IMG/VR virus record: IMGVR_UViG_3300037418_001222 | DNA length: 64,000 bases | Source of the DNA: a virus | Taxonomy: Duplodnaviria; Heunggongvirae; Uroviricota; Caudoviricetes | Strand: one strand, 5' to 3' | Shown: positions 1 to 64,000 of the stretch, piece by piece | Layout: every line of letters starts with the position of its first letter | Position numbering within the stretch: position 1 is the stretch's first letter | The notes under the pieces: generated by a model | The model's database searches: none | Seen by the model: only the letters and a program-made list of their open reading frames with translations | Told to the model about the DNA's origin: nothing | Program-made: the position numbers and the translations under genes

Positions 1-1248
1 AAAATAGTGCCGAATTTCCAGTGCAATAGATCATCACATTGCTAGATATTCCAATAACATCCGCCTCAGCAGTGTTATCAGTCCATCCAGCATTTTGAAC
101 CTGAAAAGATGCAGTGTTTCCAGCAGTATAGTAATATGGGGCCGTACCATCCATATAATTGTTACCACTAATAGTGTTTAACAGGAAGTAATTGGTTGTA
201 GTATTCGTGCCGTATTCTGCGGATAGAATAGTATTCACGCCAATCAAAGTTCCATTAGCATAGTAGTTGTATACAGTTTCGCCAGTCGTGAAGATTGCTG
301 TGTTGTTATACCATTGTACATTCGCCATTGGCTGATATACATGCGTTAGCTTTCCGTCTAAAGATGTATTCGTAGATGATACGATATGTACGTTGGAAAG
401 ACTTAGTACTTTTTCGGATACATACATATCGGAATTGATAGTATAACCCCATCCTCCATCATTTAGATAAAATGATACAGTTCCGGTAACTGACTGAAGA
501 TCGGTAACAAGACCTTTAGCTTCGGATCCTGTTCTTGATTCTAGATTTACAATATCTCCTTTTTGGAATCCACTACCTCCACCTATCACTGTTAGATCAG
601 TAAGAGACCCGATCATAGTTGGGAACTCATCTAATGGAGTCGTACTATTGTTCTGTAAAGTGATTATCTCTCCAGTTTCGAATGTACCGGATATAGCAGA
701 AACGTATAGGAGCTCCATGAAAGTAGCTCCAGACTTTCTCCTAACTAGCTTTTCAACGAATGCCGTTGCCCCAGAATTTACTCCCTTTATTATTTGTCCA
801 ACTAATAGTCTATTAACCGACGTAGTAATAATTTCTAGATAATATGGAATAAACCATTCTGACGACGATAGCTTGAAGATATCATTGCCAGGGTAATATA
901 TCTCCGCCTCTGCAGAAAAGATTAGATCAAAGAATAATTTAATGCTATTCTCTGATCCCTTTGATCTATAGAGATCTAGAGCGTTTTTGACGAGTCTCTG
1001 GGTATCCGTTGCTGTATTGAGCTGGATGTTCTTGAGATACTTCTCTTTAAAATAGAGAATGAAGTCACTAACTGTCGTATCAATATCATGATTAGATAGA
1101 TGATGCCTAGCTTGATAGACTGGAGATAAGGTATCCGTCTCCAGCCAATTATAATATTGCTTTACGAATTCGACAAAGAATGGCCCCTCTTCCCTGTATA
1201 TTTCAGGAAATTGACTCTCAATGAAATTAGAAATCTGAGTGTCGAGCA
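1..1248 (-). CDS. virion structural protein, N-terminal >415 aa of an ORF that runs off the window start (baseplate/tail-fibre region, immediately downstream of gp6)
   Basis: Uninterrupted minus-strand ORF from ATG at 1248 to position 1 (hand-translated; MLDTQISNFIESQFPEIYREEGPFFVEFVKQYYNWLE...). Start abuts the gp6 stop. C-terminal part is rich in T/N/Y/G like receptor-binding proteins. Confidence 0.5.
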
Positions 1249-3057
1249 TTATTGTCTAACTGCTTCTACTGTTATAGTTACTTCAGAAGGATCAATTTTC
1301 AATATATCCACATACGATGACGTTATATCAGAATCTTCCGTCACTACATAGAATCTAATTGAGTCTCCGACAAATTTATCACATGAGAAGTTAATTAGCT
1401 GTATCTTTCCAATTGAATAATCTACTGTTCCAATATTCTTCACAAATGTATAGTTTGAATTATCAAGTCTAACTACTCGGAGAGTACCGTTACCATCATC
1501 CTCAACAATTACTGTCTCTCCATTTAATGTAAATGGTGATGAGAAAACGGTCTTAACTTCATTAGTTGGGTGAACGTTAGGAAGTTGTGGAATATCATGC
1601 TCAAGAGAGATTCCAAAGTTGATGTCGATATTTTGAGACGGACCTACTTGTGGTATGATCTTCTTGTATGCGTACACTTTAGTATCATTTGAGATGATTG
1701 ACGCATGAGAAGAATCGATTGTAGCAACTAGTCTTGAACCATATAATGTAGAATTGAAGTCGTCTAAGTTATCGGTGTTAAACTGCGTTATAGAGTTAGA
1801 GATTAGAAGGCTAATTTCATTTGGTTTTAAGTTGGTTACATTTAGATTGTACTTAACCGTAGAATCAATTCGAATGTATGTAAATGTAGGATTCACAAAT
1901 ACTGGTTGAATTGGATTAGCCATCATTGGTTTAATAAAGTTCAAGTATTCTTGCTTCTTTGAGTCAGGAATCAGCTCTAATCCAGATACTGATAGAGCGA
2001 TGAACACCTTACCATATTGTGGTGGATTAACTAACTCACCACCGTACACTGAGATAGCATCAATCTCTGGGAATTGCGATTTTAGAAGAGTCTCGTAATC
2101 TGATGTTGTGATTGCTCTTTGCTGTGTTTGGAAGTGTCGTGGAGCATAGAATCTTATGGACGAAATCGACTCAGGATTGTCTCCACCAATAGCTTTACTA
2201 ATAGTTGTTAAAGAAACTCTTCCAGAGTTGTCTGAGGTTAGATCAGTATCTGGTGAGAATAGAGAAGCACCATTTGGTGTCGCTCCAGATGAAATTCTGT
2301 ACTGAACAGCGATTACAGCTCCATCTGCTGGTTTCCTACCAATAATATCATCACCAAATAGAATCTCATACTTCTCTTGATCAGTAGCCTGCAGGAAGTA
2401 GTTCTTTGAATCAGACGATAATCCAAGTAATGTATCAGACAGCATATACGGGATAATAGTTGATCCATTATCTTCAACTGAGTTAACTACTAATGATGTA
2501 GTGTCTACCATTGGGTTAGATAGAACAAACTGGAGAGATGGATTACTGTAATTCATTACGAACGTTTCAGTGACATAGAATCCTTCGTAGATATCAATAT
2601 CATCTGTTTGGAACTTGTAAGTATTAGTTGTTGGATCTAGATTAGCGTAGTATACCTTAGCTTCATTTGTAGAAAACGTATATGTCTGAAAATTAAATGA
2701 AGTAGTGAACGTAGTCCCCTTTGGGATTAGGAGAGTGTTGTTTCCACTCTGCTCTACGCTAAGTTGTATAGTTGCTGAGGCCGATCTAGCAGATCTAGGT
2801 CTATAATTTAGTTCCTTAGCATGAGAGATAACGGAAGATCTAAGCTGTGCAGAATCCAAAAATGACTCTGACGCAAGCATGTTCTGATAGAATGATTGAA
2901 GAGCGGTGTTATAAGCTAGAAGTTCAATAAGGACAGCAATGTTTGACCCCTCAAAGTCAAAATCTTTGAAAATCGCCTGTGACCTTAAGTGCGTTATTAA
3001 GTTCGCCTTGATAGTATCAAAGTCTAGAGTGGCGATGTTGAGAGAATTGTTTGCCAT
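1249..3057 (-). CDS. gp6: baseplate wedge subunit gp6 (baseplate J-like)
   Basis: 602 aa. N-terminus FKDFDFEGSNIAVLIELLAYNT...SFLDSAQLRSSVISHAKELNYRP matches the T4 gp6 N-terminus as recalled from memory (FLDYDFEGSRLNVLCDLLAYNT...SFMRTANLRSSVVQAAQDNGYLP). Confidence 0.75.
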   Translation of the reverse strand: MANNSLNIATLDFDTIKANLITHLRSQAIFKDFDFEGSNIAVLIELLAYNTALQSFYQNMLASESFLDSAQLRSSVISHAKELNYRPRSARSASATIQLSVEQSGNNTLLIPKGTTFTTSFNFQTYTFSTNEAKVYYANLDPTTNTYKFQTDDIDIYEGFYVTETFVMNYSNPSLQFVLSNPMVDTTSLVVNSVEDNGSTIIPYMLSDTLLGLSSDSKNYFLQATDQEKYEILFGDDIIGRKPADGAVIAVQYRISSGATPNGASLFSPDTDLTSDNSGRVSLTTISKAIGGDNPESISSIRFYAPRHFQTQQRAITTSDYETLLKSQFPEIDAISVYGGELVNPPQYGKVFIALSVSGLELIPDSKKQEYLNFIKPMMANPIQPVFVNPTFTYIRIDSTVKYNLNVTNLKPNEISLLISNSITQFNTDNLDDFNSTLYGSRLVATIDSSHASIISNDTKVYAYKKIIPQVGPSQNIDINFGISLEHDIPQLPNVHPTNEVKTVFSSPFTLNGETVIVEDDGNGTLRVVRLDNSNYTFVKNIGTVDYSIGKIQLINFSCDKFVGDSIRFYVVTEDSDITSSYVDILKIDPSEVTITVEAVRQ

Positions 3058-3088
3058 TGGCTCCAGTTACCATAAGAGAGTCTTCATT

Positions 3089-3096
3089 TATTTATC
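3089..3096 (-). promoter_or_regulatory. candidate T4-type late promoter (GATAAATA, one mismatch to TATAAATA) upstream of gp6
   Basis: Minus strand reads gATAAATAaatgaag...ATG about 40 nt upstream of the gp6 start. Confidence 0.3.
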
Positions 3097-3184
3097 CATT
3101 TTGAGTTAACACTTTCTCGATGTTATCGTTATAAACGACCCAAGAGAATAATTATGATAACGGGCTAGTAATGTTAAAAAACTT

Positions 3185-3213
3185 GTTGACATTTTCCTGG
3201 CACCTGTATACTA
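3185..3213 (+). promoter_or_regulatory. sigma70-type promoter (TTGACA -35, TATACT/TACTAA -10) for the plus-strand cluster 3221-9444
   Basis: cTTGTTGACAttttcctggcacctgTATACTAAgag, then RBS gagagaATG at 3221. Confidence 0.55.
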
Positions 3214-3220
3214 AGAGAGA

Positions 3221-3412
3221 ATGAAAATGCAGGAAAAAGATTTAAGCATTGAATCGAAGAAACTTCTTGACGAAATTGTCAAGGCAATTAATTTTGAAGC
3301 AAAGGATAACCCATTTGCAGAACTTATCTCGAAACTAGATAATATTCCCTATACTCGGGAACAGGCTTTCGATTTAGCTAATAAGAGCATTAAAGAATTC
3401 CTTAAGCATTAG
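3221..3412 (+). CDS. hypothetical protein (63 aa)
   Basis: ORF with RBS directly after the promoter. Confidence 0.45.
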   Translation: MKMQEKDLSIESKKLLDEIVKAINFEAKDNPFAELISKLDNIPYTREQAFDLANKSIKEFLKH

Positions 3413-3414
3413 AA

Positions 3415-3669
3415 TTGGATAGTGGCATGGTGGAGTTTTCTATCGAGGAGCGAGTAATTAGGCTCTTTGAAGACTTGGTTTATAATGAAAATTGCGAGAT
3501 TACCACAGAATCTACTTGGCAGAAGCTAGGGTTAGATTCTCTCGATAAGATCGAGATGGCCATGGATCTCGAAGACGAATTCAATATTGTAGTTCCAGAT
3601 GAAATCATGACACATCTCGAGTGTGTTGGTGACGTGTCCGATTATATCGAAAGAGTTATTTCAAAATGA
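3415..3669 (+). CDS. acyl carrier protein
   Basis: IEERVIRLF...LGLDSLDKIEMAMDLEDEFNIVVPDEI is the ACP phosphopantetheine-attachment motif (E. coli AcpP, recalled from memory: [27 protein letters not shown]). Confidence 0.8.
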   Translation: MDSGMVEFSIEERVIRLFEDLVYNENCEITTESTWQKLGLDSLDKIEMAMDLEDEFNIVVPDEIMTHLECVGDVSDYIERVISK

Positions 3670-3795
3670 GTGAGAGAAATATCATTCGGATCATAGGTGC
3701 GATTTGTCTAACTATCATAGCACTTGCTCTAATTTACACTGGTCACTTTGAATATCTTGGTGGTGTGGCACTTCTAGCATTCTTCCTATACTAAT

Positions 3796-4239
3796 ATGCG
3801 AATTCAATATATCCAAGGAGACTTGATAGAGTCTTCTGAATACGTCATCGCTCACGGATGTAATGCTCAAGGAGTAATGAAATCCGGTATAGCAAAAACT
3901 ATTAGAGAACAATACCCTCTGGTTTTTGAAGATTATTGGCATACATATGAAAGTCAAGGGGACTATTTACGCGTTGGTAGTGTAATTCCGACTGTGTATC
4001 CTGATCGTATTATCTTGAGCATTATCTCTCAAGAATATTATGGTCGAGATCATGATACACGATATGTTTCATATGATGCTATCGCAAAAGCGATAGTCTG
4101 GATAAATGAAAACGGTTACACTAGAGTGGCTTTTCCAAAAATTGGAGCAGGACTTGGCAATGGAAAATGGAGCATTATCTCAAATATCATCGAATCGTAC
4201 TCGGAATTCACTCCGGTTGTATACCACACTGATTCATGA
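3796..4239 (+). CDS. macro domain protein (ADP-ribose binding/hydrolase)
   Basis: IQYIQGDLIESSEYVIAHGCNAQGVMKSGIAKTI and later VAFPKIGAGLGNGKW match the macro-domain GDIT...N.ANxxLxxGGGV and AFPaIStGvyG blocks. Confidence 0.7.
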   Translation: MRIQYIQGDLIESSEYVIAHGCNAQGVMKSGIAKTIREQYPLVFEDYWHTYESQGDYLRVGSVIPTVYPDRIILSIISQEYYGRDHDTRYVSYDAIAKAIVWINENGYTRVAFPKIGAGLGNGKWSIISNIIESYSEFTPVVYHTDS

Positions 4240-4257
4240 TCAAAGACGAGCTAACAA

Positions 4258-4525
4258 AATGTCTAAGAAAATTGATCTCGCTAAGATATTCGGCGTCGAA
4301 GGATTGATCACCCCGAAAACGTTGGTCAATGAGACACCAGAAGATATTAATAAAAAAACACCAAATGATGCGGCTTGGGATATCCGAGCTCTCCTAGACG
4401 AACTAACAATCCGAGTAGCTTCTAAGGACATCCACGGGTGTATTGAGTGCCTTAACGCCATCCAACGCCGTATTGATTTCATGCAAAAGATCGCTAACGA
4501 GATCAAGAACATGGGAAAGAAGTAA
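4258..4525 (+). CDS. hypothetical protein (89 aa; start trimmed from the ORF-track 4106 to remove overlap with the macro gene)
   Basis: ATG at 4258 (MSKKIDLAKIF...) follows the macro-gene stop. Confidence 0.4.
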
Positions 4526-4944
4526 TGGAAATCTACGGCTTCTTTGGTGAGTATAGGTTTCTGTCTAATTTTTATGAGTCACCATTTGAGCTTAATGGTA
4601 AGAAATACCATACCGTAGAGCACTTCTTCCAAGCTTCTAAGGCTTCTAATGAAGAAGACCATGAATATGTTAGGAGCGCTTATTCACCCGGGGTTGCAAA
4701 GCACCGAGGAAGGCGAATTCCTCTTCGAGATGACTGGGAGAAGGTCAAGATCTCAATTATGACCGAGGGTGTTATTGCCAAGTTTGAACAAAATCCCGAA
4801 CTCGGTGAGAAATTGGCCAACACTAGCCCCAAAAACCTTGTAGAATACAATACTTGGGGTGATACATATTGGGGAGTATGTGGAAACAAGGGTTGTAACA
4901 ATCTTGGAAAGATCTTAATGTTTATTCGAGAGACTTTCATATGA
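4525..4944 (+). CDS. NADAR-domain protein (YbiA-like; NAD/ADP-ribose metabolism)
   Basis: FFGEYRFLSNFYESPFELNGKKYHTVEHFFQASKA ... AKFEQNPELGEKL...LVEYN.WGDTYWGVCGNKGCNNLGKILMFIRE aligns motif-for-motif with E. coli YbiA as recalled from memory (FSNFA...GKTWPTSEHYFQAQKF...AKFEQHAELR...YWGDGG.GKGKNRLGYLLMELRE). Confidence 0.8.
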   Translation: MEIYGFFGEYRFLSNFYESPFELNGKKYHTVEHFFQASKASNEEDHEYVRSAYSPGVAKHRGRRIPLRDDWEKVKISIMTEGVIAKFEQNPELGEKLANTSPKNLVEYNTWGDTYWGVCGNKGCNNLGKILMFIRETFI

Positions 4945-5135
4945 AGGTAATACTTAAAAGAGGCCAAATTCCACAAGAAAAGTGGTATCAAACTACTTGT
5001 TCTAACTGTAATACTCATTTTAAGTTCCAAAAGAAAGACTCAAGATACAATTCATCGGCTCGAGATATAGTACACCTAATAGAGTGCCCGGAATGTGATA
5101 AGACGCTTTATCTATCAACTCTTATCGAGTATTAA
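4941..5135 (+). CDS. small zinc-ribbon-like protein (64 aa; CSNC...CPEC)
   Basis: Two CxxC pairs; ATGA overlap with the NADAR stop. Confidence 0.4.
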   Translation: MKVILKRGQIPQEKWYQTTCSNCNTHFKFQKKDSRYNSSARDIVHLIECPECDKTLYLSTLIEY

Positions 5136-5136
5136 A

Positions 5137-5289
5137 ATGAATGTCGTGTATCTAATGAAGAAAGATCCGGAAGAAAGACACCTAAATCGTTATCCCAAAG
5201 GTCGTGAAGGAATTTGTAATGTTGATTCTAATCCCAGTTTTTATCCTAAGCGCGGCAGCCGCCGGAACCGTAGCCATAATTCGAAATAG
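5137..5289 (+). CDS. hypothetical small basic protein (50 aa)
   Basis: Start trimmed to ATG 5137 (MNVVYLMKKDPEE...). Confidence 0.25.
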   Translation: MNVVYLMKKDPEERHLNRYPKGREGICNVDSNPSFYPKRGSRRNRSHNSK

Positions 5290-5297
5290 GTGATTGT

Positions 5298-5807
5298 ATG
5301 ATCATCCCATCTATTATTGTGCTGGTTACCACTGGACTAACAGTAACATCTGGAGCTGGATTAGCATTCAATCAGCGAGTTCCTAGATGGTTGTTTGCTA
5401 TTGGATACTCTTGGTGGTGGCCATTTCGGCAAGATGATGTGGCCTCTCTATTAGCGCTTGATCTTGATACCGATGAGAGTTGTTCTCAATGGAATTATAA
5501 TCGTATAGGATGGCAAACTCTAACTAGTCAGGATGGTAAGTTTCAAATCGTTTGTGATGGAATGAAAGAAGGCCGATACAGAATTACCATTAGGGATTAT
5601 AAGGTTTCTGGAGGAGTGCATGATGTTAGAGCCACCGTATGGGGTGATCAAAAGTTGTATCGTGCTATTGGTCGATGGAAGCGTCGCCGGAACACCTCTA
5701 GTAAGTCTGTGGAAGTGATTGAGGATAAGAAATCTTATAATAGAGCTCTGAAAGCGACTTCTGAACATCTTCTTAAGAAACACGGAAACAAGACTCTTGT
5801 CAAGTAA
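5298..5807 (+). CDS. hypothetical membrane/secreted protein (169 aa, N-terminal TM)
   Basis: Hydrophobic N-terminus IIPSIIVLVTTGLTV. Confidence 0.5.
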   Translation: MIIPSIIVLVTTGLTVTSGAGLAFNQRVPRWLFAIGYSWWWPFRQDDVASLLALDLDTDESCSQWNYNRIGWQTLTSQDGKFQIVCDGMKEGRYRITIRDYKVSGGVHDVRATVWGDQKLYRAIGRWKRRRNTSSKSVEVIEDKKSYNRALKATSEHLLKKHGNKTLVK

Positions 5808-5944
5808 GAAAAAGAAGAACAAAGAACCAGAACCAAAATTTATGAAGTGTGCCATATGCACTGAATGTTATGAGGATATCTACCGACCAGGAAAATGCGT
5901 GTTTGGTGGACCTTATCATGGTTATATTATGATGGAGACTGAAA

Positions 5945-6325
5945 ATGAATAGAGAATTTGTCGAAAAGTGGGTTCATGAGCTTAGGACTACTTCATATGA
6001 GCAGCACCAGTTCGGTTTTTCTACTCCAGTGGCTAGATTTGATGAAGATCCAGAAGAGATGAAGTATGAAGGCTTCTGCTGTTTGGGACTAGCTAACTAC
6101 ATTGGAAGTGGTGATCCTGCAGATACTCATGTTTTGTGCCATAATACTCCTGAGCTCCATACTATTGAAATCGGTGACACCGGAACTGAGCTTATTGGTG
6201 GACGTTCTCTATGGTCTCACCTGGTGGCCATGAATGACGGAATAGGAATCTATGAAAGTTCTCCACGCTCATTCTCTCAAATTGCCGATTTTATCGAAGA
6301 GAAGCTTCTGAAAGAAGAGAACTAA
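5945..6325 (+). CDS. hypothetical protein (126 aa); paralog of 14410-14754
   Basis: Shares KWVxxLRxxxYxQ...CCLG...NDG...FxxIADFIE with the minus-strand ORF at 14410-14754. Confidence 0.5.
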   Translation: MNREFVEKWVHELRTTSYEQHQFGFSTPVARFDEDPEEMKYEGFCCLGLANYIGSGDPADTHVLCHNTPELHTIEIGDTGTELIGGRSLWSHLVAMNDGIGIYESSPRSFSQIADFIEEKLLKEEN

Positions 6326-6558
6326 TGATCTTTTTAGTTATTGTTCTTGTATGGCTGATTGGAATTCCGATCATGTACTACGCGGTGATTAGGTGGGGTA
6401 AAGGCTCTGAAAGTGATGCCGACTTTACCATGTGCCTATTATGGCCACTTATCCTCCCATTCGCTGTTTGTTATGCTTCTTTTGAAGAGATTAAAAAAGT
6501 AGCAAGAGCTCACAAGGAAGCCGACCGAGAGAAAAAGAAGTTAAACTCTAAGAAGTGA
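6325..6558 (+). CDS. small membrane protein (77 aa)
   Basis: Two predicted TM helices; ATGA overlap with the upstream gene. Confidence 0.45.
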   Translation: MIFLVIVLVWLIGIPIMYYAVIRWGKGSESDADFTMCLLWPLILPFAVCYASFEEIKKVARAHKEADREKKKLNSKK

Positions 6559-6644
6559 TTCTTTATGTAGTCTTTCTAGAGCAATTTTTCTAGAGGCCCT
6601 TCTTTTTAAACCGTGACGAATCGAAGAGAAGAAAAGAGATAATC

Positions 6645-6845
6645 ATGCAGTTAGTAGACAAAGATGATGTCCTTAACATTGTCATAGGTGTTGCAACTCT
6701 CATTGTAGTGATCGGAATTACTTACGAGCTAGGTATCTATGCCGCCGTAATTCCACTAGCTCTAGCAACTTTAGTATTCCTTCTAATGGTATCGTGGTTT
6801 ATCGGTGATTGTATTCGAGACCTATTCAGAAAATCGAAAAAGTGA
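6645..6845 (+). CDS. small membrane protein (66 aa)
   Basis: Hydrophobic throughout; RBS gagat. Confidence 0.4.
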   Translation: MQLVDKDDVLNIVIGVATLIVVIGITYELGIYAAVIPLALATLVFLLMVSWFIGDCIRDLFRKSKK

Positions 6846-6857
6846 AACAGTGAAGCA

Positions 6858-7061
6858 GTGAAACACGGATCTACTCTAATACAGATCGCGTTCATGTTAT
6901 CGTGTCTGTCTCTACCAACTCTAATAGAGCTATTCGAAGATATCGGACCAGTAGTATTCTTCGTTCCGACTATGATGCTAATCACAATTCTAGGAATAGC
7001 GTCATACTTGATATACACGGACGTCATCGTTAAAGGAGGAGAGAATGACGAAGAATTGTGA
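6858..7061 (+). CDS. small membrane protein (67 aa)
   Basis: Two hydrophobic segments. Confidence 0.4.
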   Translation: MKHGSTLIQIAFMLSCLSLPTLIELFEDIGPVVFFVPTMMLITILGIASYLIYTDVIVKGGENDEEL

Positions 7062-7215
7062 TAAACAATTGAAGACTCTGAAGAGGTTATTGAACGAGGC
7101 GACTCTAGTCCTCGTAGAGGGAAATGTTATAATTGACACGAGCCGAGGAGAAGAGGTATTCAGGTTGCTAGGTGACATCGCATATCACGGAAATAGAGAG
7201 GCACTGCACTAAAAG
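7045..7215 (+). CDS. hypothetical protein (56 aa; not in ORF track, below 60 aa)
   Basis: RBS GGAGGAGagaATG at 7045; hand-translated MTKNCDKQLKTLKRLLNEATLVLVEGNVIIDTSRGEEVFRLLGDIAYHGNREALH. Confidence 0.3.
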
Positions 7216-7217
7216 AG

Positions 7218-7397
7218 ATGCTTAGATATATTGCTATAGCGCTGTGTGCGTCATTTATCCTGCTATATGGATATACGATCGTCTCTATTCTAATGATACT
7301 TCCAAAGAGTGGCGTGCTCATTACGTCCTTCGGATTGGGAGCCATGGCATGGGACGCGGTTCGTCACGAATGTAAATGTATAAAGGATCTTTTTTGA
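7218..7397 (+). CDS. small membrane protein (59 aa; not in ORF track)
   Basis: Hand-translated MLRYIAIALCASFILLYGYTIVSILMILPKSG...; stop overlaps the next ATG (tgaaATGg). Confidence 0.3.
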   Translation: MLRYIAIALCASFILLYGYTIVSILMILPKSGVLITSFGLGAMAWDAVRHECKCIKDLF

Positions 7398-7398
7398 A

Positions 7399-7650
7399 AT
7401 GGCTAAGGCTATTGTAACCGAACGTAAAGTAGAGATCACCTTGACTCTATCTGAAGAGGAGGCTATCATGCTTCATGCCACGATTGGAAACTCCTTCATA
7501 GGAACGCAAGAGTCTCCACGCAAGTATAGTGACGCTATATACCATGCTCTAGATAGTGTTATTCAAGAGAACGGCCTCATGTCTCGAAGTGTAAAGTGCT
7601 GTAGTCTTCTTCCTCCCGAGGTGATTAAATTCAAAGACGGTGAGTTCTGA
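7399..7650 (+). CDS. hypothetical protein (83 aa)
   Basis: ORF within the co-oriented cluster. Confidence 0.45.
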   Translation: MAKAIVTERKVEITLTLSEEEAIMLHATIGNSFIGTQESPRKYSDAIYHALDSVIQENGLMSRSVKCCSLLPPEVIKFKDGEF

Positions 7651-7808
7651 AAAGATAATGACGCAGAAGATCTATCAATATAAGAATGTAATCTTCAGCT
7701 CACTGAAGACGAGCTCAATACATACGGGCTCGAAGGATGGGCTCTAGTCTCGGAGATGCGTGTCGAGGGAGAGTACGCCTTTAAGTATACGTTCAGGAGA
7801 GAGCTGTA

Positions 7809-8144
7809 ATGATCAGAGTGGTCCTAGACTATTTCAAGAATGACAATTCATACGTACTAGTCAATCCAGACAATGTCGTCTATGCGTACGATGCCATCTC
7901 AAATGAAAAGAGTGTTCCTAATAATCATCCATGTCTGCTTCTGAGATTATCCGACGGAACGGAAATAGTTTGTAAGTCTCTCACCGCATGGGACTGGGAG
8001 AGACTCTACTACTCGAAGCACCTGTGTAAGTGGAGATGGCCGGATAATCATGACTTCGTGTATCCACAACCTAAGGATCGACTGAGACCAACTCTAGAAG
8101 AAAAAGAAAAAGAAAGTCCTCTCCTCAAGCCATTGAACACGTGA
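7809..8144 (+). CDS. hypothetical protein (111 aa)
   Basis: ORF. Confidence 0.5.
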   Translation: MIRVVLDYFKNDNSYVLVNPDNVVYAYDAISNEKSVPNNHPCLLLRLSDGTEIVCKSLTAWDWERLYYSKHLCKWRWPDNHDFVYPQPKDRLRPTLEEKEKESPLLKPLNT

Positions 8145-8151
8145 AGAATCG

Positions 8152-8337
8152 GTGATGTTTATAGTTCTTACACGATCTTGGGAATCTTCATGGTACCAAT
8201 GCTTCGAGGATATAGAAGCCGCTAAAAAGAGTTTTGAATATGGTAGGCGCTATCACCCAAACTGCTGGCTAATAGAAGGTTCCGTAATTCAAGAGAAGAT
8301 TTACGCTGAGAATAATGAAGGAGAGATTCCGTGGTGA
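8152..8337 (+). CDS. hypothetical protein (61 aa)
   Basis: ORF. Confidence 0.4.
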   Translation: MMFIVLTRSWESSWYQCFEDIEAAKKSFEYGRRYHPNCWLIEGSVIQEKIYAENNEGEIPW

Positions 8338-8340
8338 GTA

Positions 8341-8715
8341 ATGATGGATAACATCGGACATAAACCAGGGTGCATATTCAACATTGAGTCAGGATCATGT
8401 ACGTGTGGATGGATAAGCGGTATGGATCGCGGTGAAAGAGAGAAGCTCGTCAAGAAGAGATCCAAGGAATATCAGCTAGAGACTCGCCTCAGAGCTATTG
8501 AAGAGCGCCTTGAGCTACTATTCGAGAAAGTGCAATTAACTCCAGCACCGCTAGATCCCTATACTCTACTAGAGGAGTGGCTCGAGTTACACTTCGATCC
8601 GTGCTTCTACGATCATCACGGATATTGTCAGTCTCACTTCCTTCAGGACAAGGGCTCGTGTATAGTCGAACTCACGAGAAAATTTTTAGAGGAGAGAACA
8701 GATGAAGGACGATAA
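8341..8715 (+). CDS. hypothetical Cys/His-rich protein (124 aa)
   Basis: CxC, CxC and HHGYC clusters. Confidence 0.5.
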   Translation: MMDNIGHKPGCIFNIESGSCTCGWISGMDRGEREKLVKKRSKEYQLETRLRAIEERLELLFEKVQLTPAPLDPYTLLEEWLELHFDPCFYDHHGYCQSHFLQDKGSCIVELTRKFLEERTDEGR

Positions 8716-8863
8716 GACGTGGCTATTCCGAGCTCTCAAGAACTACATGAGATACGACACCACCTCCAACTCGTGGGACCAGGAGATGGCTATTGACGAG
8801 CTCATCTCCGCTCTAGACGACCATATCGATTCTCGTATCAAAGAAATGCTTTCAGCGAAATAG
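8702..8863 (+). CDS. hypothetical protein (53 aa; not in ORF track)
   Basis: ATG 8702 overlaps the upstream stop; hand-translated MKDDKTWLFRALKNYMRYDTTSNSWDQEMAIDELISALDDHIDSRIKEMLSAK. Confidence 0.3.
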   Translation: MKDDKTWLFRALKNYMRYDTTSNSWDQEMAIDELISALDDHIDSRIKEMLSAK

Positions 8864-8889
8864 TTGTCCATTAAGAGCACGATTTTTAT

Positions 8890-9444
8890 ATGATGAAGAG
8901 TCCGAATGTTTTTCTGTATCGAGACATACTACCACCATTCTCGATAACGGTTCACAGTATCGCAGAAGAAATTGAATTCGAACAGAATTACATCAATATA
9001 TACGGAAAAACTCTACCAGAGCCAAGACTCACGGCTCTATACGGTGATCTCCCCTATACGTACTCGAATACTAAGCGATATCCTCGTCCATGGAATAAGA
9101 CTCTATCAGACATCAAACATCTAGTAGAAGAATATTCGGAGCATAGCTTTAATTCTTGCTTGCTTAACTACTATAGAGACGGAAGCGACTCGATAGGGCT
9201 ACACGCAGATGATGAGAGAGAACTAGGGGATAATCCCGTAATAGCGACACTATCGATTGGCGACTCTCGAACAATGTATCTGAGGTGCGAGCAGCTCGAG
9301 AAAAAATTTGAACTTCACCATGGTGACCTCTTCATAATGCTCGGTGATACTCAAAAGTATTGGAAGCACGAGATAAGGAAACAGAAGAACAAGGGTCCGA
9401 GAGTCTCTCTCACGTTCAGGAAAATTTTAGCGGCGCGCGATTGA
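8890..9444 (+). CDS. alkB: AlkB-family 2OG-Fe(II) dioxygenase (alkylation repair)
   Basis: Ordered AlkB motifs GLHADDE (HxD), LHHGDLFIM, H in YWKHEI, RVSLTFR (R-x-LTFR). Confidence 0.8.
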   Translation: MMKSPNVFLYRDILPPFSITVHSIAEEIEFEQNYINIYGKTLPEPRLTALYGDLPYTYSNTKRYPRPWNKTLSDIKHLVEEYSEHSFNSCLLNYYRDGSDSIGLHADDERELGDNPVIATLSIGDSRTMYLRCEQLEKKFELHHGDLFIMLGDTQKYWKHEIRKQKNKGPRVSLTFRKILAARD

Positions 9445-9753
9445 ATTGAGGAATGCTTCTCGAGAAAAATTTCACGAGAAGGAACACTTCAATGGACCTA
9501 TCGAGAAAATTCTGTGAGAGAGGGAACGCTTCAATGGACCCTCATGGATACCAACCTTTGTAATCGTTTGTATGGGACCCATTTAGGCACATTGCCATCC
9601 CTTCGACGAATATATCAAGGTCGAACAGAATTGTCAACAAGTTTATTCAACATCGAGTTGAATATTTTCCTTTACAAAACTACCCGGACCTATTAGAACG
9701 AGAACATCAAGGGGATTGGTTCTCTTTGACGGTTCTTTGAAAGGATTGGGATT

Positions 9754-10041
9754 ATGGAAACGAAGGAACTCTCGACTCGCGCCAAGTTTCGTCTGGAGAT
9801 GGTGAAACTGGTAGTCGACAAGAACCCGAAGAAACCCGGATCTATGAGTTTCGATCGGTTCGAGAAGTACTTCGAGGTGGACAAGCTGGGCGACTACACC
9901 GTCCAGGATTGTCTCGACGCGGGAGTGCGGATGGACGATATCCAGCACGACCGAGCTCACGGGTTCATCATCGTGGGTGAGTCGGAGATCGAGTTGTACG
10001 AAGCGACTCGGCCTCGGGAGATGGTCGAAGGCGACCTCTAG
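9754..10041 (+). CDS. hypothetical protein, member of a 3-copy paralog family (NPKKPGS...RMDDxxHDxAHGFI)
   Basis: NPKKPGSMSF...GVRMDDIQHDRAHGFIIV; GC-rich coding. Confidence 0.5.
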   Translation: METKELSTRAKFRLEMVKLVVDKNPKKPGSMSFDRFEKYFEVDKLGDYTVQDCLDAGVRMDDIQHDRAHGFIIVGESEIELYEATRPREMVEGDL

Positions 10042-10051
10042 AATACCCAAC

Positions 10052-10086
10052 GAGGGGAGATCGATAAGGTCTCCCCTCTCTTTTTG
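10052..10086 (+). terminator. rho-independent terminator
   Basis: GAGGGGAGA-tcgataagg-TCTCCCCTC followed by tcTTTTT. Confidence 0.7.
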
Positions 10087-10182
10087 TGTGTGTTCTACGG
10101 ACATACGACCGACACTATCACGTATCTGATCAGTAGGGTCGCGACGGATACGAGCAACGCGAAGGCGACCATGAACCACATC

Positions 10183-10731
10183 TCAGTTATCCCGACAGAG
10201 CGGAGTGTCCACCACGGATCGGACGTAGGACTCGTTCCCACGAGGGTTGTACCCGAGGATGAGTCCTACGACGCGCCCTTCGGAGTCCAGGACCGGACCA
10301 CCACTCATCCCCTCCTGAAATTGTGCCGATCCGGTGACGACCCACGAGTTGAGCTCGCCCTTCGAGAACGACGGGTTCGATCGAACCACCTGTCCGGTCG
10401 GAGTGATCGAGATCGTCACGACGGATCCCTCGTGATACCCGATCGCCGTGTAGGTCTGCCCTGGGTCGAGTGGTTTGCAGAGCACCTGGAGTGCCGGCGC
10501 CTCGGAGTCGGACCGGAGCATCGCGAAGTCGACGTCTGGAGCCATGCGATTGGACTTCACCCGGACGTCATGAATATTGCATCGTCCGAATTCCCATACA
10601 TGCTCGTCCGTGGCGTATCCATTCTCGACTCGGAACGCGGTTCCGAACTCTACGTCTCCGGAGTTCCGATCATCGCATCGAATCGGCAGGACCTGGGTCG
10701 AGGCCATCAATGCTAGAGCCGCTACAATCAT
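10183..10731 (-). CDS. secreted trypsin-like (S1/chymotrypsin-fold) serine protease
   Basis: N-terminal signal peptide (IVAALALMAST); GMSGGPV is a GDSGGP-like Ser box; TDEHVWEF (His) and DVDFAML (Asp); ~58% GC. Confidence 0.55.
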   Translation of the reverse strand: MIVAALALMASTQVLPIRCDDRNSGDVEFGTAFRVENGYATDEHVWEFGRCNIHDVRVKSNRMAPDVDFAMLRSDSEAPALQVLCKPLDPGQTYTAIGYHEGSVVTISITPTGQVVRSNPSFSKGELNSWVVTGSAQFQEGMSGGPVLDSEGRVVGLILGYNPRGNESYVRSVVDTPLCRDN

Positions 10732-10757
10732 CTAAAACCTCCTCATCTGATACGCCT

Positions 10758-10785
10758 ATTCTAATGGGTATGGAGGAAATGTCAA
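10758..10785 (-). promoter_or_regulatory. sigma70-type early promoter, conserved cassette (minus: TTGACA-N16-TAGAAT)
   Basis: Minus strand reads TTGACAtttcctccatacccatTAGAATagg; drives the protease gene. Confidence 0.6.
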
Positions 10786-10885
10786 CAACTTTATTTTCGC
10801 CGACGAACGGACACCTGCATGGCGAGGCACAGCCCGGAGATGATCAGTAGCTCGACGACAGTGACTATTCCCATCACGGTGCTCG

Positions 10886-11086
10886 TCATAGTTCGACTCC
10901 TCTCTCCACGATTCCGAACCCGACCGAGTCGTCACCCCAGTCGATGAGAACGACTTCTAAGCCGAGGTTTTTCAGGATACGATCGACTTCCTCCAGCGTT
11001 CCACGAGGATCAGTCTTCCAATCGACCGCGCTCTGGAACTTTGGAGTCCTATCGAGTCCGACTTCTTGGACATTGACCTCTCTCAT
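10886..11086 (-). CDS. hypothetical protein (66 aa)
   Basis: ORF with RBS AGGAGG directly after the cassette promoter. Confidence 0.4.
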   Translation of the reverse strand: MREVNVQEVGLDRTPKFQSAVDWKTDPRGTLEEVDRILKNLGLEVVLIDWGDDSVGFGIVERGVEL

Positions 11087-11106
11087 CGGCCACCTCCTAT
11101 TATCAG

Positions 11107-11136
11107 AATACTAATCTGACGGTGGAGAAATGTCAA
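11107..11136 (-). promoter_or_regulatory. sigma70-type early promoter cassette (TTGACA-N17-TAGTAT)
   Basis: Minus: TTGACAtttctccaccgtcagatTAGTATtctgataataGGAGG. Confidence 0.6.
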
Positions 11137-11151
11137 CGGCTTTATTTTTGT

Positions 11152-11466
11152 TTATGCCGGAGTGAACTCGTCCTCTTCGTCGTTCAGGAAGAACTTCACG
11201 ATCGAGTAGTCATACTCGGAATCGCTCCTCTTATCCTCGGATCGAGTGTCAAAGATGCGACATCCCGAGTCGTATCCTCGTCCTCCAATCTCGACGAGAC
11301 GAATCTCCCAGAGCGCTCGAACCCAACCCTGTCGACCCCATGAGTCGAGGTAGTCGTACACCTCCTCCTTCGCCTCGCTCAGCGTCTCTCGCTGAAAGTC
11401 GTGAGATCGGTGACCACGATAGTTGTCCGGATCGTACACACAATACAGCAGTAGAAATCGTCTCAT
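11152..11466 (-). CDS. hypothetical protein (104 aa)
   Basis: ORF, GC-rich. Confidence 0.45.
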   Translation of the reverse strand: MRRFLLLYCVYDPDNYRGHRSHDFQRETLSEAKEEVYDYLDSWGRQGWVRALWEIRLVEIGGRGYDSGCRIFDTRSEDKRSDSEYDYSIVKFFLNDEEDEFTPA

Positions 11467-11870
11467 GATACCTCTCCTGGTAGCCTACGACCAATCGTTC
11501 CATCGATGAGCTCGACGGACTGGACGTAGGTGTGCTGAAACAACCAACGAAAGAAGTCCTCGGGGTCGTGCCACGCTCCAGGAACCGGATCGAGCATCAC
11601 GACTACTTCGAGCTTCATCGTCGACGCGATCGGTGACACCGGGTAAGCGTTCGGGTTCTTCCTAGCCATAGCAATCGAACCTCCTCTCAGCATCGCCATC
11701 TCGTAGCACCGAAATATGGCGGTAGCCTCTCCATCAATCCCAGCCTCATCGAACTGTCGGAGCGCGTCCGGAACATTCTTCGCGGTGCACATCCACAGAT
11801 CCGAATCGGCTCCATAGACGATTAGATACGTGCTCTCTTCTTCCATGTCTACCTCTCCTATCCAATACAC
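11463..11870 (-). CDS. hypothetical protein (135 aa)
   Basis: ORF; 4-nt ATGA overlap with the downstream gene. Confidence 0.5.
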   Translation of the reverse strand: MYWIGEVDMEEESTYLIVYGADSDLWMCTAKNVPDALRQFDEAGIDGEATAIFRCYEMAMLRGGSIAMARKNPNAYPVSPIASTMKLEVVVMLDPVPGAWHDPEDFFRWLFQHTYVQSVELIDGTIGRRLPGEVS

Positions 11871-11872
11871 CC

Positions 11873-11901
11873 ACTCTAATAGGCGCTGGATGAAATGTCA
11901 A
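11873..11901 (-). promoter_or_regulatory. sigma70-type early promoter cassette (TTGACA-N17-TAGAGT)
   Basis: Minus: cgccTATTGACAtttcatccagcgcctatTAGAGTgggtgtattggataGGAGAGG. Confidence 0.55.
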
Positions 11902-11910
11902 TAGGCGATG

Positions 11911-12258
11911 TTATAACCAAGTAGCGCAACAGCGAGGATCCTCGCTGTACTTGATCCATCGCTTCACGAAACCGTTGCCGAACGTCATCGCTCCTTCCTC
12001 TCCATCGAGGCTCGGGCTCGTCCACCAGAATGCTCCTCGAGGCTCGCAGCGCAGCACATTGATGGCGATGATTTCCGCGGTCTTACCACCGCTGTGCGGA
12101 TTAAAACCAGGATCATAATGCAGTCGTAGCAGCGCCTCGCAGAACGTGTCGACCTCATCCTTGTGGATGATCTCCTTGTTGTAGGAGTTGCTGTTCTGAA
12201 AGAGATACTCGACGATGCAGAAGTCGCTGACAGGGAGCGAAGAATAATCTGGTCTCAT
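11911..12258 (-). CDS. hypothetical protein (115 aa)
   Basis: ORF. Confidence 0.5.
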   Translation of the reverse strand: MRPDYSSLPVSDFCIVEYLFQNSNSYNKEIIHKDEVDTFCEALLRLHYDPGFNPHSGGKTAEIIAINVLRCEPRGAFWWTSPSLDGEEGAMTFGNGFVKRWIKYSEDPRCCATWL

Positions 12259-12385
12259 GTCTACCTCTCCTTAGAAGAGTGGTGGCCGACGGGAACAGGG
12301 AAACGCCAACCACCACTCATCGAAAGAGAGTCGAAGCTCGAAGGAGGGTCGGGGTCGAGACTCCGTAGCCCCGACCCCTTCCCCA

Positions 12386-12691
12386 TTAGCGACCGAGCTC
12401 GAAGGGCTGGGTCAGTTCGATGAAGCCGTGAGCCGCATCGTGACGGACGTCGTCCATCCGATAGCCGGCGGCGAACAGCGCGGCGACGGTGACGGGCTTT
12501 CCCTTCGCGGCCTTGCAGGCCTTGATGAGAGCATCGTACCGCACCGCCGAAGCCGAACCGGGCTTCTTGGGGTTGGTGGAACCCTTTTCCGTCAGGGTGA
12601 CCGTCGACCCTTCGCGCCACTGGGTGCGCTTCGACTTGGTCTCGGCCTCGGCATTCTCGATCACTTCCGCTTCGTTGGTCTTCGGCATTTC
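12386..12691 (-). CDS. hypothetical protein (101 aa), second member of the NPKKPGS paralog family; start trimmed from the ORF-track 13063 because that ORF reads through the promoter
   Basis: RBS aaaAGGAGGtaagtgaaATG (MPKTNEAEV...); ...NPKKPGSASAVRYDAL...GYRMDDVRHDAAHGFIEL. Confidence 0.5.
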   Translation of the reverse strand, partial: EMPKTNEAEVIENAEAETKSKRTQWREGSTVTLTEKGSTNPKKPGSASAVRYDALIKACKAAKGKPVTVAALFAAGYRMDDVRHDAAHGFIELTQPFELGR

Positions 12692-12737
12692 ACTTACCTC
12701 CTTTTCCGCATCGGGGTAATTCCCAATCGGTATGATC

Positions 12738-12765
12738 AGTCTATACAAACCGGAAGAAATGTCAA
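12738..12765 (-). promoter_or_regulatory. sigma70-type early promoter cassette (TTGACA-N16-TAGACT)
   Basis: Minus: gttaTTGACAtttcttccggtttgtaTAGACTgatc. Confidence 0.5.
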
Positions 12766-12865
12766 TAACTTTTTTTTCGATATTGAAGATACTGCTACCG
12801 TCGAAGATTCCCCTTATACACGCGCGGACGTAATTCCTTTTATCTACACGCGAAGGCCTACTAGT

Positions 12866-12988
12866 GTCGTCGTCTCGGCTATCATTTCTATATACGCGAG
12901 ACGACGACAGTACACGCCGAGCGAGCGAGCGAGCGAGCGTACAGCCGTCTCGCGACGAGCGTACTGATGATGGGTCTCGCGACGAGCG
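12866..12988. repeat. non-coding repeat block: 13-bp perfect inverted repeat, (GAGC)5 microsatellite, 15-bp direct repeat x2
   Basis: TGTCGTCGTCTCG (12866-12878) / CGAGACGACGACA (12897-12909); gagcgagcgagcgagcgagcg at 12919-12939; GTCTCGCGACGAGCG at 12947-12961 and 12974-12988. Confidence 0.6.
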
Positions 12989-13122
12989 AGCTGAAAGATT
13001 TTGTTCGATGATGTGTGAGTGAGCGAACAGCGCCGCGAGCGTCTCATTGAGTTGGATGGCCACGTCGAGCGATCATACGTGGGAGCGAGCGAGATGACGG
13101 TTGTTTTCATAACAGGGATTCT

Positions 13123-13282
13123 TAACCATGTGGTTTAATTACAACCTGAAGTTCTTTCTTCAGCTCATCGATTTCTTGTCTCTGTCGTATTATAGTACGA
13201 GCCATCGATACGATATGTCCTGGATGCACGCTCGTTAGTCCGTCTAGAGACTTCGCTATCGTCGCTACAGCATTATCGGTCA
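13123..13282 (-). CDS. hypothetical small protein (52 aa; not in ORF track)
   Basis: Hand-translated MTDNAVATIAKSLDGLTSVHPGHIVSMARTIIRQRQEIDELKKELQVVIKPHG; start overlaps the upstream stop. Confidence 0.25.
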
Positions 13283-13570
13283 TCGATTCTTCTTCCATAC
13301 CGTCTTATCGAACCACGAGCGCATCTGTTTCAACTTACGGAGAGATGGCATTCGATAGAATCTGACAGGATTTCCATATTCGTTATATGGTTCGTGACGG
13401 AAGCCGTATGTTCCTTTGTAGTCGATTTCTTTGATCTCGGAGACGTGATAAGTTCGTTCGTGTTTCCAGACGTCGATTACGACTACGTGAGACTCGTCTA
13501 CACAGCGAACTACGCGTCCCGGTATGAATAGGTCTTCTCCACCGACGTCGACTATCGTGTTTCGCCTCAT
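13280..13570 (-). CDS. hypothetical protein (96 aa)
   Basis: ORF. Confidence 0.45.
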   Translation of the reverse strand: MRRNTIVDVGGEDLFIPGRVVRCVDESHVVVIDVWKHERTYHVSEIKEIDYKGTYGFRHEPYNEYGNPVRFYRMPSLRKLKQMRSWFDKTVWKKNR

Positions 13571-13848
13571 GAGTTACTCGATAGCTTGTTCTCAACGGCA
13601 TCCGCGAGCTCGCCGAACGTGCTCTTGTTGAGTATGTATCTTGGCGGATCGGGGATCATTCGATAGCATCCGTCGAAGCCTCTCCAATCATCCGGACCGA
13701 CGTTTGGATCGTCACTTCGCCCTGTCTCTTTCAGGAACTGAGCCATGGCACATCTCTCGGGAGAGAGGTAGTTGTACTTCTCGTCTCTGGGCTTCGTCTT
13801 CACCCAGTCCAAGAACTCTCGCGCCGTAAAGTCGAGGTTGGCCATCGT
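13567..13848 (-). CDS. hypothetical protein (93 aa; start trimmed to the RBS-preceded ATG)
   Basis: aaAGGAGAaagaacgATG (MANLDFTAREF...). Confidence 0.45.
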   Translation of the reverse strand, partial: TMANLDFTAREFLDWVKTKPRDEKYNYLSPERCAMAQFLKETGRSDDPNVGPDDWRGFDGCYRMIPDPPRYILNKSTFGELADAVENKLSSNS

Positions 13849-13927
13849 TCTTTCTCCTTTTCCTACTCTCCGAACTTCTCTTGGATCGTTAGAGTTCTCG
13901 AGGATTTGATAAGTCTTGCTCGGCATA

Positions 13928-14395
13928 TTAAACCTCATGGTTAAGTGTTCTCGAGTTCCGGTTGTTCGTTTGATTCCTCCGAATCCACTGGTTCGCTTCA
14001 TCTTCGCTGATGAAGCCACGCCAAGTGATTTCGTCGACCCTCACTCGACTCATGAGACCAGAGCGACGACCGCACGCTGGACATGAAGCTGACATCTCGT
14101 AGATGTACCAGCGTTCATCTGTCCCATGAAATACCGTCTGATATTGAACGGCAGGAGCACCAGGTCGGTTAATGACTCTAGGTAGCTCTCGAGCGTTTGA
14201 TTGAAGGATAAATCCAGAAGCCGCCATGATCATACACGACGTCTCTCGATATTTCTTTACGTACTCGATTGGAGCTCGAACCTCGAGACCCCCGTCAAAA
14301 GACGGACCGTCGATAACGACTACCTCTTCTCCTGTCGACCAAACAACCGGTTTATCCCAGTCTACTGGTTCGACGGGATTCTTGAAGTCGATCAT
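13928..14395 (-). CDS. hypothetical protein (155 aa)
   Basis: ORF. Confidence 0.5.
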   Translation of the reverse strand: MIDFKNPVEPVDWDKPVVWSTGEEVVVIDGPSFDGGLEVRAPIEYVKKYRETSCMIMAASGFILQSNARELPRVINRPGAPAVQYQTVFHGTDERWYIYEMSASCPACGRRSGLMSRVRVDEITWRGFISEDEANQWIRRNQTNNRNSRTLNHEV

Positions 14396-14409
14396 CGCTT
14401 AGGTCCTTC

Positions 14410-14754
14410 TTATAGCATCTTCTCGATGTAGTCGGCGATCTCTTCGAACGTCTTTCCTTGGTCGTTCATATCGGCGAGTCTGTTTACAATGGTGGCTCTA
14501 TATGATCCGTCTCGAGCCGGTGGTGGGAGTCCTACTGAAGCGCATAATTCGTCAGGAGGTAATGAGCAATTACCATCACACATACGATAACCATCGTAAA
14601 AATTTTCGTCCCATTTTCCGGCGACATCAACAAGGACACCCAGGCAGCACATCTTATTACTGCCTGCCATAGCGAGGTGTCCATCGAGTTGTGTGTACTC
14701 TCCAGAACGAAGAGCCGATACCCACTTCGCTTTGATCTCCGGGTTCATTGGCAT
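14410..14754 (-). CDS. hypothetical protein (114 aa), paralog of 5945-6325; start trimmed because the ORF-track start lies inside the promoter
   Basis: AGGTGGtctgaaaATG; KWVSALRSGEYTQ...CCLGVL...NDQGKTFEEIADYIE. Confidence 0.5.
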   Translation of the reverse strand: MPMNPEIKAKWVSALRSGEYTQLDGHLAMAGSNKMCCLGVLVDVAGKWDENFYDGYRMCDGNCSLPPDELCASVGLPPPARDGSYRATIVNRLADMNDQGKTFEEIADYIEKML

Positions 14755-14779
14755 TTTCAGACCACCTCCTATTATCAGT

Positions 14780-14809
14780 ATTCTAATCTGATAATGAGAA
14801 AATGTCAAT
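14780..14809 (-). promoter_or_regulatory. sigma70-type early promoter cassette with embedded stem-loop (TTGACA-N17-TAGAAT)
   Basis: Minus: gcctaTTGACAttttctcattatcagatTAGAATactgataataGGAGGTGG; ATTATCAG/CTGATAAT inverted repeat brackets the -10. Confidence 0.65.
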
Positions 14810-14814
14810 AGGCA

Positions 14815-15027
14815 CTATTTCGGTTGATACCAGCCGGCCAGGATCATCGCTCGATCCCATTTCTCTCTATTGTCTTTGCTCAGTGCCGGTAGAAATGGAT
14901 GTTGACCATTTCTCTCGTAAGTAATGGAATCGACATAAGCTTTCGACCTCGGTTTATATCGTTTGCAGATGATATTGTCTCCATCCACTTCGAATTCGAG
15001 ATGAAAGCGAGGTGCTTCGTCTCTCAT
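14815..15027 (-). CDS. hypothetical protein (70 aa)
   Basis: ORF. Confidence 0.4.
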   Translation of the reverse strand: MRDEAPRFHLEFEVDGDNIICKRYKPRSKAYVDSITYERNGQHPFLPALSKDNREKWDRAMILAGWYQPK

Positions 15028-15175
15028 GATAGAGTCTCCAGCGATTTCTTGAGTTTGTTTTTATTTTGACATAGAAGAGGAAAGTTGTGGCGATGACGAG
15101 CTTCTGCTAGAGATCCAATACGAAGTCTCTTACCGCAAAGGCATTTCGTATATTCAGACCAGTGGCGGCGGGCGC

Positions 15176-15478
15176 TCATTTTTCGTCCCTCAGATCTTCA
15201 GTGACTTCGAATGTTCCACCCCTCTGTAAACAGAGTTGAATGAAGCAATCCTTGCACACGCTCATCGAGCCGAGTATTCCATCATCTGACTTTGTTTCAG
15301 TCACAATGAGCTCGGGTTTATTTCTGCACCGCCACATTCTGTCACTTCGGCGCGCACCACCCACTTTCTCGCCCGTCACCGGATTTTCTCCAGCCGGTCC
15401 AAACGCGAATGGCGACCACGTCTTATTGGGACGTAGTGCCTGACACTGAGTACGATCAGGCGGTGTAAGATCTGTCAT
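15176..15478 (-). CDS. hypothetical Cys-rich protein (100 aa)
   Basis: ORF. Confidence 0.45.
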   Translation of the reverse strand: MTDLTPPDRTQCQALRPNKTWSPFAFGPAGENPVTGEKVGGARRSDRMWRCRNKPELIVTETKSDDGILGSMSVCKDCFIQLCLQRGGTFEVTEDLRDEK

Positions 15479-15744
15479 GATATTCCCTCGAATAGAGTAG
15501 CCTCGAGCGCCTCACCGACCGTGATCGCATCTGGTTCGACCCAGTCGCCGTTGGCCTCCTGAACGAGTATCGTCTTTCCGGTGAGACTGAGTCGATCATC
15601 GAGGATCATCATCATTTCAGAAATGTTCGTCCCGACGATAACATCGACTGTAATCCAACAGTCCATAATGAACTGCAAGACACAGACCATAATACCACCA
15701 TCGTCTAGCTTCGTGGCCGTGACCCGATACGTAATATTATTCAT
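15475..15744 (-). CDS. hypothetical protein (89 aa; start trimmed to MNNITYR with GGAGG RBS)
   Basis: cgaggcGGAGGccagcATGaataat; removes the 89-nt overlap with the upstream ORF. Confidence 0.45.
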   Translation of the reverse strand: MNNITYRVTATKLDDGGIMVCVLQFIMDCWITVDVIVGTNISEMMMILDDRLSLTGKTILVQEANGDWVEPDAITVGEALEATLFEGIS

Positions 15745-16135
15745 GCTGGCCTCCGCCTCGATAGCCTCCCGGCATCTCGTCATCCTCATCTGGTTGGAAG
15801 CAGTCGGTATACAGCTTCGCCTCACTTAGGCGATCCTTCACGATTTCGATTCCGATCTTCTCGAGGGCCTCATCGAGTGTCTGGAACTCACCCAAGTCCT
15901 GAGAGTCATATTCGGCAGGATGTTCGTATGTTTGATATGAGATCTGGACGTCTTTGGATACCAACCATCCGGTCTGCTCGTCGAAGCATTTCGATTCCGG
16001 AGGCCACAGTTGATAGTTGTTCGATATCCTATAAGATCCTTCCTCGTCAGAGAACGCGACCTCGCCGAGCCACATATATTCGGCGAAGGTGCCTATGAAG
16101 AGCTTGTCGCGCTCTTTCTGCTTCTCGTCTCTCAT
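15737..16135 (-). CDS. hypothetical acidic protein (132 aa)
   Basis: ORF. Confidence 0.5.
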   Translation of the reverse strand: MRDEKQKERDKLFIGTFAEYMWLGEVAFSDEEGSYRISNNYQLWPPESKCFDEQTGWLVSKDVQISYQTYEHPAEYDSQDLGEFQTLDEALEKIGIEIVKDRLSEAKLYTDCFQPDEDDEMPGGYRGGGQHE

Positions 16136-16437
16136 CGGATGCTCGTCCTCTTTATGATATCGAGGACGACCGCTGCGAATCGTTCTTTTGGATTGTCGAG
16201 ATCGTCTCTGAGATAAAAGTCGTCTATCGCGAGTTGGAAGAAGCTTCCGATGCCGAATCCACTTTCAGTGATTCGACCACAGATAAAACCATAGGCCTCA
16301 CCATCTTTTGATGTTGTCCATACATCAGCGGAAATGGGATAGTTGTCACGATTCCTTGTCTCGTCAAGAACGAAGCCATTCTTTTCGAGAGCACTCTTCG
16401 CCGTATCGTAGGCGATATCACTAATCGTATATCTCAT
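16132..16437 (-). CDS. hypothetical protein (101 aa)
   Basis: ORF directly after the cassette promoter. Confidence 0.5.
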   Translation of the reverse strand: MRYTISDIAYDTAKSALEKNGFVLDETRNRDNYPISADVWTTSKDGEAYGFICGRITESGFGIGSFFQLAIDDFYLRDDLDNPKERFAAVVLDIIKRTSIR

Positions 16438-16459
16438 TTACCACCTCCTATTATCAGAT

Positions 16460-16489
16460 ATTCTAATCCGACTAAGAGAAAATGTCAAT
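16460..16489 (-). promoter_or_regulatory. sigma70-type early promoter cassette (TTGACA-N17-TAGAAT)
   Basis: Minus: cgcctaTTGACAttttctcttagtcggatTAGAATatctgataataGGAGGTGG. Confidence 0.65.
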
Positions 16490-16495
16490 AGGCGA

Positions 16496-16780
16496 TTACA
16501 TGAACCGCGATAGAGCGAATCCAATCGCCCAGATCACCGCGATTTTAAAGATTGGAGCAAGGACACCAACCACATCCTCGTTAGAGTCTTTATTTGGAAC
16601 ATCTTGATGCGTTAAAAAACTCATGATGAGTGCCATTCCGATGCCCTGAACGACATGAATTGGACTTACATGGAGAGGAACTACAAACCAGTTCCATAGA
16701 GATGTTAGAACGAGCCCTCGAAATAGTGCGATCAACACACCATAAGCGATGATAGCAAGCATCACTAATACGAACGGCAT
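16496..16780 (-). CDS. membrane protein (94 aa, 3 TM)
   Basis: Hydrophobic ORF. Confidence 0.5.
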   Translation of the reverse strand: MPFVLVMLAIIAYGVLIALFRGLVLTSLWNWFVVPLHVSPIHVVQGIGMALIMSFLTHQDVPNKDSNEDVVGVLAPIFKIAVIWAIGFALSRFM

Positions 16781-16781
16781 T

Positions 16782-17321
16782 TTACCCTCCTACTTCTTCC
16801 TTCGTTGTAAGAAACTTCTGATACTCGGCCATTTTCTCTTTCATTTGGCTTTTGTTAAGCTTGTTGCTGCTGAAATAGTTGAGGAAGATTGGAGTACCGC
16901 CGGCGAGGATATACCTAATTCTGGCAGCCGCTCCCTGTGGAGTGTTATCACACTCTGACCAGTCACTAGAGAATAAGAAATGCCAACATTCAGGCTGATA
17001 TTCATAATTGGTAGGATGACAGCCGAATACTCTCGCTGAGTAGTCATTCCAATCGATTTCAGAGTAAGAATCGAATAGTTCGGAACGACGTAGTTTAATT
17101 CCTGCTGCCGGCCCATGCCCCACCGCGCATGCCACGGTTCCACAATTTTGTATGTATTCTTGTGTGTGCCCCTCTTGAAGAATTTCTTCGGGATCTTCAC
17201 CACAATCTCCATCATGGCCAAGGTACGTAGCCATGTCGAAGTGGGTGTAATCGGGTGGAAGCGAGTCGAGATAATTCGCTAGCGTCTCAAGATTTCTTTT
17301 CTGAGCTTTCGTCAGTTTCAT
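16782..17321 (-). CDS. hypothetical protein (179 aa)
   Basis: ORF. Confidence 0.5.
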   Translation of the reverse strand: MKLTKAQKRNLETLANYLDSLPPDYTHFDMATYLGHDGDCGEDPEEILQEGHTQEYIQNCGTVACAVGHGPAAGIKLRRSELFDSYSEIDWNDYSARVFGCHPTNYEYQPECWHFLFSSDWSECDNTPQGAAARIRYILAGGTPIFLNYFSSNKLNKSQMKEKMAEYQKFLTTKEEVGG

Positions 17322-17332
17322 AATTGTTCTCC

Positions 17333-17542
17333 TTAGAACACTCCCTGATTGAGAGTTAGTCCAACGTACCGATCACCCTCGATCTGACCATCGAGATAAT
17401 GACGACCACACTTACAACTGATCCAAAGACATCCTTCCTCGTCCTCCTGGACCTCCCTACGAGCATCCTTACCGATGCAAGTAAATCCATCATCAGTGTA
17501 CAAGATCGTTCCTTTAGAGACTTTGGAAACGAGAACGCTCAT
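17333..17542 (-). CDS. hypothetical Cys-rich protein (69 aa; start trimmed to MSVLVSK)
   Basis: GGAGGgttttattATG after the promoter. Confidence 0.45.
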   Translation of the reverse strand: MSVLVSKVSKGTILYTDDGFTCIGKDARREVQEDEEGCLWISCKCGRHYLDGQIEGDRYVGLTLNQGVF

Positions 17543-17567
17543 AATAAAACCCTCCAAATTCCCCTTT

Positions 17568-17596
17568 ATCTTATAAGGAGAAAGAGAAAATGTCAA
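17568..17596 (-). promoter_or_regulatory. sigma70-type early promoter cassette (TTGACA-N17-TAAGAT)
   Basis: Minus: cgattaTTGACAttttctctttctccttaTAAGATaaagg. Confidence 0.55.
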
Positions 17597-17611
17597 TAAT
17601 CGAATTCATGT

Positions 17612-17851
17612 TCAACCAGTAGAACTCGTCGGCTGGTGTCCCTTGCACTCGGGAGCATTGTCGATCACAAATATACTATCGTGTGTCGTAGTGATGTATA
17701 TTGCTCGACCAAATGCATCGCATTGATGATGAACATATTCGGCGACACGAGTGGGTTTATCGTTTTGCAAGTCTTTTATTGGAGAGTTCGGTGGAGCTTT
17801 GTTGCATCCAACTAACAACGCACAGATGATTAATGAATACTTCTTCATCAA
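17612..17851 (-). CDS. putative lipoprotein (79 aa)
   Basis: Signal peptide with lipobox LLVGC. Confidence 0.5.
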   Translation of the reverse strand: MMKKYSLIICALLVGCNKAPPNSPIKDLQNDKPTRVAEYVHHQCDAFGRAIYITTTHDSIFVIDNAPECKGHQPTSSTG

Positions 17852-17854
17852 ACC

Positions 17855-18049
17855 CTAATCCTCTCTGGGATATTTTCGAGCCATTCTATTCAGCACCCTC
17901 GATATTCCACAAAGTATAAACGAAACGGAGAGGTAAAATAGAGAGGCAGTCATTCGATCTTCATACGTTAGATAGATCGAAGTCAGAGAATACAATATCG
18001 AAAATATAACAAATTCGATCCAGAGCAAATTCAAAGACTTACGAGTCAT
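17855..18049 (-). CDS. small membrane protein (64 aa; start trimmed to the GGAG-preceded ATG)
   Basis: cctctGGAGtagatATGactcg removes the 107-nt overlap with the upstream ORF. Confidence 0.4.
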   Translation of the reverse strand: MTRKSLNLLWIEFVIFSILYSLTSIYLTYEDRMTASLFYLSVSFILCGISRVLNRMARKYPRED

Positions 18050-18053
18050 ATAT

Positions 18054-18590
18054 CTACTCCAGAGGAATAGCGATGAGGTGACCACCCATAAATTCATGAA
18101 AGCGAGCACCAACTCTCTTGAGGTCGGCCTCTGCGTTCTCAAAATTGTGTTGGTCTTCAACTGTGCTTCCTATTGAAAATAAACCTTGAAAGAGACTTCG
18201 AACATGGCGAATCATCTGTTGCTCGGACTTAAATCTCCATTTGCTGTTGACTTCTCCTTCTCGATCGATGTACAGCAACAGGAACGGCATAGCATCGAGT
18301 TCGTCCTTGTACCACTCGTCCCATAGATATCGAGCCGCGGCTTCAAGCGTTACGAAGTCCTTCTCTGTGGTCTCAATATGCACACTCCACGTTCCGTTCT
18401 TGTTCTGAGTGATTACACCCAGATTGTCGAAGCGCTCGATCTGTGGAAAGTCATCTCTCCTAACCACTATCTTGGGTTGCATAAAGACGACACCCGGACA
18501 TGGCTCGGGGAAGTCATGATAACCATCGATCATGAGTGTTCTGATGTCGCTCGTAAAGACGGCGAGCTTTCTCCATTCTTCATATTTCAT
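18054..18590 (-). CDS. hypothetical protein (178 aa)
   Basis: ORF. Confidence 0.5.
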   Translation of the reverse strand: MKYEEWRKLAVFTSDIRTLMIDGYHDFPEPCPGVVFMQPKIVVRRDDFPQIERFDNLGVITQNKNGTWSVHIETTEKDFVTLEAAARYLWDEWYKDELDAMPFLLLYIDREGEVNSKWRFKSEQQMIRHVRSLFQGLFSIGSTVEDQHNFENAEADLKRVGARFHEFMGGHLIAIPLE

Positions 18591-18856
18591 GATCGATACC
18601 TCCCATTTTTGATGAACTGATTTTCAATCGGTTCTCGCCTAGGTTCATATGGACGAAACCCCTGCTCGTTAAGCATCTCGACAAATTTAACGAGACCAAG
18701 ATCGGTATGACATATCATACCGTCTCGAAGTGAAACAAGGCATGGGTTTAATGAACACCTTTCATAACCAATGAGAAAGTGTTCGGTATTGGGGCCGCGA
18801 TGCACGATTTGCCCATAGTTTGAATTAACGTCCTCCGGCATCCAGACATATTTCAT
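18587..18856 (-). CDS. hypothetical protein (89 aa)
   Basis: ORF, ATGA overlap. Confidence 0.45.
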   Translation of the reverse strand: MKYVWMPEDVNSNYGQIVHRGPNTEHFLIGYERCSLNPCLVSLRDGMICHTDLGLVKFVEMLNEQGFRPYEPRREPIENQFIKNGRYRS

Positions 18857-19290
18857 TCGGCATCTCCGGTGGTCATCAATAATCCATCCGACACTCCTGA
18901 CACTGCTTTTTCGCCGACATCAGTGTTGATTGTCTTCGGGAGATTTGCTTGCGCGTCACGACGAATACGATACTCGATCTCTCGAATATCATTGTCCATG
19001 ACTCGCTTGATCCACTTCGATCTCGATTCCATCGGAAAGACGTTGGTCTTAAGACCAATATGGCGTCGAACCTGCTCGAGAGTGATCGGTTCGCCCTTTG
19101 GCCACTGCGACATGGCGTCAGAAGCTGCAACTCGGAGATAGAACTCGATGTAGTTCTTCTCGGTGATCTCACCCATGCCGGCCGAAATTGTTGAAAAGAT
19201 GATCGATTGAGTCTTGGGGAGAGGCATTCCATCGTCTCCCAAGAGCTCCTTGAAGTCCTTGACCTTCGTCAATTCAAATGATAGCGACAT
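18853..19290 (-). CDS. hypothetical protein (145 aa)
   Basis: ORF directly after the cassette promoter. Confidence 0.5.
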   Translation of the reverse strand: MSLSFELTKVKDFKELLGDDGMPLPKTQSIIFSTISAGMGEITEKNYIEFYLRVAASDAMSQWPKGEPITLEQVRRHIGLKTNVFPMESRSKWIKRVMDNDIREIEYRIRRDAQANLPKTINTDVGEKAVSGVSDGLLMTTGDAE

Positions 19291-19310
19291 AATCCACCTC
19301 CTATTCTCAT

Positions 19311-19338
19311 AATCTAATCTGATTATGAGAAAATGTCA
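19311..19338 (-). promoter_or_regulatory. sigma70-type early promoter cassette with stem-loop (TTGACA-N16-TAGATT)
   Basis: Minus: gccaTTGACAttttctcataatcagatTAGATTatgagaataGGAGGTGG; TCTCATAATC/GATTATGAGA inverted repeat. Confidence 0.6.
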
Positions 19339-19348
19339 ATGGCTTTTA

Positions 19349-19894
19349 TTACGAACAACATTGAGAGCAAGGGCGATCTTCTCCCTCCCCGTCGCCAGCA
19401 TCGAATGTTGTTGAAGCAGGGTCGATACCAGAGCCTCCACAACGATCGCATTCTCCTTCTTCGTACTCGTCCTCTGATGGATTCGTATTGATCCGAATGT
19501 GTCCGAACACGAGGTCGCCGTCACCAGTACTTCGATTACACTCACTCGCTACGTGAATAACGTCATCGAATGTGTGAATGGTCCCGAGCTCCTCGATCTC
19601 TTTCAGTTTCTCTTTGTCACACATTTCGAGAGGAATGATTCCAATGGAGCCAGAATCAACGCAATAGTCGAATCCATCCGATCCTCGATATCGGCCATCA
19701 CCCCAAAGAGTGTTGAAAACTGCAAAACGCATGCCATTCGAGAGGTTGAACTCTCCCTGTAGAATACGGCCACCAAGAAGGGTCTGAGCATTTGGTTCGC
19801 AGCCAATAAGTTTCAGATACTCTTGATCGTAGAGTTCACGGTTGAGCACGTAACATGGATCACCGATATAATATCGCCCCGGTAGTAGAGTCAT
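19349..19894 (-). CDS. hypothetical protein (181 aa, Cys-rich acidic C-terminus)
   Basis: ORF. Confidence 0.5.
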   Translation of the reverse strand: MTLLPGRYYIGDPCYVLNRELYDQEYLKLIGCEPNAQTLLGGRILQGEFNLSNGMRFAVFNTLWGDGRYRGSDGFDYCVDSGSIGIIPLEMCDKEKLKEIEELGTIHTFDDVIHVASECNRSTGDGDLVFGHIRINTNPSEDEYEEGECDRCGGSGIDPASTTFDAGDGEGEDRPCSQCCS

Positions 19895-20172
19895 GTTAGT
19901 TCCTCCTCGAATTTTACGAAACCATAGATGTGGCGAAGAATATCTTTAAGCGCTTCAATGACCGCTTCATCACACATCTCACCTCGATAATTGGTTTCCT
20001 TATATGCAGGGTCATTCATTTCTCGAATAACCTCATTGATAAGAGGAATGGGTGCATTCATATTCTGAAGAGCCGTTCTCATTCCATCTGTATCGTTTCG
20101 ATATGCGACGGCGAGGTTTCGTGCACCATCAAAAACGAGGAGATCATATTTTCGTTTTTCAGACGTAGTCAT
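19891..20172 (-). CDS. hypothetical protein (93 aa; start trimmed to the GGAGGG-preceded ATG)
   Basis: gagagaGGAGGGactgacATG; removes the overlap with the upstream ORF. Confidence 0.45.
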   Translation of the reverse strand: MTTSEKRKYDLLVFDGARNLAVAYRNDTDGMRTALQNMNAPIPLINEVIREMNDPAYKETNYRGEMCDEAVIEALKDILRHIYGFVKFEEELT

Positions 20173-20173
20173 G

Positions 20174-20728
20174 TCAGTCCCTCCTCTCTCCACAATGAAT
20201 GCACATGTCGAATGCCGGCTCGATGAGATTTCCATCTTCATCGACGCTTTCAACGAACTCATGTTGACAGAGTTCTTCGGCTGCGCCTCTCATTCGAGTC
20301 CAGCAGGCTTCTGGATCGGACGCAAACTCTTCTCTGGTCACGCAACTTCCTTCGAGAACCTTGGTGGCATCATCGATGTCTAGACCGAGTTTTAGAGCTA
20401 TAAACCCCACTCCCGGAAGAGTCCGTCTCTCTTTCTCGAGTTCCTCTTCCAGTCGATCATCGGAGATCAGGGCACCGCCACGATCATATTGCATGGCCCG
20501 ATTCTCTTTTTCGAGATAGGCTGAGTGTGCCTTGGTGTATTCGCTATTGTAGTGACCCCAGAAGAACTCACGTGGTTCTTTAGAACCAGGATCTCGAACG
20601 AAGGAATGGGCGATATACTCGGTAGTGTTTCCATCCTTGTCGAGACGCTCTCGGAGAATAAATCCTCCTGGTTGCGTAGACTCATCACCACGAGTATACG
20701 CAATCTTAAGGACCTTGAACGGCATCAT
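20174..20728 (-). CDS. hypothetical protein (184 aa)
   Basis: ORF after the cassette promoter. Confidence 0.5.
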   Translation of the reverse strand: MMPFKVLKIAYTRGDESTQPGGFILRERLDKDGNTTEYIAHSFVRDPGSKEPREFFWGHYNSEYTKAHSAYLEKENRAMQYDRGGALISDDRLEEELEKERRTLPGVGFIALKLGLDIDDATKVLEGSCVTREEFASDPEACWTRMRGAAEELCQHEFVESVDEDGNLIEPAFDMCIHCGERRD

Positions 20729-20747
20729 CCACCTCCTTTATTCTCCC

Positions 20748-20776
20748 TATCTTATTAGGAGAATGAGAAAACGTCA
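20748..20776 (-). promoter_or_regulatory. sigma70-type early promoter cassette (TTGACG-N17-TAAGAT)
   Basis: Minus: gcccTTGACGttttctcattctcctaaTAAGATagggagaataaaGGAGGTGG. Confidence 0.55.
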
Positions 20777-21010
20777 AGGGCTTTTATTTTGTTTGTCCTT
20801 GCTTCTCGACTTGTTCTTGAGGTAGTTCTTACCGAGTCGAATAAATGGCTTGGTGATCGCCATGAAGATGACTCCATCACCACCACAAGCGCAACACGGC
20901 CACCAGATCATTGGTTTGAATGTTATGAGGCTACCAGAGCCTCCACATAGTCGACATATCATGAGACATGCAACCATTCCACAGTAAACCACTGATTGGG
21001 AATTCTGCAC
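20774..21010 (-). CDS. hypothetical Cys-rich small protein (78 aa)
   Basis: ORF; overlaps 20959-21216 by 52 nt in another frame. Confidence 0.35.
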   Translation of the reverse strand: MQNSQSVVYCGMVACLMICRLCGGSGSLITFKPMIWWPCCACGGDGVIFMAITKPFIRLGKNYLKNKSRSKDKQNKSP

Positions 21011-21216
21011 GACAAGATATCAGAGAGAATACTGTTTGTGTAGTCTCTCATTTCAGCAGCTGGAGAAGCTCCAATCCAATCTTGAAAACGGTCACCATAT
21101 TCAGCACCGGAAGAGCGAAGAGTATATCCTCGCTCTTCCATGATATCTTTAACGAGTTTATCGCTTCGTGCTGACTTGATATCGTCGGGTTCAACGGGTC
21201 GGCTAATTCTAATCAT
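20959..21216 (-). CDS. hypothetical protein (85 aa)
   Basis: ORF. Confidence 0.4.
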   Translation of the reverse strand: MIRISRPVEPDDIKSARSDKLVKDIMEERGYTLRSSGAEYGDRFQDWIGASPAAEMRDYTNSILSDILSCRIPNQWFTVEWLHVS

Positions 21217-21464
21217 CCCCCGAATCTCCTATCAATGAATAAGATGGGTTGCCGGACCGACACCAACCAGATCTACCGGCAACCCCAGCTCTCCAGTCGG
21301 TTGATTCCATCTAACCGAGAGCTGTTTTCTATTCATAAGGTCGGCACGGCCTCCAAGGCGCTATCCTTGATATCAAATACTCTGCCGATGAGTACATGCG
21401 GATCTTTTTCTTTAAGACAAAAGATCACATGGTTCTTCTGGTCCCTATCTTGTTCTCCTTCTCC

Positions 21465-21632
21465 TTATGAGAGCGCCACTCCAACCGGATTTCCATTGAA
21501 GCGCTGAATTACACCAAATCGATGACTCTCCCACCGAGTAGACTCTAATGGAGCCGCGATATAGCTGATACTGGGATGACGGCTCAGTGAATTAAGAACC
21601 GAAGCCCTTCTTTCCGCTCTCTTCTGATCCAT
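21465..21632 (-). CDS. hypothetical small protein (55 aa; not in ORF track)
   Basis: GGAGGTGGttggagattATG after promoter 21669-21697; hand-translated MDQKRAERRASVLNSLSRHPSISYIAAPLESTRWESHRFGVIQRFNGNPVGVALS. Confidence 0.3.
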   Translation of the reverse strand: MDQKRAERRASVLNSLSRHPSISYIAAPLESTRWESHRFGVIQRFNGNPVGVALS

Positions 21633-21668
21633 AATCTCCAACCACCTCCAATAATGAATTCTCTTAAA

Positions 21669-21697
21669 AATCTAATCCAAGCAGGAGAAAATGTCAA
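21669..21697 (-). promoter_or_regulatory. sigma70-type early promoter cassette (TTGACA-N16-TAGATT)
   Basis: Minus: gcctaTTGACAttttctcctgcttggatTAGATTtttaag. Confidence 0.55.
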
Positions 21698-21706
21698 TAG
21701 GCATTT

Positions 21707-22018
21707 TCATGCCGCTTTAGACTTGATCAGCTGAACGTGACCAGACTCACAGGCTCGCTCGACTATCTCCTGGATGTCGTCGAAGTGCTTTGCAAGCTCA
21801 TTAACAATCTCTAATTTTGGAACCTGAGCAAGCAATAAGTCGACAGTCTCCTCGATTGCTAGAGAGGCTACCTGATGGGCCTTCATCGCTTTGTCCAAGA
21901 TCATCCAATTATCACACGACGGATTCTCTCTGAACGCATTAGAAGCATTAGAGAGATACTGGCCAGTGATCTCGGTGGCGTACGCACGAACTCCCATTAG
22001 ATAACCTCCCTTATTCAA
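21707..22018 (-). CDS. hypothetical protein (103 aa)
   Basis: ORF. Confidence 0.5.
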   Translation of the reverse strand: MNKGGYLMGVRAYATEITGQYLSNASNAFRENPSCDNWMILDKAMKAHQVASLAIEETVDLLLAQVPKLEIVNELAKHFDDIQEIVERACESGHVQLIKSKAA

Positions 22019-22579
22019 CTAAGCCGAAACCCTGGATGATTTGATGCGTGATGGTGTACAACCGATAGAAGAAGCTGAGCTTTCTAGAGGCTTCTTCTTC
22101 TCCGGTGCTTTATATGGCTCGAGAACTTCTAACATATGGAAGTCGATCCAGTCTCCTCCCTTTAGCTCCCCATTCGAGGCCTCGGGAACAACGAGAGCCT
22201 GTGGTGCATTGTATGATAGAGTAACTGCCAAGTGAGTCACACGCCCAACTAATCCAGTCGTGTAGTCTTTGACTTTATCTCCAAGATTGATCGTATTCGG
22301 AGGAATTTCGTTTTTGTGCCGTTCAGGATGCGCTTGAACGAGTTCGAGACGAGTGCCAGGATATGATTCTATAGTTGTCCTTTTAAGAGCACTCTGTTCG
22401 CCTTTTACATCGATTAGCAGATCAATTGTGAAGGTGTCGCATCCAGAAATATGGAAATCTCGTTTGACCAAGATGCCTTGAATGCTTGGATTGAAGATAT
22501 CCCGAACTTCATCACCCAACTTAAAGTTCCAGGCCTGTGATCCTGGCGTTGGAATGTTTGGAATGAACTTCTTAGTCAT
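22019..22579 (-). CDS. hypothetical protein (186 aa)
   Basis: ORF. Confidence 0.5.
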   Translation of the reverse strand: MTKKFIPNIPTPGSQAWNFKLGDEVRDIFNPSIQGILVKRDFHISGCDTFTIDLLIDVKGEQSALKRTTIESYPGTRLELVQAHPERHKNEIPPNTINLGDKVKDYTTGLVGRVTHLAVTLSYNAPQALVVPEASNGELKGGDWIDFHMLEVLEPYKAPEKKKPLESSASSIGCTPSRIKSSRVSA

Positions 22580-22594
22580 CGTCCTCTCCTTTGG

Positions 22595-22771
22595 TTAAAG
22601 CGATTGGTACTTGGATCGAGTTCCATTCGTAGATGCGAACCTGTCAAATGGAGAGCGATTGTTGTCACTCTCCTTGGCTGTTGGAAACAGCGTCTTGGCC
22701 TTTCCTCGAGTCGGAATCTTCTTCACCTTAACTGGTTTACCGTGTTTGTCTAACAACTCCTTCTGTTCCAT
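22595..22771 (-). CDS. hypothetical small basic protein (58 aa; not in ORF track)
   Basis: GGAGGGattatcATG; hand-translated MEQKELLDKHGKPVKVKKIPTRGKAKTLFPTAKESDNNRSPFDRFASTNGTRSKYQSL. Confidence 0.3.
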   Translation of the reverse strand: MEQKELLDKHGKPVKVKKIPTRGKAKTLFPTAKESDNNRSPFDRFASTNGTRSKYQSL

Positions 22772-22842
22772 GATAATCCCTCCATCCGATTTGGTTCCCC
22801 ACTATAAACCAGATTATACTCGAAGTAAACTGCATTATCTTA

Positions 22843-23115
22843 TTACGGTAGGGGATAGAGTTCGGTGATACCATGATGGTGCAGCTCCTCGATCCGCTCG
22901 CACGAGATAAAACGAAACGCCCGTTTCCGGACGTCATAAACTGATATCAAGTTGTATTTCTTTGGATCGAATGAGAGTCCAACCCCTTTGACTCCTTTTC
23001 GAACTCCAGTTCGAGCTTGCATGAACCTCTCTTCATCATTTGTTCGTTTGATGAAGATAACGGTGAAGATCCGTCCATCTGATATCTTGGGTTCGATTTC
23101 AGCTGCTCTTGGCAT
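22843..23115 (-). CDS. hypothetical protein (90 aa)
   Basis: ORF. Confidence 0.45.
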   Translation of the reverse strand: MPRAAEIEPKISDGRIFTVIFIKRTNDEERFMQARTGVRKGVKGVGLSFDPKKYNLISVYDVRKRAFRFISCERIEELHHHGITELYPLP

Positions 23116-23449
23116 TATCCACCAAATGCAATGTCATTCGAACTTCGAGTATACGATCAATTTTTTCAACAAGATGGAGAGGATCTATTTTCATCGGGCA
23201 TTTCATATCGAGATCGGTGGAGAGAAGCCAAGTATGGCATTCAATCAACCACATCTTCATCTCATTGAGAAGGTTATTCTCGGCAAGAAATTCATCTGCC
23301 ATTTTCTGTTGTTTAGCTGGTTCCGGAGTAGGGAAGAATACTCGTCTCATCTCTAGGAGACAATCATGATAACCCTGTTGATAGTCGCTATCAGGTGGAT
23401 CTTTCTCGCCAAGTGCAATCATGTCGTTAAGATATTCTTCGAGATCCAT
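23099..23449 (-). CDS. hypothetical protein (116 aa; start trimmed to MDLEEY)
   Basis: atGGAGGTGGaaATGgatctc after promoter 23469-23497. Confidence 0.5.
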   Translation of the reverse strand: MDLEEYLNDMIALGEKDPPDSDYQQGYHDCLLEMRRVFFPTPEPAKQQKMADEFLAENNLLNEMKMWLIECHTWLLSTDLDMKCPMKIDPLHLVEKIDRILEVRMTLHLVDNAKSS

Positions 23450-23468
23450 TTCCACCTCCATTTTCTCT

Positions 23469-23497
23469 ATCTTAATTCGATTATAAGAAAATGTCAA
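23469..23497 (-). promoter_or_regulatory. sigma70-type early promoter cassette (TTGACA-N17-TAAGAT)
   Basis: Minus: gaaaTTGACAttttcttataatcgaatTAAGATagag. Confidence 0.55.
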
Positions 23498-23499
23498 TT

Positions 23500-23700
23500 T
23501 CAAATTATTTGCGGAGTGAGCTTCTCCTCACCGATCCATGATCGGCCCTTCTTGTAGATCGAGTAGTATTCGTAAGGCTGGTTCATGGCGTTCACATGAG
23601 ATCCAGCCTTACGAAGTCTAATCTCGTTTTCATTCTCGTGATACTTGATCGTATATCCAAGCTTATACGACTGAGTAATGAGCGATGCTTTGCTAGCCAT
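23500..23700 (-). CDS. hypothetical protein (66 aa)
   Basis: ORF. Confidence 0.45.
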   Translation of the reverse strand: MASKASLITQSYKLGYTIKYHENENEIRLRKAGSHVNAMNQPYEYYSIYKKGRSWIGEEKLTPQII

Positions 23701-23712
23701 TAATCCCCCAGT

Positions 23713-23949
23713 TCATTTGCTCAGATTCGGATTCGGGTGATGTGGTTCAACCCAGAGGACACGATCAAAGTACGAGAAATGTGCTCCTCCTGGAGGAGCA
23801 CCATAGTTTGCAGCATTGATGATTATCTCCGCTATAGACTTAGGATCAGACGCGAAATCATCCCAGTATTCTTGACCTCGAAGAGTAAGACATTTCGTGT
23901 CTGCATCATCAACTGAAATGCCATACCGATTTCCTTGTCTGATCGTCAT
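23713..23949 (-). CDS. hypothetical protein (78 aa; start trimmed to MTIRQG)
   Basis: GGTGGGAGttcgggtaATGacg after promoter 23994-24021. Confidence 0.45.
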   Translation of the reverse strand: MTIRQGNRYGISVDDADTKCLTLRGQEYWDDFASDPKSIAEIIINAANYGAPPGGAHFSYFDRVLWVEPHHPNPNLSK

Positions 23950-23993
23950 TACCCGAACTCCCACCGAGATGAAACATATCTCCCATGACTAGA

Positions 23994-24021
23994 ATACTAA
24001 ACTATTCGTTACAAAATGTCA
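23994..24021 (-). promoter_or_regulatory. sigma70-type early promoter cassette (TTGACA-N16-TAGTAT)
   Basis: Minus: gcccTTGACAttttgtaacgaatagtTTAGTATtcta. Confidence 0.55.
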
Positions 24022-24774
24022 AGGGCTTTTATACGGTTCGCCTTCAACCCATAATATATCTATCGGTGCTCCTTGAGAGTCATCGAATACCCCAATAGCA
24101 AGACGGCCTGTATACCAAGCAAAAGTATCTAGATCAGTACGACCACTTAGGAGAATTGGACCCTTAGCCCACTGTTCGTGTCCATGAACGATGTGTTTAT
24201 CATAGTTGGCATCCTTGTGAATACCGGACATCTCATCTGGCCACTTCCAGTTCTCATCGAAACAATACCAGGTGAGTTCATCTACATCGTGATTGGCTGC
24301 AGGTTTCCCCCTCTTCAAACCACCAGCGTGAACAAACACTTGCTTATCAGTCTCAATATAAAATGGAAGTGAGTATATCCACGCCAGGTCCTCTTTGAGA
24401 GATCCTTTTAGTGGCATGAGAGCATCGCCATCTTCATATCCATATGACATGAGAGTGGTATATCCACCATTCCCCATCCACCATGTAAGAGAAGCGCCTC
24501 CGGTGCAGCACCTAAACATCATGTCTTCGTGATTACCACGAATAACTTTGAGTGGAAGAACGGTCAATTCTGGATACTTAGACTCGTTGTCTAGTATCTC
24601 TTGCATCGTCTTAATGATTCCGGCGGACTCTGGACCTCGATCGACAAAGTCACCTAAGACGATAAACTGAGATTCTGGTCGGCCCCTGTTAGACCAATCA
24701 GCAAGCGCTTTGGATCGCGCCTTCGTAAAGAGATCGAGACGACCATGAAGATCGCCAATAGCGTATGTTATCAT
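24019..24774 (-). CDS. Ser/Thr protein phosphatase (PPP family, lambda-PPase-like metallophosphoesterase)
   Basis: GDLHG, GDFVDRG and GNHE phosphoesterase motifs in order. Confidence 0.8.
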   Translation of the reverse strand: MITYAIGDLHGRLDLFTKARSKALADWSNRGRPESQFIVLGDFVDRGPESAGIIKTMQEILDNESKYPELTVLPLKVIRGNHEDMMFRCCTGGASLTWWMGNGGYTTLMSYGYEDGDALMPLKGSLKEDLAWIYSLPFYIETDKQVFVHAGGLKRGKPAANHDVDELTWYCFDENWKWPDEMSGIHKDANYDKHIVHGHEQWAKGPILLSGRTDLDTFAWYTGRLAIGVFDDSQGAPIDILWVEGEPYKSP

Positions 24775-24953
24775 TTTTGAACTCGAACATTTGGAAAGAA
24801 TTTTTGGATCAATTCTTCAGAACATTTGTCTCCGGTTGGCCCATATCTCTCGAAAAATTTGTCGCACATACTACACCCATCTCTTGGCCGATGATAGAAA
24901 TTACAGAATGGGTGATGGAGATATTTCTCGCTAAATGGAATGAACTCGCTCAC
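24771..24953 (-). CDS. hypothetical Cys/His-rich small protein (60 aa)
   Basis: ORF, ATGA overlap. Confidence 0.4.
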   Translation of the reverse strand: MSEFIPFSEKYLHHPFCNFYHRPRDGCSMCDKFFERYGPTGDKCSEELIQKFFPNVRVQK

Positions 24954-25201
24954 AGTGGCTGCTTGTAAGTGTAGACGTTCTGCTTATTGCGAACATCAAA
25001 GGTCTCGCCGTTGATTGTAACCTTGTCGGCTACTCTATCTCCAGTCTCCTGAATGCTCTGAAGCACGGGAAGGGTTTGACTGAACATATATCCATCGTTG
25101 TCTTCTTTGTCGAAGTTCTCAATGGTAATGGTCTTATCACCGTGATCGATGTAAGTCATCGTCCAGACGACTCCGCCGACATTGATGCATGCTTTATTCA
25201 T
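24950..25201 (-). CDS. hypothetical protein (83 aa)
   Basis: ORF. Confidence 0.45.
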   Translation of the reverse strand: MNKACINVGGVVWTMTYIDHGDKTITIENFDKEDNDGYMFSQTLPVLQSIQETGDRVADKVTINGETFDVRNKQNVYTYKQPL

Positions 25202-25535
25202 GCTTTTTATCCTGAGTTAGTTTGTTTGATAGTGTTTGGGTGGCGAGCAGAACCATAGATGGGGTGGTACCGTGCTCGCCACCCGCTGCTCGTCGCCGGG
25301 AGGTGGTGGAGGGTGGCGACGAGCAGTTTCGAAAAACTTCGATAACCGACTTCCAATGATTATCGTTCGCCGGTTGATATTTCTTTACTCGAGAGAAACT
25401 CGATAATACTCCATTCTCTATCACTCGTACAGCCGGTGAGTCATTATCACCACCATACACGATGAGAACCGCTCTAACCATACTATCGAGCACACAGTCT
25501 CCATCAGAAAGAGGACTATATATTGTTTCCATCAA
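25194..25535 (-). CDS. hypothetical protein; ORF reads through a GC-rich twin-hairpin element, true extent uncertain
   Basis: The C-terminal third (SSPPSTTSRRRAAGGEHGTT) is encoded by the palindromic GC-rich segment 25238-25326. Confidence 0.3.
   Translation of the reverse strand: MMETIYSPLSDGDCVLDSMVRAVLIVYGGDNDSPAVRVIENGVLSSFSRVKKYQPANDNHWKSVIEVFRNCSSPPSTTSRRRAAGGEHGTTPSMVLLATQTLSNKLTQDKKHE
25238..25326. repeat. GC-rich twin palindrome (two 12-bp perfect stems) embedded in AT-rich sequence
   Basis: GGGTGGCGAGCA (25238-25249) / TGCTCGCCACCC (25273-25284); CTGCTCGTCGCC (25286-25297) / GGCGACGAGCAG (25315-25326). About 70% GC against about 40% flanks. Confidence 0.6.
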
Positions 25536-25543
25536 AATGTCAA
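25515..25543 (-). promoter_or_regulatory. sigma70-type early promoter (TTGACA-N17-TATAGT)
   Basis: Minus: ccTTGACAttttgatggaaacaataTATAGTcctc. Confidence 0.5.
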
Positions 25544-25738
25544 GGAATTTTTACTCGCTCCAATCTGATTGACGGTAACAATGAATTTCGAGCCATCTTT
25601 CCAATACAGCAGAAACTCATTATAGTCAAGGGGTTCCACTCGACTAACAAGAGGAATCTTTTCGAGAGTCGTGTGAGCAAGGCGGCGGGTGATACCTGCC
25701 TCGTTCTCATGCTGTCTTTCGAATTTCACTTCGCTCAC
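25532..25738 (-). CDS. hypothetical protein (68 aa, GTG start)
   Basis: ataGGAGatactGTGagcgaa after promoter 25760-25788. Confidence 0.4.
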   Translation of the reverse strand: MSEVKFERQHENEAGITRRLAHTTLEKIPLVSRVEPLDYNEFLLYWKDGSKFIVTVNQIGASKNSLTF

Positions 25739-25759
25739 ACAGTATCTCCTATTCTGAGT

Positions 25760-25788
25760 ATTCTAATTCACCCAGAATAAAACGTCAA
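25760..25788 (-). promoter_or_regulatory. sigma70-type early promoter cassette with stem-loop (TTGACG-N17-TAGAAT)
   Basis: Minus: cgcctaTTGACGttttattctgggtgaatTAGAATactcagaataGGAG; TATTCTG/CAGAATA stem. Confidence 0.6.
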
Positions 25789-25802
25789 TAGGCGTTTTTC
25801 AG

Positions 25803-26948
25803 TCATTCTTCGGGTCCGTATTCGATTAGAGCTCGCACAAACCCATTCTGTGTGATCGACAAGATACACGCGTCACCGTGTCTCTTCTTGTAGCTGTTCA
25901 CCAGCTCGATAGCCCTCTTAAACGAGATCTTCATCTTCTCTTCTTGTTCATTCTCTTCGGTCTGAACAATTGGAGGGATGAGTGTAATCGCTTCAGTCGC
26001 AGGAGGTAGTTCCTGTTTCGCCTCACGATGAACCTGAGTCGTCTTTTTCGAAGACTCTATCATCTCTGGCCCGGTAAGCTCTTCTCGCTTCTCCTTATCT
26101 TTTCCACGAATGATGGGAGGTTCTCGATTTTCTGGAACTCGAAAGTAGAATGAGTCGTCATCCTGCCTGACTAATCTCGCATTAGTCGCTCGGAACATAC
26201 CCAGAGCCGAAGCTCCCGAAACATTTTGTTTGGTCATCATCAGAGTAAATTGCGTATGAGCCGAGTCATATGACCCAGAAGCAATTCCTGCCGATTTCTG
26301 TTTTCCTGGTGGAAGCTTCGCTCTCGATACTCGAATGACCGGCTCCTCCTGAGGTGAGTCTTGAATGAGCTCAAGAGACCAGTGACCGCTTGGTTTGAAG
26401 TTGTCCTTGTTAACAAAGGCCTCGAACATCGGAGAGTCCATAGGAACATAAAATGATATATTCCTATCGTTGATTCCAATCTTGGCGTCCATATGAGCTC
26501 CTATTGCTATCTGTGGTAGCGGATCGAGTGGTACTACTTTAGAGAAATGGCGATGTATCTGCTGTTGGAGACTCGATGTATGTGAGGCTTCCTTGCGATG
26601 TGGAGTCTTCCGTCCACTCTCGACGCACTTGGGACATCTCCTTTTTCGAGTGTCCCATCCTTTCTTTTGTAGTTTTTTACGAATAACTTCTGGTGGATAT
26701 CTCTTGGAGATATGCCACTCTTGATCGTCTGTACATGTAGAGCACTCAAGATATACTACTGTAATACCTCCGGGTGCGTCTTTGTATCTAATTGGATGAT
26801 CGAGATGTATGGCGTGTGCTACGGCGCCCGCCCATCCAGCGTCCACCATTACGATAATCTCCCCCAGTCGCAGCCACACTGTTTGCATTTCCATCGACCA
26901 GTATTTGCCTCTAAGTGTGCTCCGGCTGGACCACATCTTAGAATACAT
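25803..26948 (-). CDS. hypothetical protein (381 aa; zinc-finger-like CxxC...CPKC N-terminal region)
   Basis: Long ORF; internal ORF-track calls at 26240-26479 and 26534-26749 are alternate frames. Confidence 0.55.
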   Translation of the reverse strand: MYSKMWSSRSTLRGKYWSMEMQTVWLRLGEIIVMVDAGWAGAVAHAIHLDHPIRYKDAPGGITVVYLECSTCTDDQEWHISKRYPPEVIRKKLQKKGWDTRKRRCPKCVESGRKTPHRKEASHTSSLQQQIHRHFSKVVPLDPLPQIAIGAHMDAKIGINDRNISFYVPMDSPMFEAFVNKDNFKPSGHWSLELIQDSPQEEPVIRVSRAKLPPGKQKSAGIASGSYDSAHTQFTLMMTKQNVSGASALGMFRATNARLVRQDDDSFYFRVPENREPPIIRGKDKEKREELTGPEMIESSKKTTQVHREAKQELPPATEAITLIPPIVQTEENEQEEKMKISFKRAIELVNSYKKRHGDACILSITQNGFVRALIEYGPEE

Positions 26949-27012
26949 TTGGTTCGATTAAATTTCGTGGATACGAATCGAATGCACTTATCGATTTTTT
27001 CTCGCATTTCGA

Positions 27013-27183
27013 TTAATCCATATGAAGAGAGTGGCCGTCATCATTCATCGACCTGATGTGTCGATGATTGTTCCTCTCGAGTGATCCTCTCACTCTCATC
27101 ATTCCGATTGGGGAGATCTGGCGAGGAAGCCGAATTCGAAAGATATGTCCGTACTGGTTTACGGATTCAACGATAATGTCCAT
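27013..27183 (-). CDS. hypothetical small protein (56 aa; not in ORF track)
   Basis: ccatGGAGGTGGattgATG after promoter 27211-27239; hand-translated MDIIVESVNQYGHIFRIRLPRQISPIGMMRVRGSLERNNHRHIRSMNDDGHSLHMD. Confidence 0.3.
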   Translation of the reverse strand: MDIIVESVNQYGHIFRIRLPRQISPIGMMRVRGSLERNNHRHIRSMNDDGHSLHMD

Positions 27184-27210
27184 CAATCCACCTCCATGGT
27201 TTGTAAGGAT

Positions 27211-27239
27211 ATCTTATTAACTTGATAGGAAAATGTCAA
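27211..27239 (-). promoter_or_regulatory. sigma70-type early promoter cassette (TTGACA-N17-TAAGAT)
   Basis: Minus: gcctaTTGACAttttcctatcaagttaaTAAGATatcc. Confidence 0.55.
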
Positions 27240-27253
27240 TAGGCATTTTCATG

Positions 27254-27289
27254 AACAACAAAAAGGGCCAGAGCATTACACTCTGGCCC
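27254..27289 (-). terminator. rho-independent terminator (minus strand) for 27315-27791
   Basis: Minus: GGGCCAGAG-tgtaatg-CTCTGGCCC followed by TTTTTGTTGTT. Confidence 0.7.
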
Positions 27290-27314
27290 TAGTGTGGCAC
27301 GCTGATCTCGCAGG

Positions 27315-27791
27315 TTAGGCGTTGGTCTTTTCGGTAGTCTCGGTCTTCACCGGCTCCGGAAGATATCCCCACTTGATGAGGCTCGCCTCGCTCGGAGGAT
27401 TCTTCAGGCCGAGCAGGTACTTCGCCTGCTCTTCCTTCGACCCATCGATCGGGAAGTTCTTCGCCTCCTCGTCGACGAGGATATGGCGGCGGTCGGCATC
27501 CCAGGTGAGATCCTTCCCGCGAACACCACGAGCCTTGCATTCATCTGCATTGGTCATGACGCAGGTCGGCCCATACTTCTCATAGAAGCCATAGGACTGC
27601 GAACCGGGACGCTTCGGATTCGGAGCGATCACGACGATTGCGGTCGGTTCGACCTGAGCCGTTTCCTGAGCCGCATCCGTTCCGCCGTCGGTGGCCGGCT
27701 TCGGCATCGTACGTCCGGTGGAGGCAGTCTGGGAAGCTCCGGTTGCCGCCGATCGGGCACCGGCTCTGGATTGAGTCTTGGTTTCGGCCAT
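27315..27791 (-). CDS. hypothetical protein (158 aa), third member of the NPK(K/R)PGS family, with low-complexity A/T/G/S-rich N-terminus
   Basis: Start trimmed to GGAGagtgccaaATG (MAETKTQ...); ...NPKRPGSQSYGFYEKY...GVRGKDLTWDADRRHILVD. GC-rich. Confidence 0.5.
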   Translation of the reverse strand: MAETKTQSRAGARSAATGASQTASTGRTMPKPATDGGTDAAQETAQVEPTAIVVIAPNPKRPGSQSYGFYEKYGPTCVMTNADECKARGVRGKDLTWDADRRHILVDEEAKNFPIDGSKEEQAKYLLGLKNPPSEASLIKWGYLPEPVKTETTEKTNA

Positions 27792-28048
27792 TTGGCACTC
27801 TCCATTTGCTTGTTTCGGAAGAACAATTTCATCCGATGTATTGATTTCTAATACCAACTGGCACGATTGTAAAGGGTTTTTTCATCGAACGAGAAAATAA
27901 ATTAGCGAACAATAAATCACGCCTTATAATATACGTACACGCGCGCGTAGGCCGTTTGTATCTGTTAATTCCTATCAAGAAAAAAGCCCTTTACAGCGAA
28001 TGAAAACTTGTATATGGTAAGGGAGTTGGATGCAAATGAGAGGAAAAA

Positions 28049-29014
28049 ATGGCAGCCATTCTACCCCCTGATCGTCGTCCCCAGATCATCTCGACTAGGC
28101 GTCGAATTGGTCCGGGACATGAAATAAACACTTCAGGACGAGATGATGCGTTGGATGTAAAGTTCTTCTCCAACGCGAACAGACAACTCAGATATCAGAA
28201 TCTACCTGATATGGATTCGACTGAAACGGACGAAGACATCGTCAGGAAACTCACTGAGCGATTTGAAATCATGAACGAAATGACTATTGAAGCTGCCGAG
28301 GGTCGCTGCCGTGGTCTCGTGATTTCTGGTCCCGGTGGCGTCGGAAAGACCTTTGAGATCGACCGAACCATTAAGGAGATCGATCCCACCGGTGAGCGGT
28401 GTGCATCTCGATCTGGATATTCTACTCCAGTGGGTCTCATTCGTTTATTGCACCAGTTCAGAGATGAGGACTCGGTGCTGAAGCTGGATGATATTGACTC
28501 CATCTTCAACGATGAGAAGGCTCTCAATTTTCTGAAGATCGCCACCGATACGACCCAGCAGCGCATTATTGCGTATGAGACCAATGGGACGATTATGGCC
28601 CATGATGGAGACATCCTCCCTTCAAAGTTCGAGTATAATGGATCTTTGATCTATTGCACGAACTTGGACTTTGATGCCCTGATCGATAAGGGCTCCAAGT
28701 TGTCTCCTCACTTCGAAGCTCTTATGACTCGATCCCACTATATCGATTTGGGGATGAGAACCAAGAGGGACTACCTCATCAGAGTCTTTATGGTGTCGGA
28801 TGAAGGACTCTTCGATAACGTTCAGGGTGGTGCTCTGAATGAACAGGAGAAGAAGGATGTCCTGAACTTCATCGATACCTATCATCGCAACCTTCGGGAG
28901 TGCTCACTTCGAATGGCTTTGAAGATCGGATCTCTTCGAAAGGCATGGAAGGAAGGCGATCCCCACTCGTGGGAGCGGAAGGCTCTAATTACCTGTTGCA
29001 AGGGAGTTCGTTAA
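28049..29014 (+). CDS. P-loop NTPase (AAA-like; Walker A GPGGVGKT, Walker B LKLDDID)
   Basis: LVISGPGGVGKTF and SVLKLDDIDSI; 321 aa; preceded by a divergent promoter region. Confidence 0.55.
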   Translation: MAAILPPDRRPQIISTRRRIGPGHEINTSGRDDALDVKFFSNANRQLRYQNLPDMDSTETDEDIVRKLTERFEIMNEMTIEAAEGRCRGLVISGPGGVGKTFEIDRTIKEIDPTGERCASRSGYSTPVGLIRLLHQFRDEDSVLKLDDIDSIFNDEKALNFLKIATDTTQQRIIAYETNGTIMAHDGDILPSKFEYNGSLIYCTNLDFDALIDKGSKLSPHFEALMTRSHYIDLGMRTKRDYLIRVFMVSDEGLFDNVQGGALNEQEKKDVLNFIDTYHRNLRECSLRMALKIGSLRKAWKEGDPHSWERKALITCCKGVR

Positions 29015-29015
29015 T

Positions 29016-29375
29016 ATGGAGATCATTCCGTCAGAATTGAAACTTATTCTTCTCACGAAAAATGAGAGGGAAAAGTTCGACACTCTTACGAAAGAGGATC
29101 AGGACAAAATCTTATATATGCTGGACTTGGAAACGATGGTCCCTATTGTGGTCGCTCTAGAAGGATCGAATGTAGCGTCGCTTCGACTTATTATCAAAGC
29201 GCTCGATATCGCTGTCGATCATCTTCCGGATCGTCTACACAAAGTTCTTAATGATACAAGGGACATGTTCTATACCGTTTTGTCTCAGACTATGATGACG
29301 GTAATGGATGGAAATTGTCCTGATTGTGGTGAACCATTAGAGGAGCACTCTGATGAGTCTCATAGCATCAACTAA
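29016..29375 (+). CDS. hypothetical protein (119 aa; C-terminal CPDC)
   Basis: ORF translationally coupled to the ATPase gene. Confidence 0.5.
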   Translation: MEIIPSELKLILLTKNEREKFDTLTKEDQDKILYMLDLETMVPIVVALEGSNVASLRLIIKALDIAVDHLPDRLHKVLNDTRDMFYTVLSQTMMTVMDGNCPDCGEPLEEHSDESHSIN

Positions 29376-29520
29376 TAGGTTCACCGAGCTCGTGATAAGA
29401 GTTTATATCGCACTCTCGACGATCAAGATGATTGGTCCTGAAGATCCTCGAATTGGTGAACTTGGAGAACGTGGAGAGATTCTACTCGAATATCTATCGC
29501 GCCGGGTGAAGAGATAACGA
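29353..29520 (+). CDS. hypothetical small protein (55 aa; not in ORF track)
   Basis: ATG overlaps the end of the upstream gene; hand-translated MSLIASTNRFTELVIRVYIALSTIKMIGPEDPRIGELGERGEILLEYLSRRVKR. Confidence 0.3.
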
Positions 29521-29548
29521 GTTCCTCTGTGCATCCAACAGCCAGAGG

Positions 29549-29590
29549 GGGCGGTGGGGAACGTTGGGTCTCCACCGCCCAATTTTATTA
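29549..29590 (+). terminator. rho-independent terminator
   Basis: GGGCGGTGG-ggaacgttgggtct-CCACCGCCC followed by aaTTTTATT. Confidence 0.65.
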
Positions 29591-29779
29591 CTTCAGCCGT
29601 TCTCGATGCATGGTAATAATTGGTTCATCGAGATCTCTAAGATTGTAGCACCAGACCGATACTGGTGCGTTGCAAGCGGGACAATCTCTAGTATTGGCGG
29701 CCGCCTCCCATTTTCGGACATTCCTCTTGTACCACCGGCTAGGATTAGTCGGTGTAATATGTATCGGTCGTCTAGGCAT
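29588..29779 (-). CDS. hypothetical protein (63 aa; CPAC)
   Basis: aAAGGAGGGctgacATG after promoter 29841-29870. Confidence 0.4.
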   Translation of the reverse strand: MPRRPIHITPTNPSRWYKRNVRKWEAAANTRDCPACNAPVSVWCYNLRDLDEPIITMHRERLK

Positions 29780-29840
29780 GTCAGCCCTCCTTTAAAATGA
29801 CCTCATATCCCTTCGGTCATTAGGGCCTTGTTGCAGGATC

Positions 29841-29870
29841 CTTCTAATCCATTTCCAGAAATTTGTCAAT
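29841..29870 (-). promoter_or_regulatory. sigma70-type promoter (TTGACA-N18-TAGAAG)
   Basis: Minus: gctaTTGACAaatttctggaaatggatTAGAAGgatc. Confidence 0.5.
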
Positions 29871-30047
29871 AGCAAATTTATCGATATCTAGATTCCCATT
29901 ATAAAGGGAAAATTCAATACCAAACGCAATCCAGATTGCCCTTCTGAATGGCCTTCTGGAATATTTTCGATTAAAAGGGTATATCCTATTGCTAATTGAT
30001 AACCTTGATTCTCTGATCATCTGAGTCAATGTTGCCTTACATTCCTA

Positions 30048-30076
30048 TTGACAATTTCTAGAACTCCATGTATAAT
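30048..30076 (+). promoter_or_regulatory. consensus sigma70 promoter (TTGACA-N17-TATAAT) for the DUF72 gene
   Basis: ctaTTGACAatttctagaactccatgTATAATgaagatgg. Confidence 0.7.
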
Positions 30077-30102
30077 GAAGATGGGCCAGAAGAGGTGTAT
30101 AG

Positions 30103-30879
30103 ATGTATTTAATTGGCACGTCAGGATTTCAATACGGCCACTGGAAGGGAACATTCTACCCAGAGGGTACGAAGGAATTGTTCTCGTTCTATCAAACGTG
30201 GTTCAATACGGTAGAGATAAATTCGTCATTCTATCATATGCCAAAGAGAACGACGTGTGAGTCATGGAACAATAAGACTCCGGATGACTTTAAGTTTGTG
30301 CTAAAGGCGCCAAGAGGAATCACTCACTATTGTAAGCTATCCAATAATTGCTACTCGATAGTATGTGACTTCATTAGAGCCACCGAACCATTGATAGATA
30401 AGATCGCTTGTATTCTCTGGCAGTTCCCTCCGTCATTCAGGATGAACTCTCAAACAGTAGATCGTCTTGGATATTTCTGTGAGCAGATACAACCATGGTT
30501 TCCGTATTCGGCATTCGAATTTAGGCATGACTCATGGTTAGACGAAAGGATAGTAAATGCTCTAATAGACTACGACTTCGAATACGTGAGGTCGGATCAT
30601 CGAAATATGAACTCCCTCTTCTTTCCAAGACCAAAGTCGAAGTTCTCTTACTTTCGAATGCACGGTCCGAAGGGAAATTACAGAGGATCCTATTCGGATG
30701 TTACACTAGATAGGATTGCGGCCGAAATGAGAGAGACTGAGTTCTCGTTAGCGTATTTCGATAATGACTTCGATGTGGGAGCACCGTACGATGCTCAGAA
30801 ACTAATTGGCAGATTAAGTAGTGAAGTACGCCCAACGAGCCTTATGTCTGCGAGTAACGACTATTGGGGTGGTCCATGA
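30103..30879 (+). CDS. DUF72 (YecE-like TIM-barrel) family protein
   Basis: LIGTSGFQYGHWKGTFYPEGTKELFSFYQTWFNTVEINSSFYHMP...WNNKTPDDFKFVLKAP matches the DUF72 signature G.sGW.y..W.g.FYP......L..Y...F..VEiN.tFY. Confidence 0.65.
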   Translation: MYLIGTSGFQYGHWKGTFYPEGTKELFSFYQTWFNTVEINSSFYHMPKRTTCESWNNKTPDDFKFVLKAPRGITHYCKLSNNCYSIVCDFIRATEPLIDKIACILWQFPPSFRMNSQTVDRLGYFCEQIQPWFPYSAFEFRHDSWLDERIVNALIDYDFEYVRSDHRNMNSLFFPRPKSKFSYFRMHGPKGNYRGSYSDVTLDRIAAEMRETEFSLAYFDNDFDVGAPYDAQKLIGRLSSEVRPTSLMSASNDYWGGP

Positions 30880-32133
30880 TACTTTAATCTGACCATTAGC
30901 GCCTGCACCACCAGGAGATGAGGACGATCCTCCACCTCCACCACCACCAGGAACCGAGCCGCCTAAACCCGTGCCTCCAGCAGAGCCTGTGCCAGCCGTT
31001 GAAACCTTTGCACCGCCTTGGCCACCAGCGCCGCCATCGGGCGAGCCTGCCGTGCCCGCCGCGGGGCGTGTAGTGGATGTCGCCGTTGAGCCTGCCGCGC
31101 CCGCACCGCCGGCGCCTGCGGAGCCTGCACCGCCCCCGCCTGAACCACCGCCTTGGGTGCCGCCACCGCCGCCTGCACCACCGTTACCACCAGCATAGCT
31201 GATTTGCCCTGTAGTAGCAGTAGCACCGTTGACTGTAGAACCGCTTGCAGTAACGCCGTTCGCGCCACCATTGGCCACGGCATAGTCAACAGAACTTTTT
31301 GTCGCCTTCGATGTGCCACCAGAAGTGCCGTTGCCGCTGGCCGATCCGGCAGTGCCCCCCGTTCCAACAGTGAGCGTGATGACATCGCCGTTGGTGACGG
31401 AGAAAGTTTGCAGACAGTATGCGCCGCCCGCACCACCAGAACCTTTACCGCCGCCTCCGCCGCCGCCCGCGCCCCAACTTTCAATCTGTATAGCGGTCGT
31501 GCCGGAGGGAGGATCATTCGCGCCGCCGCCGCCGACCGTGATGGTGGTCGTTCCGGTCGCAGTGATTGTCTCGGTGGTGATACTACCCGATGTTTCCACG
31601 ACGAGATACGGATTTTTACCCGCACCGACTACGGCATCGGCGGCATATAACTGGATAGAAGCTGTGGCTGTTGGCGCGGATGTGCTCTCCACAACGTCTT
31701 CGGTTAAGAGCAGACCATAAGTAGACGAGACGGAATAACTGCCAAGGACTATGGCCGATGTTCCGTTAGAGAGAACGGCAGCACTTCCTATAGACGTGCC
31801 CGCCAGTGTCGCACCGGCGACAAAGTTACTTGTTCCGGAACCGGACCACGTATCAGTGTAAGCATTGATATTACGGCCAGTGACGGTGCCGTTTTGGGTT
31901 ACGTATAGGGTAGCCGTCCCTCCTGACGGCATCGCGCTGGTATCGAAATGAAGGAAGCTCTCGTTTACAGTGTAAGTACTCGCATTCAGCCAGCCGGAGG
32001 CGTTATCTAATGTTGTTCCAGTAGCGCCGGCGGCTAGCGTCGATGAGCCTGCTCGAGCATTCAACCACGCAGCATCTGTCGAGGTTACGGTGTAGTCATC
32101 TGTGTTCGCGTAGGCGACATACTTTAGACCCAT
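30814..32133 (-). CDS. glycine-rich tail-fibre-like protein (439 aa)
   Basis: Long poly-Gly/Ala/Ser/Thr tracts (GGGGGGGKGSGGAGG...); the GC-rich Gly codons generate the spurious overlapping ORFs in the track. Confidence 0.55.
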   Translation of the reverse strand: MGLKYVAYANTDDYTVTSTDAAWLNARAGSSTLAAGATGTTLDNASGWLNASTYTVNESFLHFDTSAMPSGGTATLYVTQNGTVTGRNINAYTDTWSGSGTSNFVAGATLAGTSIGSAAVLSNGTSAIVLGSYSVSSTYGLLLTEDVVESTSAPTATASIQLYAADAVVGAGKNPYLVVETSGSITTETITATGTTTITVGGGGANDPPSGTTAIQIESWGAGGGGGGGKGSGGAGGAYCLQTFSVTNGDVITLTVGTGGTAGSASGNGTSGGTSKATKSSVDYAVANGGANGVTASGSTVNGATATTGQISYAGGNGGAGGGGGTQGGGSGGGGAGSAGAGGAGAAGSTATSTTRPAAGTAGSPDGGAGGQGGAKVSTAGTGSAGGTGLGGSVPGGGGGGGSSSSPGGAGANGQIKVSWTTPIVVTRRHKARWAYFTT

Positions 32134-32483
32134 TATCTCGCGTCCTCAAGAAACTGTTTAGCGTACGAGACGAGTTGAGTAGTAGTTGCATTGTCTGGTA
32201 TGTTAATGCTGGTGAGAACTCTTAGGTCTAAATTTTTATTAATCGCACCTTTTCCATTTCCTGCCGATACTGAATATCGAAACACTAGAGCATCTACACC
32301 AGAAGGAACTATTTCATGACTATTATAGATATTTCCTTTTGGCTGACACCAATCAGAATAGGGTCCAGTAACGCTCACACACGAAAATAGAGTGTAAGTT
32401 AGTCCATTAAATGTGAATGGTACATTGATAATCGATTGGACGGCAGAAGCAATTGTATCAAACGCGACTTTACTTTGCATCAA
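32133..32483 (-). CDS. hypothetical structural protein (116 aa)
   Basis: ORF translationally coupled between two fibre-like genes. Confidence 0.45.
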   Translation of the reverse strand: MMQSKVAFDTIASAVQSIINVPFTFNGLTYTLFSCVSVTGPYSDWCQPKGNIYNSHEIVPSGVDALVFRYSVSAGNGKGAINKNLDLRVLTSINIPDNATTTQLVSYAKQFLEDAR

Positions 32484-35400
32484 TTACTCCGTTAATTTGA
32501 TCATGATATCCGATGGAGCATTAGTTGTATCTGCTGGAGCTTGAATATAAACGTTATTTCCAGATGATACTGCCGTTGTACTTAATGAAATAGTACCACT
32601 ATTTGAAGTTGAAAACACTATGTTTCCAATATTAGTACCATCTTTAAATATTGTAAATGATACTGATGCCGCCGAAGCAGTGAGTGATTTTGCCGAACTA
32701 CTTGTAGCATTTAATGTCATAGCATAAGGAGCTAGACCACCACCAATATATTCACTGTTAGCTGGCTTTCCAGAACAAAATACCATTAAAGCCTTCGCAT
32801 TTGTTGGTCCAGTAGGACCTGTTGATCCTTGAGAGCCAGTGAATCCAGTAGGACCGGTCGAACCCTGGCTTCCTGTAAATCCAGTCGGTCCTGTCGAGCC
32901 CTGTGATCCTGTAAATCCAGTTGGTCCCGTCGATCCCTGGGATCCAGTGAATCCTGTAGGACCGGTAGAGCCTTGAGAGCCAGTGAATCCAGTAGTTCCA
33001 GTGGTGCCTTGGCTTCCTGTAAATCCGGTTGGCCCTGTCGAGCCCTGGGATCCAGTGAATCCGGTTGGTCCTGTCGTTCCTTGAGAACCAGTAAATCCAG
33101 TCGGTCCTGTCGAACCCTGAGATCCTGTAAATCCAACATCACCACTTCTGCTAAAATTTAATACGAGAGGAGCTGAGTTAGCCGGAAGAGCTCCAGAAAC
33201 GTACGTAACGGTTATTGTTCTATATCCAGTTGAGTCTACAACAGAACCCGTTACTTTGAATATAACTGGTGCATTCGCCGTATTGGCTGACTGGAAAATC
33301 ATGTATCCATGAACTCCAGTGGTTGAGTCATCAAAAGTATCTAGCCACGCAGTAACATCAGTAGACGATACGTCTACATTATCAATATAGATCGATGTAA
33401 CGGATGCTATTGTTGCTGAATTAAACCTAACATTTCCATTTCCTGGATCGGCATTGGTAATAGTCGTACTAAATGTGTATGGAATTCCTCCCATACTTCC
33501 AATAGATCCAGTGAATCCGGTTGGCCCAGTTAGACCAGTCGATCCCTGAGATCCTGTGAATCCTGTCGGTCCTGTTGGACCAGTTGAACCTTGTGAACCT
33601 GTGAACCCAGTTGGTCCTGTCGAACCCTGACTACCTGTAAATCCAACGTCACCAGTTCTACTAAAACTTAATACTAATGATGATGCATTTGTTGGTAGAG
33701 ATCCAGAAAGATACGTTACCGATATTGTTCTGTATCCGGTTGAGTCTACAACTGAGCCTGTTACTTTAAAAATAACTGGAGTTGACGATATAGATGCCGA
33801 CTCAAACACCATATACCCATGTGTTGAAGTTGTAGAGTCATCAAAAGTATCCAACCATGCAGTAACATCAGTTCCAGAAGAATCTAAATTATCGATATAA
33901 ATCGATGTTACAGATGCAATAGTCGCAGAGTTAAATCGTACTGTTCCATTTCCTGGATCAGAATTAGTAATAGTTGTACTAAATGTGTATGGAACTCCAG
34001 CTCTGGTTCCAACTGAACCAGTAAAACCCGTTGGTCCGGTTGGGCCAGTTGATCCAGCAGTTCCTTGTGATCCGGTGAATCCTGTTGGACCTGTCGGACC
34101 AGTAGATCCAGCAGTTCCCTGAGAACCAGTGAATCCTGTCGAGCCTTGTGATCCGGTAAAACCCGTAGGCCCCGTTGGGCCAGTCGAGCCCTGACTTCCA
34201 GTGAAGCCAGTTGCCCCTTGTGATCCTGTAAACCCAGTTGGTCCCGTTGGACCAGTAGATCCCTGTGATCCGGTGAAACCTATTGCGCCTTGGCTTCCAG
34301 TAAAGCCAGTTGGGCCTGTTGGACCCGTTGAACCTTGAGAACCGGTAAAGCCAGTTGGTCCTGTCGGCCCTGTCGCTCCCTGTGATCCAGTAAATCCTGT
34401 CGGTCCGGTCGTTCCTGTTGATCCATCAGCTCCAGCACTACCAGTATAACCAATCGGTCCCTGTGGCCCAGTAGGACCAGCTACTGTCGACGCTGATCCG
34501 GTGAATCCTGTTGGACCAGTTGAACCCTGTGATCCAGTGAAGCCAGTTGGTCCAATAGAACCAACATCGCCCTGTGATCCTGTATAACCTATATCGCCTT
34601 GTGATCCAGTAAATCCAATAACACCTTGTGATCCGGCATATCCTGTTGAACCTTGAGATCCTGTAAATCCAATTGATCCAGTAAATCCGGTAACGCCTTG
34701 TGATCCAGTATAGCCAATATCACCTTGTGATCCAGTAAATCCTACTTGGCCCTGAATCTTTCCTACATCTTGCCATGAGGATCCATTCCACACCCAGAGG
34801 TCGCCATTAATAAGATATGCATCTCCAGACGAACCAGATGCAGGAAGATCGGCGGAACTCGCTAGGGTTCCGATAATATTGATTCCTTGTCCAATCGATC
34901 CTGTGTATCCAATAGATCCCGTATAACCGGTGTCGCCCTGAGAGCCAGTGAATCCTACTTGTCCTTGAGGTCCCATTGAACCCACTGAACCAGTGAATCC
35001 TATAACTCCCTGCGAACCAGTATACCCGGTCGATCCTTGTGATCCAGTAAATCCAATATCACCCTGTGATCCAGCGTATCCGGTTACGCCTATTGGACCC
35101 TCAATACCTTGTGATCCAGTGAATCCAATGTTTCCTTGAGAGCCAGTATATCCAGTAGCTCCGTCAGCACCAGAACTTCCGGTGAATCCGATTGAACCAG
35201 TGTATCCAAGCTGTCCCGGTGCCGTTGATGCAGAACCAGTATAACCCGTTGTTCCTTGAGAACCAGTATATCCGATTGAACCCGTATATCCTACCGATCC
35301 AGTATATCCATCTCTACCAATAAATCCAGCAGATCCAGTGTATCCTCTAGCAACCTGCAATATCTCCATTTCCATAGAGGTATTCGCGATGGTGTATGTC

Positions 35401-35525
35401 ACGGCATCAGAATCAAAAGATTGTAATACGTCAATTTGAATCGAGTATGGATTACCAATATCGACTATGTTTGTTGGAACGGATCCAAGCTGTGTTATAT
35501 CTTCAATACGGAGACTATAAACCAT
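32484..35525 (-). CDS. collagen-like triple-helix repeat fibre protein (1013 aa)
   Basis: Hundreds of G-X-Y triplets ([13 protein letters not shown]...), interrupted by two ~110-aa near-identical globular repeats ([37 protein letters not shown]...) and one central domain. Confidence 0.75.
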
Positions 35526-35850
35526 TTGTGACGTTCACCTGTACCGAATTTTCTAGAAACACGGTATTATCACTTTTCGACGCATTTACAACTAGAACGT
35601 ATCCAGATCCTAGATGAGAAAGTTGAGATGTTTGTGTGCTATCCAGATCAATTTGAACCGTGTTTCCATTTGGTATTGCGGTGATAGGAAATGGAACCGG
35701 ACCACCCTTTACTTGATATGGAAGTGATACGCTTACAGTCCATGTTCCATCGTTTAAGTTTACATCGGTTCCATCATTTAGAAGATGAATAATAAGTGAC
35801 TTTGGATAGCCCTTAACGATTCTTATAGACGACATACTACTCCCCTTCAA
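35515..35850 (-). CDS. hypothetical structural protein (111 aa)
   Basis: ORF; 11-nt overlap with the collagen-like gene. Confidence 0.5.
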
Positions 35851-35889
35851 TTGTTCTATTTATTACATTTCGTTTCCGCTAATTTGCTA

Positions 35890-35918
35890 TTGACATTTTC
35901 CAGTAATAAGATTAGAGT
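35890..35918 (+). promoter_or_regulatory. sigma70-type promoter (TTGACA-N17-TAGAGT)
   Basis: gctaTTGACAttttccagtaataagatTAGAGTaatt. Confidence 0.55.
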
Positions 35919-35946
35919 AATTTCTAAACGCAAAAGGAGTGAAATT

Positions 35947-36204
35947 GTGGGTATTCATGCGTTGCCTCTAAAGAAGATTAGTAATGGTTTTGATACGACT
36001 GATATCTACATCAAGCGTATCAAAGAACACATTTCAAAAACGAAGCCAATGATGAAATCTGAAGTTGCTTCGTTTCTTAATCTTTCCGATGCGAGAACTG
36101 GAGAGATACTTCAACTGGCTCGAGAAGAGGGATCAATCATTAAGATCAGGAAGGGCCACCTCATCTACTGGGGAATTCCTGAAGAAGAATCAGTTAATCC
36201 TTGA
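35947..36204 (+). CDS. putative winged-helix DNA-binding protein (85 aa, GTG start)
   Basis: aaAGGAGtgaaattGTG; SEVASFLNLSDARTGEILQLAREEGSIIKIRKG looks like an HTH. Confidence 0.4.
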   Translation: MGIHALPLKKISNGFDTTDIYIKRIKEHISKTKPMMKSEVASFLNLSDARTGEILQLAREEGSIIKIRKGHLIYWGIPEEESVNP

Positions 36205-36229
36205 CATTTTCTGTAGAATATGATAGGAT
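36201..36229 (+). promoter_or_regulatory. sigma70-type promoter (TTGACA-N17-TAGGAT) for the DNA ligase gene
   Basis: ccTTGACAttttctgtagaatatgaTAGGATccaaaagATG. Confidence 0.5.
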
Positions 36230-36236
36230 CCAAAAG

Positions 36237-37406
36237 ATGGAAATATTAAAGACAATATATAAGCGGACATCTTCAGGAGCCATTCAGATCTGGTATGGAG
36301 AGCTCGATGGTGGGGGTCGATATCGGACTTCATCCGGTCAGCAACATGGAGCAATCACTACTTCGGAATGGACTCAGTGCGAGGCGAAGAATGTTGGTAG
36401 GTCCAATGCTACTACAGCTATAGAGCAGGCTAGAGCCGAACTCGAGGCTATGTATACCAAGCGCCTCGAAAGAGAATATCACGAGGACATCGCTGATATC
36501 GATAAGAAGCGCTTCGTGAAACCAATGCTAGCCGATAAGTGGAAGGATCGCAAACATAAGATTCCTACTGGATCAGTCATCTTCATTCAGCCGAAGCTCG
36601 ATGGAATGAGAGCGATCGCTCAGGCATCTTCACTCACCAAGTCTGGAGTAGCTTTCACTTCGAGAGACGGAAAGCTTATTCCGGGAGCTCAGCATCTCGA
36701 AGAGCATCTGGCTCCTCTATTTGAACGAAATCCAGATCTTCTCCTCGATGGAGAACTCTACAACCATGACTACAAAGATAAGTTTGAGCAACTCATTTCG
36801 GCTCTTAAACGTGAACCGAAAAATGAGGAGGAGAGGCAGCGCGCTCGATCGGTGGTTCAGTACCATGTCTATGATCTACCTAGTGAGTCAAGCTCGAACT
36901 TCGCCGTTCGGTTCGCTGCTCTCTCCGAACTCTTTGAAAATGAACCCGAGCTCAGACACGAGTTCCTGAGGGAAGTTCCAACATATTCAGTCATTTGGGG
37001 TGTGGAAGACGCCGCTGAAAAATTCGATAGTAAGATATCCGAATTTCTAGACGCTGGGTATGAAGGCGGAATAGCTCGACTCAATACACCTTATGAATTC
37101 AAGCGATCAAAGGGTCTCTTGAAGGTCAAGGACTTTATGGACGAAGAGTTTGAGATCGTCGATATAGTGGAAGGAAAAGGAAACTGGACTGGATACGCTA
37201 AGACGGTATTCATTAAGTTGCCCAATGGAGAGACTTCGAAAGCTACCGTGAAGGGCAATCAAGAATACTGCAAGAGACTACTCGAACAAAGAAACGATGC
37301 AATCGGAAAGATGGGAACTGTTACCTTTTTCAGATACACGAACTATGGTGTTCCCTATCTCCCGGTATTCAAGGGAGTTCGATGGGACGATGCTAGGAAT
37401 GGATGA
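36237..37406 (+). CDS. ATP-dependent DNA ligase
   Basis: Motif I IQPKLDGMRA (KxDGxR), motif III LLDGELY, motif IV YEGGIARL, motif V LLKVKDF. Start set at MEILKT downstream of the promoter. Confidence 0.85.
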   Translation: MEILKTIYKRTSSGAIQIWYGELDGGGRYRTSSGQQHGAITTSEWTQCEAKNVGRSNATTAIEQARAELEAMYTKRLEREYHEDIADIDKKRFVKPMLADKWKDRKHKIPTGSVIFIQPKLDGMRAIAQASSLTKSGVAFTSRDGKLIPGAQHLEEHLAPLFERNPDLLLDGELYNHDYKDKFEQLISALKREPKNEEERQRARSVVQYHVYDLPSESSSNFAVRFAALSELFENEPELRHEFLREVPTYSVIWGVEDAAEKFDSKISEFLDAGYEGGIARLNTPYEFKRSKGLLKVKDFMDEEFEIVDIVEGKGNWTGYAKTVFIKLPNGETSKATVKGNQEYCKRLLEQRNDAIGKMGTVTFFRYTNYGVPYLPVFKGVRWDDARNG

Positions 37407-38119
37407 TGAGAATCATTGGAGGTCATGACTACTACGATTCGGCTCAAGCATACGGCCACGATCCGAATATTGTTTTCGTGAGAGATACAACGACTCTTCC
37501 AAAGAAGACGTTTGATCGACCATACGCCGATATCTATTTTGTTGAACCTGAGAAAGTCAAGAATCACTCTTGGAAGGATAGACACAAATTTATTCAACTG
37601 AGAACTGGGAAGTGGACATTCGACCCGGTGTATATTATCTTTTGTGGTAAGAGATACATTGGATTAAAGTGTGAACATGAACCAGCCAGAATTTCAGAAA
37701 ATAAATTCTATGTGAAAGAACAGACCCAAGTGTTCTGGAAGAAATCTGAATTAGACGCATGGTCGCGGCTTGGGGACATGGTTCCTATCATCAAAGATGT
37801 AATAGGCTTGAGAGATCATAAGAATCATCTATTCTCTATAGAAGATGTTACCGGGCACGAATACTCATTCCTTATTAAGGAGAGGATTAGTATTGCAATC
37901 TATATGGATTTCACAGAGCAATGGGCAATTAATAGTATCGGACTGAAGGATCTTCAATTCTTTAGATTATTCTCTGCTACTGATGCGTTCCAAGAGCTTG
38001 ATATGTGGATGTCTGGAGCCCTTGGTCTTCCTGGAAATCCTATGGTTGAAGTTAGTGATAGAGACCGAATGTTCAAACACGGAATGGATAAATGGTCTTT
38101 CAGAAAGAAAGTTCGATAG
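37403..38119 (+). CDS. hypothetical protein (238 aa)
   Basis: ORF, ATGA overlap with the ligase stop. Confidence 0.5.
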   Translation: MMRIIGGHDYYDSAQAYGHDPNIVFVRDTTTLPKKTFDRPYADIYFVEPEKVKNHSWKDRHKFIQLRTGKWTFDPVYIIFCGKRYIGLKCEHEPARISENKFYVKEQTQVFWKKSELDAWSRLGDMVPIIKDVIGLRDHKNHLFSIEDVTGHEYSFLIKERISIAIYMDFTEQWAINSIGLKDLQFFRLFSATDAFQELDMWMSGALGLPGNPMVEVSDRDRMFKHGMDKWSFRKKVR

Positions 38120-38475
38120 TGTATATTTTTCTTGACGATATTCGGTTTCCTGGAGATGTTACTATTATCGAAGGATTCCCGCGCGTCCCGAATTCCCGAT
38201 GGTTTATTGTTAGAACAATTGAAGAGTTTAGACAAATCGTGCACGGATGTCTAGAAGATATCGAACACATCGCATTTGATCATGATCTAGGACTATCCCA
38301 CTACATGGGAGATATGTCCGACGAGAAGACCGGTTATGACTGTGCCAAGTATCTCGTAGAACAGTGTATAGAGCAGAACCTTCCACTTCCAAACTTCTCC
38401 TGTCATTCTATGAATCCTGCTGGAAGACAGAATATCCTATCTTACTTGGAGTGTTTTCGTAAGACACAAATGTAG
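38092..38475 (+). CDS. conserved phage protein with cyclic-phosphate-processing-receiver-like motifs (start may be GTG at 38119)
   Basis: IFLDDIRFP...ISFDHDLG-like AFDHDLGL...TGYDCAKYLVEQ...FSCHSMNPAG. Confidence 0.45.
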   Translation: MVFQKESSIVYIFLDDIRFPGDVTIIEGFPRVPNSRWFIVRTIEEFRQIVHGCLEDIEHIAFDHDLGLSHYMGDMSDEKTGYDCAKYLVEQCIEQNLPLPNFSCHSMNPAGRQNILSYLECFRKTQM

Positions 38476-38560
38476 TTTACTTTTGTTCAAGCATGTAATA
38501 TAAAAGTCCAGTTAGTATTATTGCTAACTAACAAAACCACTCCAGTAGGAATTGATATAA

Positions 38561-39445
38561 ATGCCTGAAGCTGAAGTTACACCTAAGACTTCTTTCAAGA
38601 ATCTCGTCGGGGATTTCTTGGAAGGAAAGAATGCAAGTCATGAAAAGTTCCATTCTCTAGAGAACACTCTCTTCAATGACAGGACTATTATCGCTCGTCG
38701 TTGTAATGATGGAACTATTATTCTCGCCGAGAATGGTGTTCTCCCAACAGAACTTAATGACCAACTAATTGGTCAGATGTTCGCAAAGTCTCAGAAGTAT
38801 AATCGAGTTGATGACTTCTGTTCTCTCACTGATCCAATGAAACGTGTTGCTGATCTGAAGAACGGTAATTTCGATCAATTTGAGACTATCGCAAATCTGT
38901 TTCAATTTCCTTTTGAAGCAAGGGATATCGCAGCAATTACTCGAGCGAAGGAGTTCACGGCTCGAGTATCTGACTTCTTCTCGAAACTTCAGAAGGAAGA
39001 ACAGGATCGAATTCGAACAGCAGAGGAAAAGGAGCGTGCCGAGCGCGTGGCTCGAGAAGCTATCTCCTGGGACACTGGAGTTGGATCTACATCAAATCCA
39101 CACGTGGAAGGAGCGGGAGGAGGTCAACGACTTCGTCTAAAGAAAAAGACGAAGAGTGATCGCTATGAAATGGTTGAAACTTCTACAGGTCACGCACTCA
39201 CTCTGAACCAAGCTAAGAAGACTTGGGATTTCGCTTCTAAGTTTTGGCATGGGGGTAAATTACTTTCAAGTTACGGAGCAAGTAGGACCATTTCTAGCAG
39301 TTCTGGCTATTATGGTAGATCCAGTTCCAGAAGTGCCGAAGTTCATCATGATCGAGTTCACTTTGGATGTCAGAGAGTTACTCGAAAGGAAGCAGAGCGT
39401 TTCGCTGATGCTATGGGCTGGGAAAGGGCCAAGAAGACTAAATGA
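38561..39445 (+). CDS. hypothetical protein (294 aa)
   Basis: ORF. Confidence 0.5.
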   Translation: MPEAEVTPKTSFKNLVGDFLEGKNASHEKFHSLENTLFNDRTIIARRCNDGTIILAENGVLPTELNDQLIGQMFAKSQKYNRVDDFCSLTDPMKRVADLKNGNFDQFETIANLFQFPFEARDIAAITRAKEFTARVSDFFSKLQKEEQDRIRTAEEKERAERVAREAISWDTGVGSTSNPHVEGAGGGQRLRLKKKTKSDRYEMVETSTGHALTLNQAKKTWDFASKFWHGGKLLSSYGASRTISSSSGYYGRSSSRSAEVHHDRVHFGCQRVTRKEAERFADAMGWERAKKTK

Positions 39446-39609
39446 ATATTATTGAACGAGCAAAAAAGATTCAGAAGATCATGATGAATACCGGTTTTGG
39501 ATTGGCAGCCGAACAGTTCATCGGTCGTGTCATGTCTGAATATTCGACACGTGAATTTGAGCGTATCGAGCGAGCGTGGCTTAATTATGTTAAGTATAGA
39601 CCCATTTAA
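39442..39609 (+). CDS. hypothetical small protein (55 aa; not in ORF track)
   Basis: ATGA overlap; hand-translated MNIIERAKKIQKIMMNTGFGLAAEQFIGRVMSEYSTREFERIERAWLNYVKYRPI. Confidence 0.3.
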   Translation: MNIIERAKKIQKIMMNTGFGLAAEQFIGRVMSEYSTREFERIERAWLNYVKYRPI

Positions 39610-39619
39610 GAATCCTCTA

Positions 39620-39627
39620 TATAAATA
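39620..39627 (+). promoter_or_regulatory. TATAAATA (T4-type late-promoter core) 4 nt upstream of the homing-endonuclease ATG
   Basis: ctcTATATAAATAgtggATGaag. Confidence 0.3.
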
Positions 39628-39631
39628 GTGG

Positions 39632-40375
39632 ATGAAGAATAAGCCATCATCAGGATTTGTCTATATCTGGTTTGATTTCAAATGTAAGCGCTATTACATT
39701 GGATCTCATTGGGGACATTCTGATGATGGCTATATTTGTAGTTCTAAATGGATGAAATCTGCTTATAGAAAACGACCTTATGATTTTAAGAGACGAATCT
39801 TAGCAATAAAATTTGATGAAACCTCTCTCCTTCAAGAAGAAGGAAAATGGTTATCGTTAATCAAGGATAATGAATTAGGAACTAGATATTATAATTTAAG
39901 TAATCATCAACCAAACCATTGGTGTACAGTTCCTAAGTCTAGACTTACAATACAAGAGAAACTTTCCAAATCTCAGATTGGCAAGAAACTTACAGAAGAA
40001 CATAAAGAGAATATTCGTATAGCTTTAAGGAAAAGTTATCAAAATAATCCTGAACCCTGGAAGGGTAGAATGCCAACAAAAAGTGCTAGAGAAAATTATT
40101 CTAAAGCCACTAAGAAAAAACACGAGGAAGGAAAATTTGGTATAAAGGGTCGTGTGTGGTATTATAATCCCATTTTACAGAAGAGAATCGTAATACAAAA
40201 AAGCGATACGCCTCCTGAAGGTTTTATTAAGGGGAGAGGAAAATTGGGTAGTTATTTCTATAATCCTCAGACAGGAGAAGAAGTGATCAAAGATAAGTGT
40301 CCAGATGGATTTATTAGTGGAAGAAATCCAGAATACATTCGCAAAATGCAAGACAACAGATGGAAGTTTACCTAA
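39632..40375 (+). CDS. GIY-YIG homing endonuclease (Seg/I-TevI-like, with NUMOD-like repeats)
   Basis: SSGFVYIWFDFKCKRYYIGSH is the GIY-(10)-YIG motif; downstream KLSKSQIGKKLTEEHKENIRIAL-type repeats. 3' end overlaps the gp25 3' end convergently. Confidence 0.7.
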   Translation: MKNKPSSGFVYIWFDFKCKRYYIGSHWGHSDDGYICSSKWMKSAYRKRPYDFKRRILAIKFDETSLLQEEGKWLSLIKDNELGTRYYNLSNHQPNHWCTVPKSRLTIQEKLSKSQIGKKLTEEHKENIRIALRKSYQNNPEPWKGRMPTKSARENYSKATKKKHEEGKFGIKGRVWYYNPILQKRIVIQKSDTPPEGFIKGRGKLGSYFYNPQTGEEVIKDKCPDGFISGRNPEYIRKMQDNRWKFT

Positions 40376-40790
40376 TTCTCGAAAGTATGGTTGAGAACTG
40401 GAGTGTCTGAGCCGGCGCATTCACCATTGAAAAAGTAACGTAGATCAAGTAAGCGTTCGACTCCTCTTGGGGTTGGACGCTTACTAGTAAGAGATTGACG
40501 CGTGGTTCATATTGAGTAATTGTTGTAGTTATCTCGGTCCTGATAAGATCAGTCGTGATATCATCAAAGGGTTCAAATAGAAGTTTCTTTAGACCACATC
40601 CAATATTAGAGCTAGTGATCCTCTCACCACGATTAGTAGTGATTAAGTTCTTCATGGCTCTAATTACTGCGCGCTCGTTAGTCACCTTGGCGATCTCTCC
40701 AGAGATAGGATTCAAGTCAAGGTTCATCAGAAAATCAGAATAGAGATCCTGCTGCTTCTGCTTTGGTGTATACTTGTCGGCTCTACTCAT
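40368..40790 (-). CDS. gp25: baseplate wedge subunit gp25 (gpW/lysozyme-like fold)
   Basis: DLYSDF...AVIRAMKNLITTNRGERITSSNIGCGLKKLLFEPFDDITTDLIRTEITTTITQYEPRVNLL parallels T4 gp25 as recalled from memory (LGLRSIKNSLLGIITTRKGSRPFDPEFGCDLSDQLFENMTPLTADTVERNIESAVRNYEPRI). Confidence 0.7.
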   Translation of the reverse strand: MSRADKYTPKQKQQDLYSDFLMNLDLNPISGEIAKVTNERAVIRAMKNLITTNRGERITSSNIGCGLKKLLFEPFDDITTDLIRTEITTTITQYEPRVNLLLVSVQPQEESNAYLIYVTFSMVNAPAQTLQFSTILSRIR

Positions 40791-40793
40791 CTG

Positions 40794-41393
40794 TTATCCT
40801 TGGACGATATTTACTGGTGATCCCTTAAGAGTGAGTGGTCCACCCTTAGAATTAATTCTAATCGTCTCACCCTCCATATCGATACTTCCTCCACTAACTA
40901 TCGATGTACTTCCATTAACCGATATCTCGGCATTCCCCTTGACCTCAGCGTTCATGTTTCCATTAACGGAAGTGTGCATAGATCCCTTCACCTTAGTGTA
41001 GGAGTCACCATTAACCATATTTATTGAATCACCAAGCGTAGCAATAGTAGAATCTCCCTTACAAACTGTATAGGAATCTCCATCTACTTCTTGATAGACG
41101 TCTCCTTTGACAACTAGTTTGTAATTACCGGCGACTAAGATATCCTCATTATTATCGATAGTAAGAGTGAGCCCACCCTTCACGTATTGAAAGTCATCCT
41201 TTACTACTAGAGTGACTCTTCTACCGTCCTCGGTAACCTCCCAGTATGTTCCTGCTTTATGAGCTTCTCTAAGTCTCTCATGCCCCGGTGTATCATCCAC
41301 GTGTTTTTCATGTCCAGACCTAGATACATGGGTCTGACAAAATGGGTATTTCGAAGAGAAAGTACTCTTAGGTAGTCTCGATGAGTCAGTCAT
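40794..41393 (-). CDS. gp5: gp5-like baseplate hub spike, C-terminal beta-helix module (separate ORF)
   Basis: Repeating V-x-G-x beta-helix octads (VKGDVYQEVDGDSYTVCKGDSTIATLGDSINMVNGDSYTKVKGSMHTSVNGNMNAEVKGNAEISVNG...). Confidence 0.55.
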   Translation of the reverse strand: MTDSSRLPKSTFSSKYPFCQTHVSRSGHEKHVDDTPGHERLREAHKAGTYWEVTEDGRRVTLVVKDDFQYVKGGLTLTIDNNEDILVAGNYKLVVKGDVYQEVDGDSYTVCKGDSTIATLGDSINMVNGDSYTKVKGSMHTSVNGNMNAEVKGNAEISVNGSTSIVSGGSIDMEGETIRINSKGGPLTLKGSPVNIVQG

Positions 41394-42283
41394 TATACTT
41401 TACTCGCTAGTGAGCTTAGAGTTGAATCTAAGCTAGTCATTATATTGTTCATCACAAATCTACTTCCATTAAGCTGAGTTATCACATCTTGGGTGGTATT
41501 GATTGGTAACTTAGACGTTCTTGTAGCAATGCTTCCAGCCAAAGAATTAATCGAATCCATGATCGTTGACGAGCTAGGTAAACTTCCAGAAAGACCTGGA
41601 ATTGTCCCAGAACTAGAGTCCACCGTATTAACAATAGTTCCTATATCTGTGCTAGATATAGGAAGCTGACTTGACACAGACGAAGTAGCTTGAGATACAA
41701 ATGATTGAATGGCGCTTCCTGCAATATTCAGACCATTTGCTTTAATAGAGTTCTTTAGATTATTGAAGTTAGTGATAGTATCTTTAGTGGCAGATATAGC
41801 ACCAATAATATCACCGGACTGTACTTCTTTCAGCATCTGTTCTATACCCTGACCAGTAAACTGAATAGTAGCAATCGTGGTATTAAAAGCGAACTTTAGA
41901 TTCTGAGTTCCAACAGAGATGACGCTGGTATTTAGAACCTCGTTAAAGTCTTCTCCTCTATCGATCTTAGGAAAGTCGTATACGCTATTTGCCACTCCTC
42001 CCAGTGTTCCATCGATTAGAGGAATTTGTTTAGCGGAGTCGGCAAAATACCCTACTACAGTCGATCCTTTCACGAGTCCGGTAGTAGGACCTGCAACTCC
42101 ATTATGGACAGGATTCGTAACAGGGAATACGCATCTAGCCCAAGGGAGATCGCTATCAGGAATTCGGACTGCGTCATCATGTAGTCCGAATATTCTGATC
42201 TTTAGTCGACTAGACTGTTCTGGATCAAAGACGTCAATTACTTCTCCTATAAACCTATCCATTGGCTGCCTCTTTGTATCCAC
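41393..42283 (-). CDS. gp5: gp5-like baseplate hub, N-terminal OB-fold module (no lysozyme domain)
   Basis: FIGEVIDVFDPEQSSRLKIRIFGLHDD...LPWARCVFPVTNP...GLVKGSTVVGYFADSAKQIPLIDGTL parallels the T4 gp5 N-terminus as recalled from memory (FVGVVEDVMDP...GRVRIRV.GIH...LPWA...P.VGS.V.GFF.DG). Alternative start at 42262. Confidence 0.6.
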   Translation of the reverse strand: MDTKRQPMDRFIGEVIDVFDPEQSSRLKIRIFGLHDDAVRIPDSDLPWARCVFPVTNPVHNGVAGPTTGLVKGSTVVGYFADSAKQIPLIDGTLGGVANSVYDFPKIDRGEDFNEVLNTSVISVGTQNLKFAFNTTIATIQFTGQGIEQMLKEVQSGDIIGAISATKDTITNFNNLKNSIKANGLNIAGSAIQSFVSQATSSVSSQLPISSTDIGTIVNTVDSSSGTIPGLSGSLPSSSTIMDSINSLAGSIATRTSKLPINTTQDVITQLNGSRFVMNNIMTSLDSTLSSLASKV

Positions 42284-43487
42284 CCTTTACAACTTCCATC
42301 GAACACGTATATCTAGGATTGTTTCCTTCTGACGAAATTTCATGACGTAAAAACGCGATAAGATATTTACCACTTAGAAGATGATGTTCTTCTGCTGGAC
42401 CACTAGACGTAGCATTTTCTAATACCTTAACCTCGATCATCTGTCCGGCGGTAAGCTCAGAATCCCCAAATACGTGAAGAAGTAATCCGCCCTGTGAGAA
42501 GAGAGTAGTAATATTGTTCTTTAAGCCCGAATTTTCAGAGATAAATGTGTCTGGATTACTAGAATCGTGAAACACATTTAGAAGTTTTCCTGATGATCTT
42601 CCATACTGTTTCAACTCATCTGAGTCTGGGTCCTTAAGTGTGCCATCCGCATTCTTGAAGTTAGATGGATCGAACTTAGTTGATTTTCGAGAATATTGAA
42701 GGGTCTTAAAGTCAAACTTACTTACATCCACTGATAGACCACCATCACCAATTCTACTTACGGTATTATACTGAGATGGTTGTTCATAGTTGATTAAATT
42801 TCTGAAGATCGGTAGAGTGATATCTGTTCTAATGGTCTCATCATTAGTGAACACTCTATCTCCGGTACCTCCAGACATGAGTTTTTCTATTGTTTTAAAG
42901 TGATAACCCGTTTGATTCTCAAAGAATACAAATGCAGATGATTTATCGTCAACAGAAATAGACCTCTTTCTTATCATTGATATAGCATTAAAAGGATTCT
43001 CATTTTGGATGATTATCTTTTGAATTCCTTTTGTCTGTTGAACATCTACCTGCTTCTTGGTTCCAAGATAATACGTAATAATATCAGAGACCATTGAAGA
43101 AATATTTGTATTATACGACTTCATGACGAGATTAGATTTATTTCGAAGAACTTCTGGTGATGTCGCTAAGAGCATAAAGATCTTGGATCTCATGTTCTCT
43201 GAAGGACCAGCATCTTTGATATCTGTAACAATTAAGTCGTACTTTAAGTCTTTTCTTCCTGGCGTACAGAACTGGATCAGGAGTCTCTGTCCTCCTAAGA
43301 TAGGAAGTTGTGAGGCGATGTTCTTAGTGTCCCAAACAGTTATCTCCACCATTATACCAGGAGTGAAGATAGATTCAAATATTGATATGTTCTTGACGTG
43401 TTCAAGAATATTCACTACACCCTTGTTAGTGAATAGAGATATTGTCTTGATCTGAATATCGCCTGGAACTTGTTGAACAGAAGTCAT
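42255..43487 (-). CDS. baseplate hub protein (gp27-like position), 410 aa
   Basis: Immediately upstream of gp5 and downstream of gp53, as the hub trimer gene is in T4-likes; no motif-level match shown. Confidence 0.4.
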   Translation of the reverse strand: MTSVQQVPGDIQIKTISLFTNKGVVNILEHVKNISIFESIFTPGIMVEITVWDTKNIASQLPILGGQRLLIQFCTPGRKDLKYDLIVTDIKDAGPSENMRSKIFMLLATSPEVLRNKSNLVMKSYNTNISSMVSDIITYYLGTKKQVDVQQTKGIQKIIIQNENPFNAISMIRKRSISVDDKSSAFVFFENQTGYHFKTIEKLMSGGTGDRVFTNDETIRTDITLPIFRNLINYEQPSQYNTVSRIGDGGLSVDVSKFDFKTLQYSRKSTKFDPSNFKNADGTLKDPDSDELKQYGRSSGKLLNVFHDSSNPDTFISENSGLKNNITTLFSQGGLLLHVFGDSELTAGQMIEVKVLENATSSGPAEEHHLLSGKYLIAFLRHEISSEGNNPRYTCSMEVVKGGYKEAANG

Positions 43488-43489
43488 TA

Positions 43490-44143
43490 TTACTCCGACA
43501 TCAAAGTCTTAAGATTATCTACCGCTGTCGTTAGTAATTTAGAATCGAGTAGTTGAATATAAGACTTCTTGATATTCTCTTCAGTTTCATGATCCCATGC
43601 CGTAACAGCATCCCAATAAGAAGATTCTTCTGAAGGAATCGAAAGAGTTATATTTCCATTTCCATCCTGAGCCACAGCTTGATAGTCTATTTGTTTTCTC
43701 ACATATGTAGCTGGTTTATTGAAAGAATCGTATACCGGTGTCCAATATTTTCTCTCATATGGTTGAAGAGTATCAAATTGTGATTGCGATAGAACTCTAT
43801 CATCAGCATACCAATTTACACGGTACGATATGATCTTATTCTGAGCCTCCTCTATTGATCCATAATTCTGAATGATATACTCGTTAAAAGTGTTTTCATC
43901 CATTGGCCAATCATAATATGGATCAATTATATTGTTTGAGAAGTATACTAACCATTCTAGGTTAGGATCTCCATAGTATCTTTCTGCTATCGTTCTAGCT
44001 CTCATTCCATCTTTGACCGTATATGGATAGAACGTATAAACGGTGCTGAAGATTGAATTAAGTATGGCTGTTCTCTCCATTATGTTAATGGCAGAGAGTG
44101 CTCCATATGTGATAGAAGGAAATGATTGAAAATATGCATCCAT
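43490..44143 (-). CDS. gp53: baseplate wedge subunit gp53
   Basis: RTIAERYYGDPNLEWLVYFSNNIIDPYYDWPMDEN parallels T4 gp53 as recalled from memory (ELANAIYGNPQLYWVLLMCNDNYDPYYGWITSQ). Confidence 0.6.
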   Translation of the reverse strand: MDAYFQSFPSITYGALSAINIMERTAILNSIFSTVYTFYPYTVKDGMRARTIAERYYGDPNLEWLVYFSNNIIDPYYDWPMDENTFNEYIIQNYGSIEEAQNKIISYRVNWYADDRVLSQSQFDTLQPYERKYWTPVYDSFNKPATYVRKQIDYQAVAQDGNGNITLSIPSEESSYWDAVTAWDHETEENIKKSYIQLLDSKLLTTAVDNLKTLMSE

Positions 44144-44145
44144 GG

Positions 44146-45177
44146 TTAGATATTTCCAAGATTTAGTGGTGGACTTATGACATTAGAAAAGTCACCATTG
44201 ATAGTAGGGAAGCTGTTTCCAGAACCAGAGTCTCCATCTCCTCCACGCCATAGTTCTATTTCTGTTAGAGCAATCTCAAATAGAATTTCAAGCGGAGCGC
44301 TTGACGTGTAGAATCCTGGACGATCATTTGGAGTATAGTTTACATTGACATCAGTTAGAACACATGGTTTGAATTTATACGTCTTATCAATAACGGCATC
44401 CGGCTGAAACTTAGGCCAAACGATATGAGGGTACTTAAAGAATCCACCGGCTCCTAGAGTTAGTAGCTCTGGATAAGCCATCTTTTTGAATGTATCTGTA
44501 ATATTCTTAATGGTTGTACTCTCTTCCTGAGATTTCGGCGCGAGTCTCCATTGGAATCTATGATGCTTAAACTTAGGACCCTTCAACATAACAGTCATGA
44601 ATGGGTTGTCAGCTAGTCCAGCAATCTGTTCTAGAGATCCGATTGCTCCTTCCTCTCCTAGACCTTTTGCCGCACTAGATAAACCATCTATGATTTTATT
44701 GACGCCCCAGCCCGAGACACCCTGACTTAGGCCAGAAACAGCATCTCCTATATTCTTTTCTAGTTGACCTACTCCACCGGTCTTGAGTAGGTCAACTGGT
44801 GATCCATTTTCATGCGCTAGGGATAAAGCTTCTCCAAGAATATGTCCAGGAGTCTCTGCATAGTTAATATTGTTATAGTCAAGCATATTGTTCGGTATAG
44901 GCAAGCAGATATAATCTGTAACACCATTGCTCTTAAGACCCTGAAATTGGTTAGGTCTTTGATACTCTTCAAATCCGAACGTGATATAGTACTTTGGTCT
45001 ATCGTGTGGAAAATTCAAGATATTTAAATTCTTAGTCGAATCTATCGATGAGGATGGATCAGAACTAGATAGACGAGGTCTATTTAAATTCCCTGAGCGC
45101 GGGTCATCGAGCCAATTTGTAAATGGCTGTACGGCGGTAGATATTCCTGAAGATATCCAGTCGAGGAAGCCCGGCAT
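44146..45177 (-). CDS. baseplate-associated structural protein (343 aa; gp48/gp54-position candidate)
   Basis: First gene of the minus-strand baseplate operon, behind a TATAAATA late-promoter core. Confidence 0.4.
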   Translation of the reverse strand: MPGFLDWISSGISTAVQPFTNWLDDPRSGNLNRPRLSSSDPSSSIDSTKNLNILNFPHDRPKYYITFGFEEYQRPNQFQGLKSNGVTDYICLPIPNNMLDYNNINYAETPGHILGEALSLAHENGSPVDLLKTGGVGQLEKNIGDAVSGLSQGVSGWGVNKIIDGLSSAAKGLGEEGAIGSLEQIAGLADNPFMTVMLKGPKFKHHRFQWRLAPKSQEESTTIKNITDTFKKMAYPELLTLGAGGFFKYPHIVWPKFQPDAVIDKTYKFKPCVLTDVNVNYTPNDRPGFYTSSAPLEILFEIALTEIELWRGGDGDSGSGNSFPTINGDFSNVISPPLNLGNI

Positions 45178-45204
45178 TGATTTCCTTTATAAGTAGAAGA
45201 GCTC

Positions 45205-45696
45205 TTGTATCATTTATTTATAGACACTCTGATGGCCTACAAAGGACCTTTCCAACCTCTTAATCCAAACAAATATAGAGGTAACGTAAACAACATCATA
45301 TATCGTTCTCGATGGGAGTTCCGTTTTATGTCATTTTTGGACAGGGACAAAGATGTTATTGAGTGGAGTAGCGAAGAATTTTTCATACCCTATAGGTGTA
45401 AGACTGATGGGAGGGTTCATAGATACTTTCCAGACTTTAAGATCAAGGTCAAGGATAAGAACGGCAAGATAAAGACTAAGGTCATCGAGATCAAGCCCCA
45501 TGGTCAGACTTTTCGTCCCGTTAAGCCGACGAAGGTAACAAAGCGTTACCTTAATGAGGCATACACATATATGAAGAATAAGTCAAAATGGGACGCCGCT
45601 AGAGAATGGTGTGCTAATCGTGGATATGAATTCCAAATTATTACAGAGAAGCACCTACCCGGAGTATTTGACATAAATAAGAATAATGCCAGATAG
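45205..45696 (+). CDS. hypothetical protein (163 aa), possibly nuclease-fold (gp4-like head-completion candidate)
   Basis: YRSRWEFRFMSFLDRDKDVIEWSSEEFFIPYR...DGRVHRYFPDFKIKV...IEIKP resembles a PD-(D/E)xK-type core. Divergent from the baseplate operon, as genes 4/53 are in T4. Confidence 0.35.
   Translation: MYHLFIDTLMAYKGPFQPLNPNKYRGNVNNIIYRSRWEFRFMSFLDRDKDVIEWSSEEFFIPYRCKTDGRVHRYFPDFKIKVKDKNGKIKTKVIEIKPHGQTFRPVKPTKVTKRYLNEAYTYMKNKSKWDAAREWCANRGYEFQIITEKHLPGVFDINKNNAR
45215..45222 (-). promoter_or_regulatory. T4-type late promoter core TATAAATA (minus strand) for the baseplate operon 45177-40368
   Basis: Minus: cTATAAATAaatgatacaagagctcttctacttataaaggaaatcaATG. Confidence 0.5.
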
Positions 45697-46327
45697 CACT
45701 AAGACATCAGGATCGGCGGATTATCTATTTCAGAAGATTGCTTCTGGAAAACCTACGAATGTGTCTGCTGATTCCAAGAGAACAGATGCAAGAAGGTGGT
45801 TTAGAGAGCGAGCTGCTGAGATAACTCAGGTTAATGCAAAGAGGTTCTTCTCAAAGGCCGATGAGAATAGAATGATCAATATTGTCGGGAAGGATCAGAT
45901 AGGTCAGATGTTCACATTCTGGTATGACGCTAAACATAAGAAGACACTCCCATATTGGGATCAGTTTCCTCTTATATTCGTTATTGAGTCGTATTCGGAT
46001 GGATTCCTTGGAATCAACATGCACTATCTACCTCCGGCATATAGAGCCAAACTAATGGATGCTCTATATACGACTAGTAAGTCGAAGAAGTCTGATAGTG
46101 ATAAGCTACTAATATCATATCAATTGCTTAAGAGTGCATCTAAATATAGGTACTTCAAACCCTGTGTCAAGAGATACCTCTTCAGTCAGGTCTCTTCTAA
46201 GTTCATGGTCATTAGATCAGATGAGTGGGATATGGCTCTATGTCTTCCACTCGAAAGATTTAAGAAGGTTAGAAAAGAAATTGTTTGGGAAGAGTCCCTA
46301 GATAAGATTCAAGACGAGGAACAATAA
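45686..46327 (+). CDS. hypothetical structural-module protein (213 aa)
   Basis: ORF in the co-transcribed plus-strand structural cluster. Confidence 0.5.
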   Translation: MPDSTKTSGSADYLFQKIASGKPTNVSADSKRTDARRWFRERAAEITQVNAKRFFSKADENRMINIVGKDQIGQMFTFWYDAKHKKTLPYWDQFPLIFVIESYSDGFLGINMHYLPPAYRAKLMDALYTTSKSKKSDSDKLLISYQLLKSASKYRYFKPCVKRYLFSQVSSKFMVIRSDEWDMALCLPLERFKKVRKEIVWEESLDKIQDEEQ

Positions 46328-46329
46328 AG

Positions 46330-47007
46330 GTGGCCTTCAACGCTCAAGAATTTAGATCTATCGTAGATGATATGGGGTTGATGAGAACTAATAAGTTCCT
46401 CGTCAGATTCCCTATTCCTAATAAGATCGCCTCAGTTATTCCAGAATCGGCGATGGGATCAAATCTTTCATTCTTCTGTAAGGCAGCCCCTCTCCCTGGC
46501 CTTGGTATTCTTACTCAGGACATTTACAGATATGGATATGGTCCTATCGAGCGTAGACCATATGGATCGGTTGTTAACGATATTATGTTTCAGTTCTATG
46601 TTGATTCGGAGAATATGATCCGAAAGTGGTTCAGAAGTTGGATTCGTCTAATTATGAATCCCGATTCTGGAAAGGGAATGAACTCTACTTATGATCAAAC
46701 TGGTCAGTCAGCATATGAGTTCTCCTATAAAGAAGATTATGCGGTTGATGTAAATATCATTGCTTTCGATCAAGAAGGAAATCCACGAATCTCAGTCACT
46801 CTAATTGAGTGTTTTCCAAACTTTATTGGAGATATCACACAGGACTGGGATCATAAAAATCAGAATATGATTATGCCTGTTGCATTTACATTTAGAGACT
46901 GGTACGAAGAATCTATATCTGACACCAGTTTTAATTGGTCACCAGATATCACCGCTGGAGTCAATCAAACTTCATCTATATTGAACCTAATTGAAGGTCT
47001 ATTTTAA
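46330..47007 (+). CDS. tail-tube-fold baseplate protein (gp19/gp48/gp54 family)
   Basis: FFCKAAPLPGLG and ITQDWDHKNQNMIMPVAFTFRDWYEE parallel T4 gp19 FQCKATALPAG and LQLDWDSNNEIQTFEVTLALDYWE (recalled from memory). Confidence 0.55.
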   Translation: MAFNAQEFRSIVDDMGLMRTNKFLVRFPIPNKIASVIPESAMGSNLSFFCKAAPLPGLGILTQDIYRYGYGPIERRPYGSVVNDIMFQFYVDSENMIRKWFRSWIRLIMNPDSGKGMNSTYDQTGQSAYEFSYKEDYAVDVNIIAFDQEGNPRISVTLIECFPNFIGDITQDWDHKNQNMIMPVAFTFRDWYEESISDTSFNWSPDITAGVNQTSSILNLIEGLF

Positions 47008-47025
47008 TATTAAAGCGAGTTCATA

Positions 47026-47733
47026 ATGAGTTCATTACCTAAGACAAAGCATCCTATTTTTGATGAGAAGTTACCATCAACCGGAAAGCCAATTAAATAC
47101 AGACAGATGTTAGTTCGTGAAGAGAAGATTCTCCTCATGGCTAAGTCGTCTGGTGATAATGCTGATATAAACAGAGCAATTAAACAAGTAGTAAATAATT
47201 GTCTACTTGATCAGAATATTGATTTACTTACTACGTTTGATATCGAGTATATGTTTATTAAGATTGCATCTGGATCTATTGGAAATGTAGTGGATCTAGT
47301 ATTCATTGATAAGGAAGATGAAAAGGAATACGAGTTCCAGGTGGATCTAGATAAAGTTGAGATTAAGTATCCAGAAAAGATAGAATCTCAAGTAAAGATC
47401 AGTGATGATCTAGCCATCTCTCTTAAATATCCTCCGGCGTCTCTATTCGATGAGAAGCTTGTCGCCGAAAAATCAGAAGACGCGTATGAGTTCTTAGCAG
47501 CAAAATGCATCGACAAGATCTTTAGTGAGGAAGATGTATATATTGCTTCTGATTATTCAACCGATGAGTTGATAGAATATGTGAAAGATCTCACTCCAAA
47601 AGAATACAATAAAGTTAAAGCATTCATCGCCTCAACACCACATCTCTATCACGAGATCAACTATCAGAATAGTAAGGGAACAGAACGAAAGATTGTTCTG
47701 AGTACGCTATCTGATTTTTTTACGCTGTTTTAA
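47026..47733 (+). CDS. hypothetical baseplate-cluster protein (235 aa)
   Basis: ORF; ends in a T7 run followed by a start-less conserved-looking ORF. Confidence 0.5.
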   Translation: MSSLPKTKHPIFDEKLPSTGKPIKYRQMLVREEKILLMAKSSGDNADINRAIKQVVNNCLLDQNIDLLTTFDIEYMFIKIASGSIGNVVDLVFIDKEDEKEYEFQVDLDKVEIKYPEKIESQVKISDDLAISLKYPPASLFDEKLVAEKSEDAYEFLAAKCIDKIFSEEDVYIASDYSTDELIEYVKDLTPKEYNKVKAFIASTPHLYHEINYQNSKGTERKIVLSTLSDFFTLF

Positions 47734-47913
47734 ACTATACTACTCTTGAAGATTACTATCAACTACTTCATGCTCTAGAGTTCCATCATCACTACTTGAC
47801 TAGTGAAGTGGAGAATTGGATTATATTCGAGAGAGATATTAAGGTTCAATTCATTCGTGACTTCTTAGAGTATAAGAAGCAACAAGAGAAACAAAATATC
47901 TAACGAACTTTTC

Positions 47914-47921
47914 CATAAATA
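47914..47921 (+). promoter_or_regulatory. candidate late promoter core CATAAATA about 30 nt upstream of the 47951 ATG
   Basis: ttcCATAAATAcaaagtagttaatttattGGAGAGtacagATG. Confidence 0.35.
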
Positions 47922-47950
47922 CAAAGTAGTTAATTTATTGGAGAGTACAG

Positions 47951-48241
47951 ATGGCTGATGATCAGGATCCTAAAAAGGCAGATGTTCCTGTAGAAGAAGA
48001 ACACGCCGTCTGGACCTCTCGTAGGAGAATGGCTTGGGTTTCATTGTGGGCTATTATTATCCCTACACTGTTCATCATAGTTCATATTTCAGATCCAAAC
48101 GTCTTGAGCAAACTAGCTGATCTAATGTCATGGTACTATCTAAGCCTAGCCTCAATCGTTGGAGCATTCCTTGGATTCACAACTTGGGCTAATATAGTAG
48201 GTAGAGGAGGATGGAGAAGAGATGATCCCGACGCTCAATGA
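47951..48241 (+). CDS. membrane protein (96 aa, 2 TM)
   Basis: ORF with RBS GGAGAG. Confidence 0.45.
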   Translation: MADDQDPKKADVPVEEEHAVWTSRRRMAWVSLWAIIIPTLFIIVHISDPNVLSKLADLMSWYYLSLASIVGAFLGFTTWANIVGRGGWRRDDPDAQ

Positions 48242-49850
48242 CTTAACCGCTAATGATAATAGCGCCGCTCTGAAGGCGTCAGCAGAATCAGAGCAGATCT
48301 CCATCTTGTACAAGAGATTGGCTCAAGACCAAAGAGATATCTCTGCGTCACTCAATAAGACTATGTCTAGAATTATGAATAGACATAATGCCCATGACTC
48401 AACTCCAGCATCACTGGATAATGATAATATTCGTGAATCATATGTCAGACCAAAAGAGAATGCTAATAAGGCTATCAACTCTACTCTCGATAAGATGATT
48501 GATAAATTCACGCCAGAAGAAGACGGTGTTAAGCTTTATAGTTGGGAGAATGACAACCAACAAGACTTCTATACTCTATCTCGAAGAAATCCAACAGATG
48601 ATGATCATAATGAGACTCTGGATAGGATTATGGCACAGCAAGCAAGTGCTAAAGAAGAGGCATCGAGAGAAGAAGTTACTCCCATTGCCTATAAAAACCA
48701 TGAGGAGAGCGAGCACTCGATCCTAAAGGGAATCGAGAATGGTACGACCAATATTCTAGATATATTGAAACAGATCAATAGTTCTGTTGGAGATATGGAT
48801 GAGAAGTTATCTCTAAACTTAGAGAAGTTACAAGCATCTCATGAGAAAGTTGCAAACTCTTTAACTGGTTCTGAGAGTGGAGCATCAAATCCATTCTTAG
48901 CCGCTCTTAAGCAAGAGAAGGAAGACGAGGATGCAGATGCTCAAGAGAAGAAACAGAAAGATGGTGGCTTAAGATCTGTTCTAAAGGGAATTACAGCTGG
49001 TGTTGTTGCTACGGTAGGTGGAGTTACTGGAAGTGCGGTTGGAAGTCTTCTGCCTCATAATGCTGCAGAGCCAGGAGGAGGATATGATGGATCTCAACAG
49101 GCACCAGAACAGAAATCATCTTCTCTAGCTAGAAGGGGTGGAAGAATTCCTGTTGAACAAATATCTAGATCTAGACAGAACATGGAGATATCTCTATTTA
49201 AAGCTTTTAAGAAGCAGGGATATACCGATGAGGGATCTAAGACAATGGTTGCCGAAGTTGGTAGAGAGAATGGGTTTAGAGAAGATCTAATTTTTGGAAC
49301 TCATATCGATCCAGGAAATAAGGCATTGAATGAAGGTATCATTTCTTGGCAGGGTTCTAGAAGAGAAAAACTACAAGAATTTCTTAAGAGCAGAGGTCTT
49401 CTAGATAAGAATGGACGCATGATACACTCTCAGGCTACTATAGATGCTCAAGCAGAATTTTTAGCCAATGAGATGAAACAAAATAAAAGTATGAGAAGAG
49501 CCGATACGATTCTTAGAGATCCAACAAAAAAATATGGCAATATTGAAGCAGAGGTTGGTGATCATGTAGTGCAATGGAGAAGAACGGATCCAAAATATTC
49601 GGCCTCTGGATATAGAAATCAAAATGAAGCTTATTCTGAGGTTAGTGAATTACTTAAGAAGCCAAACACTCGTGGCCAAATGTTAAATCAACAGTCGGCT
49701 CAAAATACGGCCAAGGGAAATGTAGTAGTTGTTCAAAACAACAATACTACAAATGTATCCTCTTCTCAGAAATCTAATCCACAACCATCTAAGCCTAAAA
49801 TTCTGGCTGCGAGAAGTCCAGAATGGTGGCAGCCAAGTTATTGGTTCTAA
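48222..49850 (+). CDS. large structural protein (542 aa), candidate baseplate hub / tail-length determinator (gp29-like position)
   Basis: Long ORF with a Gly-rich hydrophobic segment VATVGGVTGSAVGSLLP; position in the baseplate cluster. Confidence 0.4.
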   Translation: MIPTLNDLTANDNSAALKASAESEQISILYKRLAQDQRDISASLNKTMSRIMNRHNAHDSTPASLDNDNIRESYVRPKENANKAINSTLDKMIDKFTPEEDGVKLYSWENDNQQDFYTLSRRNPTDDDHNETLDRIMAQQASAKEEASREEVTPIAYKNHEESEHSILKGIENGTTNILDILKQINSSVGDMDEKLSLNLEKLQASHEKVANSLTGSESGASNPFLAALKQEKEDEDADAQEKKQKDGGLRSVLKGITAGVVATVGGVTGSAVGSLLPHNAAEPGGGYDGSQQAPEQKSSSLARRGGRIPVEQISRSRQNMEISLFKAFKKQGYTDEGSKTMVAEVGRENGFREDLIFGTHIDPGNKALNEGIISWQGSRREKLQEFLKSRGLLDKNGRMIHSQATIDAQAEFLANEMKQNKSMRRADTILRDPTKKYGNIEAEVGDHVVQWRRTDPKYSASGYRNQNEAYSEVSELLKKPNTRGQMLNQQSAQNTAKGNVVVVQNNNTTNVSSSQKSNPQPSKPKILAARSPEWWQPSYWF

Positions 49851-49960
49851 AATTGAATTTTGTGGTCACTCAGATGGCCAGAGAGAATAATTTAGAATCC
49901 GGCAATAAATCTGGCCATCCGGCTAGAATTCCATTTCTAGTACCATTTTCTGGAACAAGA

Positions 49961-49998
49961 AAGCAATAAAGAAAAAGGGAGGGAATTTAATCCCTCCC
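49961..49998 (-). terminator. rho-independent terminator downstream of gp32 (minus strand)
   Basis: Minus: GGGAGGGA-ttaaat-TCCCTCCC followed by TTTTTTCTTTATT. Confidence 0.65.
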
Positions 49999-50030
49999 CT
50001 ATCCTTAGTCACTAGTAACTAAGGTGTGAC

Positions 50031-50957
50031 TCAATCATCATTCGCGAGTTTTTGGAAGTATGATAGAGTATCTTCTACATCATCGGATGCAGTCGTATCA
50101 AATGGAGACGCAGCCTCTTCATGAGTAGTTCCAAGATCGAATGGAAGATCATTTTCATCTTCCGCGCGAGCATTGGCTCTTTGATGAGCTGGTGCAGACT
50201 CGAATCCAAGTCCAAGAACCTGGTCTAGTTTCTTCTTTAGTTCATCAAATGACTTGAAGTTCTCAGGAGCAAGAATCGCCTCGAGTGAGTGACACTGCTT
50301 CCAGATATTCTCAAGCTGATCATCATCTTCAGAGATAGATGAAGGTTCATCGAACTCTGACTTATCATAGTTACGATATCCTTCAACCTGACGAATCTTG
50401 AGCTTGAAATTAGCGCCCTCCCACATATCAAATGGGTTCATTGGCTTCTCATCTTCGAACTCTGGGTTCATCTTCTCGTTGAGCTTATTGAAGATCTTCT
50501 TTCCGTACTTGTACTTGAAGACCTTACCTTCGTTCTCTGGGTTAGACGCATCCTTGACTACGAGGATGTTAGATACGAAGTGAAGGCGGCGCTTCTGCTT
50601 ACGAGCTTGCTTACGCTCAGGAGAATTATCATCCTGAGAAGCATTCCAAAGCTTTCCATTGAATTGAGCGACAGGATCTTCCTGTCCGATAGAAGTCAGT
50701 GAGTTCTCAATATACCACTTACCAGTTGGTCCCTGGAATCCGTGATCCCAGTATCGTACATATGGAGAGGTTTCACCGGCTGGTGCAGGTAGAAATCGAA
50801 TTACCGCGTACCCATTTCCTGCTTTATCGACTGTAGGAGACCAGAATGTCTCGTCCTTGGTACGCTCATTACCCTTAGTGAGCTTGTCTAGTTCGCCTGA
50901 TAGTTTTTCGAAAGCTTGTTTTCTATTTTTACGTAATTCAGCAAAGTTATTTACCAT
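50031..50957 (-). CDS. gp32: single-stranded DNA-binding protein gp32
   Basis: AGNGYAVIRFLP, GKWYIE, SNILVVKDASNPENEGKVFKYKYGKKI and WEGANFKLKIRQVEGYRNYDKSEF match T4 gp32 blocks. Start trimmed to MVNNFAE (the ORF-track N-terminus overlaps the neighbouring endonuclease gene). Confidence 0.85.
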   Translation of the reverse strand: MVNNFAELRKNRKQAFEKLSGELDKLTKGNERTKDETFWSPTVDKAGNGYAVIRFLPAPAGETSPYVRYWDHGFQGPTGKWYIENSLTSIGQEDPVAQFNGKLWNASQDDNSPERKQARKQKRRLHFVSNILVVKDASNPENEGKVFKYKYGKKIFNKLNEKMNPEFEDEKPMNPFDMWEGANFKLKIRQVEGYRNYDKSEFDEPSSISEDDDQLENIWKQCHSLEAILAPENFKSFDELKKKLDQVLGLGFESAPAHQRANARAEDENDLPFDLGTTHEEAASPFDTTASDDVEDTLSYFQKLANDD

Positions 50958-51603
50958 TTGTATATCCTTGTATAACAGTATATCCGAGTTTTTCTTTTCG
51001 GTATTTGAAAATGCTAGAGGCCGATACATTAACAAGTTTTGCTGCTTTACTAGCCGGCATGTTAATAGTAGCGAGAAGAAACTCCCGAGTCAATGGGAGC
51101 TTTCTCCACCCTTTGTTTGGACCAGGATTACGCTTTCTTGAAGCACTCATCTTGGCTCTAACTTCAGGTCTAGAAAGAGCTTCTCTGGCTCTAGCTGCGT
51201 TCATAATTAATTTTGCTTCGTGTTCTGGACTCTTTGATCCTTTCATCGAAGCTATGTGTTCCTCACTAAACGGAACACCTTTAATGTGACCACCAGATTG
51301 TCCATTACATGGACCTCCACTAGTAGCATTAATCCATTTTGGATTATTCACAACTTTTAGCCGCTTTAGAACTTTATGTTCCCAAGCTTGAGCTTTAGCT
51401 GGTAGATCGAAAACTTTTCGGATTTCAAAGAAGTAATCTTCAGGATTCTTCTTGAATTTGATACGGAGTCTCTTACTGGAGGTGAAATACGTTTTACCTA
51501 AATCTGAAGGATTATAATCCCTAGCAAAACGGACTCCATAGTAGCACCTACCAGAAGACTTTTCAACGATTAAGTATGTGTACGGTATTCCTGTATAACT
51601 CAT
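50947..51603 (-). CDS. GIY-YIG-like homing endonuclease with NUMOD-like repeats and C-terminal HTH (Seg-like)
   Basis: IPYTYLIVEKSSGRCYYGVRFA is a GIY-YIG variant; SEEHIASMKGSKSPEHEAKL repeats; C-terminal ASKAAKLVNVSASSIFKYRK. Adjacent to gene 32. Confidence 0.55.
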   Translation of the reverse strand: MSYTGIPYTYLIVEKSSGRCYYGVRFARDYNPSDLGKTYFTSSKRLRIKFKKNPEDYFFEIRKVFDLPAKAQAWEHKVLKRLKVVNNPKWINATSGGPCNGQSGGHIKGVPFSEEHIASMKGSKSPEHEAKLIMNAARAREALSRPEVRAKMSASRKRNPGPNKGWRKLPLTREFLLATINMPASKAAKLVNVSASSIFKYRKEKLGYTVIQGYTNGK

Positions 51604-51724
51604 ATGTTTGTATGTTATTAGTATGTGTTTGTATATTCACAGGCATCATAACAAAAATCCTTTACAGGAGTAGATTGGAAAGAAGTGACGAGAGAATAAT
51701 TCCCTTACCTTCCAACCTACTTTA

Positions 51725-51753
51725 TTTATATCATAGTAATGCAGAAATGTCAA
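51725..51753 (-). promoter_or_regulatory. sigma70-type early promoter (TTGACA-N17-TATAAA) upstream of the Seg-like gene
   Basis: Minus: ccTTGACAtttctgcattactatgaTATAAAtaaag. Confidence 0.5.
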
Positions 51754-51775
51754 GGAAATTATGAGGACTTAAATC

Positions 51776-52141
51776 TCATGTTCCAGTATAATTCTCCCAC
51801 CTATCCCTCATTCTTTGAATAACCTCTTCAGGAACATTATGAATATTTCCATGATTTCCCTCAATGGTAATCACAGTATGAGGATATGGAAGGTCTAGAT
51901 ATCTTTGAAATTCCCAGAGACGAGTAAAAGTATTACTTACAACAGTATCAAAACCATCTTTCAAGGATCTAACAACTTCATGAAAACACTTATCATGACA
52001 GGAATGGTCTGTTGGATCGAATACATATTCTCCATCCTTAAACCTGAACTGATCGGATTCATAGTGGGGAATCCCCATGTTCTTAGCAAAAGTAGACTTT
52101 CCTGATCCCGGAAGACCTCTTACAATATACAAGTGTGCCAT
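51776..52141 (-). CDS. P-loop kinase-like NTPase (121 aa; Walker A GLPGSGKST)
   Basis: MAHLYIVRGLPGSGKSTFAK... resembles small nucleotide/nucleoside kinase (AAA_33-like) folds; start trimmed to the ATG overlapping the upstream stop. Confidence 0.5.
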   Translation of the reverse strand: MAHLYIVRGLPGSGKSTFAKNMGIPHYESDQFRFKDGEYVFDPTDHSCHDKCFHEVVRSLKDGFDTVVSNTFTRLWEFQRYLDLPYPHTVITIEGNHGNIHNVPEEVIQRMRDRWENYTGT

Positions 52142-52614
52142 TACGATTCTAGCTTCTCTACTTTCCATTTAGGCTTCATATCTGTGGAGCATCCACACTC
52201 ACAGATAAGATTCGCCGAGTCAATCACCATATCATCAGAAATCTCTGTGAAGAACTTCTTCTCTATGTCATCAAATGTATTACCGTTTTGTGGATCTAGA
52301 ATTTTGAATCCATCCCAGAATATGGAATGAGTTCCTCCTTCGTTATTCACTGACTTGACCGATAGAATAGCTCTACGCCCAAATAACATCTCTCTCCAAA
52401 AAGAGTTACTGATTCGGTGATTATGGTCATAAACGTTTTTATAACATACATCAAGATGATTTAGAATAGAGCTTGCATGAGTCCCACTTGAAGAAGTGTA
52501 TGCTCCGCTTATACTTGCAACATTCAAGACATAGTCATAATCGAGACCAGTGGCCATAGCTACAGAAGCTATGACACACTGATCATTAGTCTTTTGGTTA
52601 ATTAAATCAGGCAT
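52141..52614 (-). CDS. putative papain-like (C39-like) cysteine peptidase
   Basis: QKTNDQCVIASVAMATG (Gln ... Cys nucleophile spacing as in C39), later GGTHSIFWDG (His) and D/N. Confidence 0.4.
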   Translation of the reverse strand: MPDLINQKTNDQCVIASVAMATGLDYDYVLNVASISGAYTSSSGTHASSILNHLDVCYKNVYDHNHRISNSFWREMLFGRRAILSVKSVNNEGGTHSIFWDGFKILDPQNGNTFDDIEKKFFTEISDDMVIDSANLICECGCSTDMKPKWKVEKLES

Positions 52615-54028
52615 GCTCTTCTCTAAGAATTTGTTGAACCTTTGATGGATTTAATTGAAGCTTGGCGCGTTCTCTGATCTCGTCGAAGGTCGTTTTATTG
52701 AAGAGTTTGCCATTAACAAATCTTTCAACCAAGAGATTCTCCTCGCTTCCAAGATCCTTTGAGTTAATAGTCTTGTACTTCCCATTGTCTCTAATGAGCG
52801 CCAACATTCCCTTCTTAGATCTCTTTCCCGAGTCGGTAATCGGATCCTTGAAAACATCTACCCATGTACCATTAATCTTAGCGGCCGAACATTTCATGGC
52901 GAATTTGAGCGTATCTCGATTCACTTGCTGAAGTAGAGCTCCACCCTGGCCAAATGCAACATTGTCTGCGCTATATCCGGAGAGAGTTAGTGAGAAGAGA
53001 ATAGACCTGATACTCTTATGATCAATTCCATCTCCTTGGATTATCCTTACATTATTAAGAACCTTGAATCCCTTTGAGTTAATCGTATGTCCAAAGTATT
53101 GATCAAGGATCTTAGCGCACTGAGTCACCACCACAGAAGGATCACCAGAGTCCGGTCGAATAACTACAGTCGCTCCAGAATGAAGAACGTCTGCCTTTAG
53201 CATTGTTCCCCATTTTCGGCAGGCTCTATAGATGTCGTAAGAGTCTGAAACGCATGCGACAAGACCACCTGGTTTAGCGTGTTGTTTGAGCATGTTTCTG
53301 AACGATGCTTCTTCACCGTCACGACCCCATGAGGTGACCGTTGAGTGTTCCATAGCAGGAATACTGAATCCCACTGGACCTGATGCTCCATAATGTCGCA
53401 TGATATGGCTGAGCGCTTCGACGGTGTCCGTGCCCATAAAATTGATAAGGTGTGCTGTTCCGCCAATTGCCGCAGACTCTTTAGAACTGACGCCTCTCGC
53501 TCCGAAATCGTGGAGCTTGAAACCAATTCCAGCAGGGTCTCCAGTTCGCTCCAGCGATTCAAGAATGATCTCCTTTGAGTGATACGAATTAGATGCGACA
53601 GTGGTTGGATACCAAATTGCCCGAAGCAAAGCCGTCTCAAGAAACGAAGTCAGCCACCAACACTTTGGATCGGTGTTCACAATAGTAACGAGTACATTCG
53701 ATGGTGGAAGAACGGTTCCCTCGTCAATTCCCATGATACTAACCGGAAGACGACCATTGTGGACCAAACGAATGTATTCCCATCCCTCTCGATAGAAAGG
53801 TAGTCCGTGCGCCGTTACGATTGCTTCAGCTTCATCGATCATCTCTAACGTAATTGGATTATCTCGAAGATAATGAAGAAACGGTTGAAGACCATTGTAT
53901 ACGATCTTGTCGTATTGGCCACCACGAGACTCGATGTATGAATACACATACTCAGTTCCCTCTGGATATTGGTTCCACTGAGAGTATTTGTACGAGTCGG
54001 TGTCTAGAATAATGTTATTTTGTAGCAT
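52607..54028 (-). CDS. nadV: nicotinamide phosphoribosyltransferase (NAMPT/NadV)
   Basis: N-terminal ILDTDSYKYSQWNQYP signature and 473-aa length typical of NAMPT. Confidence 0.85.
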   Translation of the reverse strand: MLQNNIILDTDSYKYSQWNQYPEGTEYVYSYIESRGGQYDKIVYNGLQPFLHYLRDNPITLEMIDEAEAIVTAHGLPFYREGWEYIRLVHNGRLPVSIMGIDEGTVLPPSNVLVTIVNTDPKCWWLTSFLETALLRAIWYPTTVASNSYHSKEIILESLERTGDPAGIGFKLHDFGARGVSSKESAAIGGTAHLINFMGTDTVEALSHIMRHYGASGPVGFSIPAMEHSTVTSWGRDGEEASFRNMLKQHAKPGGLVACVSDSYDIYRACRKWGTMLKADVLHSGATVVIRPDSGDPSVVVTQCAKILDQYFGHTINSKGFKVLNNVRIIQGDGIDHKSIRSILFSLTLSGYSADNVAFGQGGALLQQVNRDTLKFAMKCSAAKINGTWVDVFKDPITDSGKRSKKGMLALIRDNGKYKTINSKDLGSEENLLVERFVNGKLFNKTTFDEIRERAKLQLNPSKVQQILREEHA

Positions 54029-54069
54029 GTAAAACTCCTTTACAATTTTTGAGAGTAAGTGTCTATCAC

Positions 54070-54255
54070 TTACTTTACGTAAACTTTTTTGTCACTTTGT
54101 GGGCATTTAATAAAACGGCAAAGATCAGATCCTCCGGCGTAATCATAATGTATGAATTCATTAACTTCAGATAAGAGGTACTCAAGAATTGATGAACAAT
54201 TCTTACAAGTGACTCTATGAACATATTGGGGATCAGATCCAATAACCTTAACCAT
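54070..54255 (-). CDS. zinc-ribbon small protein (61 aa; CKNC...CRFIKC)
   Basis: Two Cys pairs. Confidence 0.4.
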   Translation of the reverse strand: MVKVIGSDPQYVHRVTCKNCSSILEYLLSEVNEFIHYDYAGGSDLCRFIKCPQSDKKVYVK

Positions 54256-55210
54256 TCACTTTCTCCTGTGGAACGTGAACCTGCTTCTTACCAAAACCGG
54301 CTGATGGTTTTGCCTTATCTGGATTTTGCTTCATCCAATCCTGGACAAACCAAAGCTGACCACATCCACCACCAATTGTATCCTGTCCAGCAGGATCAAA
54401 TACACGAGTGTCATATCCACGAGATACAAGCTTTTCTGCAAAGTCCACTGCCAACTTTCGCTGAAAGTCATTAGTCGCTGGCATACCATCATTACGCTCA
54501 CAAATGACTGAAACCGTAGCACTAAATGCGTGTGGGGCAAATAGTTTAACTAGACGATCAACGTCTTCATCGGAAGTATTATCTTCGTGCGCACAATAGT
54601 TAAAGAACGGCTTTCTCTCATTAGAGACAGCAGTCATCCAAATCATTCCCTGAATAGCCATATCTTGTAGGTCCCACTTATTTTTAAATGGAACGAGTTT
54701 ATTTCGAGCTTCATCAGTAGATTCGTGTACAGAAAATTGCAAACCAACTGTTGGAATTTCTGCAGATGCTTTTAGGAATTCGTGCCAACTCTCTGTTCCA
54801 GATACGTTAGGTCCAGAAGTAGATACGAGCAGTCGGGCATGGGGATACTTCTCATAGAGCGTATACATCGCTGGAATGAGAGCCTTCAAGTTAAGAAGAG
54901 GTTCGCCCATTGACATGAACATCACCTGGAGCTTCTTCATATCTGAAGCACTCACTCCGGTCTGCTCGATGGAATAATCAACTTGATTGACAATTTCCTC
55001 AGAGGTAAGGTTCCGAACGAAATAGTCACCAGCTCCACAGAAACGGCAGCCAACCGGACAACCCGACTGAGTAGAACAGCAGATAACAGTCCTCTCTTCG
55101 TAAGTTGGATATCGATAGAGCACGCTCTCCGCTACGGCGTTATCTTTCGAATAGACGAATTTTGCTACGTTCTCTGCCTCGTCATCAATTCGCTTAATGT
55201 TATTCCACAT
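54248..55210 (-). CDS. radical SAM methyltransferase of the RlmN/Cfr family (N-terminally truncated relative to RlmN)
   Basis: CPVGCRFC (CxxxCxxC), MSMGEPLLN, LVSTSG, SVHE and C-terminal GGGCGQL correspond to RlmN blocks CALGCKFC, MGMGEPLLN, LSTSG, SLHA and AACGQL (recalled from memory). Confidence 0.65.
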   Translation of the reverse strand: MWNNIKRIDDEAENVAKFVYSKDNAVAESVLYRYPTYEERTVICCSTQSGCPVGCRFCGAGDYFVRNLTSEEIVNQVDYSIEQTGVSASDMKKLQVMFMSMGEPLLNLKALIPAMYTLYEKYPHARLLVSTSGPNVSGTESWHEFLKASAEIPTVGLQFSVHESTDEARNKLVPFKNKWDLQDMAIQGMIWMTAVSNERKPFFNYCAHEDNTSDEDVDRLVKLFAPHAFSATVSVICERNDGMPATNDFQRKLAVDFAEKLVSRGYDTRVFDPAGQDTIGGGCGQLWFVQDWMKQNPDKAKPSAGFGKKQVHVPQEKVNG

Positions 55211-55221
55211 ATCAAAGATCC

Positions 55222-56271
55222 TTATTTCGCTAGAGGAATAAAGTGAGTGATAATATCATAATGGTCGTCAAAGAGAAGTTCTCTCTTAATATCTACGAAT
55301 GGGACCCATCGAGCCTTCTCAGCGTCATCCGATCCCTTGATCTTAGGAAGTTTCCACTCTCCACCTTGTAGACCAATATGAGCTGCAAAAGTGATAGACC
55401 TACCCAGCTGAGATCGTCCTTTAGCAGAGAAGTTCTCAACCTTCTTGATACATCCTCTTAAGACTTTTTCTGGAACATCGATGCACGTCTCTTCCTTAAG
55501 TTCTCGGATGATTCCATCAATTGGAGTATTATCTTTGATAGCATCAAAGTATCCACCGGGAAGCGCCCAGAGACCGCGACCGGGATGAGCTCTCCTCTTG
55601 ATAAGGAGAATGTGTCCAGATTGGACCACAACTGCGTCGCATGTAACGGCGACAACTGGATATGGAAGAAGTCCTCTATATCGTTCCTTGCAGGCATCGA
55701 TTATCTTCTTTTCATCCATAATATTCTGGTAATGTTCAGTCTCTCGAAATAAACGAAGAAACTGTAGAACTGAAGTAGGAACAACCCCAACCAACCAACT
55801 CTCGTTATAACATGGAGAAAAGTATAGGTTTCGAATGTCTGTAGCGTTCAGAATCTCAACGGGCTCGATGTCGATATATTCCCATTGAGGGAACATCTCA
55901 AGATACTCCTTGGTCTCATTGTCCTTCTTGTGACCAATGAGACCAACGACTCCATTCTCATGTTTACTAACGATATTTTGAATTCTGGCAACCCATCCAT
56001 CATCATCATAGAGAGTATCTACGTTATATTCGATAACAAATGACGCTAGAGTAGAATCAGATATTCTACGTAATTCTGGGATCATCATCTTATGACGCTC
56101 CTCAACCGTCCACGGATTCTTCGGTGAACGGGGTGCGTATGCAGATCCAATGATGATGATTACTTGCTTAGCGAGCTTTCCAGCTCTTTCGAGTAGCTCT
56201 ATATGAGCTTTATGGAGACCTTGAAATCTCCCGAGTACGACTAGTGTATCATATTTCTTATTCATTCGCAA
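55222..56271 (-). CDS. natV: bifunctional NMN adenylyltransferase / Nudix ADP-ribose pyrophosphatase (NadM-Nudix, NatV-like)
   Basis: N-terminal nucleotidyltransferase GRFQGLHKAH (HxGH); C-terminal Nudix box GGYFDAIKDNTPIDGIIRELKEETCI. Confidence 0.8.
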   Translation of the reverse strand: MRMNKKYDTLVVLGRFQGLHKAHIELLERAGKLAKQVIIIIGSAYAPRSPKNPWTVEERHKMMIPELRRISDSTLASFVIEYNVDTLYDDDGWVARIQNIVSKHENGVVGLIGHKKDNETKEYLEMFPQWEYIDIEPVEILNATDIRNLYFSPCYNESWLVGVVPTSVLQFLRLFRETEHYQNIMDEKKIIDACKERYRGLLPYPVVAVTCDAVVVQSGHILLIKRRAHPGRGLWALPGGYFDAIKDNTPIDGIIRELKEETCIDVPEKVLRGCIKKVENFSAKGRSQLGRSITFAAHIGLQGGEWKLPKIKGSDDAEKARWVPFVDIKRELLFDDHYDIITHFIPLAK

Positions 56272-56318
56272 AACTCCTTTGCGTTATCACAGAACGAGTC
56301 TATCTCGTTCTTCCTTAT

Positions 56319-56558
56319 TTATCCTCTTAATCTTGGAGTCCATTCTCTCCATTTACCGTAGTGGAAGTTCTCTTCTTTCTGTTTCTTTGAGTTAATGGTG
56401 AACTCTGGTTCACCAAGAGCTTCGAGAATATCGTATTTTAGCTCGTTCCATTCAGTTGCAAAGCATAGTCCAATTGCTTGGACTCGATCTGGACTATATG
56501 GAACTTCTTTTTGTCGGGAGAGTAATTCATCATGAAGTGAGATGAGATTATCAAACAT
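56319..56558 (-). CDS. hypothetical protein (79 aa)
   Basis: ORF. Confidence 0.4.
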   Translation of the reverse strand: MFDNLISLHDELLSRQKEVPYSPDRVQAIGLCFATEWNELKYDILEALGEPEFTINSKKQKEENFHYGKWREWTPRLRG

Positions 56559-56767
56559 TAGCTTTCCATAGCCAAGATAGCGGTGACCTTTGGGCTGCCA
56601 ATAATTCTAGAACCAAACATCATTGGTTCTTTGGAATTTCTCAGCATGCCTTTGACATCTTCCTTTGCTTGTTCTGTTATCTGCTTCATGGTACAGTCAG
56701 GACCCCAACAGCTTTTCACTGGAATTTCTAAAGTAATAGTAACTCTTGCAGAAACTGAATTACTCAT
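56558..56767 (-). CDS. hypothetical protein (69 aa)
   Basis: ORF, coupled. Confidence 0.4.
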   Translation of the reverse strand: MSNSVSARVTITLEIPVKSCWGPDCTMKQITEQAKEDVKGMLRNSKEPMMFGSRIIGSPKVTAILAMES

Positions 56768-56975
56768 AGACCGTTACTCCATTGCAAGTAACTTTCATTG
56801 GATCGATTGGTTTCTTTCCAGTGAAGACTCGACCCTTTCCTCCTGTCTCTTCACTTTCCCATTCATCATATAGTGGAATAGGAGGAATTGTATCTCCGTT
56901 TTTAAGAGCTTGCCAACAAGCCTGAGCATATCCCCACTGAATATTATGGCGATTATTGCCAGTTAGCTTTGCCAT
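56760..56975 (-). CDS. hypothetical protein (71 aa)
   Basis: ORF, coupled. Confidence 0.4.
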   Translation of the reverse strand: MAKLTGNNRHNIQWGYAQACWQALKNGDTIPPIPLYDEWESEETGGKGRVFTGKKPIDPMKVTCNGVTVYE

Positions 56976-57105
56976 TAATCACCACCATTCTTAATCTGCT
57001 TATAAAGTTCAAACAATAATACTGAAACGCCAGCCCATAACAAAATAACCATAGGAGCAAGGATTAAAATTAAAGCAATCGTACCAATATCCATTTCAAC
57101 CTCAT

Positions 57106-57143
57106 TTGAAAAGAAGGGGAGAGATGTTTAGTCCCTCCCCTTC
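57106..57143 (-). terminator. rho-independent terminator after the SPFH gene
   Basis: GAAGGGGAG-agatgtttagtcc-CTCCCCTTC; minus strand followed by TTTTCAA, plus strand by aaTTTCTT. Confidence 0.6.
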
Positions 57144-57149
57144 AATTTC

Positions 57150-57980
57150 TTACTTGTCGATTGAAATCATGGGAGTGCCATTACCCATGACCTGGGGAAG
57201 GTGCCCGTCCCACTTCTCGAGTTTGGTCTGCTCAAGGATCTCAGGATTAGAGCGAATGGCATCACCCTTGATCTGCATGGCCTTAGCATCACCCTCGGCT
57301 TCAGCAATCTTGGCATTAGCATTTGCCTGAACAGTAGCCACGTTAGCCTGAGCCGCGAGCGCCTGCTGTTCATTAGCGATCTTAGCATTGATCTGCTGCA
57401 TCACCTGATCCGGAACTCGAATATTCGAAGCCCAGTAGAGCTGATCGACGACGAGTCCATAAGGAGCGAAGTACCTCTGAACATCAGCAAGAGCCTTATT
57501 AGCGAGCTCTGCCTTACGAGGTCCATAGATATCCTCAACTCCCATCTGAGAGGCTTCCTCGACGATAGCATTTCGAACAGAGTTCCTCAATGGACCAGCT
57601 ACGATTCCATCCATATCGGTACGATACTTCTGGAATAGAATCGGCGCCTTGGCCGCGTCGACATGATAAGCAACAGCGACGTCGGCAGTCAGACCAAGAC
57701 CATTCTTATCCTGGAAGGTGATCTCCTCGTTATTAGCCTTGCCCTCGTCTGAGGAGCGAGTCCAAGTATATGTAGAGGTGAACACCGGATATTCGTAGAT
57801 GCTGGTTCCAGGAAGAGTGACATACTTTCCGACAGGAAGAGCAACGTTAGATACGCCAGCCGAACTACCGAAGTTCGAAACCTTAATACCAACATGCCCG
57901 GGATGAACACTGGAGCAACTGGTTAGTCCTCCGATGATGAGGAACAAGACAAATGCTACCGCACCAATTAATTTACCCAT
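57150..57980 (-). CDS. SPFH/band-7 (prohibitin-like) lipoprotein
   Basis: Signal peptide plus lipobox GGLTSC; SPFH core followed by a coiled-coil Ala/Gln-rich tail (QQALAAQANVATVQANANAKIAEAEG). Confidence 0.65.
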   Translation of the reverse strand: MGKLIGAVAFVLFLIIGGLTSCSSVHPGHVGIKVSNFGSSAGVSNVALPVGKYVTLPGTSIYEYPVFTSTYTWTRSSDEGKANNEEITFQDKNGLGLTADVAVAYHVDAAKAPILFQKYRTDMDGIVAGPLRNSVRNAIVEEASQMGVEDIYGPRKAELANKALADVQRYFAPYGLVVDQLYWASNIRVPDQVMQQINAKIANEQQALAAQANVATVQANANAKIAEAEGDAKAMQIKGDAIRSNPEILEQTKLEKWDGHLPQVMGNGTPMISIDK

Positions 57981-57995
57981 AATATAGATCGTCTC

Positions 57996-58187
57996 CTATT
58001 TGCTAACCTCTTTTGCAAGAGCATTAACGATTTTTGCTACAATTGGAATGTACACAAGAAGCCCTAATACTGCAACTACAAGAATGACAGTATTGTGAGC
58101 ATTGAAGGCCAGAGCAAAGCCGACTCCCAGACTACCGGTCAATGTGACCAATAGAATTGTGAGCAAATAGACTTTAGTTAAATTCAT
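57996..58187 (-). CDS. small membrane protein (63 aa)
   Basis: Hydrophobic ORF. Confidence 0.4.
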   Translation of the reverse strand: MNLTKVYLLTILLVTLTGSLGVGFALAFNAHNTVILVVAVLGLLVYIPIVAKIVNALAKEVSK

Positions 58188-58245
58188 AATTAGCCTCCAA
58201 TAGATAATCCTATAAACTAGTGCCAGTCAAATGTAAACTACATTA

Positions 58246-58500
58246 TTACCAGTCACACAAGTGAGATAAACCATATTGTTTAAGATCACTAGCGATTGAC
58301 ATATACCTAAGAACATTCTCAATGCTCTTCTTGCATCTCTTATCCTGTAACAAATCGATAGCTTTATGTTCAGGAAAATCATCACCTTCTTCTTCTAATC
58401 TTTTCTCGTTTTCTTTAATAGATTCATCAAGACCAACTAACATATCTACTAAATTTGCTCTAGTGATACTATCTGCTACATCATAGTCTATAGTAATCAT
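58246..58500 (-). CDS. hypothetical protein (84 aa)
   Basis: ORF. Confidence 0.4.
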   Translation of the reverse strand: MITIDYDVADSITRANLVDMLVGLDESIKENEKRLEEEGDDFPEHKAIDLLQDKRCKKSIENVLRYMSIASDLKQYGLSHLCDW

Positions 58501-58910
58501 TTATTTGTCCTATTAAGGATATCAGAAACATTGTAATTCTTTGGATCAGGAACCTCGTCGAAATTGACATATGATGATAGTCTTATCTCTAAGAAGCGTG
58601 ATCCATCTAGTTTATATTGCCAAATAGAGACGAGCCCATTCATAGTTATCCATGATCCAAACTCTTGAGCTATAAAAGTATAGTCAGAACCAGAATATTG
58701 TAAAATATAGAGCCATTCTACATCATAGAGTTTTGGAGGCCTCTTTCCTTGTTCGGCGGCATCAACGATCTGGAGCTTGAGCTCCTCTATCTTCATTCTA
58801 TACCAATTGATTCGGTCTTGACTCATTTGAGATTTGATAGTATTCGCAAACTTCTTTCCAAGAGCGAATTTATCACTCTGATAGTCACCGGATGCGACAG
58901 AAATAATCAT
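58497..58910 (-). CDS. hypothetical protein (137 aa)
   Basis: ORF. Confidence 0.45.
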   Translation of the reverse strand: MIISVASGDYQSDKFALGKKFANTIKSQMSQDRINWYRMKIEELKLQIVDAAEQGKRPPKLYDVEWLYILQYSGSDYTFIAQEFGSWITMNGLVSIWQYKLDGSRFLEIRLSSYVNFDEVPDPKNYNVSDILNRTNK

Positions 58911-59491
58911 ACATTCTCCGAGAACTTCTCTACGACGATCTTTCTAAACTTAGATGCGTCATACTTCATGAATGGTTGATACTTTATTATCTTCCTACGA
59001 ATATCTTTCCAGATGGGGTCGTATTCTAGTGAATTATTCCACCGTCCAAAAGCTTTCGTAATATGGAGGAGAATAATGAGCGACTCCAGAGAAACTTGTC
59101 CTCCGAGGTACTTTTTAAGTAGTGGAGGATGTCCTCCAGCTTCCATTCTAAAGTTGTCGTCAAAGTTCGGCTCGAGGAGTTCCATTTCACATCTAAAATT
59201 GTAGGAAAGCGCTTGGTTCCTCTTGAGCCAGTCTTTGTATCGTCTTTCTGATGCGTCATTTGTAACTAATTCTCCAATCCAAATGCTTGGATCATTAATA
59301 AGATTTGCTAGGATGAATGATTGAGGATCTCTATGCTTAGATAGTTTATCGAAATAGAACTTGTCTCTTCTATTCTCAAATGAGTTTACCGAGGCAGATA
59401 CCTTACCGTTATACTTGAAGAAGCTGTAAGAGTCTCGAGTGAAGTGTTGCTTAAGAGCTAGATAGAGTTTGTAGACCTCGAATGGTGTCAT
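58907..59491 (-). CDS. hypothetical protein (194 aa)
   Basis: ORF. Confidence 0.5.
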   Translation of the reverse strand: MTPFEVYKLYLALKQHFTRDSYSFFKYNGKVSASVNSFENRRDKFYFDKLSKHRDPQSFILANLINDPSIWIGELVTNDASERRYKDWLKRNQALSYNFRCEMELLEPNFDDNFRMEAGGHPPLLKKYLGGQVSLESLIILLHITKAFGRWNNSLEYDPIWKDIRRKIIKYQPFMKYDASKFRKIVVEKFSENV

Positions 59492-59592
59492 GTTCTTTTC
59501 TCATTAGAGACCACGTCTTTCATTTAAGATCTGAATTCCAAATGTAATCACTACGACAATCAAAAATAAAATGTATAGGAACTCAAACATTA

Positions 59593-59808
59593 TTATTTCT
59601 CTGAATCGTTAACATAATTATGTCCAACGTATCCAGCACATGATAAGAATCGATTAAATATCTCTGCTAACCTATCATGAGTGATTGCCTCTCCTGATAT
59701 AGAGATATCTAATGTTTCTGGTGAGTCATTATCACAAGTTCTAACCATAGAGAACTTGAACGTCTCACAAAGATCTTTAACAATATCTTGTTGCATGATT
59801 ACAGGCAT
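59593..59808 (-). CDS. hypothetical protein (71 aa)
   Basis: ORF. Confidence 0.4.
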   Translation of the reverse strand: MPVIMQQDIVKDLCETFKFSMVRTCDNDSPETLDISISGEAITHDRLAEIFNRFLSCAGYVGHNYVNDSEK

Positions 59809-60299
59809 TATCGTCTCTTCCAGAAATTAAGGTGTTCAAGTAGTGGATTCAACCAATTTGTCATAACACAGAAGTTAGTATCAAATGGTGGCTTATGATG
59901 CTTGGCGTGTTGTTTGGGTGACTGAAGTATTCCAGTTTCTTGAAGTAGTTTAATAGCCTTTGGAGCCTTAGACGGTCTATGAGAGAAGTAGTGTATTTCA
60001 TTTGCTATAGCAGAACCAATCAAGAAAGTTATAGAGAAGACAGAAAGACCGAATAGAAGAAACCACATAGATCCAACTATGAGTGCAGTAACTATTGCGG
60101 CGAGATTGCGACCAATAAACCCATTCTTCTCAAATGCTAGAGGTTCTTTATGGTGAAGAGCATTAGGAACTATTATCCACTTACCAATTATCGGCCAGCT
60201 CTCATTTCCAAACGTATCTTCCCACCAGTGGAATACACCAGTGGCTAGGTCAGCTAATAACCATCCAAGAACTATCTGGCCTACGATTGAAAAGATCAT
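59808..60299 (-). CDS. His-box integral membrane protein of the fatty-acid desaturase/hydroxylase superfamily (TMEM189/CarF-like)
   Basis: Four His clusters (HWWED, HHKEP, HYFSH, HAKHH) separated by TM segments; 163 aa. Confidence 0.45.
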   Translation of the reverse strand: MIFSIVGQIVLGWLLADLATGVFHWWEDTFGNESWPIIGKWIIVPNALHHKEPLAFEKNGFIGRNLAAIVTALIVGSMWFLLFGLSVFSITFLIGSAIANEIHYFSHRPSKAPKAIKLLQETGILQSPKQHAKHHKPPFDTNFCVMTNWLNPLLEHLNFWKRR

Positions 60300-60523
60300 A
60301 TGTCAAATGGAAGTTTCGCTGAGGATTTAAGTATATTGAGGTTCTCTGCTTCGACTTGAACTCGAGCCTTTAGAACTTGATCACGCCTAATTAGAGCCGC
60401 CGCCGTCTCTACATCGATATCATTCTCATGACACCAGTGGCAGATAGCGTCGATAATATTAGACTCTTCTGTTTTTGTAAGTCTTTCGATCTCTTTAGCG
60501 AGATCGACATTAAATTTTGACAT
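60296..60523 (-). CDS. hypothetical protein (75 aa)
   Basis: ORF. Confidence 0.4.
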   Translation of the reverse strand: MSKFNVDLAKEIERLTKTEESNIIDAICHWCHENDIDVETAAALIRRDQVLKARVQVEAENLNILKSSAKLPFDI

Positions 60524-60524
60524 C

Positions 60525-60791
60525 TCAATCTTCGTGTTGATAGTGAACCATAGTATGCTTGTCCATTATAAACCATACTAGGCACTGTGTAAAGGCAAAA
60601 GTGAAGAGAATAATCTCTAGTGTAGGACCAATGAGGAGATACGCGAGAAACACAGTCATAACATCTGTAGCTAGTATGGTTAAGTAGAATGCTACTCGTT
60701 CATAAGGACAAGCAATATTAACCATAGCATAACCAGCAAGAATAAATCCAGCTAGAATGCCTAGGACTATTGGAATCCAATACAAAATCAT
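60525..60791 (-). CDS. membrane protein (88 aa)
   Basis: Hydrophobic ORF. Confidence 0.4.
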   Translation of the reverse strand: MILYWIPIVLGILAGFILAGYAMVNIACPYERVAFYLTILATDVMTVFLAYLLIGPTLEIILFTFAFTQCLVWFIMDKHTMVHYQHED

Positions 60792-60794
60792 GAT

Positions 60795-61118
60795 TTAGTG
60801 CTTGTAGAGTTGCCTCGCCTTAGATGGATCATCGTCCATCATATTAATCACTGCTTCGAGTTGCCTGGCGTATTCGACTAAGATTAGAAGATCGTCAGAG
60901 TTTACATACACGTTACGCGAATTGTTTGACTTAAGAACCTTTAGTTCTAGATCATCAATAAGCTTTGTCATTATCGAATGTTTACAAACATTGCCCATTG
61001 AAGCGCCCTCCTCTTGGCGCTCATTATTTATGGTAGCAATGGGCCTGGAAGCAATGTAAGTTATTGCTGATAATAAAATAGATGTGGCGACTAAGCCTAT
61101 GAGGAGATTACGTTTCAT
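60795..61118 (-). CDS. secreted/periplasmic small protein (107 aa, signal peptide)
   Basis: N-terminal MKRNLLIGLVATSILLSAITYIAS. Confidence 0.45.
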   Translation of the reverse strand: MKRNLLIGLVATSILLSAITYIASRPIATINNERQEEGASMGNVCKHSIMTKLIDDLELKVLKSNNSRNVYVNSDDLLILVEYARQLEAVINMMDDDPSKARQLYKH

Positions 61119-61137
61119 GTGTAATACTATAAGAAGA

Positions 61138-61213
61138 TGGAGCCCCCGCGGGGAGTCGAACCCCGTGCTGCTGGTTTAGAAGACCTGCGCCCGAAATCCG
61201 TCGGCGAGGGCTC
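61138..61213 (-). tRNA. tRNA-Arg (anticodon UCU), 76 nt with encoded CCA
   Basis: Minus strand GAGCCCTCGCCGACGGATTTCGGGCGCAGGTCTTCTAAACCAGCAGCACGGGGTTCGACTCCCCGCGGGGGCTCCA. T-arm CGGGG-TTCGACT-CCCCG; anticodon arm CAGGT-CTTCTAA-ACCAG places UCU at 34-36. Acceptor and D-arm need wobble or shifted pairs. Confidence 0.65.
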
Positions 61214-61217
61214 AAAA

Positions 61218-61472
61218 TTATTTCTTATTTATAGAAGCCGAAGGAAGTATATCCCAGAAGGTGATCTTCTTATGAGCTAGAATTCTGAACACTAGAGTTG
61301 CTATCCAGAGACCAGCTGTAACGATCTTATCGACATTTCCGGCGGTGAGAATTAAAGCCCAAGAAGCTGGTAGTGCTCCACCAGATGCTGCCGATGAGAT
61401 TACGGCTGAGATCGCGGTCAATAGTCCAAACCAAATAGTTCTAGACTGCCACCACTTCTTAGTCTCGTCCAT
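61218..61472 (-). CDS. small membrane protein (84 aa, 2 TM; holin-like topology)
   Basis: Two hydrophobic helices and a charged C-terminus. Confidence 0.4.
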   Translation of the reverse strand: MDETKKWWQSRTIWFGLLTAISAVISSAASGGALPASWALILTAGNVDKIVTAGLWIATLVFRILAHKKITFWDILPSASINKK

Positions 61473-61659
61473 CTATATTCCTATCGTTTACGTACTCGGT
61501 ATTTATTTCAACCATATCATCTATCTCAATGACAGACAATAGATCACCAAAATAAGAGAGTGAGTCTATCTTATCTTGTGCCTCTTCTTTAGTTTGGAAC
61601 CTTCCAAACTGCCAGAGGATTTTTCCACAATCAACAATAGCCCAAGTCATCTCGTGCAC
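61459..61659 (-). CDS. hypothetical protein (66 aa)
   Basis: ORF. Confidence 0.35.
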   Translation of the reverse strand: MHEMTWAIVDCGKILWQFGRFQTKEEAQDKIDSLSYFGDLLSVIEIDDMVEINTEYVNDRNIDGRD

Positions 61660-61822
61660 TACTATCTTTCGACTTAATGGGATCTTTCGACTTACCGTTA
61701 ATAATGTAGTTCATAAGTTCATCAGCCACATGGATGACTTGTTGATGACTAGAATGTGGCCATATCTCACGTGCTAATTCAAGGCAAGAAAGTCTTAGTG
61801 AATAAAATTCCGAACTAGTCAT
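61631..61822 (-). CDS. hypothetical protein (63 aa)
   Basis: ORF. Confidence 0.35.
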   Translation of the reverse strand: MTSSEFYSLRLSCLELAREIWPHSSHQQVIHVADELMNYIINGKSKDPIKSKDSSARDDLGYC

Positions 61823-62109
61823 GACGCGTTGGTATTTCCAGCGTTATGAGATTCGGCACCGGCCTGAAGACCATCACTCAACATGATGCATGAGGTGATA
61901 AAGTCTAATCTCTTCTGAGGTGTGTCTAGTCTTTCGTGAGCAATGACATCCTTAGCTGTCGACTTACCAGTCATAATATTGATACAATCTTGTTCTCGAA
62001 CCAGAGTGTATGCCTCAATCTGTTGTTCAGTTGGTTCTGACTTGGCTACCGGAGCGGAGAAGGCTGGTGATGCGGTTACTAACAATGCCGCAATGATCAA
62101 TGATTTCAT
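61819..62109 (-). CDS. secreted small protein (96 aa, signal peptide)
   Basis: MKSLIIAALLVTASPAFSAP. Confidence 0.45.
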   Translation of the reverse strand: MKSLIIAALLVTASPAFSAPVAKSEPTEQQIEAYTLVREQDCINIMTGKSTAKDVIAHERLDTPQKRLDFITSCIMLSDGLQAGAESHNAGNTNAS

Positions 62110-62433
62110 GGAGAAGCTTTCGTTTGAATGAAGTGGGAGCTTCTGTTGCTAGGTGCTCCCGAACCCCGGAGACCTGATTAGGCAGCTAGTGCCATGTCTC
62201 CAGCGAACGAGTTATCGTTTGCGTTTACTTTTTTGATCTGTCTAGGTAGATCAAACCTGAACGAAGAATTCTACTAATCATCTTACGTCGAAACCATTCG
62301 CCCCCATATCTATTTTGTTGGTGGAGGCGGAGGGTAATGAGCCCTCGTCCGTACAAACTTTTGTAGTTTCTATTTACGTCCATTATTCACCATCAGCATT
62401 TCTGCATCAGGTAGAATTTCTAATCTATTTATT

Positions 62434-62462
62434 CTTATACTACACTATTCTTAAAATGTCAA
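62434..62462 (-). promoter_or_regulatory. sigma70-type early promoter (TTGACA-N17-TATAAG) with ~330-nt leader
   Basis: Minus: cttgTTGACAttttaagaatagtgtagTATAAGaata. Confidence 0.5.
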
Positions 62463-62643
62463 CAAGTATTTTAATCTAAGAACCTTATAATCTGGAGAGG
62501 ACTCGGAAGATCTGGATTCTTATCATTAATATACTTGACGTGACTAATGATATCCTCTTTATCTCTCCATGGAACGCACTCACCATTGACTACTCGGCCT
62601 GTGCACCTACGCATGGATCCATTGCCAAACATGATGTCGGCTC

Positions 62644-63222
62644 TCATACATTCTCCTTTGGATGTTCAGGAGGAGGTAGTAGAGCGCGGAGTTCATTTGC
62701 TACAGTTGAGTCCTGCTTTCCGAGAATCTTCTTCTCGATCATCTCGACCGTATCGATATATCCATTCGTTATTCTCTCCGTCAGGATCGCCTCAGTGTCT
62801 GAGCTAAGCTTCTTCTTCTTAAGATACTTAGCCCTCTTTTCCCACCTCTTAACGGCTCCATTCAATATATAGTCGTCATACGCGGAGACCGGAGGTCGAA
62901 GAATAGAGTCATTTTTGCTATTGATCTCGAGTTCTATTCGTCCCTTCCTGTTCATTAGAACTCGACACTTAAGAGACTTACTTACGAGAGTAGGAATTCT
63001 GGAATAGCAATAATGACTATCCTGTTTCCATATCTCACAATTGTAGTCCGAGTCGATGAGACCGGCGATAGTAGTGCAGGCGTCGTCTGGAACAAATGCA
63101 CCCCACCACCATCCTATTGCTGAAGAATAGACAGACCTAGGAAACCTCTTCTCGTCGATGGCATCCAATCCCTTCCAGATAGCCGCCGCTCCCGAAGCGA
63201 GTCCAGCAATTATTAGTAGCAT
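62644..63222 (-). CDS. hypothetical membrane-anchored protein (192 aa)
   Basis: N-terminal TM helix; ORF. Confidence 0.5.
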   Translation of the reverse strand: MLLIIAGLASGAAAIWKGLDAIDEKRFPRSVYSSAIGWWWGAFVPDDACTTIAGLIDSDYNCEIWKQDSHYCYSRIPTLVSKSLKCRVLMNRKGRIELEINSKNDSILRPPVSAYDDYILNGAVKRWEKRAKYLKKKKLSSDTEAILTERITNGYIDTVEMIEKKILGKQDSTVANELRALLPPPEHPKENV

Positions 63223-63459
63223 TTATCCTCTTCCTTCTGGACAAGATGATGGTGGAACTTGTTTAGATTGTTGTTGAGTGGGAGCACTATTTTCTTGAGG
63301 AGTATCTGGTAGATAGTGCGTCAAAATAATCCCACCCCCGATCAATAGAGCACCTATAATAGCAGATAAACAACTCTCCTCTTCTACAGAGAATAGAATA
63401 CAAAATACTCCAATTATGAGCATTCCAAGAATGAGAATTCCAAGAATGAGAAAACCCAT
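63223..63459 (-). CDS. small membrane protein (78 aa)
   Basis: Hydrophobic ORF. Confidence 0.4.
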   Translation of the reverse strand: MGFLILGILILGMLIIGVFCILFSVEEESCLSAIIGALLIGGGIILTHYLPDTPQENSAPTQQQSKQVPPSSCPEGRG

Positions 63460-63875
63460 TAATTACCTCCAGCCTCTCTACCCTGTGGTAGAGCCACGAC
63501 ATCACCGACACTCATTAGATCCGAATTATCACCATTAACTACACACGCCACATTGTAGGTATCACCTAGTGGTCTAACGGTCATCCATGTAAAAGAATTC
63601 TTATCATCATCCTGTGCACCATTGATCTCCATCTTAATGATCTCTACTGGAGCTCCATGACACGCGTCTGATGCATTCTTGAGCGGAGGATATGATACGT
63701 TGGACGGCTTTAGAACAATAACTTTATGAATGTAGGTCACCTGTCTAGTAACGTGATCAGTTATTATTCTCCGATGAGTTGGAACATAAAACATTAGTCC
63801 CGCGCCTACAGCTAACTGAAGTATGACTCCGGACAATATCCAGAGTGAATTCCGACGCCTATTAGAAGTATACAT
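63459..63875 (-). CDS. membrane-anchored protein (138 aa)
   Basis: N-terminal TM helix; ORF downstream of promoter 63907-63935. Confidence 0.45.
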   Translation of the reverse strand: MYTSNRRRNSLWILSGVILQLAVGAGLMFYVPTHRRIITDHVTRQVTYIHKVIVLKPSNVSYPPLKNASDACHGAPVEIIKMEINGAQDDDKNSFTWMTVRPLGDTYNVACVVNGDNSDLMSVGDVVALPQGREAGGN

Positions 63876-63906
63876 GAATACTATCTACCTTTGAAACCCC
63901 ACTAGG

Positions 63907-63935
63907 ATTATATCCATGTGATCAAGAATTGTCAA
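63907..63935 (-). promoter_or_regulatory. consensus sigma70 early promoter (TTGACA-N17-TATAAT)
   Basis: Minus: cccTTGACAattcttgatcacatggaTATAATccta. Confidence 0.65.
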
Positions 63936-64000
63936 GGGAATTCTTGAGTCGTAACTGGGCCGCCTCCCAGATTGGAAGATTCTTAATTCCCTCTTTCCTA

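Follow-up and report, generated by a model that had tools for sequence, protein, structure and literature searches.

A macrodomain gene and a NADAR gene in one small cluster of an uncultured T4-like phage: candidate enzymes for the removal of ADP-ribose from phage DNA

AdfN of phage Bas32, a NADAR protein, was found to neutralise DarT1 and to rescue phages from DarTG1 (PMC11825919). The macrodomain proteins Tk.4 of T4 and gp104 of PhiKZ have been described as AdfM, anti-DarTG2 factors (PMC13309987; preprint 10.1101/2025.11.20.689424). Thymidine-linked ADP-ribose is cleaved by SCO6735, of which residue Q85 is essential (PMC9411070). Guanine-linked ADP-ribose is a substrate in vitro for YbiA of E. 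coli and gp30.3 of T4, neither of which protects cells from DarT1 (PMC11125620), and activity in vitro is therefore no guarantee of a physiological role. A survey of DNA viruses from 2022 reported that the domains Macro, NADAR, SLOG and Nudix co-occur above chance, that tandem NADAR-Macro proteins exist and that phage NADARs neighbour NadM and NadV; soluble ADP-ribose (ADPr) substrates were favoured there (Iyer, Burroughs, Anantharaman and Aravind; PMC9503650). The biology underlying the locus described here has already been published, with AdfN in 2025, AdfM in 2025-26 and the co-occurrence of Macro and NADAR in 2022.

Analysis of a stretch of 64,000 nucleotides, referred to as the window, revealed an uncultured T4-like phage with a macrodomain gene and a NADAR gene within one small plus-strand gene cluster. 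The phage belongs to a divergent, environmentally sampled T4-like lineage and its host is probably an alphaproteobacterium, to which an alphaproteobacterial tmRNA points. When positions 3000-6500 were compared by megablast with 50,697 phage records, nothing matched. The conserved block starts with a 63-aa ORF (3221-3412), for which Pfam and PHROG searches yielded no match and which has weakly conserved counterparts at this place in three related contigs (L010-L012). It is followed by a gene for an acyl carrier protein (ACP; 3427-3669) and by a 42-aa hydrophobic ORF, probably coding for a membrane protein (3666-3794), which overlaps the ACP stop codon and is resembled by small ORFs at the same position in L010-L012. 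Next are the gene for a macrodomain protein of the AdfM/Tk.4 family (147 aa; 3796-4239), a gene for a conserved helical protein of 88 aa, here called o88 (4259-4525), and the gene for a NADAR protein of the AdfN(Bas32) type (4525-4944). The end of the latter overlaps the start of a 64-aa zinc-ribbon ORF (4941-5135; phrog_2834, 3.8e-9). This last ORF, with weak zinc-ribbon Pfam matches below the cut-offs, is present on an identical contig (L009) and not clearly present in L010 and L011, and it is not established as part of the module.

A previous sequence-only reading had placed the macrodomain and NADAR genes on the plus strand at these coordinates, next to an ACP gene, which was confirmed for all three, and had described the macrodomain gene as lying immediately upstream of the NADAR gene. 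The latter did not hold, as o88 is a real conserved gene that intervenes. Between 3221 and 5135 the genes are tightly packed, either overlapping, as the o88 stop codon and the NADAR start do by one base, or separated by gaps of 19 nt at most. In a promoter and terminator scan of positions 2900-5400, site counts were no higher than in shuffled sequence and no terminator-like site was seen within the block from ACP to NADAR; the only such site is located at 3265-3284, within the first small ORF. The tight packing and the absence of an internal terminator-like site make one transcription unit plausible, in line with the single plus-strand operon that had been proposed. A TTGACA...TATACT pair with a 15-nt spacer was noticed by eye at 3186-3212 and is not regarded as evidence.

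The macrodomain and NADAR proteins appear, with moderate confidence, to be orphan antitoxin-like ADP-ribosyl-glycohydrolases that would strip host-attached ADP-ribose from the bases of phage DNA. Both enzymes would be made during infection, probably early, and would remove ADP-ribose that host ADP-ribosyltransferases (ARTs) attach to the bases of the phage DNA. The NADAR protein, being of AdfN type, is predicted to cleave guanine-linked ADP-ribose of the DarT1 kind, and the macrodomain protein, of AdfM/Tk.4 type with a SCO6735-like Gln site, thymine-linked ADP-ribose of the DarT2 kind. Lying side by side, the genes would confer protection of dual specificity against defences of the DarTG kind. 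The families, the fold, the conserved catalytic residues, the conserved synteny and the recurrent linkage are direct observations; which substrates are cleaved, when the genes are expressed and which defences are countered we infer, by homology, from experiments on T4, PhiKZ, Bas32 and SCO6735. The anti-DarTG role, already suggested by the earlier reading, is supported in silico and has experimental precedent in the close family members AdfN (PMC11825919) and AdfM (PMC13309987; preprint 10.1101/2025.11.20.689424). A complete phage-borne DarTG-like toxin-antitoxin system was rejected, as Pfam and PADLOC searches revealed no ART in the flanking ORFs. With no ADP-ribosyltransferase beside the pair, the macrodomain and NADAR proteins are both orphans.

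Profile searches placed the product of 4525-4944 in the NADAR family, as anticipated (PF08719, E 2.5e-29, 103.1 bits where the cut-off is 35.1). The protein belongs to phrog_1017 (2.4e-43), the same PHROG as AdfN of Bas32 (bas32_0066), with which it shares 50% identity along the whole protein (E 1e-43). The expected catalytic residues are present as E32, K39, E107, D113 and W116, a set equivalent to E43, K50, E125, D130 and W133 of PnNADAR (residue roles: PMC11543638, PMC11825919). In the family alignment E32, K39 and D113 do not vary, E107 and W116 hardly do, and E32 and K39 align with E36 and K43 of T4 AdfN. E107, conserved in the family, is the catalytic Glu of the last beta-strand, a residue by which the YbiA subfamily is told from NADARs with Asp or His there (PMC11543638, PMC11125620). 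Assignment to the T4 gp30.3 type was rejected, since the protein has Glu where gp30.3 has His and belongs to phrog_1017 versus 652 for gp30.3. The match between the two is limited to 51 N-terminal residues (E 1e-6).

Among PDB sequences YbiA of E. coli is the best match of the NADAR protein (2b3w, 1.7e-25), and a DarT1-linked NADAR also matches (8bau, 2.9e-10). Furthermore, the protein passes the curated cut-off of a model named 'riboflavin biosynthesis intermediates N-glycosidase', TIGR02464 (97.4 against 73.7 bits). This score and the YbiA-defining Glu count against the reading of the pair as DNA erasers. Together with JGI and phage annotations such as 'ribA/ribD-fused', 'phosphatase' and 'O-acetyl-ADP-ribose deacetylase', the YbiA and TIGR02464 matches would suit two housekeeping metabolic enzymes without a joint function. 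The NADAR protein would then be a YbiA-like N-glycosidase destroying reactive riboflavin intermediates, and the macrodomain protein an ADP-ribose-1''-phosphate phosphatase or OAADPr deacetylase. This explanation is considered highly improbable. The validated Bas32 AdfN matches TIGR02464 too (66.3 bits), so that the model does not separate the functions, and no riboflavin (rib) genes were seen near the NADAR gene in the Pfam and PHROG scans. Moreover, the same-strand linkage of macrodomain and NADAR genes in at least 11 lineages (see below) is not expected of unrelated housekeeping enzymes.

The product of 3796-4239 is a member of the Macro family, as had been proposed (PF01661, E 1.3e-8, 35.3 bits where the cut-off is 22, residues 20-127). 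It belongs to phrog_335 (4.3e-39), and so do T4 Tk.4 (1.3e-65) and PhiKZ gp104 (8.2e-43). Identity amounts to 30% with Tk.4 over the full length (BLASTP E 9e-18) and to 24% with gp104 (BLASTP E 5e-9). DarG is the best PADLOC model for the protein (1.1e-13) and also the best NCBIfam model; the match covers positions 1-135 of 338 only, the macro part, with 40.5 bits where the cut-off is 250, and the protein remains far below the curated cut-offs of full DarG models. Structure prediction with AF2 gave a macro fold with the three layers alpha/beta/alpha (pLDDT 92.7). A Foldseek search with this model returned 228 PDB matches at E ≤ 0.001 and, among the matches listed, almost all are macrodomains or designed proteins derived from macrodomains. 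The best match is DarG of Thermus aquaticus with bound ADP-ribose; DarG, BT1257, SCO6735 and TARG1 are the top matches, with TM-scores of 0.73-0.81. The family profile matched BT1257 (3e-22), DarG macrodomains (~2e-16), SCO6735 (4e-16) and TARG1 (2e-13). Structure and profile both rank BT1257, DarG, SCO6735, Poa1p and TARG1 above the macrodomains of YmdB, alphaviruses and macroH2A. Within the ALC1-like class of DarG and TARG1, the macrodomain protein represents the Gln type.

The macrodomain protein likewise has the expected catalytic residues, namely N23, a GAGL loop and Q79. N23 and Q79 are invariant in an alignment of 38 family members, and G117-A118-G119-L120 is invariant in the family alignment as well. 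Q79 aligns with K80 of DarG and Q85 of SCO6735, and in SCO6735 and BT1257 the residues aligned with Q79 and N23 lie in the motifs IGQH and CN. N23 also aligns with the catalytic Asn that was mutated in gp104 of PhiKZ (PMC13309987). Lys(-Asp) catalysis of the TARG1/DarG type was rejected: the invariant Gln occupies the position of DarG K80 and TARG1 K84, and at the position of the TARG1 Asp a Gly or Ala is found. The missing DarG/TARG1 catalytic lysine, as well as the matches far below the cut-offs of the DarG models, is an argument against a DNA eraser.

The structural neighbours also bear on the idea that the pair reverses ADP-ribosylation of protein or RNA. The modification could come from Alt/Mod-like transferases of the phage itself, in which case the enzymes would be regulators, or from host ARTs targeting RNA or protein, for instance CmdT-like or Rhs toxins. 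SCO6735 and TARG1 also hydrolyse protein-linked ADP-ribose (PMC9411070), and NADARs reverse ADP-ribosylation of RNA guanosine (PMC11833690). ARTs are common in T4-like phages, with T4 having Alt, and the 2022 survey mentions co-expression of NADARs with ARTs in such phages (PMC9503650). However, no ART was found among the window ORFs scanned (64 kb of a contig of 177,910 bp), and the phenotypes of the closest characterised relatives are DNA-linked. Action on protein or RNA is judged very doubtful.

In related contigs the macro-o88-NADAR block is kept, with ~50-75% amino-acid identity. A scan of IMG/VR with the macrodomain protein as single query found nothing, so that alignment-based scans were needed. 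With these, 9 of the 80 macro-seeded and 12 of the 80 NADAR-seeded IMG/VR loci were seen to have the partner gene at a distance of at most 10 kb, without exception on the same strand; a rough chance expectation from the family frequencies is less than one linked locus per set of 80. Gene order varies among the linked loci, and with lineages of the macro protein delimited at 50% identity, at least 11 are represented. One further candidate (L141), taken for a Lys-type DarG-like macrodomain with a NADAR, was rejected: its ORF is weakly macro-like, without a Pfam match at 1e-4 and with 28% identity to gp104. In three phage contigs (L111, L168 and L172) the order is NAMPT-Macro-NAD synthase-NADAR and in a fourth (L074) it is NMNAT-Nudix-NADAR-Macro.

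The phage of the window encodes NAD+ salvage enzymes too. The NAMPT and NMNAT genes previously noticed at 52.6-56.3 kb were both confirmed, on the minus strand. The first (52607-54028) encodes a nicotinamide phosphoribosyltransferase (PF04095 2.3e-56, NAMPT_N 4.8e-28; NF006629 606.6 bits, above the cut-off of 405). The second (55222-56271) codes for a bifunctional NMN adenylyltransferase/Nudix protein of the NadM-Nudix type (CTP_transf_like, PF01467, 1.4e-9; NUDIX, PF00293, 4.7e-14; NF003786 2.3e-95, 319.8 bits, below the cut-off of 397). A gene for an RlmN/Cfr-like radical SAM protein is located between them. Osterman et al. in 2024 reportedly named the combination of NAMPT and NMNAT NARP2 and described it as countering NAD+-depleting defences. 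The part of the earlier proposal that concerned Thoeris and SIR2 defences rests on these distant NAMPT and NMNAT genes, not on the macrodomain and NADAR pair.

The NAD+ genes raise the alternative that the pair acts on soluble ADP-ribose derivatives instead of DNA. Such substrates would be immune signals or toxic metabolites, for instance cyclic ADPR isomers, His-ADPR, ADPr-1''-phosphate or O-acetyl-ADPr; the two enzymes would split the work by bond type and return ADP-ribose to the NAD+ salvage of the phage. The location of the pair inside NAD+ salvage clusters of the four other phages fits soluble derivatives equally well, and the 2022 survey argued for such substrates from gene context (PMC9503650). 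NAMPT and NMNAT-Nudix in the window phage, the historical annotation of the macro family as 'A1pp phosphatase' and Poa1p as a structural neighbour are in agreement with this alternative. However, all phage members of both families tested to date act on DNA-linked ADP-ribose and protect against DarTG (PMC11825919, PMC13309987, preprint 10.1101/2025.11.20.689424). A literature search found no report of a phage macrodomain or NADAR protein degrading a Thoeris signal, and in the window 48 kb and a change of strand separate the NAD+ genes from the pair. Soluble substrates are judged rather unlikely, and removal of ADP-ribose from DNA bases remains the preferred function.

The identification of the ACP was also correct (PF00550, E 6.9e-10, 39.5 bits where the cut-off is 20.8), with a GLDSLD phosphopantetheine (serine) motif and membership of phrog_5934, 'acyl carrier protein' (1.5e-13). 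The Pfam scores of the ACP, macrodomain and NADAR proteins all far exceed what chance would give. The NCBIfam ACP equivalogs were matched below their cut-offs, TIGR00517 (7.3e-15) included. A start at ATG 3427 (80 aa) is more likely than one at TTG 3415 (84 aa) because of the placement by gene callers on identical contigs. The position of the ACP gene upstream of the macrodomain gene is conserved in the closest relatives only, and 19 weak homologues among cultured-phage records are annotated without a macrodomain or NADAR gene at the match. A functional link of the ACP to the pair found no support, its adjacency being limited to the closest relatives. Elsewhere in the window a CarF-like lipid desaturase is encoded, an alternative partner for the ACP.

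T4 AdfN reportedly needs an 'unknown phage factor' for full activity. A three-component cassette might be formed by the macrodomain protein, o88 and the NADAR protein, with the clade-restricted o88 as a needed accessory factor; alternatively, the cassette and the ACP together might process an unrecognised ADP-ribose-derived molecule. Both variants taken together seem distinctly unlikely. As an accessory, o88 might bring the two hydrolases to phage DNA under replication or make direct contact with DarT-like toxins, and it would be the kind of factor reported to be needed by T4 AdfN. If o88 were indeed an accessory or specificity factor, this would bear on the question raised for T4 AdfN. Located between both enzymes, o88 is the only unexplained element of a locus that otherwise confirms published biology. 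The locus adds a divergent T4-like lineage to the phages with both kinds of putative DNA de-ADP-ribosylase, with the genes physically coupled here. This coupling supports the idea that erasers specific for guanine and for thymine are combined by phages into a single anti-DarTG module. The recurrence of the pair in NAD+ salvage clusters raises the question whether DNA is the only substrate, or soluble ADP-ribose products as well.

The window and the collected loci are instances of the co-occurrences reported by Iyer et al. in 2022; o88 and an ACP in such an arrangement are not described in the accessible part of that survey (PMC9503650). With its NAMPT and bifunctional NMNAT-Nudix the window resembles NAD+ reconstitution of the NARP2 type in Vibrio phage KVP40. 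The NADAR protein shares with Bas32 AdfN the Glu-type catalytic set and the stand-alone, 'naked' form lacking the N-terminal extension of DarG1. The lineage is T4-like here, whereas Bas32 belongs to the T5-like Markadamsvirinae, and the Bas32/OSYSP neighbourhood examined has no annotated macrodomain gene. The macrodomain protein resembles AdfM (T4 Tk.4 and PhiKZ gp104) in its membership of phrog_335, its single domain of ~150 aa, the conserved N23 and the best defence-model match, which is DarG for both. At the catalytic-lysine position Tk.4 has 'TQ' and the window protein 'SQ', whereas a lysine of the DarG type is found in gp104 (FPTK). The macrodomain and NADAR genes, linked in the window, are separated by ~67 kb in T4. 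SCO6735 and BT1257, bacterial chromosomal proteins with ~24-28% identity to the phage protein, also have Gln in place of the DarG/TARG1 catalytic Lys, similar HxCN and GxGL loops and TM-scores of ~0.8. At the position of SCO6735 Lys34, important for DNA binding, the window family has Ser according to our reading of the alignments. Unlike DarG2, the macrodomain protein has no C-terminal DarT-binding domain, no K80 and no adjoining DarT toxin, and unlike DarG1, the NADAR protein has no N-terminal extension and carries Glu instead of Asp (PMC11543638). With these DarG2 and DarG1 antitoxins the pair nevertheless shares the same two hydrolase folds, macrodomain and NADAR, and the same predicted chemistry, by which T and G are freed of ADP-ribose.

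The macrodomain gene (3796-4239, plus strand, 147 aa) and the NADAR gene (4525-4944, plus strand, 139 aa) reported by the sequence-only reading were both recovered, and profile searches placed their products in the Macro and NADAR families. Pfam scores were judged against the curated cut-offs, which were exceeded in three of three cases: by the macrodomain protein (PF01661, 35.3 bits versus a cut-off of 22, E 1.3e-8), the NADAR protein (PF08719, 103.1 bits versus 35.1, E 2.5e-29) and the acyl carrier protein (ACP) encoded on the plus strand at 3427-3669, or from a TTG at 3415 (PF00550, 39.5 bits versus 20.8, E 6.9e-10). These genes belong to a plus-strand run of small genes (3221-5135) that comes right after gp6 (1249-3057, minus strand), a baseplate-wedge gene transcribed divergently from it. 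The run also includes a 63-aa ORF (3221-3412), a 42-aa hydrophobic ORF (3666-3794), an 88-aa ORF (4259-4525) and a 64-aa zinc-ribbon ORF (4941-5135). Its genes are joined by start/stop overlaps or gaps of at most 19 nt, and a simple scan found no terminator-like site in the ACP-to-NADAR block, so that a single transcription unit is plausible from the layout. In the same scan, promoter- and terminator-like sites around the block were no more numerous than in shuffled sequence.

The macrodomain gene had been placed directly upstream of the NADAR gene, which proved incorrect: the intervening 88-aa ORF is a real gene. A large protein collection holds 14 detectable homologues of its product (79-93 aa, 51-77% identity), and the gene sits between macrodomain and NADAR genes in all the related contigs read. 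Sequence searches of Pfam, PHROG, PADLOC and PDB returned no match for the protein, and its structure was modelled confidently (pLDDT 84.6) as a hairpin of helices, for which the only likenesses are generic hairpins, for example ribosomal protein uL29. The JGI label "chorismate mutase", carried by one homologue, was found to be unsupported. Adjacency of the ACP gene to the pair is restricted to the closest relatives, and ACP homologues in cultured phages are few and weak; where they match, neither a macrodomain nor a NADAR gene is annotated. The ACP is therefore regarded as neighbouring the pair without belonging to it. A CarF/plasmanylethanolamine-desaturase-like lipid desaturase (59808-60299, minus strand, PF10520, 4.8e-42) may be its functional partner.

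The interpretation of the two proteins as ADP-ribose-removing enzymes stands, and this biology has already been described and is partly proven in close family members. Family membership, fold, active-site conservation, orphan status, conserved synteny and recurrent linkage were established in this analysis; for the substrates, the defence systems countered and the timing of expression, homology serves as the guide. The phage probably makes two orphan antitoxin-like glycohydrolases that clean ADP-ribose off its DNA bases. NADAR would remove the adducts from guanine and the macrodomain those from thymine, and together they would cover both known specificities of DarT, the ADP-ribosyltransferase (ART) of the toxin-antitoxin defence DarTG. 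Pfam and PADLOC searches of the neighbouring ORFs revealed no ART near the pair, which makes both enzymes orphans. An AlkB-like 2OG-Fe(II) oxygenase gene (8890-9444, PF13532, 3.6e-30; PHROG annotation "alkylated DNA repair") follows on the same strand, 4 kb downstream of NADAR; it hints, as an impression only, that direct reversal of damage to bases is a theme of this region.

The macrodomain protein falls in phrog_335 (E 4.3e-39), together with T4 Tk.4 (1.3e-65) and PhiKZ gp104 (8.2e-43), which have both been named AdfM (anti-DarT macrodomain factor). It shares 30% identity with Tk.4 over the full length (E 9e-18) and 24% with gp104. PhiKZ gp104 strips DarT2-made ADP-ribose from DNA and is required for DarTG2 resistance (PMC13309987), and T4 with a clean tk.4 knockout becomes sensitive to DarTG2 (preprint 10.1101/2025.11.20.689424). 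Active-site residues are conserved: a 38-member family alignment showed N23, Q79, Y90-V91, P114 and I116-G117-A118-G119-L120 to be invariant. A profile built from this alignment and run against solved structures matched BT1257 (E 3e-22), the DarG macrodomains of M. tuberculosis and T. aquaticus (about 2e-16), SCO6735 (4e-16), Poa1p (1e-13) and TARG1 (2e-13). The AlphaFold model (pLDDT 92.7) is nearest to T. aquaticus DarG with ADP-ribose, followed by BT1257, SCO6735 and TARG1 (TM-scores 0.73-0.81). DarG was also the top model in both PADLOC and NCBIfam, with the macrodomain part alone covered and a score far under the equivalog cut-off. In the alignment, the invariant Q79 stands where DarG has its catalytic K80; BT1257, SCO6735 and T4 Tk.4 likewise have Gln at this position. 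Both in vitro and in cells, SCO6735 can cleave ADP-ribose linked to thymidine, and mutation of its Gln85 abolishes activity (PMC9411070). Lacking the Lys, a DarT-binding domain and an adjacent toxin, the phage protein is, strictly speaking, no DarG-type enzyme; it is a Gln-type member of the DarG class and also of the phage family AdfM. That the pair reverses ADP-ribosylation of protein or RNA is improbable beside removal from DNA bases.

The NADAR protein belongs to phrog_1017 (E 2.4e-43). Among solved structures, E. coli YbiA is the closest to it in sequence (1.7e-25), the DarT1-linked NADAR of Geobacter being more distant (2.9e-10). Homologues occur in 531 cultured-phage records, and the best, among them those of T5-like Markadamsvirinae, are ~50% identical. 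One of these is from Escherichia phage IrisVonRoten, which is Bas32 by its locus tags; bas32_0066 shares 50% identity with the NADAR protein (E 1e-43) and membership of phrog_1017. In uninfected cells the Bas32 NADAR factor, AdfN, neutralised DarT1; it also let three DarTG1-sensitive phages form plaques again, but had no effect against DarTG2 (PMC11825919). T4 gp30.3 is only a distant relation: the match spans 51 residues, and the PHROG is not the same. Among 39 aligned sequences, E32, K39 and D113 never vary and E107 and W116 hardly do; E32 and K39 correspond to E36 and K43, the catalytic residues mutated in T4 AdfN. The Glu at position 107 defines the YbiA subfamily, where DarG1 has Asp and T4-like NADARs have His (PMC11543638, PMC11125620). 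The protein also scores 97.4 bits with TIGR02464 (NCBI, riboflavin-intermediate N-glycosidase), above the cut-off of 73.7; since Bas32 AdfN matches this model as well (66.3 bits), it cannot tell the two functions apart. Unrelated housekeeping roles for the two proteins are very improbable, and removal of ADP-ribose from DNA is the reading favoured.

The source is a divergent, uncultured, T4-like phage. None of 50,697 deposited phage genomes matched the region at nucleotide level, and identical macrodomain and NADAR proteins are encoded on a 177,910-bp JGI metagenome contig. The closest gp6 proteins, those of Caulobacter phage Cr30 and Sinorhizobium phiM12-like phages, reach at most 41% identity, and gp32-, gp59-, ligase- and tail-related genes are also present. 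A permuted tmRNA of alphaproteobacterial type (62132-62458, minus strand; Rfam RF01849, 111.6 bits; RF04321, 115.5 bits), with the ARAGORN tag peptide ANDNSFAGDMALAA, suggests an alphaproteobacterial host, with which the best gp6 matches agree. Two tRNA genes are present, Ile-GAT (27022-27105, plus strand) and Arg-TCT (61138-61211, minus strand). GC content is 0.49-0.55 at 10000-16000 and 30000-32000 versus 0.37-0.44 in most of the window; these stretches may be of foreign origin or evolve fast. Pfam returned no match for the larger ORFs that were searched between 10 and 23 kb. A 1013-aa protein with ten collagen triple-helix repeat stretches (32484-35525, minus strand, PF01391, 7.1e-84) and the adjoining glycine-rich-domain protein (30814-32133, minus strand) probably serve as tail fibres or decoration proteins. 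An SPFH/Band 7 protein is encoded at 57150-57980 (minus strand, PF01145, 4.3e-26).

The sequence-only reading had further combined the pair with NAD+ genes into one NAD+/ADP-ribose toolkit. The genes for NAMPT (52607-54028) and a bifunctional NMNAT-Nudix protein (55222-56271) were indeed confirmed; as they lie 48 kb away on the minus strand, the toolkit describes the gene content of this phage and does not form an operon. The two enzymes correspond to the NARP2 route of NAD+ reconstitution, as in phages such as KVP40. NARP2 counters NAD+-depleting defences. Between them lies an RlmN/Cfr-like radical SAM RNA methyltransferase gene (54248-55210, minus strand; TIGR00048, 2.5e-27, below cut-off), unusual company for genes of NAD+ salvage.

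Linkage of the two families recurs elsewhere. Among 80 macrodomain-seeded and 80 NADAR-seeded IMG/VR loci (flanks up to 10 kb) scanned with HMMs of both families, a NADAR gene was found in 9 of the former and a macrodomain gene in 12 of the latter, in each case on the same strand and for the most part less than 1.6 kb away. Rough arithmetic from family frequencies in deposited phage genomes (531 NADAR and 1070 macrodomain records in 2.3 Gb), ignoring phylogeny and genome size, predicts far fewer than one co-occurrence by chance in each set. Order and spacing vary, from Macro then NADAR with a 4-nt gap (L162) or overlapping NADAR then Macro (L074) to a 146-nt spacer (L028), and unrelated genes intervene elsewhere. 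The linked macrodomain proteins form 11 clusters at 50% identity, so that the association does not go back to a single inherited event. In L046 (7865-10519) and L048 (8921-10516), too, a Gln-type macrodomain has a NADAR 0.5-1.5 kb upstream of it on its own strand; these NADARs are apparently of T4 gp30.3 type (His-containing motif, read by eye in ORF translations), so that different NADAR subtypes pair with the same macrodomain family.

In several lineages the pair lies inside NAD+ genes, as a NAMPT-Macro-NAD synthase-NADAR cluster in L111 (7218-10420), L168 and L172, and as an NMNAT-Nudix-NADAR-Macro cluster in L074 (7404-9473); L111 and L074 were confirmed by Pfam. In these four loci the hydrolases are physically tied to NAD+ synthesis genes. 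Such contexts suggest the main rival explanation, that the pair acts on soluble ADP-ribose derivatives in connection with NAD+ salvage, as is proposed by Iyer et al. (PMC9503650). No published case was found of a phage macrodomain or NADAR protein destroying a Thoeris signal, and this explanation is considered rather unlikely; cleaning of DNA bases remains preferred. That survey of 21,191 viral proteomes describes above-chance co-occurrence among Macro, NADAR, SLOG and Nudix in DNA viruses, tandem NADAR-Macro proteins and phage NADARs neighbouring NadM and NadV (Iyer et al. 2022, PMC9503650). The elements that remain new are the unexplained ACP and the conserved 88-aa gene that separates the enzymes, while the macrodomain-NADAR linkage itself is not new in kind, being already contained in Iyer et al. 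(2022).

Follow-up and report, generated by a model that had tools for sequence, protein, structure and literature searches.

The PeSL elements of coliphage RB49 and of phi1 consist of a stop codon lying upstream in an A-rich stretch, near-consensus sigma70 -35 and -10 hexamers, a stem-loop over the -10, a Shine-Dalgarno sequence (SD) and an ATG (PMC2839356). The definition of the element and its experimental support are documented in two reports (PMC2839356, PMC4122927). This design has been described for RB49/phi1, nt-1/KVP40 and PST/T4, and a terminator role has been shown for one RB49 PeSL. The array of 15 cassettes presented here is a new example of this known device and not a new device: the anatomy of the cassettes and their concentration in a hyperplastic block of ORFans place them in the RB49/phi1 class; a match to PeSL elements had been proposed in a preliminary description of this DNA. 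However, the RB49 stem is GC-rich and located in the spacer, and the hairpin found here differs from it.

The window, i.e. the whole analysed stretch of 64,000 nt, derives from an uncultured T4-like myovirus, whose gp6 baseplate protein shows 40% identity with those of Caulobacter phage Cr30 and Sinorhizobium phiM12 and which encodes a permuted tmRNA of the alpha type; its host is probably an alphaproteobacterium. The minus strand from 27.3 down to 10.2 kb is the main hyperplastic region of this phage, and judging from its sequence an early one. This block of about 17 kb holds 49 small genes (W02–W50), ORFans almost throughout, in 15 short head-to-tail operons. It starts just 3' of an intrinsic terminator (27264..27290, minus strand; a 12-bp stem with seven GC pairs, followed by TTTTGTTGTT), which lies directly upstream of the first cassette, and one of three uncultured relatives (B, C and D), relative B, carries an equivalent hairpin and T-run ahead of its own first cassette. 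The last gene, W50, encodes a trypsin-like protease (60% GC; Pfam Trypsin_2) and ends at 10183, and the array is closed by a second, terminator-like hairpin (10052..10078; 11-bp stem, seven GC pairs, T-run on the plus strand) at the point of convergence with a plus-strand cluster of small genes. Terminator calling found no terminators between the operons within the array.

The window contains 11 matches to the pattern TTGACA-N16/17-TAnnAT, as against 0.56 ± 0.72 expected from shuffled sequence, with no shuffle reaching 11, and eight of them fall on the minus strand at 10.7–27.3 kb. Relaxed to TTGAC[AG]TTT, the pattern gives 15 co-oriented minus-strand sites in the same range, each named below by the position of the T of TTGACA. 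The preliminary description had counted 16; the array stands, the number does not, and the candidates for a further site are a doubtful one at 21235 (TTGATA-N18) and one at 9637, outside the range. Every cassette constitutes the entire stop-to-start gap of 58–69 nt, while other genes overlap by ATGA, and is laid out as an A-rich, UP-like stretch with an upstream stop codon, TTGACRTTT, N13–14, TAnnnT, a leader of 13–21 nt, a very strong, AGGAGGTGG-like SD and, finally, a start codon. All 15 copies agree without exception in TTGAC.TTT and in the T, A and last T of the -10. The aligned copies resemble one another more closely than independent sigma70 promoters would, sharing the TTT after the -35, the pyrimidine-rich start of the spacer, an upstream GCCTA/AAAGCCC and the SD, and a repeat search returned one family of 11 copies (44 nt, 61–100% identity). 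Near-identity over about 55 bp, as claimed before, is an overstatement, since the best pair reaches 83% over 47 nt; ungapped identity over 62 nt is mostly 40–70%, and the longest exact strings in common measure 17–25 nt. Likewise, AATAGGAGGTGG follows the -10 exactly at four sites only, with variant SDs at the rest. Nor does each cassette head a single small gene, as had been thought: 13 of the 15 head operons of 2–6 ATGA-overlapped genes, so that the cassettes are the heads of short operons of 1–6 translationally coupled genes. Very probably they are sigma70-type early promoters of PeSL anatomy, with both promoter activity and early timing predicted from the letters of the DNA.

Along the minus strand, the array opens with the cassette at 27239 (27187..27253; TTGACA-N17-TAAGAT, GGAGGTGG, TTG start), which heads three genes (W02–W04), lacks a significant hairpin (z = +0.8 to +1.0) and has an exact 25-nt repeat in common with the cassette at 21697 (21642..21712; TTGACA-N17-TAGATT, GGAGGTGG; three genes, W18–W20). 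At 25788 (25739..25802; TTGACG-N17-TAGAAT), heading W05 alone, a 14-bp hairpin holds the -10 in its loop (dG -13.7, z = -4.2). The -35 of the cassette at 25543 (25494..25558; TTGACA-N17-TATAGT; four genes, W06–W09) overlaps the end of W05, and folding gave no hairpin spanning its -10; at 24022 (23950..24036; TTGACA-N17-TAGTAT; two genes, W10–W11) the stem at the -10 has only 5 bp (z = +0.8), and at 23497 (23450..23511; TTGACA-N17-TAAGAT, GGAGGTGG; six genes, W12–W17) the hairpin is weak (z = -0.6). An inner stem of 8 bp with outer pairing to the SD is found at 20777 (20729..20792; TTGACG-N17-TAAGAT; three genes, W21–W23), an 11-bp hairpin (dG -13.1, z = -3.9) at 19339 (19291..19354; TTGACA-N17-TAGATT, AATAGGAGGTGG; five genes, W24–W28) and a hairpin of dG -12.7 at 17596 (17543..17611; TTGACA-N17-TAAGAT; three genes, W29–W31). 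The outer stem at 16488 (16438..16502; TTGACA-N17-TAGAAT, AATAGGAGGTGG; six genes, W32–W37) includes the SD (z = -2.7). The reference copy lies at 14808 (14755..14822; TTGACA-N17-TAGAAT, AATAGGAGGTGG; five genes, W38–W42), and its inverted repeat ATTATCAG/CTGATAAT is present as quoted before, as are CTCATAATC/GATTATGAG at 19339 and TATTCTG/CAGAATA at 25788. The remaining four cassettes comprise the one at 12765 (12689..12780; TTGACA-N16-TAGACT), with a structured leader of about 43 nt ahead of the GC-rich W43–W45, the one at 11901 (11847..11914; TTGACA-N17-TAGAGT; two genes, W46–W47), with a hairpin of dG -15.9 (z = -3.5) and many G·U pairs, the one at 11136 (11087..11151; TTGACA-N17-TAGTAT, AATAGGAGGTGG; two genes, W48–W49) and, last in the array, the one at 10785 (10732..10800; TTGACA-N16-TAGAAT), heading W50.

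Copies also occur outside the array. Those listed earlier at 29868, 51753, 62462 and 63935 (all minus strand) exist but are weaker, with poor profile scores and the -10 elements TAGAAG, TATAAA and TATAAG; the site at 29.8 kb (29780..29884; TTGACA-N17-TAGAAG, long leader, AAAGGAGGG, ATG) has a profile E of 0.99, and the promoter at 62427..62472 (TTGACATTT-...-TATAAG) heads the phage tmRNA gene. Beyond that list, plus-strand copies were found at 3186, 30048, 35890 and 36201. The first of these (3175..3220; TTGACATTT; E = 1.7e-3) heads the plus-strand small-gene cluster at 3.2–10 kb, the promoter at 35881..35941 (TTGACATTTTCC-...-TAGAGT; E = 2e-4) is the top profile match outside the training set and gave no hairpin on folding, and a further one (36198..36230; TTGACA-N17-TAGGAT; E = 0.045) lies upstream of an ATP-dependent DNA ligase gene, recognised by its ligase domain.

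The hairpin was assessed on 32 cassettes, taken from the window phage and its three relatives. Most array-internal cassettes fold with the -10 hexamer in the hairpin loop, and at least five pairs enclose the -10 centre in 29 of the 32. The claimed stem-loops are statistically real, as seen from the z scores (mean -1.27, Stouffer Z = -7.2) and from an arm-swap test, in which native 5' and 3' arms gave -10.09 and swapped arms -8.36 kcal/mol (p ≤ 5e-5; window copies alone, p = 0.0015). Folding nevertheless gave no convincing hairpin in 5 of the 15 window cassettes. Where co-oriented transcription from upstream is absent, the mean z is +0.17 (n = 6, sites first after a terminator or divergent, classified after the fact) vs -1.37 elsewhere (n = 29; one-sided Mann-Whitney p = 0.014). 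Since the hairpin is missing from cassettes of this kind, read-through RNA would be its most likely target; it could moreover form only in RNA begun further upstream, because RNA initiated by the cassette itself has its 5' end within the 3' arm. We lean slightly towards a hairpin that is selected and works at the RNA level on putative read-through transcripts. The terminator role of the one RB49 PeSL is not simply transferable, because the hairpins here are A/U-rich and followed by AAUAGGAGG, not by a U-tract, and terminator calling returned none of them.

One specific form of this hairpin step, which competes with attenuation or processing, is that the hairpin is selected solely for hiding the first SD of the operon in read-through RNA. 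RNAs initiated at the promoter of the cassette lack the 5' arm and would be translated, and the whole operon would be silent on read-through RNA because the downstream genes are translationally coupled, for which the ATGA overlaps within operons speak. This reading can be likened to T4 genes e, soc, 49 and I-TevI, an inhibitory hairpin with the promoter inside being documented in T4 (PMC3014915). It also agrees with the pairing, in the minimum-energy fold, of at least three SD nucleotides to the spacer in 24 of the 32 cassettes, as against 11.6 ± 2.6 with random genomic 17-mer spacers, and with anti-SD strings in the spacers (CCACC paired with GGTGG of the SD at 11136, CCTCC with GGAGG at 10785, TCCACCT/AGGTGGA in relative D). 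However, 20.4 ± 2.4 of 32 still pair after shuffling of the spacers; the SD-to-spacer pairing is largely compositional and stems from their pyrimidine richness. It is found as well in first-in-array cassettes, which see no read-through, and the SD is unpaired in the strongest hairpin (19339). The unpaired probability of the SD is 0.24 in read-through RNA vs 0.52 in the cassette's own transcript, a comparison that is biased, as predicted accessibility rises with any truncation of the RNA, and set against the internal ribosome sites of the cluster (0.36) the value of 0.24 over the 32 cassettes was not significantly lower (window-15 test, p = 0.31). We regard SD masking as the sole role of the hairpin as rather unlikely.

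A profile trained on the window cassettes only, run against 35 kb from B, C and D, returned 18 matches, of which 17 lie on the early-gene strand at called cassette positions and one, on the opposite strand, heads the ligase gene of B. All three relatives keep the cassette type while the flanking ORFs differ, a pattern that had been put forward for testing, with heavy turnover of the surrounding genes; for roughly half of the genes, neither B nor C has a counterpart. Orthologous cassettes are far better conserved than flanking proteins: the cassette at 20777 and C3093 of relative C have 25 nt exactly in common, next to proteins only 51–56% identical. The cassette at 17596 and B14452 have a unique 21-nt 5' half in common and head non-homologous genes, and in the interval flanked by W23 and W26, both of them conserved, the window phage has an extra cassette and two genes, C has nothing and B a different set. 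The shuffling role proposed for the cassettes is suggested by such cases but did not gain statistical weight, since synteny breaks relative to B fall on 7 of 8 cassette junctions and 11 of 17 other junctions, which is no significant enrichment (Fisher p = 0.36), and 99%-identical variants of B contain no cassette-linked indels. Module exchange mediated by the cassettes is a tentative proposal, to which we give slightly less than an even chance.

Both of these null results speak for a simpler reading, in which the cassettes are ordinary strong promoters, alike through tuning to the polymerase and ribosome of one host, with hairpins and short identities as functionless by-products and gene turnover by illegitimate recombination in which the cassettes play no part. 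The five window copies without hairpin and the modest pairwise identity fit as well. However, convergent tuning does not explain unique 21-nt and 25-nt halves recurring across genomes by non-homologous genes; arm complementarity is specific to the copy, hairpins are absent exactly where read-through is not expected, and the invariant TTT and conserved GCCTA/AAAGCCC exceed the needs of a sigma70 consensus. We consider this reading improbable.

Genes W43–W50 have a GC content of 53–64% vs 41–51% for most of the remaining array, and it had been suggested that copies of a phage-native cassette were put in front of ORFs acquired from foreign DNA, non-phage in origin and high in GC. In line with this, the cassette at 11136, of the window's own type and sharing its subtype with 14808 (the 83% pair), heads genes of 53–56% GC, and W50 matched only itself among 5.8 billion proteins. 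However, two of the four cassettes of this tail, 11901 and 10785, have arms that most resemble those of cassettes from relative C (54% GC) and not those of the window's own subtype, C carries a 55% homolog of W43 (C11) headed by an equivalent cassette with a long leader (C4874), the phage lineage itself, with C, covers 42–54% GC, and homology searches found no bacterial homologs of the GC-rich genes. Recruitment of foreign ORFs is unsupported and appears quite improbable; the C-like cassettes, together with the W43 homolog and its equivalent cassette, point to whole promoter-plus-gene modules probably exchanged between related phages. Very improbable, finally, is an element acting at the DNA level, in which the repeats would be operators bound by a dimeric regulator, of phage or host, that shuts off early promoters, or cruciforms that aid promoter melting: the -10 hexamer is a classic operator position, the repeats are centred on it and the arm CTGATAAT is common to 14808, 16488 and 11136, but the arms diverge widely between copies with complementarity kept, where a protein site would keep its sequence, 84 of the 413 hairpin pairs (20%) are G·U and hence mismatches in DNA and antisense, the sense fold is more stable than the antisense one in 23 of 32 cassettes (mean 3.0 kcal/mol), and the stem register relative to the -10 varies.

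The explanation we favour overall, and consider likely, is that PeSL-type promoter/hairpin/SD cassettes head early operons, act on read-through and aid module exchange. Host sigma70 RNA polymerase would fire all of these near-consensus promoters immediately after infection and, because no terminators separate the operons, would read through into the next one. In internal cassettes, one hairpin arm would come from the promoter spacer and the other from the bases directly following the -10, with the -10 hexamer as loop, and in roughly three out of four cassettes the SD would additionally pair with the pyrimidine-rich start of the spacer. On read-through RNA this hairpin may act by attenuation, as a processing mark or by masking the first SD of the operon; whichever applies, each operon would depend for its output mainly on its own promoter. 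Patches of 17–25 bp identity, which the cassettes additionally supply, would be possible crossover points, and crossovers there may lead to gain, loss and swap of promoter-plus-gene modules in a recombination-proficient T4-type phage.

The repeated array of minus-strand cassettes observed in the preliminary description is real. TTGACA-N16/17-TAnnAT occurs 11 times in the window against 0.56 expected, and the anchor TTGAC[AG]TTT, which also allows TTGACG, locates 15 minus-strand sites from 10785 to 27239, where sixteen had been counted before. All 15 copies carry a -35 box TTGAC[AG], a spacer of 16–17 nt and a -10 box TAnnnT, from which we infer promoter function and timing, and each has a GGAG-type Shine-Dalgarno (SD) sequence 3–12 nt before the start codon of an ORF of at least 57 codons. 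Invariant in the alignment are TTGAC.TTT and the T, A and final T of the -10, while an upstream A-rich stretch, GCCTA/AAAGCCC, a spacer start TTTTCTC and AGGAGGTGG are common to most copies. The upstream context is AAAATAAAGCC or GAAAATGCCTA, with a stop codon (TAA, TGA or TAG) 3–12 nt before the -35. A repeat search recovered an 11-copy family, and no Rfam family matched the cassettes. The inverted repeats quoted earlier are all present. The copies are less alike than the near-identity first ascribed to them, the best pair reaching 83% over 47 nt, and the SD string AATAGGAGGTGG, given as recurrent, is exact in four copies only. The outlying sites also exist, those at 29.8, 51.7 and 62.4 kb having imperfect -10 boxes and weak profile scores, and the one at 63.9 kb a perfect TATAAT and no profile match. 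Overall, the 17 kb of ORFans contain 15 copies, and the remaining 47 kb about 8 weaker ones.

Using a simple SD-guided procedure, 49 genes were called between the first cassette and 10183. Cassettes fill gaps of 58–69 nt, with the exception of one long gap before 12765, whereas the other junctions are almost all overlaps or gaps of a few bases. Consequently, cassettes head operons of one to six genes (3, 1, 4, 2, 6, 3, 3, 5, 3, 6, 5, 3, 2, 2 and 1, from the first to the last cassette), and the proposal of one gene per cassette has to be given up. The terminator scan placed a strong terminator before the first cassette (27290–27264) and a hairpin with a T-run where the array meets a converging plus-strand cluster (10052–10078). 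The encoded proteins are almost all ORFans, the exceptions being a NinI-like phosphatase, a trypsin-like protease and a few PHROGs of unknown function; among 35 small proteins searched, no significant Pfam match and three PHROG hits were obtained. The array thus has the look of a T4-type hyperplastic early region. The converging second cluster comprises about 20 small genes of lower GC content (37–45%) at 3186–10041 on the plus strand and has one cassette-type promoter only, at its head, its internal genes being driven by something of a different kind.

Large ORFs elsewhere in the window encode a gp6-type baseplate wedge, a tail-tube-type protein, a tail lysozyme, an ATP-dependent DNA ligase and a 1013-aa collagen-repeat fibre. 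Over its full length, the gp6 homolog shares 40% identity with its counterparts in Caulobacter phage Cr30 and Sinorhizobium phage phiM12, which are the closest cultured relatives at a gp6 identity of only about 40%, and megablast of the array region against INPHARED phages gave zero DNA-level matches. A two-piece (permuted) alpha-proteobacterial tmRNA at 62132–62458 on the minus strand (Rfam RF01849, 111.6 bits; RF04321, 115.5 bits; tag peptide by ARAGORN ANDNSFAGDMALAA) suggests an alphaproteobacterial host, to which the SD also points. Taking gp6 identity, tmRNA and the absence of a deposited DNA match together, the window derives from an uncultured T4-like myovirus, probably infecting an alphaproteobacterium. 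The identical sequence is also present in two SRA assemblies and one 177.9-kb JGI contig; an exact-protein look-up returned contigs identical to the window only (L011, L012), and P0001 had no entry in the record look-up. The tmRNA gene is headed by a cassette-type promoter at 62462. We additionally observed a phage-borne NAD salvage pair (52607–56271, minus strand), consisting of NAMPT (nicotinamide phosphoribosyltransferase) and a NadR-like cytidylyltransferase-plus-Nudix protein. ARAGORN called an 84-nt tRNA-Ile at 27022–27105 (+), a likely false positive lying across minus-strand early ORFs, and a tRNA-Arg(tct) at 61138–61211 (-), neither of which is in the Rfam results at gathering threshold. 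With 4 copies in the window against 3.3 expected, the T4 late-promoter motif TATAAATA shows no enrichment. Its copies at 39620(+), 45215(-), 51723(-) and 61226(-) all lie outside the array, each 5–113 nt upstream of a listed ORF start or the tRNA-Arg gene, and at 51.7 kb the motif overlaps the -10 position of a cassette-type -35.

With a 348-aa early protein as query, one relative (P0002, 46% identity) was found, whose contigs L128–L133 constitute phage B and keep synteny with the window over the ligase and collagen-fibre genes and on into the early array; a 181-aa protein as query added phages C (L134, 54% GC) and D (L142). The cassette type is present in all three. A profile trained on the window copies alone gave 18 matches in the 35 kb searched of B, C and D; 17 of these lie on the early-gene strand and the remaining one, on the opposite strand, heads the ligase gene of B. 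Outside this group, the cassette consensus gave chance matches only against INPHARED in blastn mode, exact-pattern scans of IMG/VR with two cassette patterns found single unrelated matches per contig only, and scans of JGI metagenome contigs yielded 0 and then 17 single unrelated matches without protein similarity. Loci of the more distant homologs P0012 and P0014 (L135–L141) are without the cassette, and loci of NinI-like phosphatases (37% identity) were rejected as relatives, belonging to unrelated phages. Beyond the array's terminator and antisense to plus-strand ORFs lies a further cassette-type promoter, TTGACAATT-N14-TATATT, with its -35 at 9637 on the minus strand (element 9515–9648). 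The approximately 85 nt following it are about 90% identical to phage C (L134:13245–13376 (+)), with flanking proteins at about 50%, and the pair forms a long imperfect hairpin with variable patches in loops or at G·U-compatible positions. The element is a candidate small RNA or, alternatively, could encode a 17–18 aa peptide ending in KGWYP.

When the segment between the -35 and the start codon was folded, about 10 of the 15 window copies showed a stem-loop. Clear hairpins with the -10 in the loop are formed by the cassettes at 25788, 19339, 16488, 11901 and 11136 (z -1.9 to -4.2), weaker ones by those at 20777, 17596, 14808, 10785 and 12765, and none was found for 27239, 25543, 24022 and 21697. 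The 32 cassettes of the window and the three relatives together have a mean z of -1.27 (Stouffer Z -7.2), and in 29 of them the centre of the -10 is enclosed by a helix. Since stem registers vary relative to the -10, an arm-swap test, in which 5' and 3' halves were permuted between cassettes, took the place of column-wise covariation. Native pairs of arms are more stable than permuted ones (-10.09 vs -8.36 kcal/mol, p ≤ 5e-5; window copies alone, p = 0.0015), so that the arms co-vary copy by copy, which argues for nucleic-acid structure rather than a protein-binding palindrome. A G·U share of 20% of the pairs and a sense strand more stable than its complement in 23 of 32 cases, by 3.0 kcal/mol on average, point to RNA of coding sense. 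In most copies the predicted leader spans 13–21 nt. A transcript initiated at the cassette's own promoter would have its 5' end inside the 3' arm, and the structure is therefore possible only in RNA begun upstream. Cassettes expected to lack such read-through, namely the first cassettes after a terminator in the window phage and in B together with the divergent promoters 30048, 35890, 29868 and B2538, have a mean z of +0.17 (n = 6) compared to -1.37 for internal ones (n = 29, p = 0.014), a difference between few sites in classes defined post hoc. A canonical intrinsic (Rho-independent) terminator is rejected, since no U-tract follows the stems, AAUAGGAGG standing there instead; the terminator scan called no cassette hairpin, its only terminator-like sites being those that bound the array.

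At least three SD bases are paired to the pyrimidine-rich spacer start in 24 of 32 minimum-energy folds, compared to 11.6 ± 2.6 with random genomic 17-mers as spacer. However, the shuffled spacer nearly retains this count (20.4 ± 2.4), so the effect comes from composition and not from arrangement. The probability of the SD being unpaired rises from 0.24 in read-through RNA to 0.52 in transcripts from the cassette itself (p = 3e-6), and for the 15 window cassettes accessibility does not differ significantly from that of internal ribosome sites (0.36, p = 0.31). In the T4 genes e, soc, 49 and I-TevI the ribosome site is sequestered in read-through RNA, with the promoter inside the hairpin (PMC3014915). 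As in these genes, the window's promoters lie within the 5'-arm region, and long transcripts can fold over the ribosome site where transcripts from the nearby promoter cannot. The T4 cases, however, are late promoters of single genes that are harmful if expressed early, and inhibition was measured, whereas the window has early promoters in an array and a masking that is only predicted and not clearly above background. Given the compositional pairing and an accessibility like that of internal ribosome sites, masking of the T4 kind is geometrically possible and not demonstrated. More specifically, and with considerable doubt on our side, the hairpin could be a portable translational insulator within the promoter and not a terminator, its spacer doubling as an anti-SD arm. 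In read-through RNA, this arm would pair with the SD and close the operon's first ribosome site, translational coupling would then keep the whole operon closed, and each promoter-plus-operon module would give equal output at any array position. If true, position-independent output would make modules freely exchangeable between phages, which would amount to a design rule of general validity in hyperplastic regions and would differ from the isolation by terminators proposed for the RB49 elements.

The latter are the promoter-early stem-loops (PeSLs), defined in RB49 and phi1 as an A/T-rich stretch with a stop codon, near-consensus sigma70 boxes 16–18 nt apart, a stem-loop, SD and ATG in hyperplastic regions rich in non-essential ORFans (Arbiol et al. 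2010, PMC2839356). Their stem-loops occupy the interval between the boxes, cover one box or sit close by, 'overlapping the -10 box' being among the commonest placements, and for RB49 terminator activity and mini-circles were shown (PMC2839356). The suggestion that the array consists of PeSLs holds in every sequence-testable point of this definition and fails in the single-gene cassettes that accompanied it. As in RB49 and phi1, the parts follow in the order stop codon in an A/T-rich stretch, TTGACA-N17-TAnnAT, stem-loop, SD and ATG, and many coding-strand repeats occupy a hyperplastic ORFan block with gene turnover between relatives. The RB49 hyperplastic region was put through the same pipeline (14 sites). 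The stem of the RB49 copies examined is a palindrome of high GC content that hardly varies (GGGGATC...GATCCCC), lies wholly in the spacer and is followed by a U-rich -10; leaders are about 30 nt long, and SD-spacer pairing occurs at 0 of 14 sites. In the window family, by contrast, stems are A/U- and G·U-rich, vary between copies, enclose the -10 and abut or include the SD, with leaders of 13–21 nt. PeSLs of nt-1/KVP40 and PST/T4 are lineage-specific and found in hyperplastic regions near indels, their stem-loop, read as a terminator, lying just upstream of a promoter with a -35 of TTTACW or TTGYVH (Comeau et al. 2014, PMC4122927). The window carries, likewise, a lineage-specific version of the same composite cassette in a distant T4-like branch; unlike those elements, its cassettes leave no room for a stem-loop upstream of the promoter, since the previous stop codon is located 3–12 nt before the -35. 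Morons of lambdoid phages are self-contained promoter-gene-terminator insertions, scattered singly and with unrelated promoters. The cassettes resemble them as autonomous expression modules between existing genes, and differ in forming a tandem array that shares one cassette. The unit of W43, a gene of the array's GC-rich tail, looks like a self-contained moron, since a GC-rich hairpin lies behind it at about 12380–12330. With the published definition recovered and a hairpin style unlike both RB49 and nt-1/PST, the window family is a new lineage-specific member of the PeSL class, with a variable, G·U-rich hairpin that surrounds the -10 and extends to the SD.

Gene-by-gene comparison with the relatives showed conserved order with many insertions, deletions and replacements. 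The window cassette W20777 and C3093 of phage C, at orthologous positions, share 25 identical bases, with neighbouring proteins 51–56% identical, and the first genes behind them have no detectable homology. W17596 and B14452 of phage B have a unique 21-nt 5' half, AATTCGATTATTGACATTTTC, in common and head unrelated genes, that of B14452 being a homolog of the gene behind W20777. These make two cases of chimeric cassettes. An additional cassette and two genes separate the conserved genes W23 and W26 in the window, where C has nothing and B a different set, and the W30 homolog of B resides on the other strand outside the array. These cases fit an exchange of cassette-bounded modules, and direct repeats of 17–25 nt between window cassettes are available as crossover substrates. 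However, breakpoints relative to B are not significantly enriched at cassettes (7 of 8 cassette junctions, 11 of 17 others, p = 0.36), and among 99%-identical variants of B no cassette-linked indels were found, which leaves an inferred role of the cassette in recombination plausible and unproven.

For the GC-rich tail, W43–W50 (53–64% GC), recruitment of the phage-native promoter onto foreign ORFs had been suggested. We do not find this borne out: the tail cassettes 11901 and 10785 have arms resembling those of phage C cassettes (GCGCCYATTAGAATRGGYGTAT), and phage C has counterparts of both W43 and its long-leader cassette. Cassette 11136, also in the tail, belongs to the window's own subtype, and the only relative retrieved for the GC-rich protease W50 was the protein itself. 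The simplest reading is that related phages of different GC content exchange promoter-plus-gene modules, as opposed to a native promoter having been placed on non-phage DNA. The W43 cassette (12689–12780, minus strand) and its C counterpart (L134:4874–4953) have unusually long leaders of about 45 nt, both with a hairpin of their own inside the cassette's own transcript. A 433-nt non-coding gap (12689–13121, minus strand) at the border between about 45% and about 55–60% GC contains many GCTCGCTCG-type repeats and a perfect 12-bp inverted repeat, GTCGTCGTCTCG...CGAGACGACGAC. Possible readings of the gap are a recombination scar, a regulatory element or an origin-like one.

These results add a fourth T4-like branch, uncultured and deeply divergent, to those with PeSL-type cassettes. 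With arms that vary between copies and four relatives, and hairpins absent where read-through is not expected, the role of the stem-loop (attenuation, processing or ribosome-site masking) is open to a few reporter constructs, which makes this lineage cleaner than RB49 as a natural experiment. In practical terms, operon starts can be located with the cassette profile, which also provides a ready set of about 50 candidate early genes. The findings support tandem promoter cassettes as a general organising principle of fast-evolving early regions, which is where host-takeover and anti-defence genes accumulate.

Follow-up and report, generated by a model that had tools for sequence, protein, structure and literature searches.

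A radical SAM gene of a separate RlmN/Cfr-like clade within a predicted phage NAD+ reconstitution operon

NAD+ depletion is among the commonest abortive-infection strategies of bacteria, and the reconstitution of NAD+ by phages is being actively studied, with the pathways NARP1, NARP2, NARP3 and the macro-extended NARP1-AP. NARP2 has been described as a two-gene pathway of Vibrio phage KVP40, consisting of NadV/Nampt and NatV/Nmnat-Nudix (Osterman et al., bioRxiv 10.1101/2024.02.11.579819). NARP1 can be extended by an accessory gene: NARP1-AP combines Adps and Namat with the macro-domain phosphatase Adpp (bioRxiv 10.64898/2026.01.28.702374). Phages also have a known route from the riboside, NARP3, which relies on a NadR-like enzyme and PnuC (PMC13464706). 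A radical SAM (rSAM) partner is mentioned neither in the NARP2 paper nor in the survey PMC9503650, and our literature search found no paper describing the association of this rSAM with NAD+ reconstitution genes.

We analysed a window of 64 kb (the whole stretch of DNA under study) in which the original prediction had recognised the known two-step NAD+ salvage pair, NAMPT and NadM-Nudix, interleaved with three extra genes, and had suggested a functional module larger than two genes. The five ORFs (NadM-Nudix, rSAM, NAMPT, a 157-aa protein and a kinase) were all found on the minus strand where they had been placed, and the families assigned to the three extra genes (RlmN/Cfr-like rSAM enzyme, C39-like peptidase, P-loop kinase) hold. 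The salvage pair itself was confirmed by Pfam, NCBIfam and PHROG family assignments (Table 1). NAMPT scored 606.6 bits against NCBIfam PRK09198, exceeding the cut-off of 405 bits. NadM-Nudix, which likely starts at the ATG at 56265, matched the NCBIfam models of bifunctional NMNAT/Nudix enzymes (PRK05379) at 2e-95, under the curated cut-off, and its translation shows HxxH and NATDIR motifs together with a REx2EE Nudix core. The NadM-Nudix gene lies 1.2 kb upstream of NAMPT on the same strand, and 74 of 80 related loci have NadM no further than 10 kb from NAMPT. In a neighbour-joining tree of 46 NAMPT-like (NAMPT/Namat) proteins, built without a reference NARP1 sequence, the window NAMPT grouped with the NadM-partnered clade, apart from the Prs-partnered clade.

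From their sequences, these two genes are predicted to form an ordinary NARP2 NAD+ reconstitution pair, with NAMPT as the first enzyme and NadM as the second. Judging from family membership and the published biochemistry of the KVP40 homologues, NAMPT would convert nicotinamide and PRPP to NMN, the NMNAT domain of NadM would adenylylate NMN to NAD+, and its Nudix domain would convert ADP-ribose to AMP and ribose-5-phosphate; together, these activities would let the phage refill NAD+ after the action of host NADase defences. As in KVP40, a single phage operon encodes, on one strand, a NAMPT-family phosphoribosyltransferase together with a bifunctional NMNAT-Nudix protein. Unlike in the two-gene KVP40 system, the core genes are split by the rSAM gene and a zinc-ribbon gene, and the window NAMPT shares only about 44% identity with the NAMPTs of KVP40-like Vibrio phages.

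Table 1. Genes of the NAD+ reconstitution region and its flanks (window coordinates).
Feature	Position	Strand	Evidence
gp32 single-stranded DNA-binding protein	50031..51035	-	homologues in loci L005, L023 and L279 annotated Pfam gp32
GIY-YIG homing endonuclease	50947..51603	-	phrog_314 (homing endonuclease) 8e-12
Stand-alone P-loop kinase, polynucleotide-kinase type (phrog_2071; AAA_33), 121 aa	51776..52141	-	PDB profile matches
C39-like (papain-fold) cysteine peptidase, 157 aa	52141..52614	-	fold
NAMPT/NadV, nicotinamide phosphoribosyltransferase	52607..54028	-	Pfam NAMPT_N + NAPRTase; phrog_448 5e-160
CxxC...CxxxxC zinc-ribbon protein, 61 aa	54070..54255	-	phrog_2834 1.9e-12
Class-A (RlmN/Cfr-type) radical SAM methyl synthase, predicted	54248..55210	-	TIGR00048 2.5e-27
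NadM-type bifunctional NMN adenylyltransferase / Nudix (ADP-ribose pyrophosphatase-type)	55222..56271	-	Pfam CTP_transf_like 1.4e-9 + NUDIX 4.7e-14; phrog_395 9e-69
SPFH/Band_7 protein	57150..57980	-	Pfam Band_7 4e-26

A gap of 11 nt separates NadM-Nudix from the rSAM gene, which overlaps the zinc-ribbon gene by 8 nt; 41 nt further lies NAMPT, which in turn overlaps the peptidase gene by 8 nt, and the peptidase and kinase genes meet in a TAATG overlap. On the far side of the kinase, gp32 (probable start near 50957) belongs to the conserved backbone and bounds the insertion region. The GIY-YIG endonuclease is a mobile insertion: the closest relatives, L023 and L005, have no such gene at the corresponding position, and its insertion between the kinase and gp32 marks the interval as variable. 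Our preferred explanation sees here an operon for NAD+ reconstitution of the NARP2 type, situated in the interval between gp59 and gp32, which is variable, in a T4-like phage with a genome of about 178 kb. The C39-like peptidase, the polynucleotide-kinase-like kinase and the GIY-YIG endonuclease would, on this view, be insertions specific to the lineage, lying between NAMPT and gp32 and playing no part in NAD+ metabolism. We give this explanation, taken as a whole, a probability of about 0.6.

The picture is different for the rSAM gene. RlmN forms m2A2503 in 23S rRNA and m2A37 in tRNA, while Cfr forms m8A2503; the clinical relevance of the family comes from Cfr, a cause of multidrug resistance at the ribosome. 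The phage protein has the RlmN/Cfr fold and is nearer to RlmN and Cfr than to other radical SAM enzymes. Its CX3CX2C cluster (C51, C55, C58) and both mechanistic cysteines (C44 and C283, corresponding to C118 and C355 of E. coli) align with those of the family and are invariant in 34 homologues, so that every residue needed for the methyl-synthase mechanism is kept. Its scores of 95.8 and 81.2 bits are nevertheless far under the curated equivalog cut-offs (290 bits for RlmN, 530-550 bits for Cfr), and its identity to these enzymes is about 25%. The alignment begins at position 80 of the RlmN model: the helical N-terminal (HhH/winged-helix-like) domain of about 60-80 residues present in RlmN and Cfr is missing, and the structural model has only beta strands ahead of the core. 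Members of the family are 309-337 aa long and have a conserved C-terminal tail of their own. At the positions reported to set C2 versus C8 specificity in RlmN and Cfr (PMC12887959), the residues of the window protein match neither enzyme. Members of the family also differ from RlmN and Cfr in being borne on phage contigs, plus one Bradyrhizobium genome region with phage-like replication genes, and in being linked to NAD genes. Taken together, sequence comparisons place these proteins in a separate third clade of the RlmN/Cfr family, which is phage-associated and is defined here. Because the N-terminal domain is absent and the specificity residues differ from those of RlmN and Cfr, neither the substrate nor the C2/C8 position can be predicted.

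In order to evaluate the link with NAD+ reconstitution, we surveyed the neighbourhoods of 97 rSAM loci. The commonest neighbours were NAMPT (20 loci), NadM (18), macro-like (9), NADAR (9) and Prs-like (6) genes; the others were lineage-specific and no further widespread phage family recurred. After dereplication, and with the kinase family as control, an NAD gene was present within 10 kb of rSAM in 12/39 loci versus 4/36 for the control (Fisher p = 0.05), and within 1 kb in 8/39 versus 1/36 (Fisher p = 0.03). The rSAM and NAD genes share one strand throughout and are arranged in no fewer than four gene orders, and the NAD-linked loci are dispersed across the rSAM tree. The NAMPTs linked to rSAM include members of the NadM-partnered clade as well as of the Prs-partnered (NARP1-like) one. 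In one locus (L280, two contigs belonging to one 90% cluster only), the rSAM protein is fused to a Nudix domain (P0260) and encoded in an operon that reads AdpP-like Nudix, rSAM-Nudix, NAMPT-like and a stand-alone NMNAT. Conversely, NAD genes are missing from the 10-kb surroundings of most rSAM loci, and rSAM is present in only 5 of 80 NAMPT loci. The link is not obligate: it is a minority feature of modest significance, and synteny within the closest T4-like clade may be simple inheritance. The comparisons show rSAM to be an optional gene that recurs in cassettes of the NARP2 and of the NARP1 type, and we judge its coupling to NAD+ reconstitution to be probably functional. Of the larger module originally proposed, it is the rSAM gene that stood, by its recurrence with NAD genes and its single Nudix fusion; the kinase and the peptidase, neither of which occurs within 10 kb of NAMPT in any of the 80 related loci, did not, and for these two genes the outcome is the one that the original prediction had named as its refutation. 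The situation resembles NARP1-AP, where likewise only a minority of the NAD+ reconstitution operons (15% for Adpp) contain the optional third gene, and a macro-like gene fills the same slot between NadM and NAMPT in 9 of the 80 related loci. Unlike Adpp, the accessory of the window is an RlmN/Cfr-type radical SAM protein without known activity on ADPR derivatives, and its counter-defence role is putative. Present inside NARP1- and NARP2-type operons and once fused to Nudix, it is a candidate, cheap to test, that may extend the pathway further or provide a second activity against host defence that is linked to it.

The conserved methyl-synthase residues suggest how the enzyme might work. One SAM would methylate Cys283, a second would be cleaved at the CX3CX2C cluster to yield a 5'-deoxyadenosyl radical, C2 or C8 of an adenine would then receive the methylene, and the adduct would be resolved by Cys44. 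We lean slightly towards an adenine located in RNA (tRNA or rRNA), in which case rSAM would provide a second, translation-directed takeover or counter-defence activity, co-transcribed and co-transferred with the genes that rebuild NAD+; an adenine in a free ADPR- or NAD-type nucleotide seems unlikely. An RNA substrate could also mean that rSAM is an autonomous tRNA/rRNA adenine methyltransferase without any functional tie to NAD+, its co-location reflecting gene clustering in the hyperplastic regions of large phages and vertical inheritance. The complete genome of Stenotrophomonas phage ANB28 fits this proposal, with rSAM inside a tRNA gene cluster near RtcB and no NAMPT, NadM, Prs, macro or NADAR gene, as do the tRNA genes within 10 kb of rSAM in 27/96 loci and the Thg1, RNA ligase and tRNA synthetase genes that neighbour it in L029. 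The kinase control family was itself near NAMPT in 6/80 loci, indicating a base rate of about 10% for the co-location of accessory genes in large phages, and the enrichment of rSAM over this control reaches only p ~0.03-0.05. Such independence is harder to reconcile with NAMPT and NadM being by far the top neighbours while no other widespread phage family recurs, with an adjacency kept through at least four gene orders in NARP1-like and NARP2-like cassettes, with the position of rSAM between both core genes, and with the rSAM-Nudix fusion inside a NAMPT/NMNAT operon. We regard a purely autonomous RNA methylase as rather doubtful.

A different possibility is that rSAM extends the pathway by C-methylating a small adenine nucleotide (NAD+, ADPR, a non-canonical NAD+ breakdown product or an adenine-containing immune signal), working with Nudix. 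The Nudix fusion in L280 is suggestive in this respect, as is a more distant truncated member of the family fused to a dGTPase-like HD nucleotide hydrolase. So are the loss of the helical N-terminal domain of RlmN/Cfr, the ADPR- or NAD-handling nature of all the neighbours (NadM-Nudix, NAMPT/Namat, Prs/Adps-like, macro, NADAR) and the fact that hosts already carry an RlmN of their own; the extension of NARP1 by Adpp provides a precedent. To our knowledge, however, every characterised class-A radical SAM methylase acts on RNA. These enzymes are moreover slow and consume two SAM and reductant per turnover, which would make the bulk conversion of a millimolar pool implausible, and rSAM is also found without any NAD gene. 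We consider small-nucleotide methylation quite unlikely. Equally speculative is the idea that the truncated phage-borne clade is a dedicated third component of NAD+ reconstitution rather than an rRNA/tRNA methylase, acting with the Nudix domain on the adenine of a molecule that derives from NAD+ or ADPR; candidate substrates would be non-canonical NADase products, ADPR-based immune signals and NAD-capped RNA ends. If true, this would give class-A radical SAM methylases their first small-molecule or cap substrate and add a new layer to the NAD+ arms race.

Coming back to the preferred explanation, in which the genes between NAMPT and gp32 are insertions, the kinase had been proposed as a nicotinamide-riboside kinase extending the pathway. 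Its ORF spans 51776-52168, and homologues begin at the ATG at 52141, giving 121 aa. A profile of 60 sequences compared to the PDB matched Pnkp1 (7e-5), mammalian PNKP (2e-4), the kinase domain of CthPnkp (3e-4) and T4 Pnk (3e-4 to 9e-4), all with weak E-values, as well as PSTK. Only polynucleotide and tRNA kinases were matched, and neither NadR nor NRK appeared among the 51 PDB matches at E <=1 or among the NCBIfam and Pfam matches. K24, S25 and D39 are invariant in the family, and at least 90% of the sequences have R123. The kinase shares the P-loop GxxGxGKS, the conserved Asp and the conserved Arg with T4 Pnk, Clostridium thermocellum Pnkp and Capnocytophaga Pnkp1. Members of the family usually adjoin a metallophosphoesterase (31/80 loci) and RNA ligases (19/80 and 17/80), as RNA-repair Pnk modules do, which marks the family as part of an RNA-repair cassette. 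Unlike these modules, the window kinase stands alone, its E-values to solved kinases are only about 1e-4, and the window, which covers 64 kb of the genome of about 178 kb, holds no phosphoesterase or RNA ligase homologue. In one relative, about 22 kb separate NAMPT from the closest homologue of the kinase; in L005 decay has left a remnant of 21 aa, and L023 has no such gene. We rejected the riboside kinase assignment, and the kinase is best described, from its profile matches and neighbourhoods, as an apparently unrelated passenger outside the NAD module.

The 157-aa protein was likewise rejected as a member of the pathway. It has a papain-like fold with Gln, Cys, His and Asp in the C39 arrangement and no sequence match in Pfam, NCBIfam or the PDB. 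Among 5.8 billion proteins it has four relatives, all in unrelated contexts and none near NAD genes. It differs from the C39 domains of bacteriocin ABC exporters (PCAT1, ComA, LahT) in lacking a profile match, in having no ABC exporter/transporter or double-glycine substrate gene in its neighbourhood, in carrying an extra C-terminal CxC cluster and in belonging to a tiny, phage-borne family. It is an orphan accessory outside the NAD module, and with the kinase it takes away two attractive leads. That all five genes form one extended NAD+ pathway, in which the kinase would phosphorylate nicotinamide riboside or another nucleoside to feed NMNAT, is highly improbable: the tight packing, with its TAATG and 8-nt overlaps and probable co-transcription, and the presence of a kinase-family gene within 1 kb of an NAD+ reconstitution gene in 3/80 loci (NadM in L247, NAMPT-like in L265, Prs-like in L274) are outweighed by the profile matches and neighbours of the kinase, by the relatives of both proteins and by the use of other enzymes in NARP3.

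Two further genes were considered. The Band_7 gene lies upstream of NadM in the T4-like lineage, with the same order in L278 and L279, and a few kb upstream of NadM in L030. It is found near about 10% of NAMPT loci and about 10% of kinase loci, and is a generic accessory gene. The zinc-ribbon ORF is a sixth gene, absent from the original prediction. Its start overlaps the rSAM stop (ATGGTTAA), suggesting that the two genes are translationally coupled. The gene is loosely associated with the NAD module: homologues occur inside the modules of L024, L026 and L030 and immediately after NAMPT in Mesorhizobium phage Cp1R7A-A1, and those of RB43 and Pyxpy02 lie in unrelated contexts.

Six ORFs are packed tightly on the minus strand between positions 51776 and 56271, comprising the five genes listed in the original prediction and a sixth, absent from that list, which encodes a 61-aa zinc-ribbon protein. 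From NadM to the kinase, the first and third junctions are gaps of 11 and 41 nt and the second, fourth and fifth are overlaps (ATGGTTAA, 8 nt and TAATG, respectively), a pattern indicating that the six genes very probably form a single transcription unit. The TAATG at 52139-52143, where the peptidase stop overlaps the kinase start, implies translational coupling; despite this overlap, peptidase and kinase were never adjacent in the relatives examined. Scans with consensus promoters and terminators returned sites no more numerous than in shuffled sequence. A perfect 8-bp hairpin, AGAACGAG-TCTAT-CTCGTTCT, lies inside the 47-nt gap directly upstream of NadM.

Features located in the window, with strand and source or remark
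Feature	Position	Strand	Source or remark
tRNA-Ile(gat)	27022-27105	+	ARAGORN
gp32	50031-51035		flank of the region
GIY-YIG homing endonuclease	50947-51603	-	between kinase and gp32
P-loop kinase, 121 aa	51776-52141 (ORF reaches 52168)	-	ATG as used by homologues
157-aa protein (peptidase)	52141-52614	-
NAMPT	52607-54028	-	Pfam, PHROGs, NCBIfam
Zinc-ribbon protein, 61 aa	54070-54255	-	Pfam, PHROGs, NCBIfam
RlmN/Cfr-like radical SAM (rSAM)	54248-55210	-	Pfam, PHROGs, NCBIfam
NadM-Nudix	55222-56271	-	Pfam, PHROGs, NCBIfam
8-bp hairpin	56291-56311
SPFH/Band_7 gene	57150-57980	-	just upstream of the module
gp59-like	58907-59491		flank of the region
Lipid desaturase/fatty-acid hydroxylase-like membrane protein	59808-60299	-	Pfam Lipid_desat, 4.8e-42
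tRNA-Arg(tct)	61138-61211	-	ARAGORN; not reproduced by Rfam at gathering threshold (50-64 kb scan)
Permuted (two-piece) alpha-proteobacterial-type tmRNA	62132-62458	-	Rfam alpha_tmRNA 111.6 bits, tmRNA_permuted 115.5 bits

A JGI contig of 177,910 bp carries the window's own proteins at 100% identity, and the gp59-like and gp32 genes flank the region in the arrangement of T4-like phages. The region had no match at the DNA level in a megablast search of 50,697 phage records, and synteny was therefore studied at the protein level. The closest relative (locus L023, rSAM 90% identical) has the order gp59, NadM, rSAM, NAMPT, one unrelated ORF, gp32, while a second one (L005, 76% identity) has NadM, rSAM, NAMPT, an 85-aa ORF, a 21-aa P-loop remnant, gp32. 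NadM-rSAM-NAMPT is thus the conserved core, and what lies between NAMPT and gp32 varies; in the window this stretch is occupied by peptidase, kinase and a GIY-YIG homing endonuclease. The NAMPT of L023 (10994-12378) consists of two ORFs, owing either to a frameshift or to a mistake in assembly, and the P-loop remnant of L005 (3654-3719; MPHLYIIRGLSGSGKSTFAKR followed by a stop) is what the kinase has shrunk to there. The end of the GIY-YIG gene overlaps the start region of gp32 and the closest relatives are without this gene; NUMOD3/HNH endonucleases sit inside the NAD module in two other comparison loci, L278 and L024.

The two NAD+ genes were correctly recognized from the outset as a known salvage pair. 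NAMPT scores 606 bits against a curated cut-off of 405, NadM has both its NMNAT and its Nudix domain, and NadM lies within 10 kb of NAMPT, usually within 1 kb, in 74 of the 80 IMG/VR loci with the most similar NAMPT. Judged by these domains, the pair is the already known NARP2 pathway (Nampt + Nmnat-Nudix) as described for KVP40 (bioRxiv 10.1101/2024.02.11.579819).

The original prediction further enlisted the kinase, perhaps as a nicotinamide-riboside kinase, and the peptidase in an extended NAD+ module. Among solved structures, a profile of 60 kinase homologues matched solely polynucleotide and tRNA kinases (Pnkp1, PSTK, mammalian PNKP, the Clostridium thermocellum Pnkp kinase domain and T4 Pnk, with E of about 1e-4), and neither NadR nor NRK was found among them. 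A calcineurin-like phosphoesterase neighbours the kinase in 31/80 family loci and two RNA ligase families do so in 19/80 and 17/80, the classic gene complement of healing-and-sealing RNA repair; homologues of the phosphoesterase or the ligases were not found in the 64-kb window. The closest kinase homologue (74% identity) adjoins a Band_7 gene, near a gene of the CCA-adding/poly(A) polymerase type, and is about 22 kb away from the NAMPT of its own phage. Given the profile matches, the family neighbours and the distance to NAMPT, we abandoned the riboside kinase and, with it, the idea that this gene extends the pathway. As for the peptidase, only four relatives were found among 5.8 billion proteins; they adjoin RNase H/PhoH or terminase genes, and Q7, C13, H96 and D107 are invariant. 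Neither gene showed the expected synteny, since kinase and peptidase were each found within 10 kb of NAMPT in 0/80 NAMPT loci. Both are passengers.

The rSAM retains the CX3CX2C motif and the equivalents of C118 and C355. Its alignment to RlmN begins at about residue 88, the helical N-terminal domain is missing and the scores are far under the equivalog cut-offs of both RlmN and Cfr. Residues at the positions that reportedly tell Cfr and RlmN apart (PMC12887959) gave no prediction of C2 versus C8 specificity, as the phage clade fits neither pattern. The missing domain, the low scores and the fit to neither pattern mark what is, at the sequence level, a third, truncated clade of the RlmN/Cfr family. 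This clade is well populated in metagenomes, with more than 120 clusters at 65% identity or higher, mostly on phage-sized contigs. In OR529408.1 (BUCTxx99; 96510-97469) and OQ436456.1 (JGB6) the gene is annotated 'prohibitin family protein', apparently through an error of annotation transfer. Whether the zinc-ribbon protein is a specific partner of rSAM was also considered; the idea is weakly supported, the protein being found in unrelated contexts too.

When all ORFs in 97 rSAM loci were clustered, the commonest neighbours were NAMPT (20 loci) and NadM (18), then macro-like (9), NADAR (9) and Prs-like (6) genes, every other neighbour cluster being confined to one lineage. The gene orders vary (NadM-rSAM-NAMPT, NadM-NAMPT-rSAM, rSAM-NadM...NAMPT, rSAM-NAMPT, Prs-rSAM-NAMPT), all of them on one strand and often spaced within a few hundred bases, and the NAD-linked loci are dispersed across the rSAM tree. 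On a tree of NAMPT-like proteins the rSAM-linked loci fall into two clades, one partnered by NadM and the other by a Prs-like gene with no NMNAT nearby, the operational signature of NARP1 (Adps + Namat). By this signature, the Prs-partnered loci would be NARP1-like. In four loci (L095, L289, L075 and L115) rSAM adjoins a Prs-like gene and a NAMPT-like one, the latter belonging to the separate clade, and NMNAT is not nearby. A profile search over 1.8 billion representatives also yielded P0260 (L280, 2043-3449), an RlmN-like rSAM with a fused C-terminal Nudix domain; over 301 residues it shares 40% identity with the rSAM of the window, and two JGI contigs carry it. The genes of its locus abut in the order AdpP-like Nudix, rSAM-Nudix, NAMPT-like, NMNAT-only, the Nudix domain being carried by rSAM rather than by NMNAT. 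A distant, N-terminally truncated RlmN-like rSAM (P0344, 759 aa, on a JGI/Logan contig of 8,950 bp) bears a dGTP-triphosphohydrolase-like HD domain; besides the Nudix and HD cases, a scan of other long or partial rSAM homologues for fusions gave nothing informative. P0336 (218 aa) joins an N-terminal piece of rSAM to a reverse-transcriptase domain behind it, suggesting that a group II intron or retroelement interrupts the rSAM gene in some contig.

The link is optional. Only 14 of 80 IMG/VR rSAM loci have a NAD gene within 10 kb, rSAM is found in only 5/80 NAMPT loci (between NadM and NAMPT in all five), and a more distant rSAM subclade has NAMPT in only 2/30 loci. No NAD genes were found beside rSAM in four isolated phages (BUCTxx99, Arash, Vibrio 249E41-1 and Ahp1), which argued against a link until the metagenomic loci were examined. 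In Stenotrophomonas phage ANB28, whose genome is complete, rSAM sits within the cluster of tRNA genes and close to RtcB, and NAD-related genes are altogether absent; tRNA genes lie within 10 kb of rSAM in 27/96 loci. A chance base rate below 2%, that of NAMPT near a random gene, was ruled out: NAMPT is within 10 kb in 6/80 loci of the kinase family, used as a control, and about 10% of the kinase loci, like about 10% of the NAMPT loci, have a Band_7 gene nearby, which puts the base rate of co-location for accessory genes of large phages at about 10%. We therefore scaled the enrichment claim down to Fisher tests on loci dereplicated at 80% identity and with flanks of at least 5 kb. A NAD gene was within 10 kb in 12/39 rSAM loci against 4/36 kinase loci (p = 0.05), and within 1 kb in 8/39 against 1/36 (p = 0.03). 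Band_7/SPFH was rejected as a module member, because kinase and NAMPT loci have it nearby equally often and rSAM loci rarely. It stands directly before NadM in L278 and L279 and a few kb upstream of NadM in L030. In L032 it adjoins the kinase, and in phages BUCTxx99 and ANB28 its distance from rSAM is about 3 kb.

From the observed family memberships, conserved catalytic residues, neighbourhood statistics and fusion we infer, with a probability of about 0.6, a functional tie between rSAM and NAD+ reconstitution, since the gene is repeatedly embedded in two mechanistically different operons and has been fused to Nudix. The enzyme would probably C-methylate an adenine, as RlmN and Cfr do. To our knowledge, all characterised relatives act on RNA; as the gene is also found on its own in the company of tRNA genes, we lean slightly towards an RNA substrate. 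A free ADPR- or NAD-type nucleotide seems an unlikely substrate; what speaks for it are the genes that accompany rSAM, the fusions with nucleotide-hydrolase domains and the missing N-terminal domain. Accessory genes in NAD+ reconstitution operons have a precedent in the macro-domain phosphatase, an optional third gene in 15% of NARP1 operons, by which the pathway is enlarged to take in a non-canonical product of NAD+ breakdown (bioRxiv 10.64898/2026.01.28.702374). A radical SAM or RlmN-like partner is mentioned neither in the NARP1/NARP2 preprint (bioRxiv 10.1101/2024.02.11.579819), nor in a survey of viral NAD+-ADPr systems (PMC9503650), nor in the aRES preprint or its supplementary files. 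Full-text literature searches, of incomplete coverage, returned none either, an absence that is not proof of novelty. The link has modest support and appears to be an undescribed variant, and it merits a test at the bench.

PADLOC returned nothing informative. Elsewhere in the window, the stretch from about 10000 to 16000 contains many small ORFs at a G+C of 0.49-0.55, versus 0.37-0.45 in the remaining window, and may have been acquired horizontally. The tmRNA, whose tag peptide is ANDNSFAGDMALAA according to ARAGORN, is of a type that suggests an alphaproteobacterial host for the phage.
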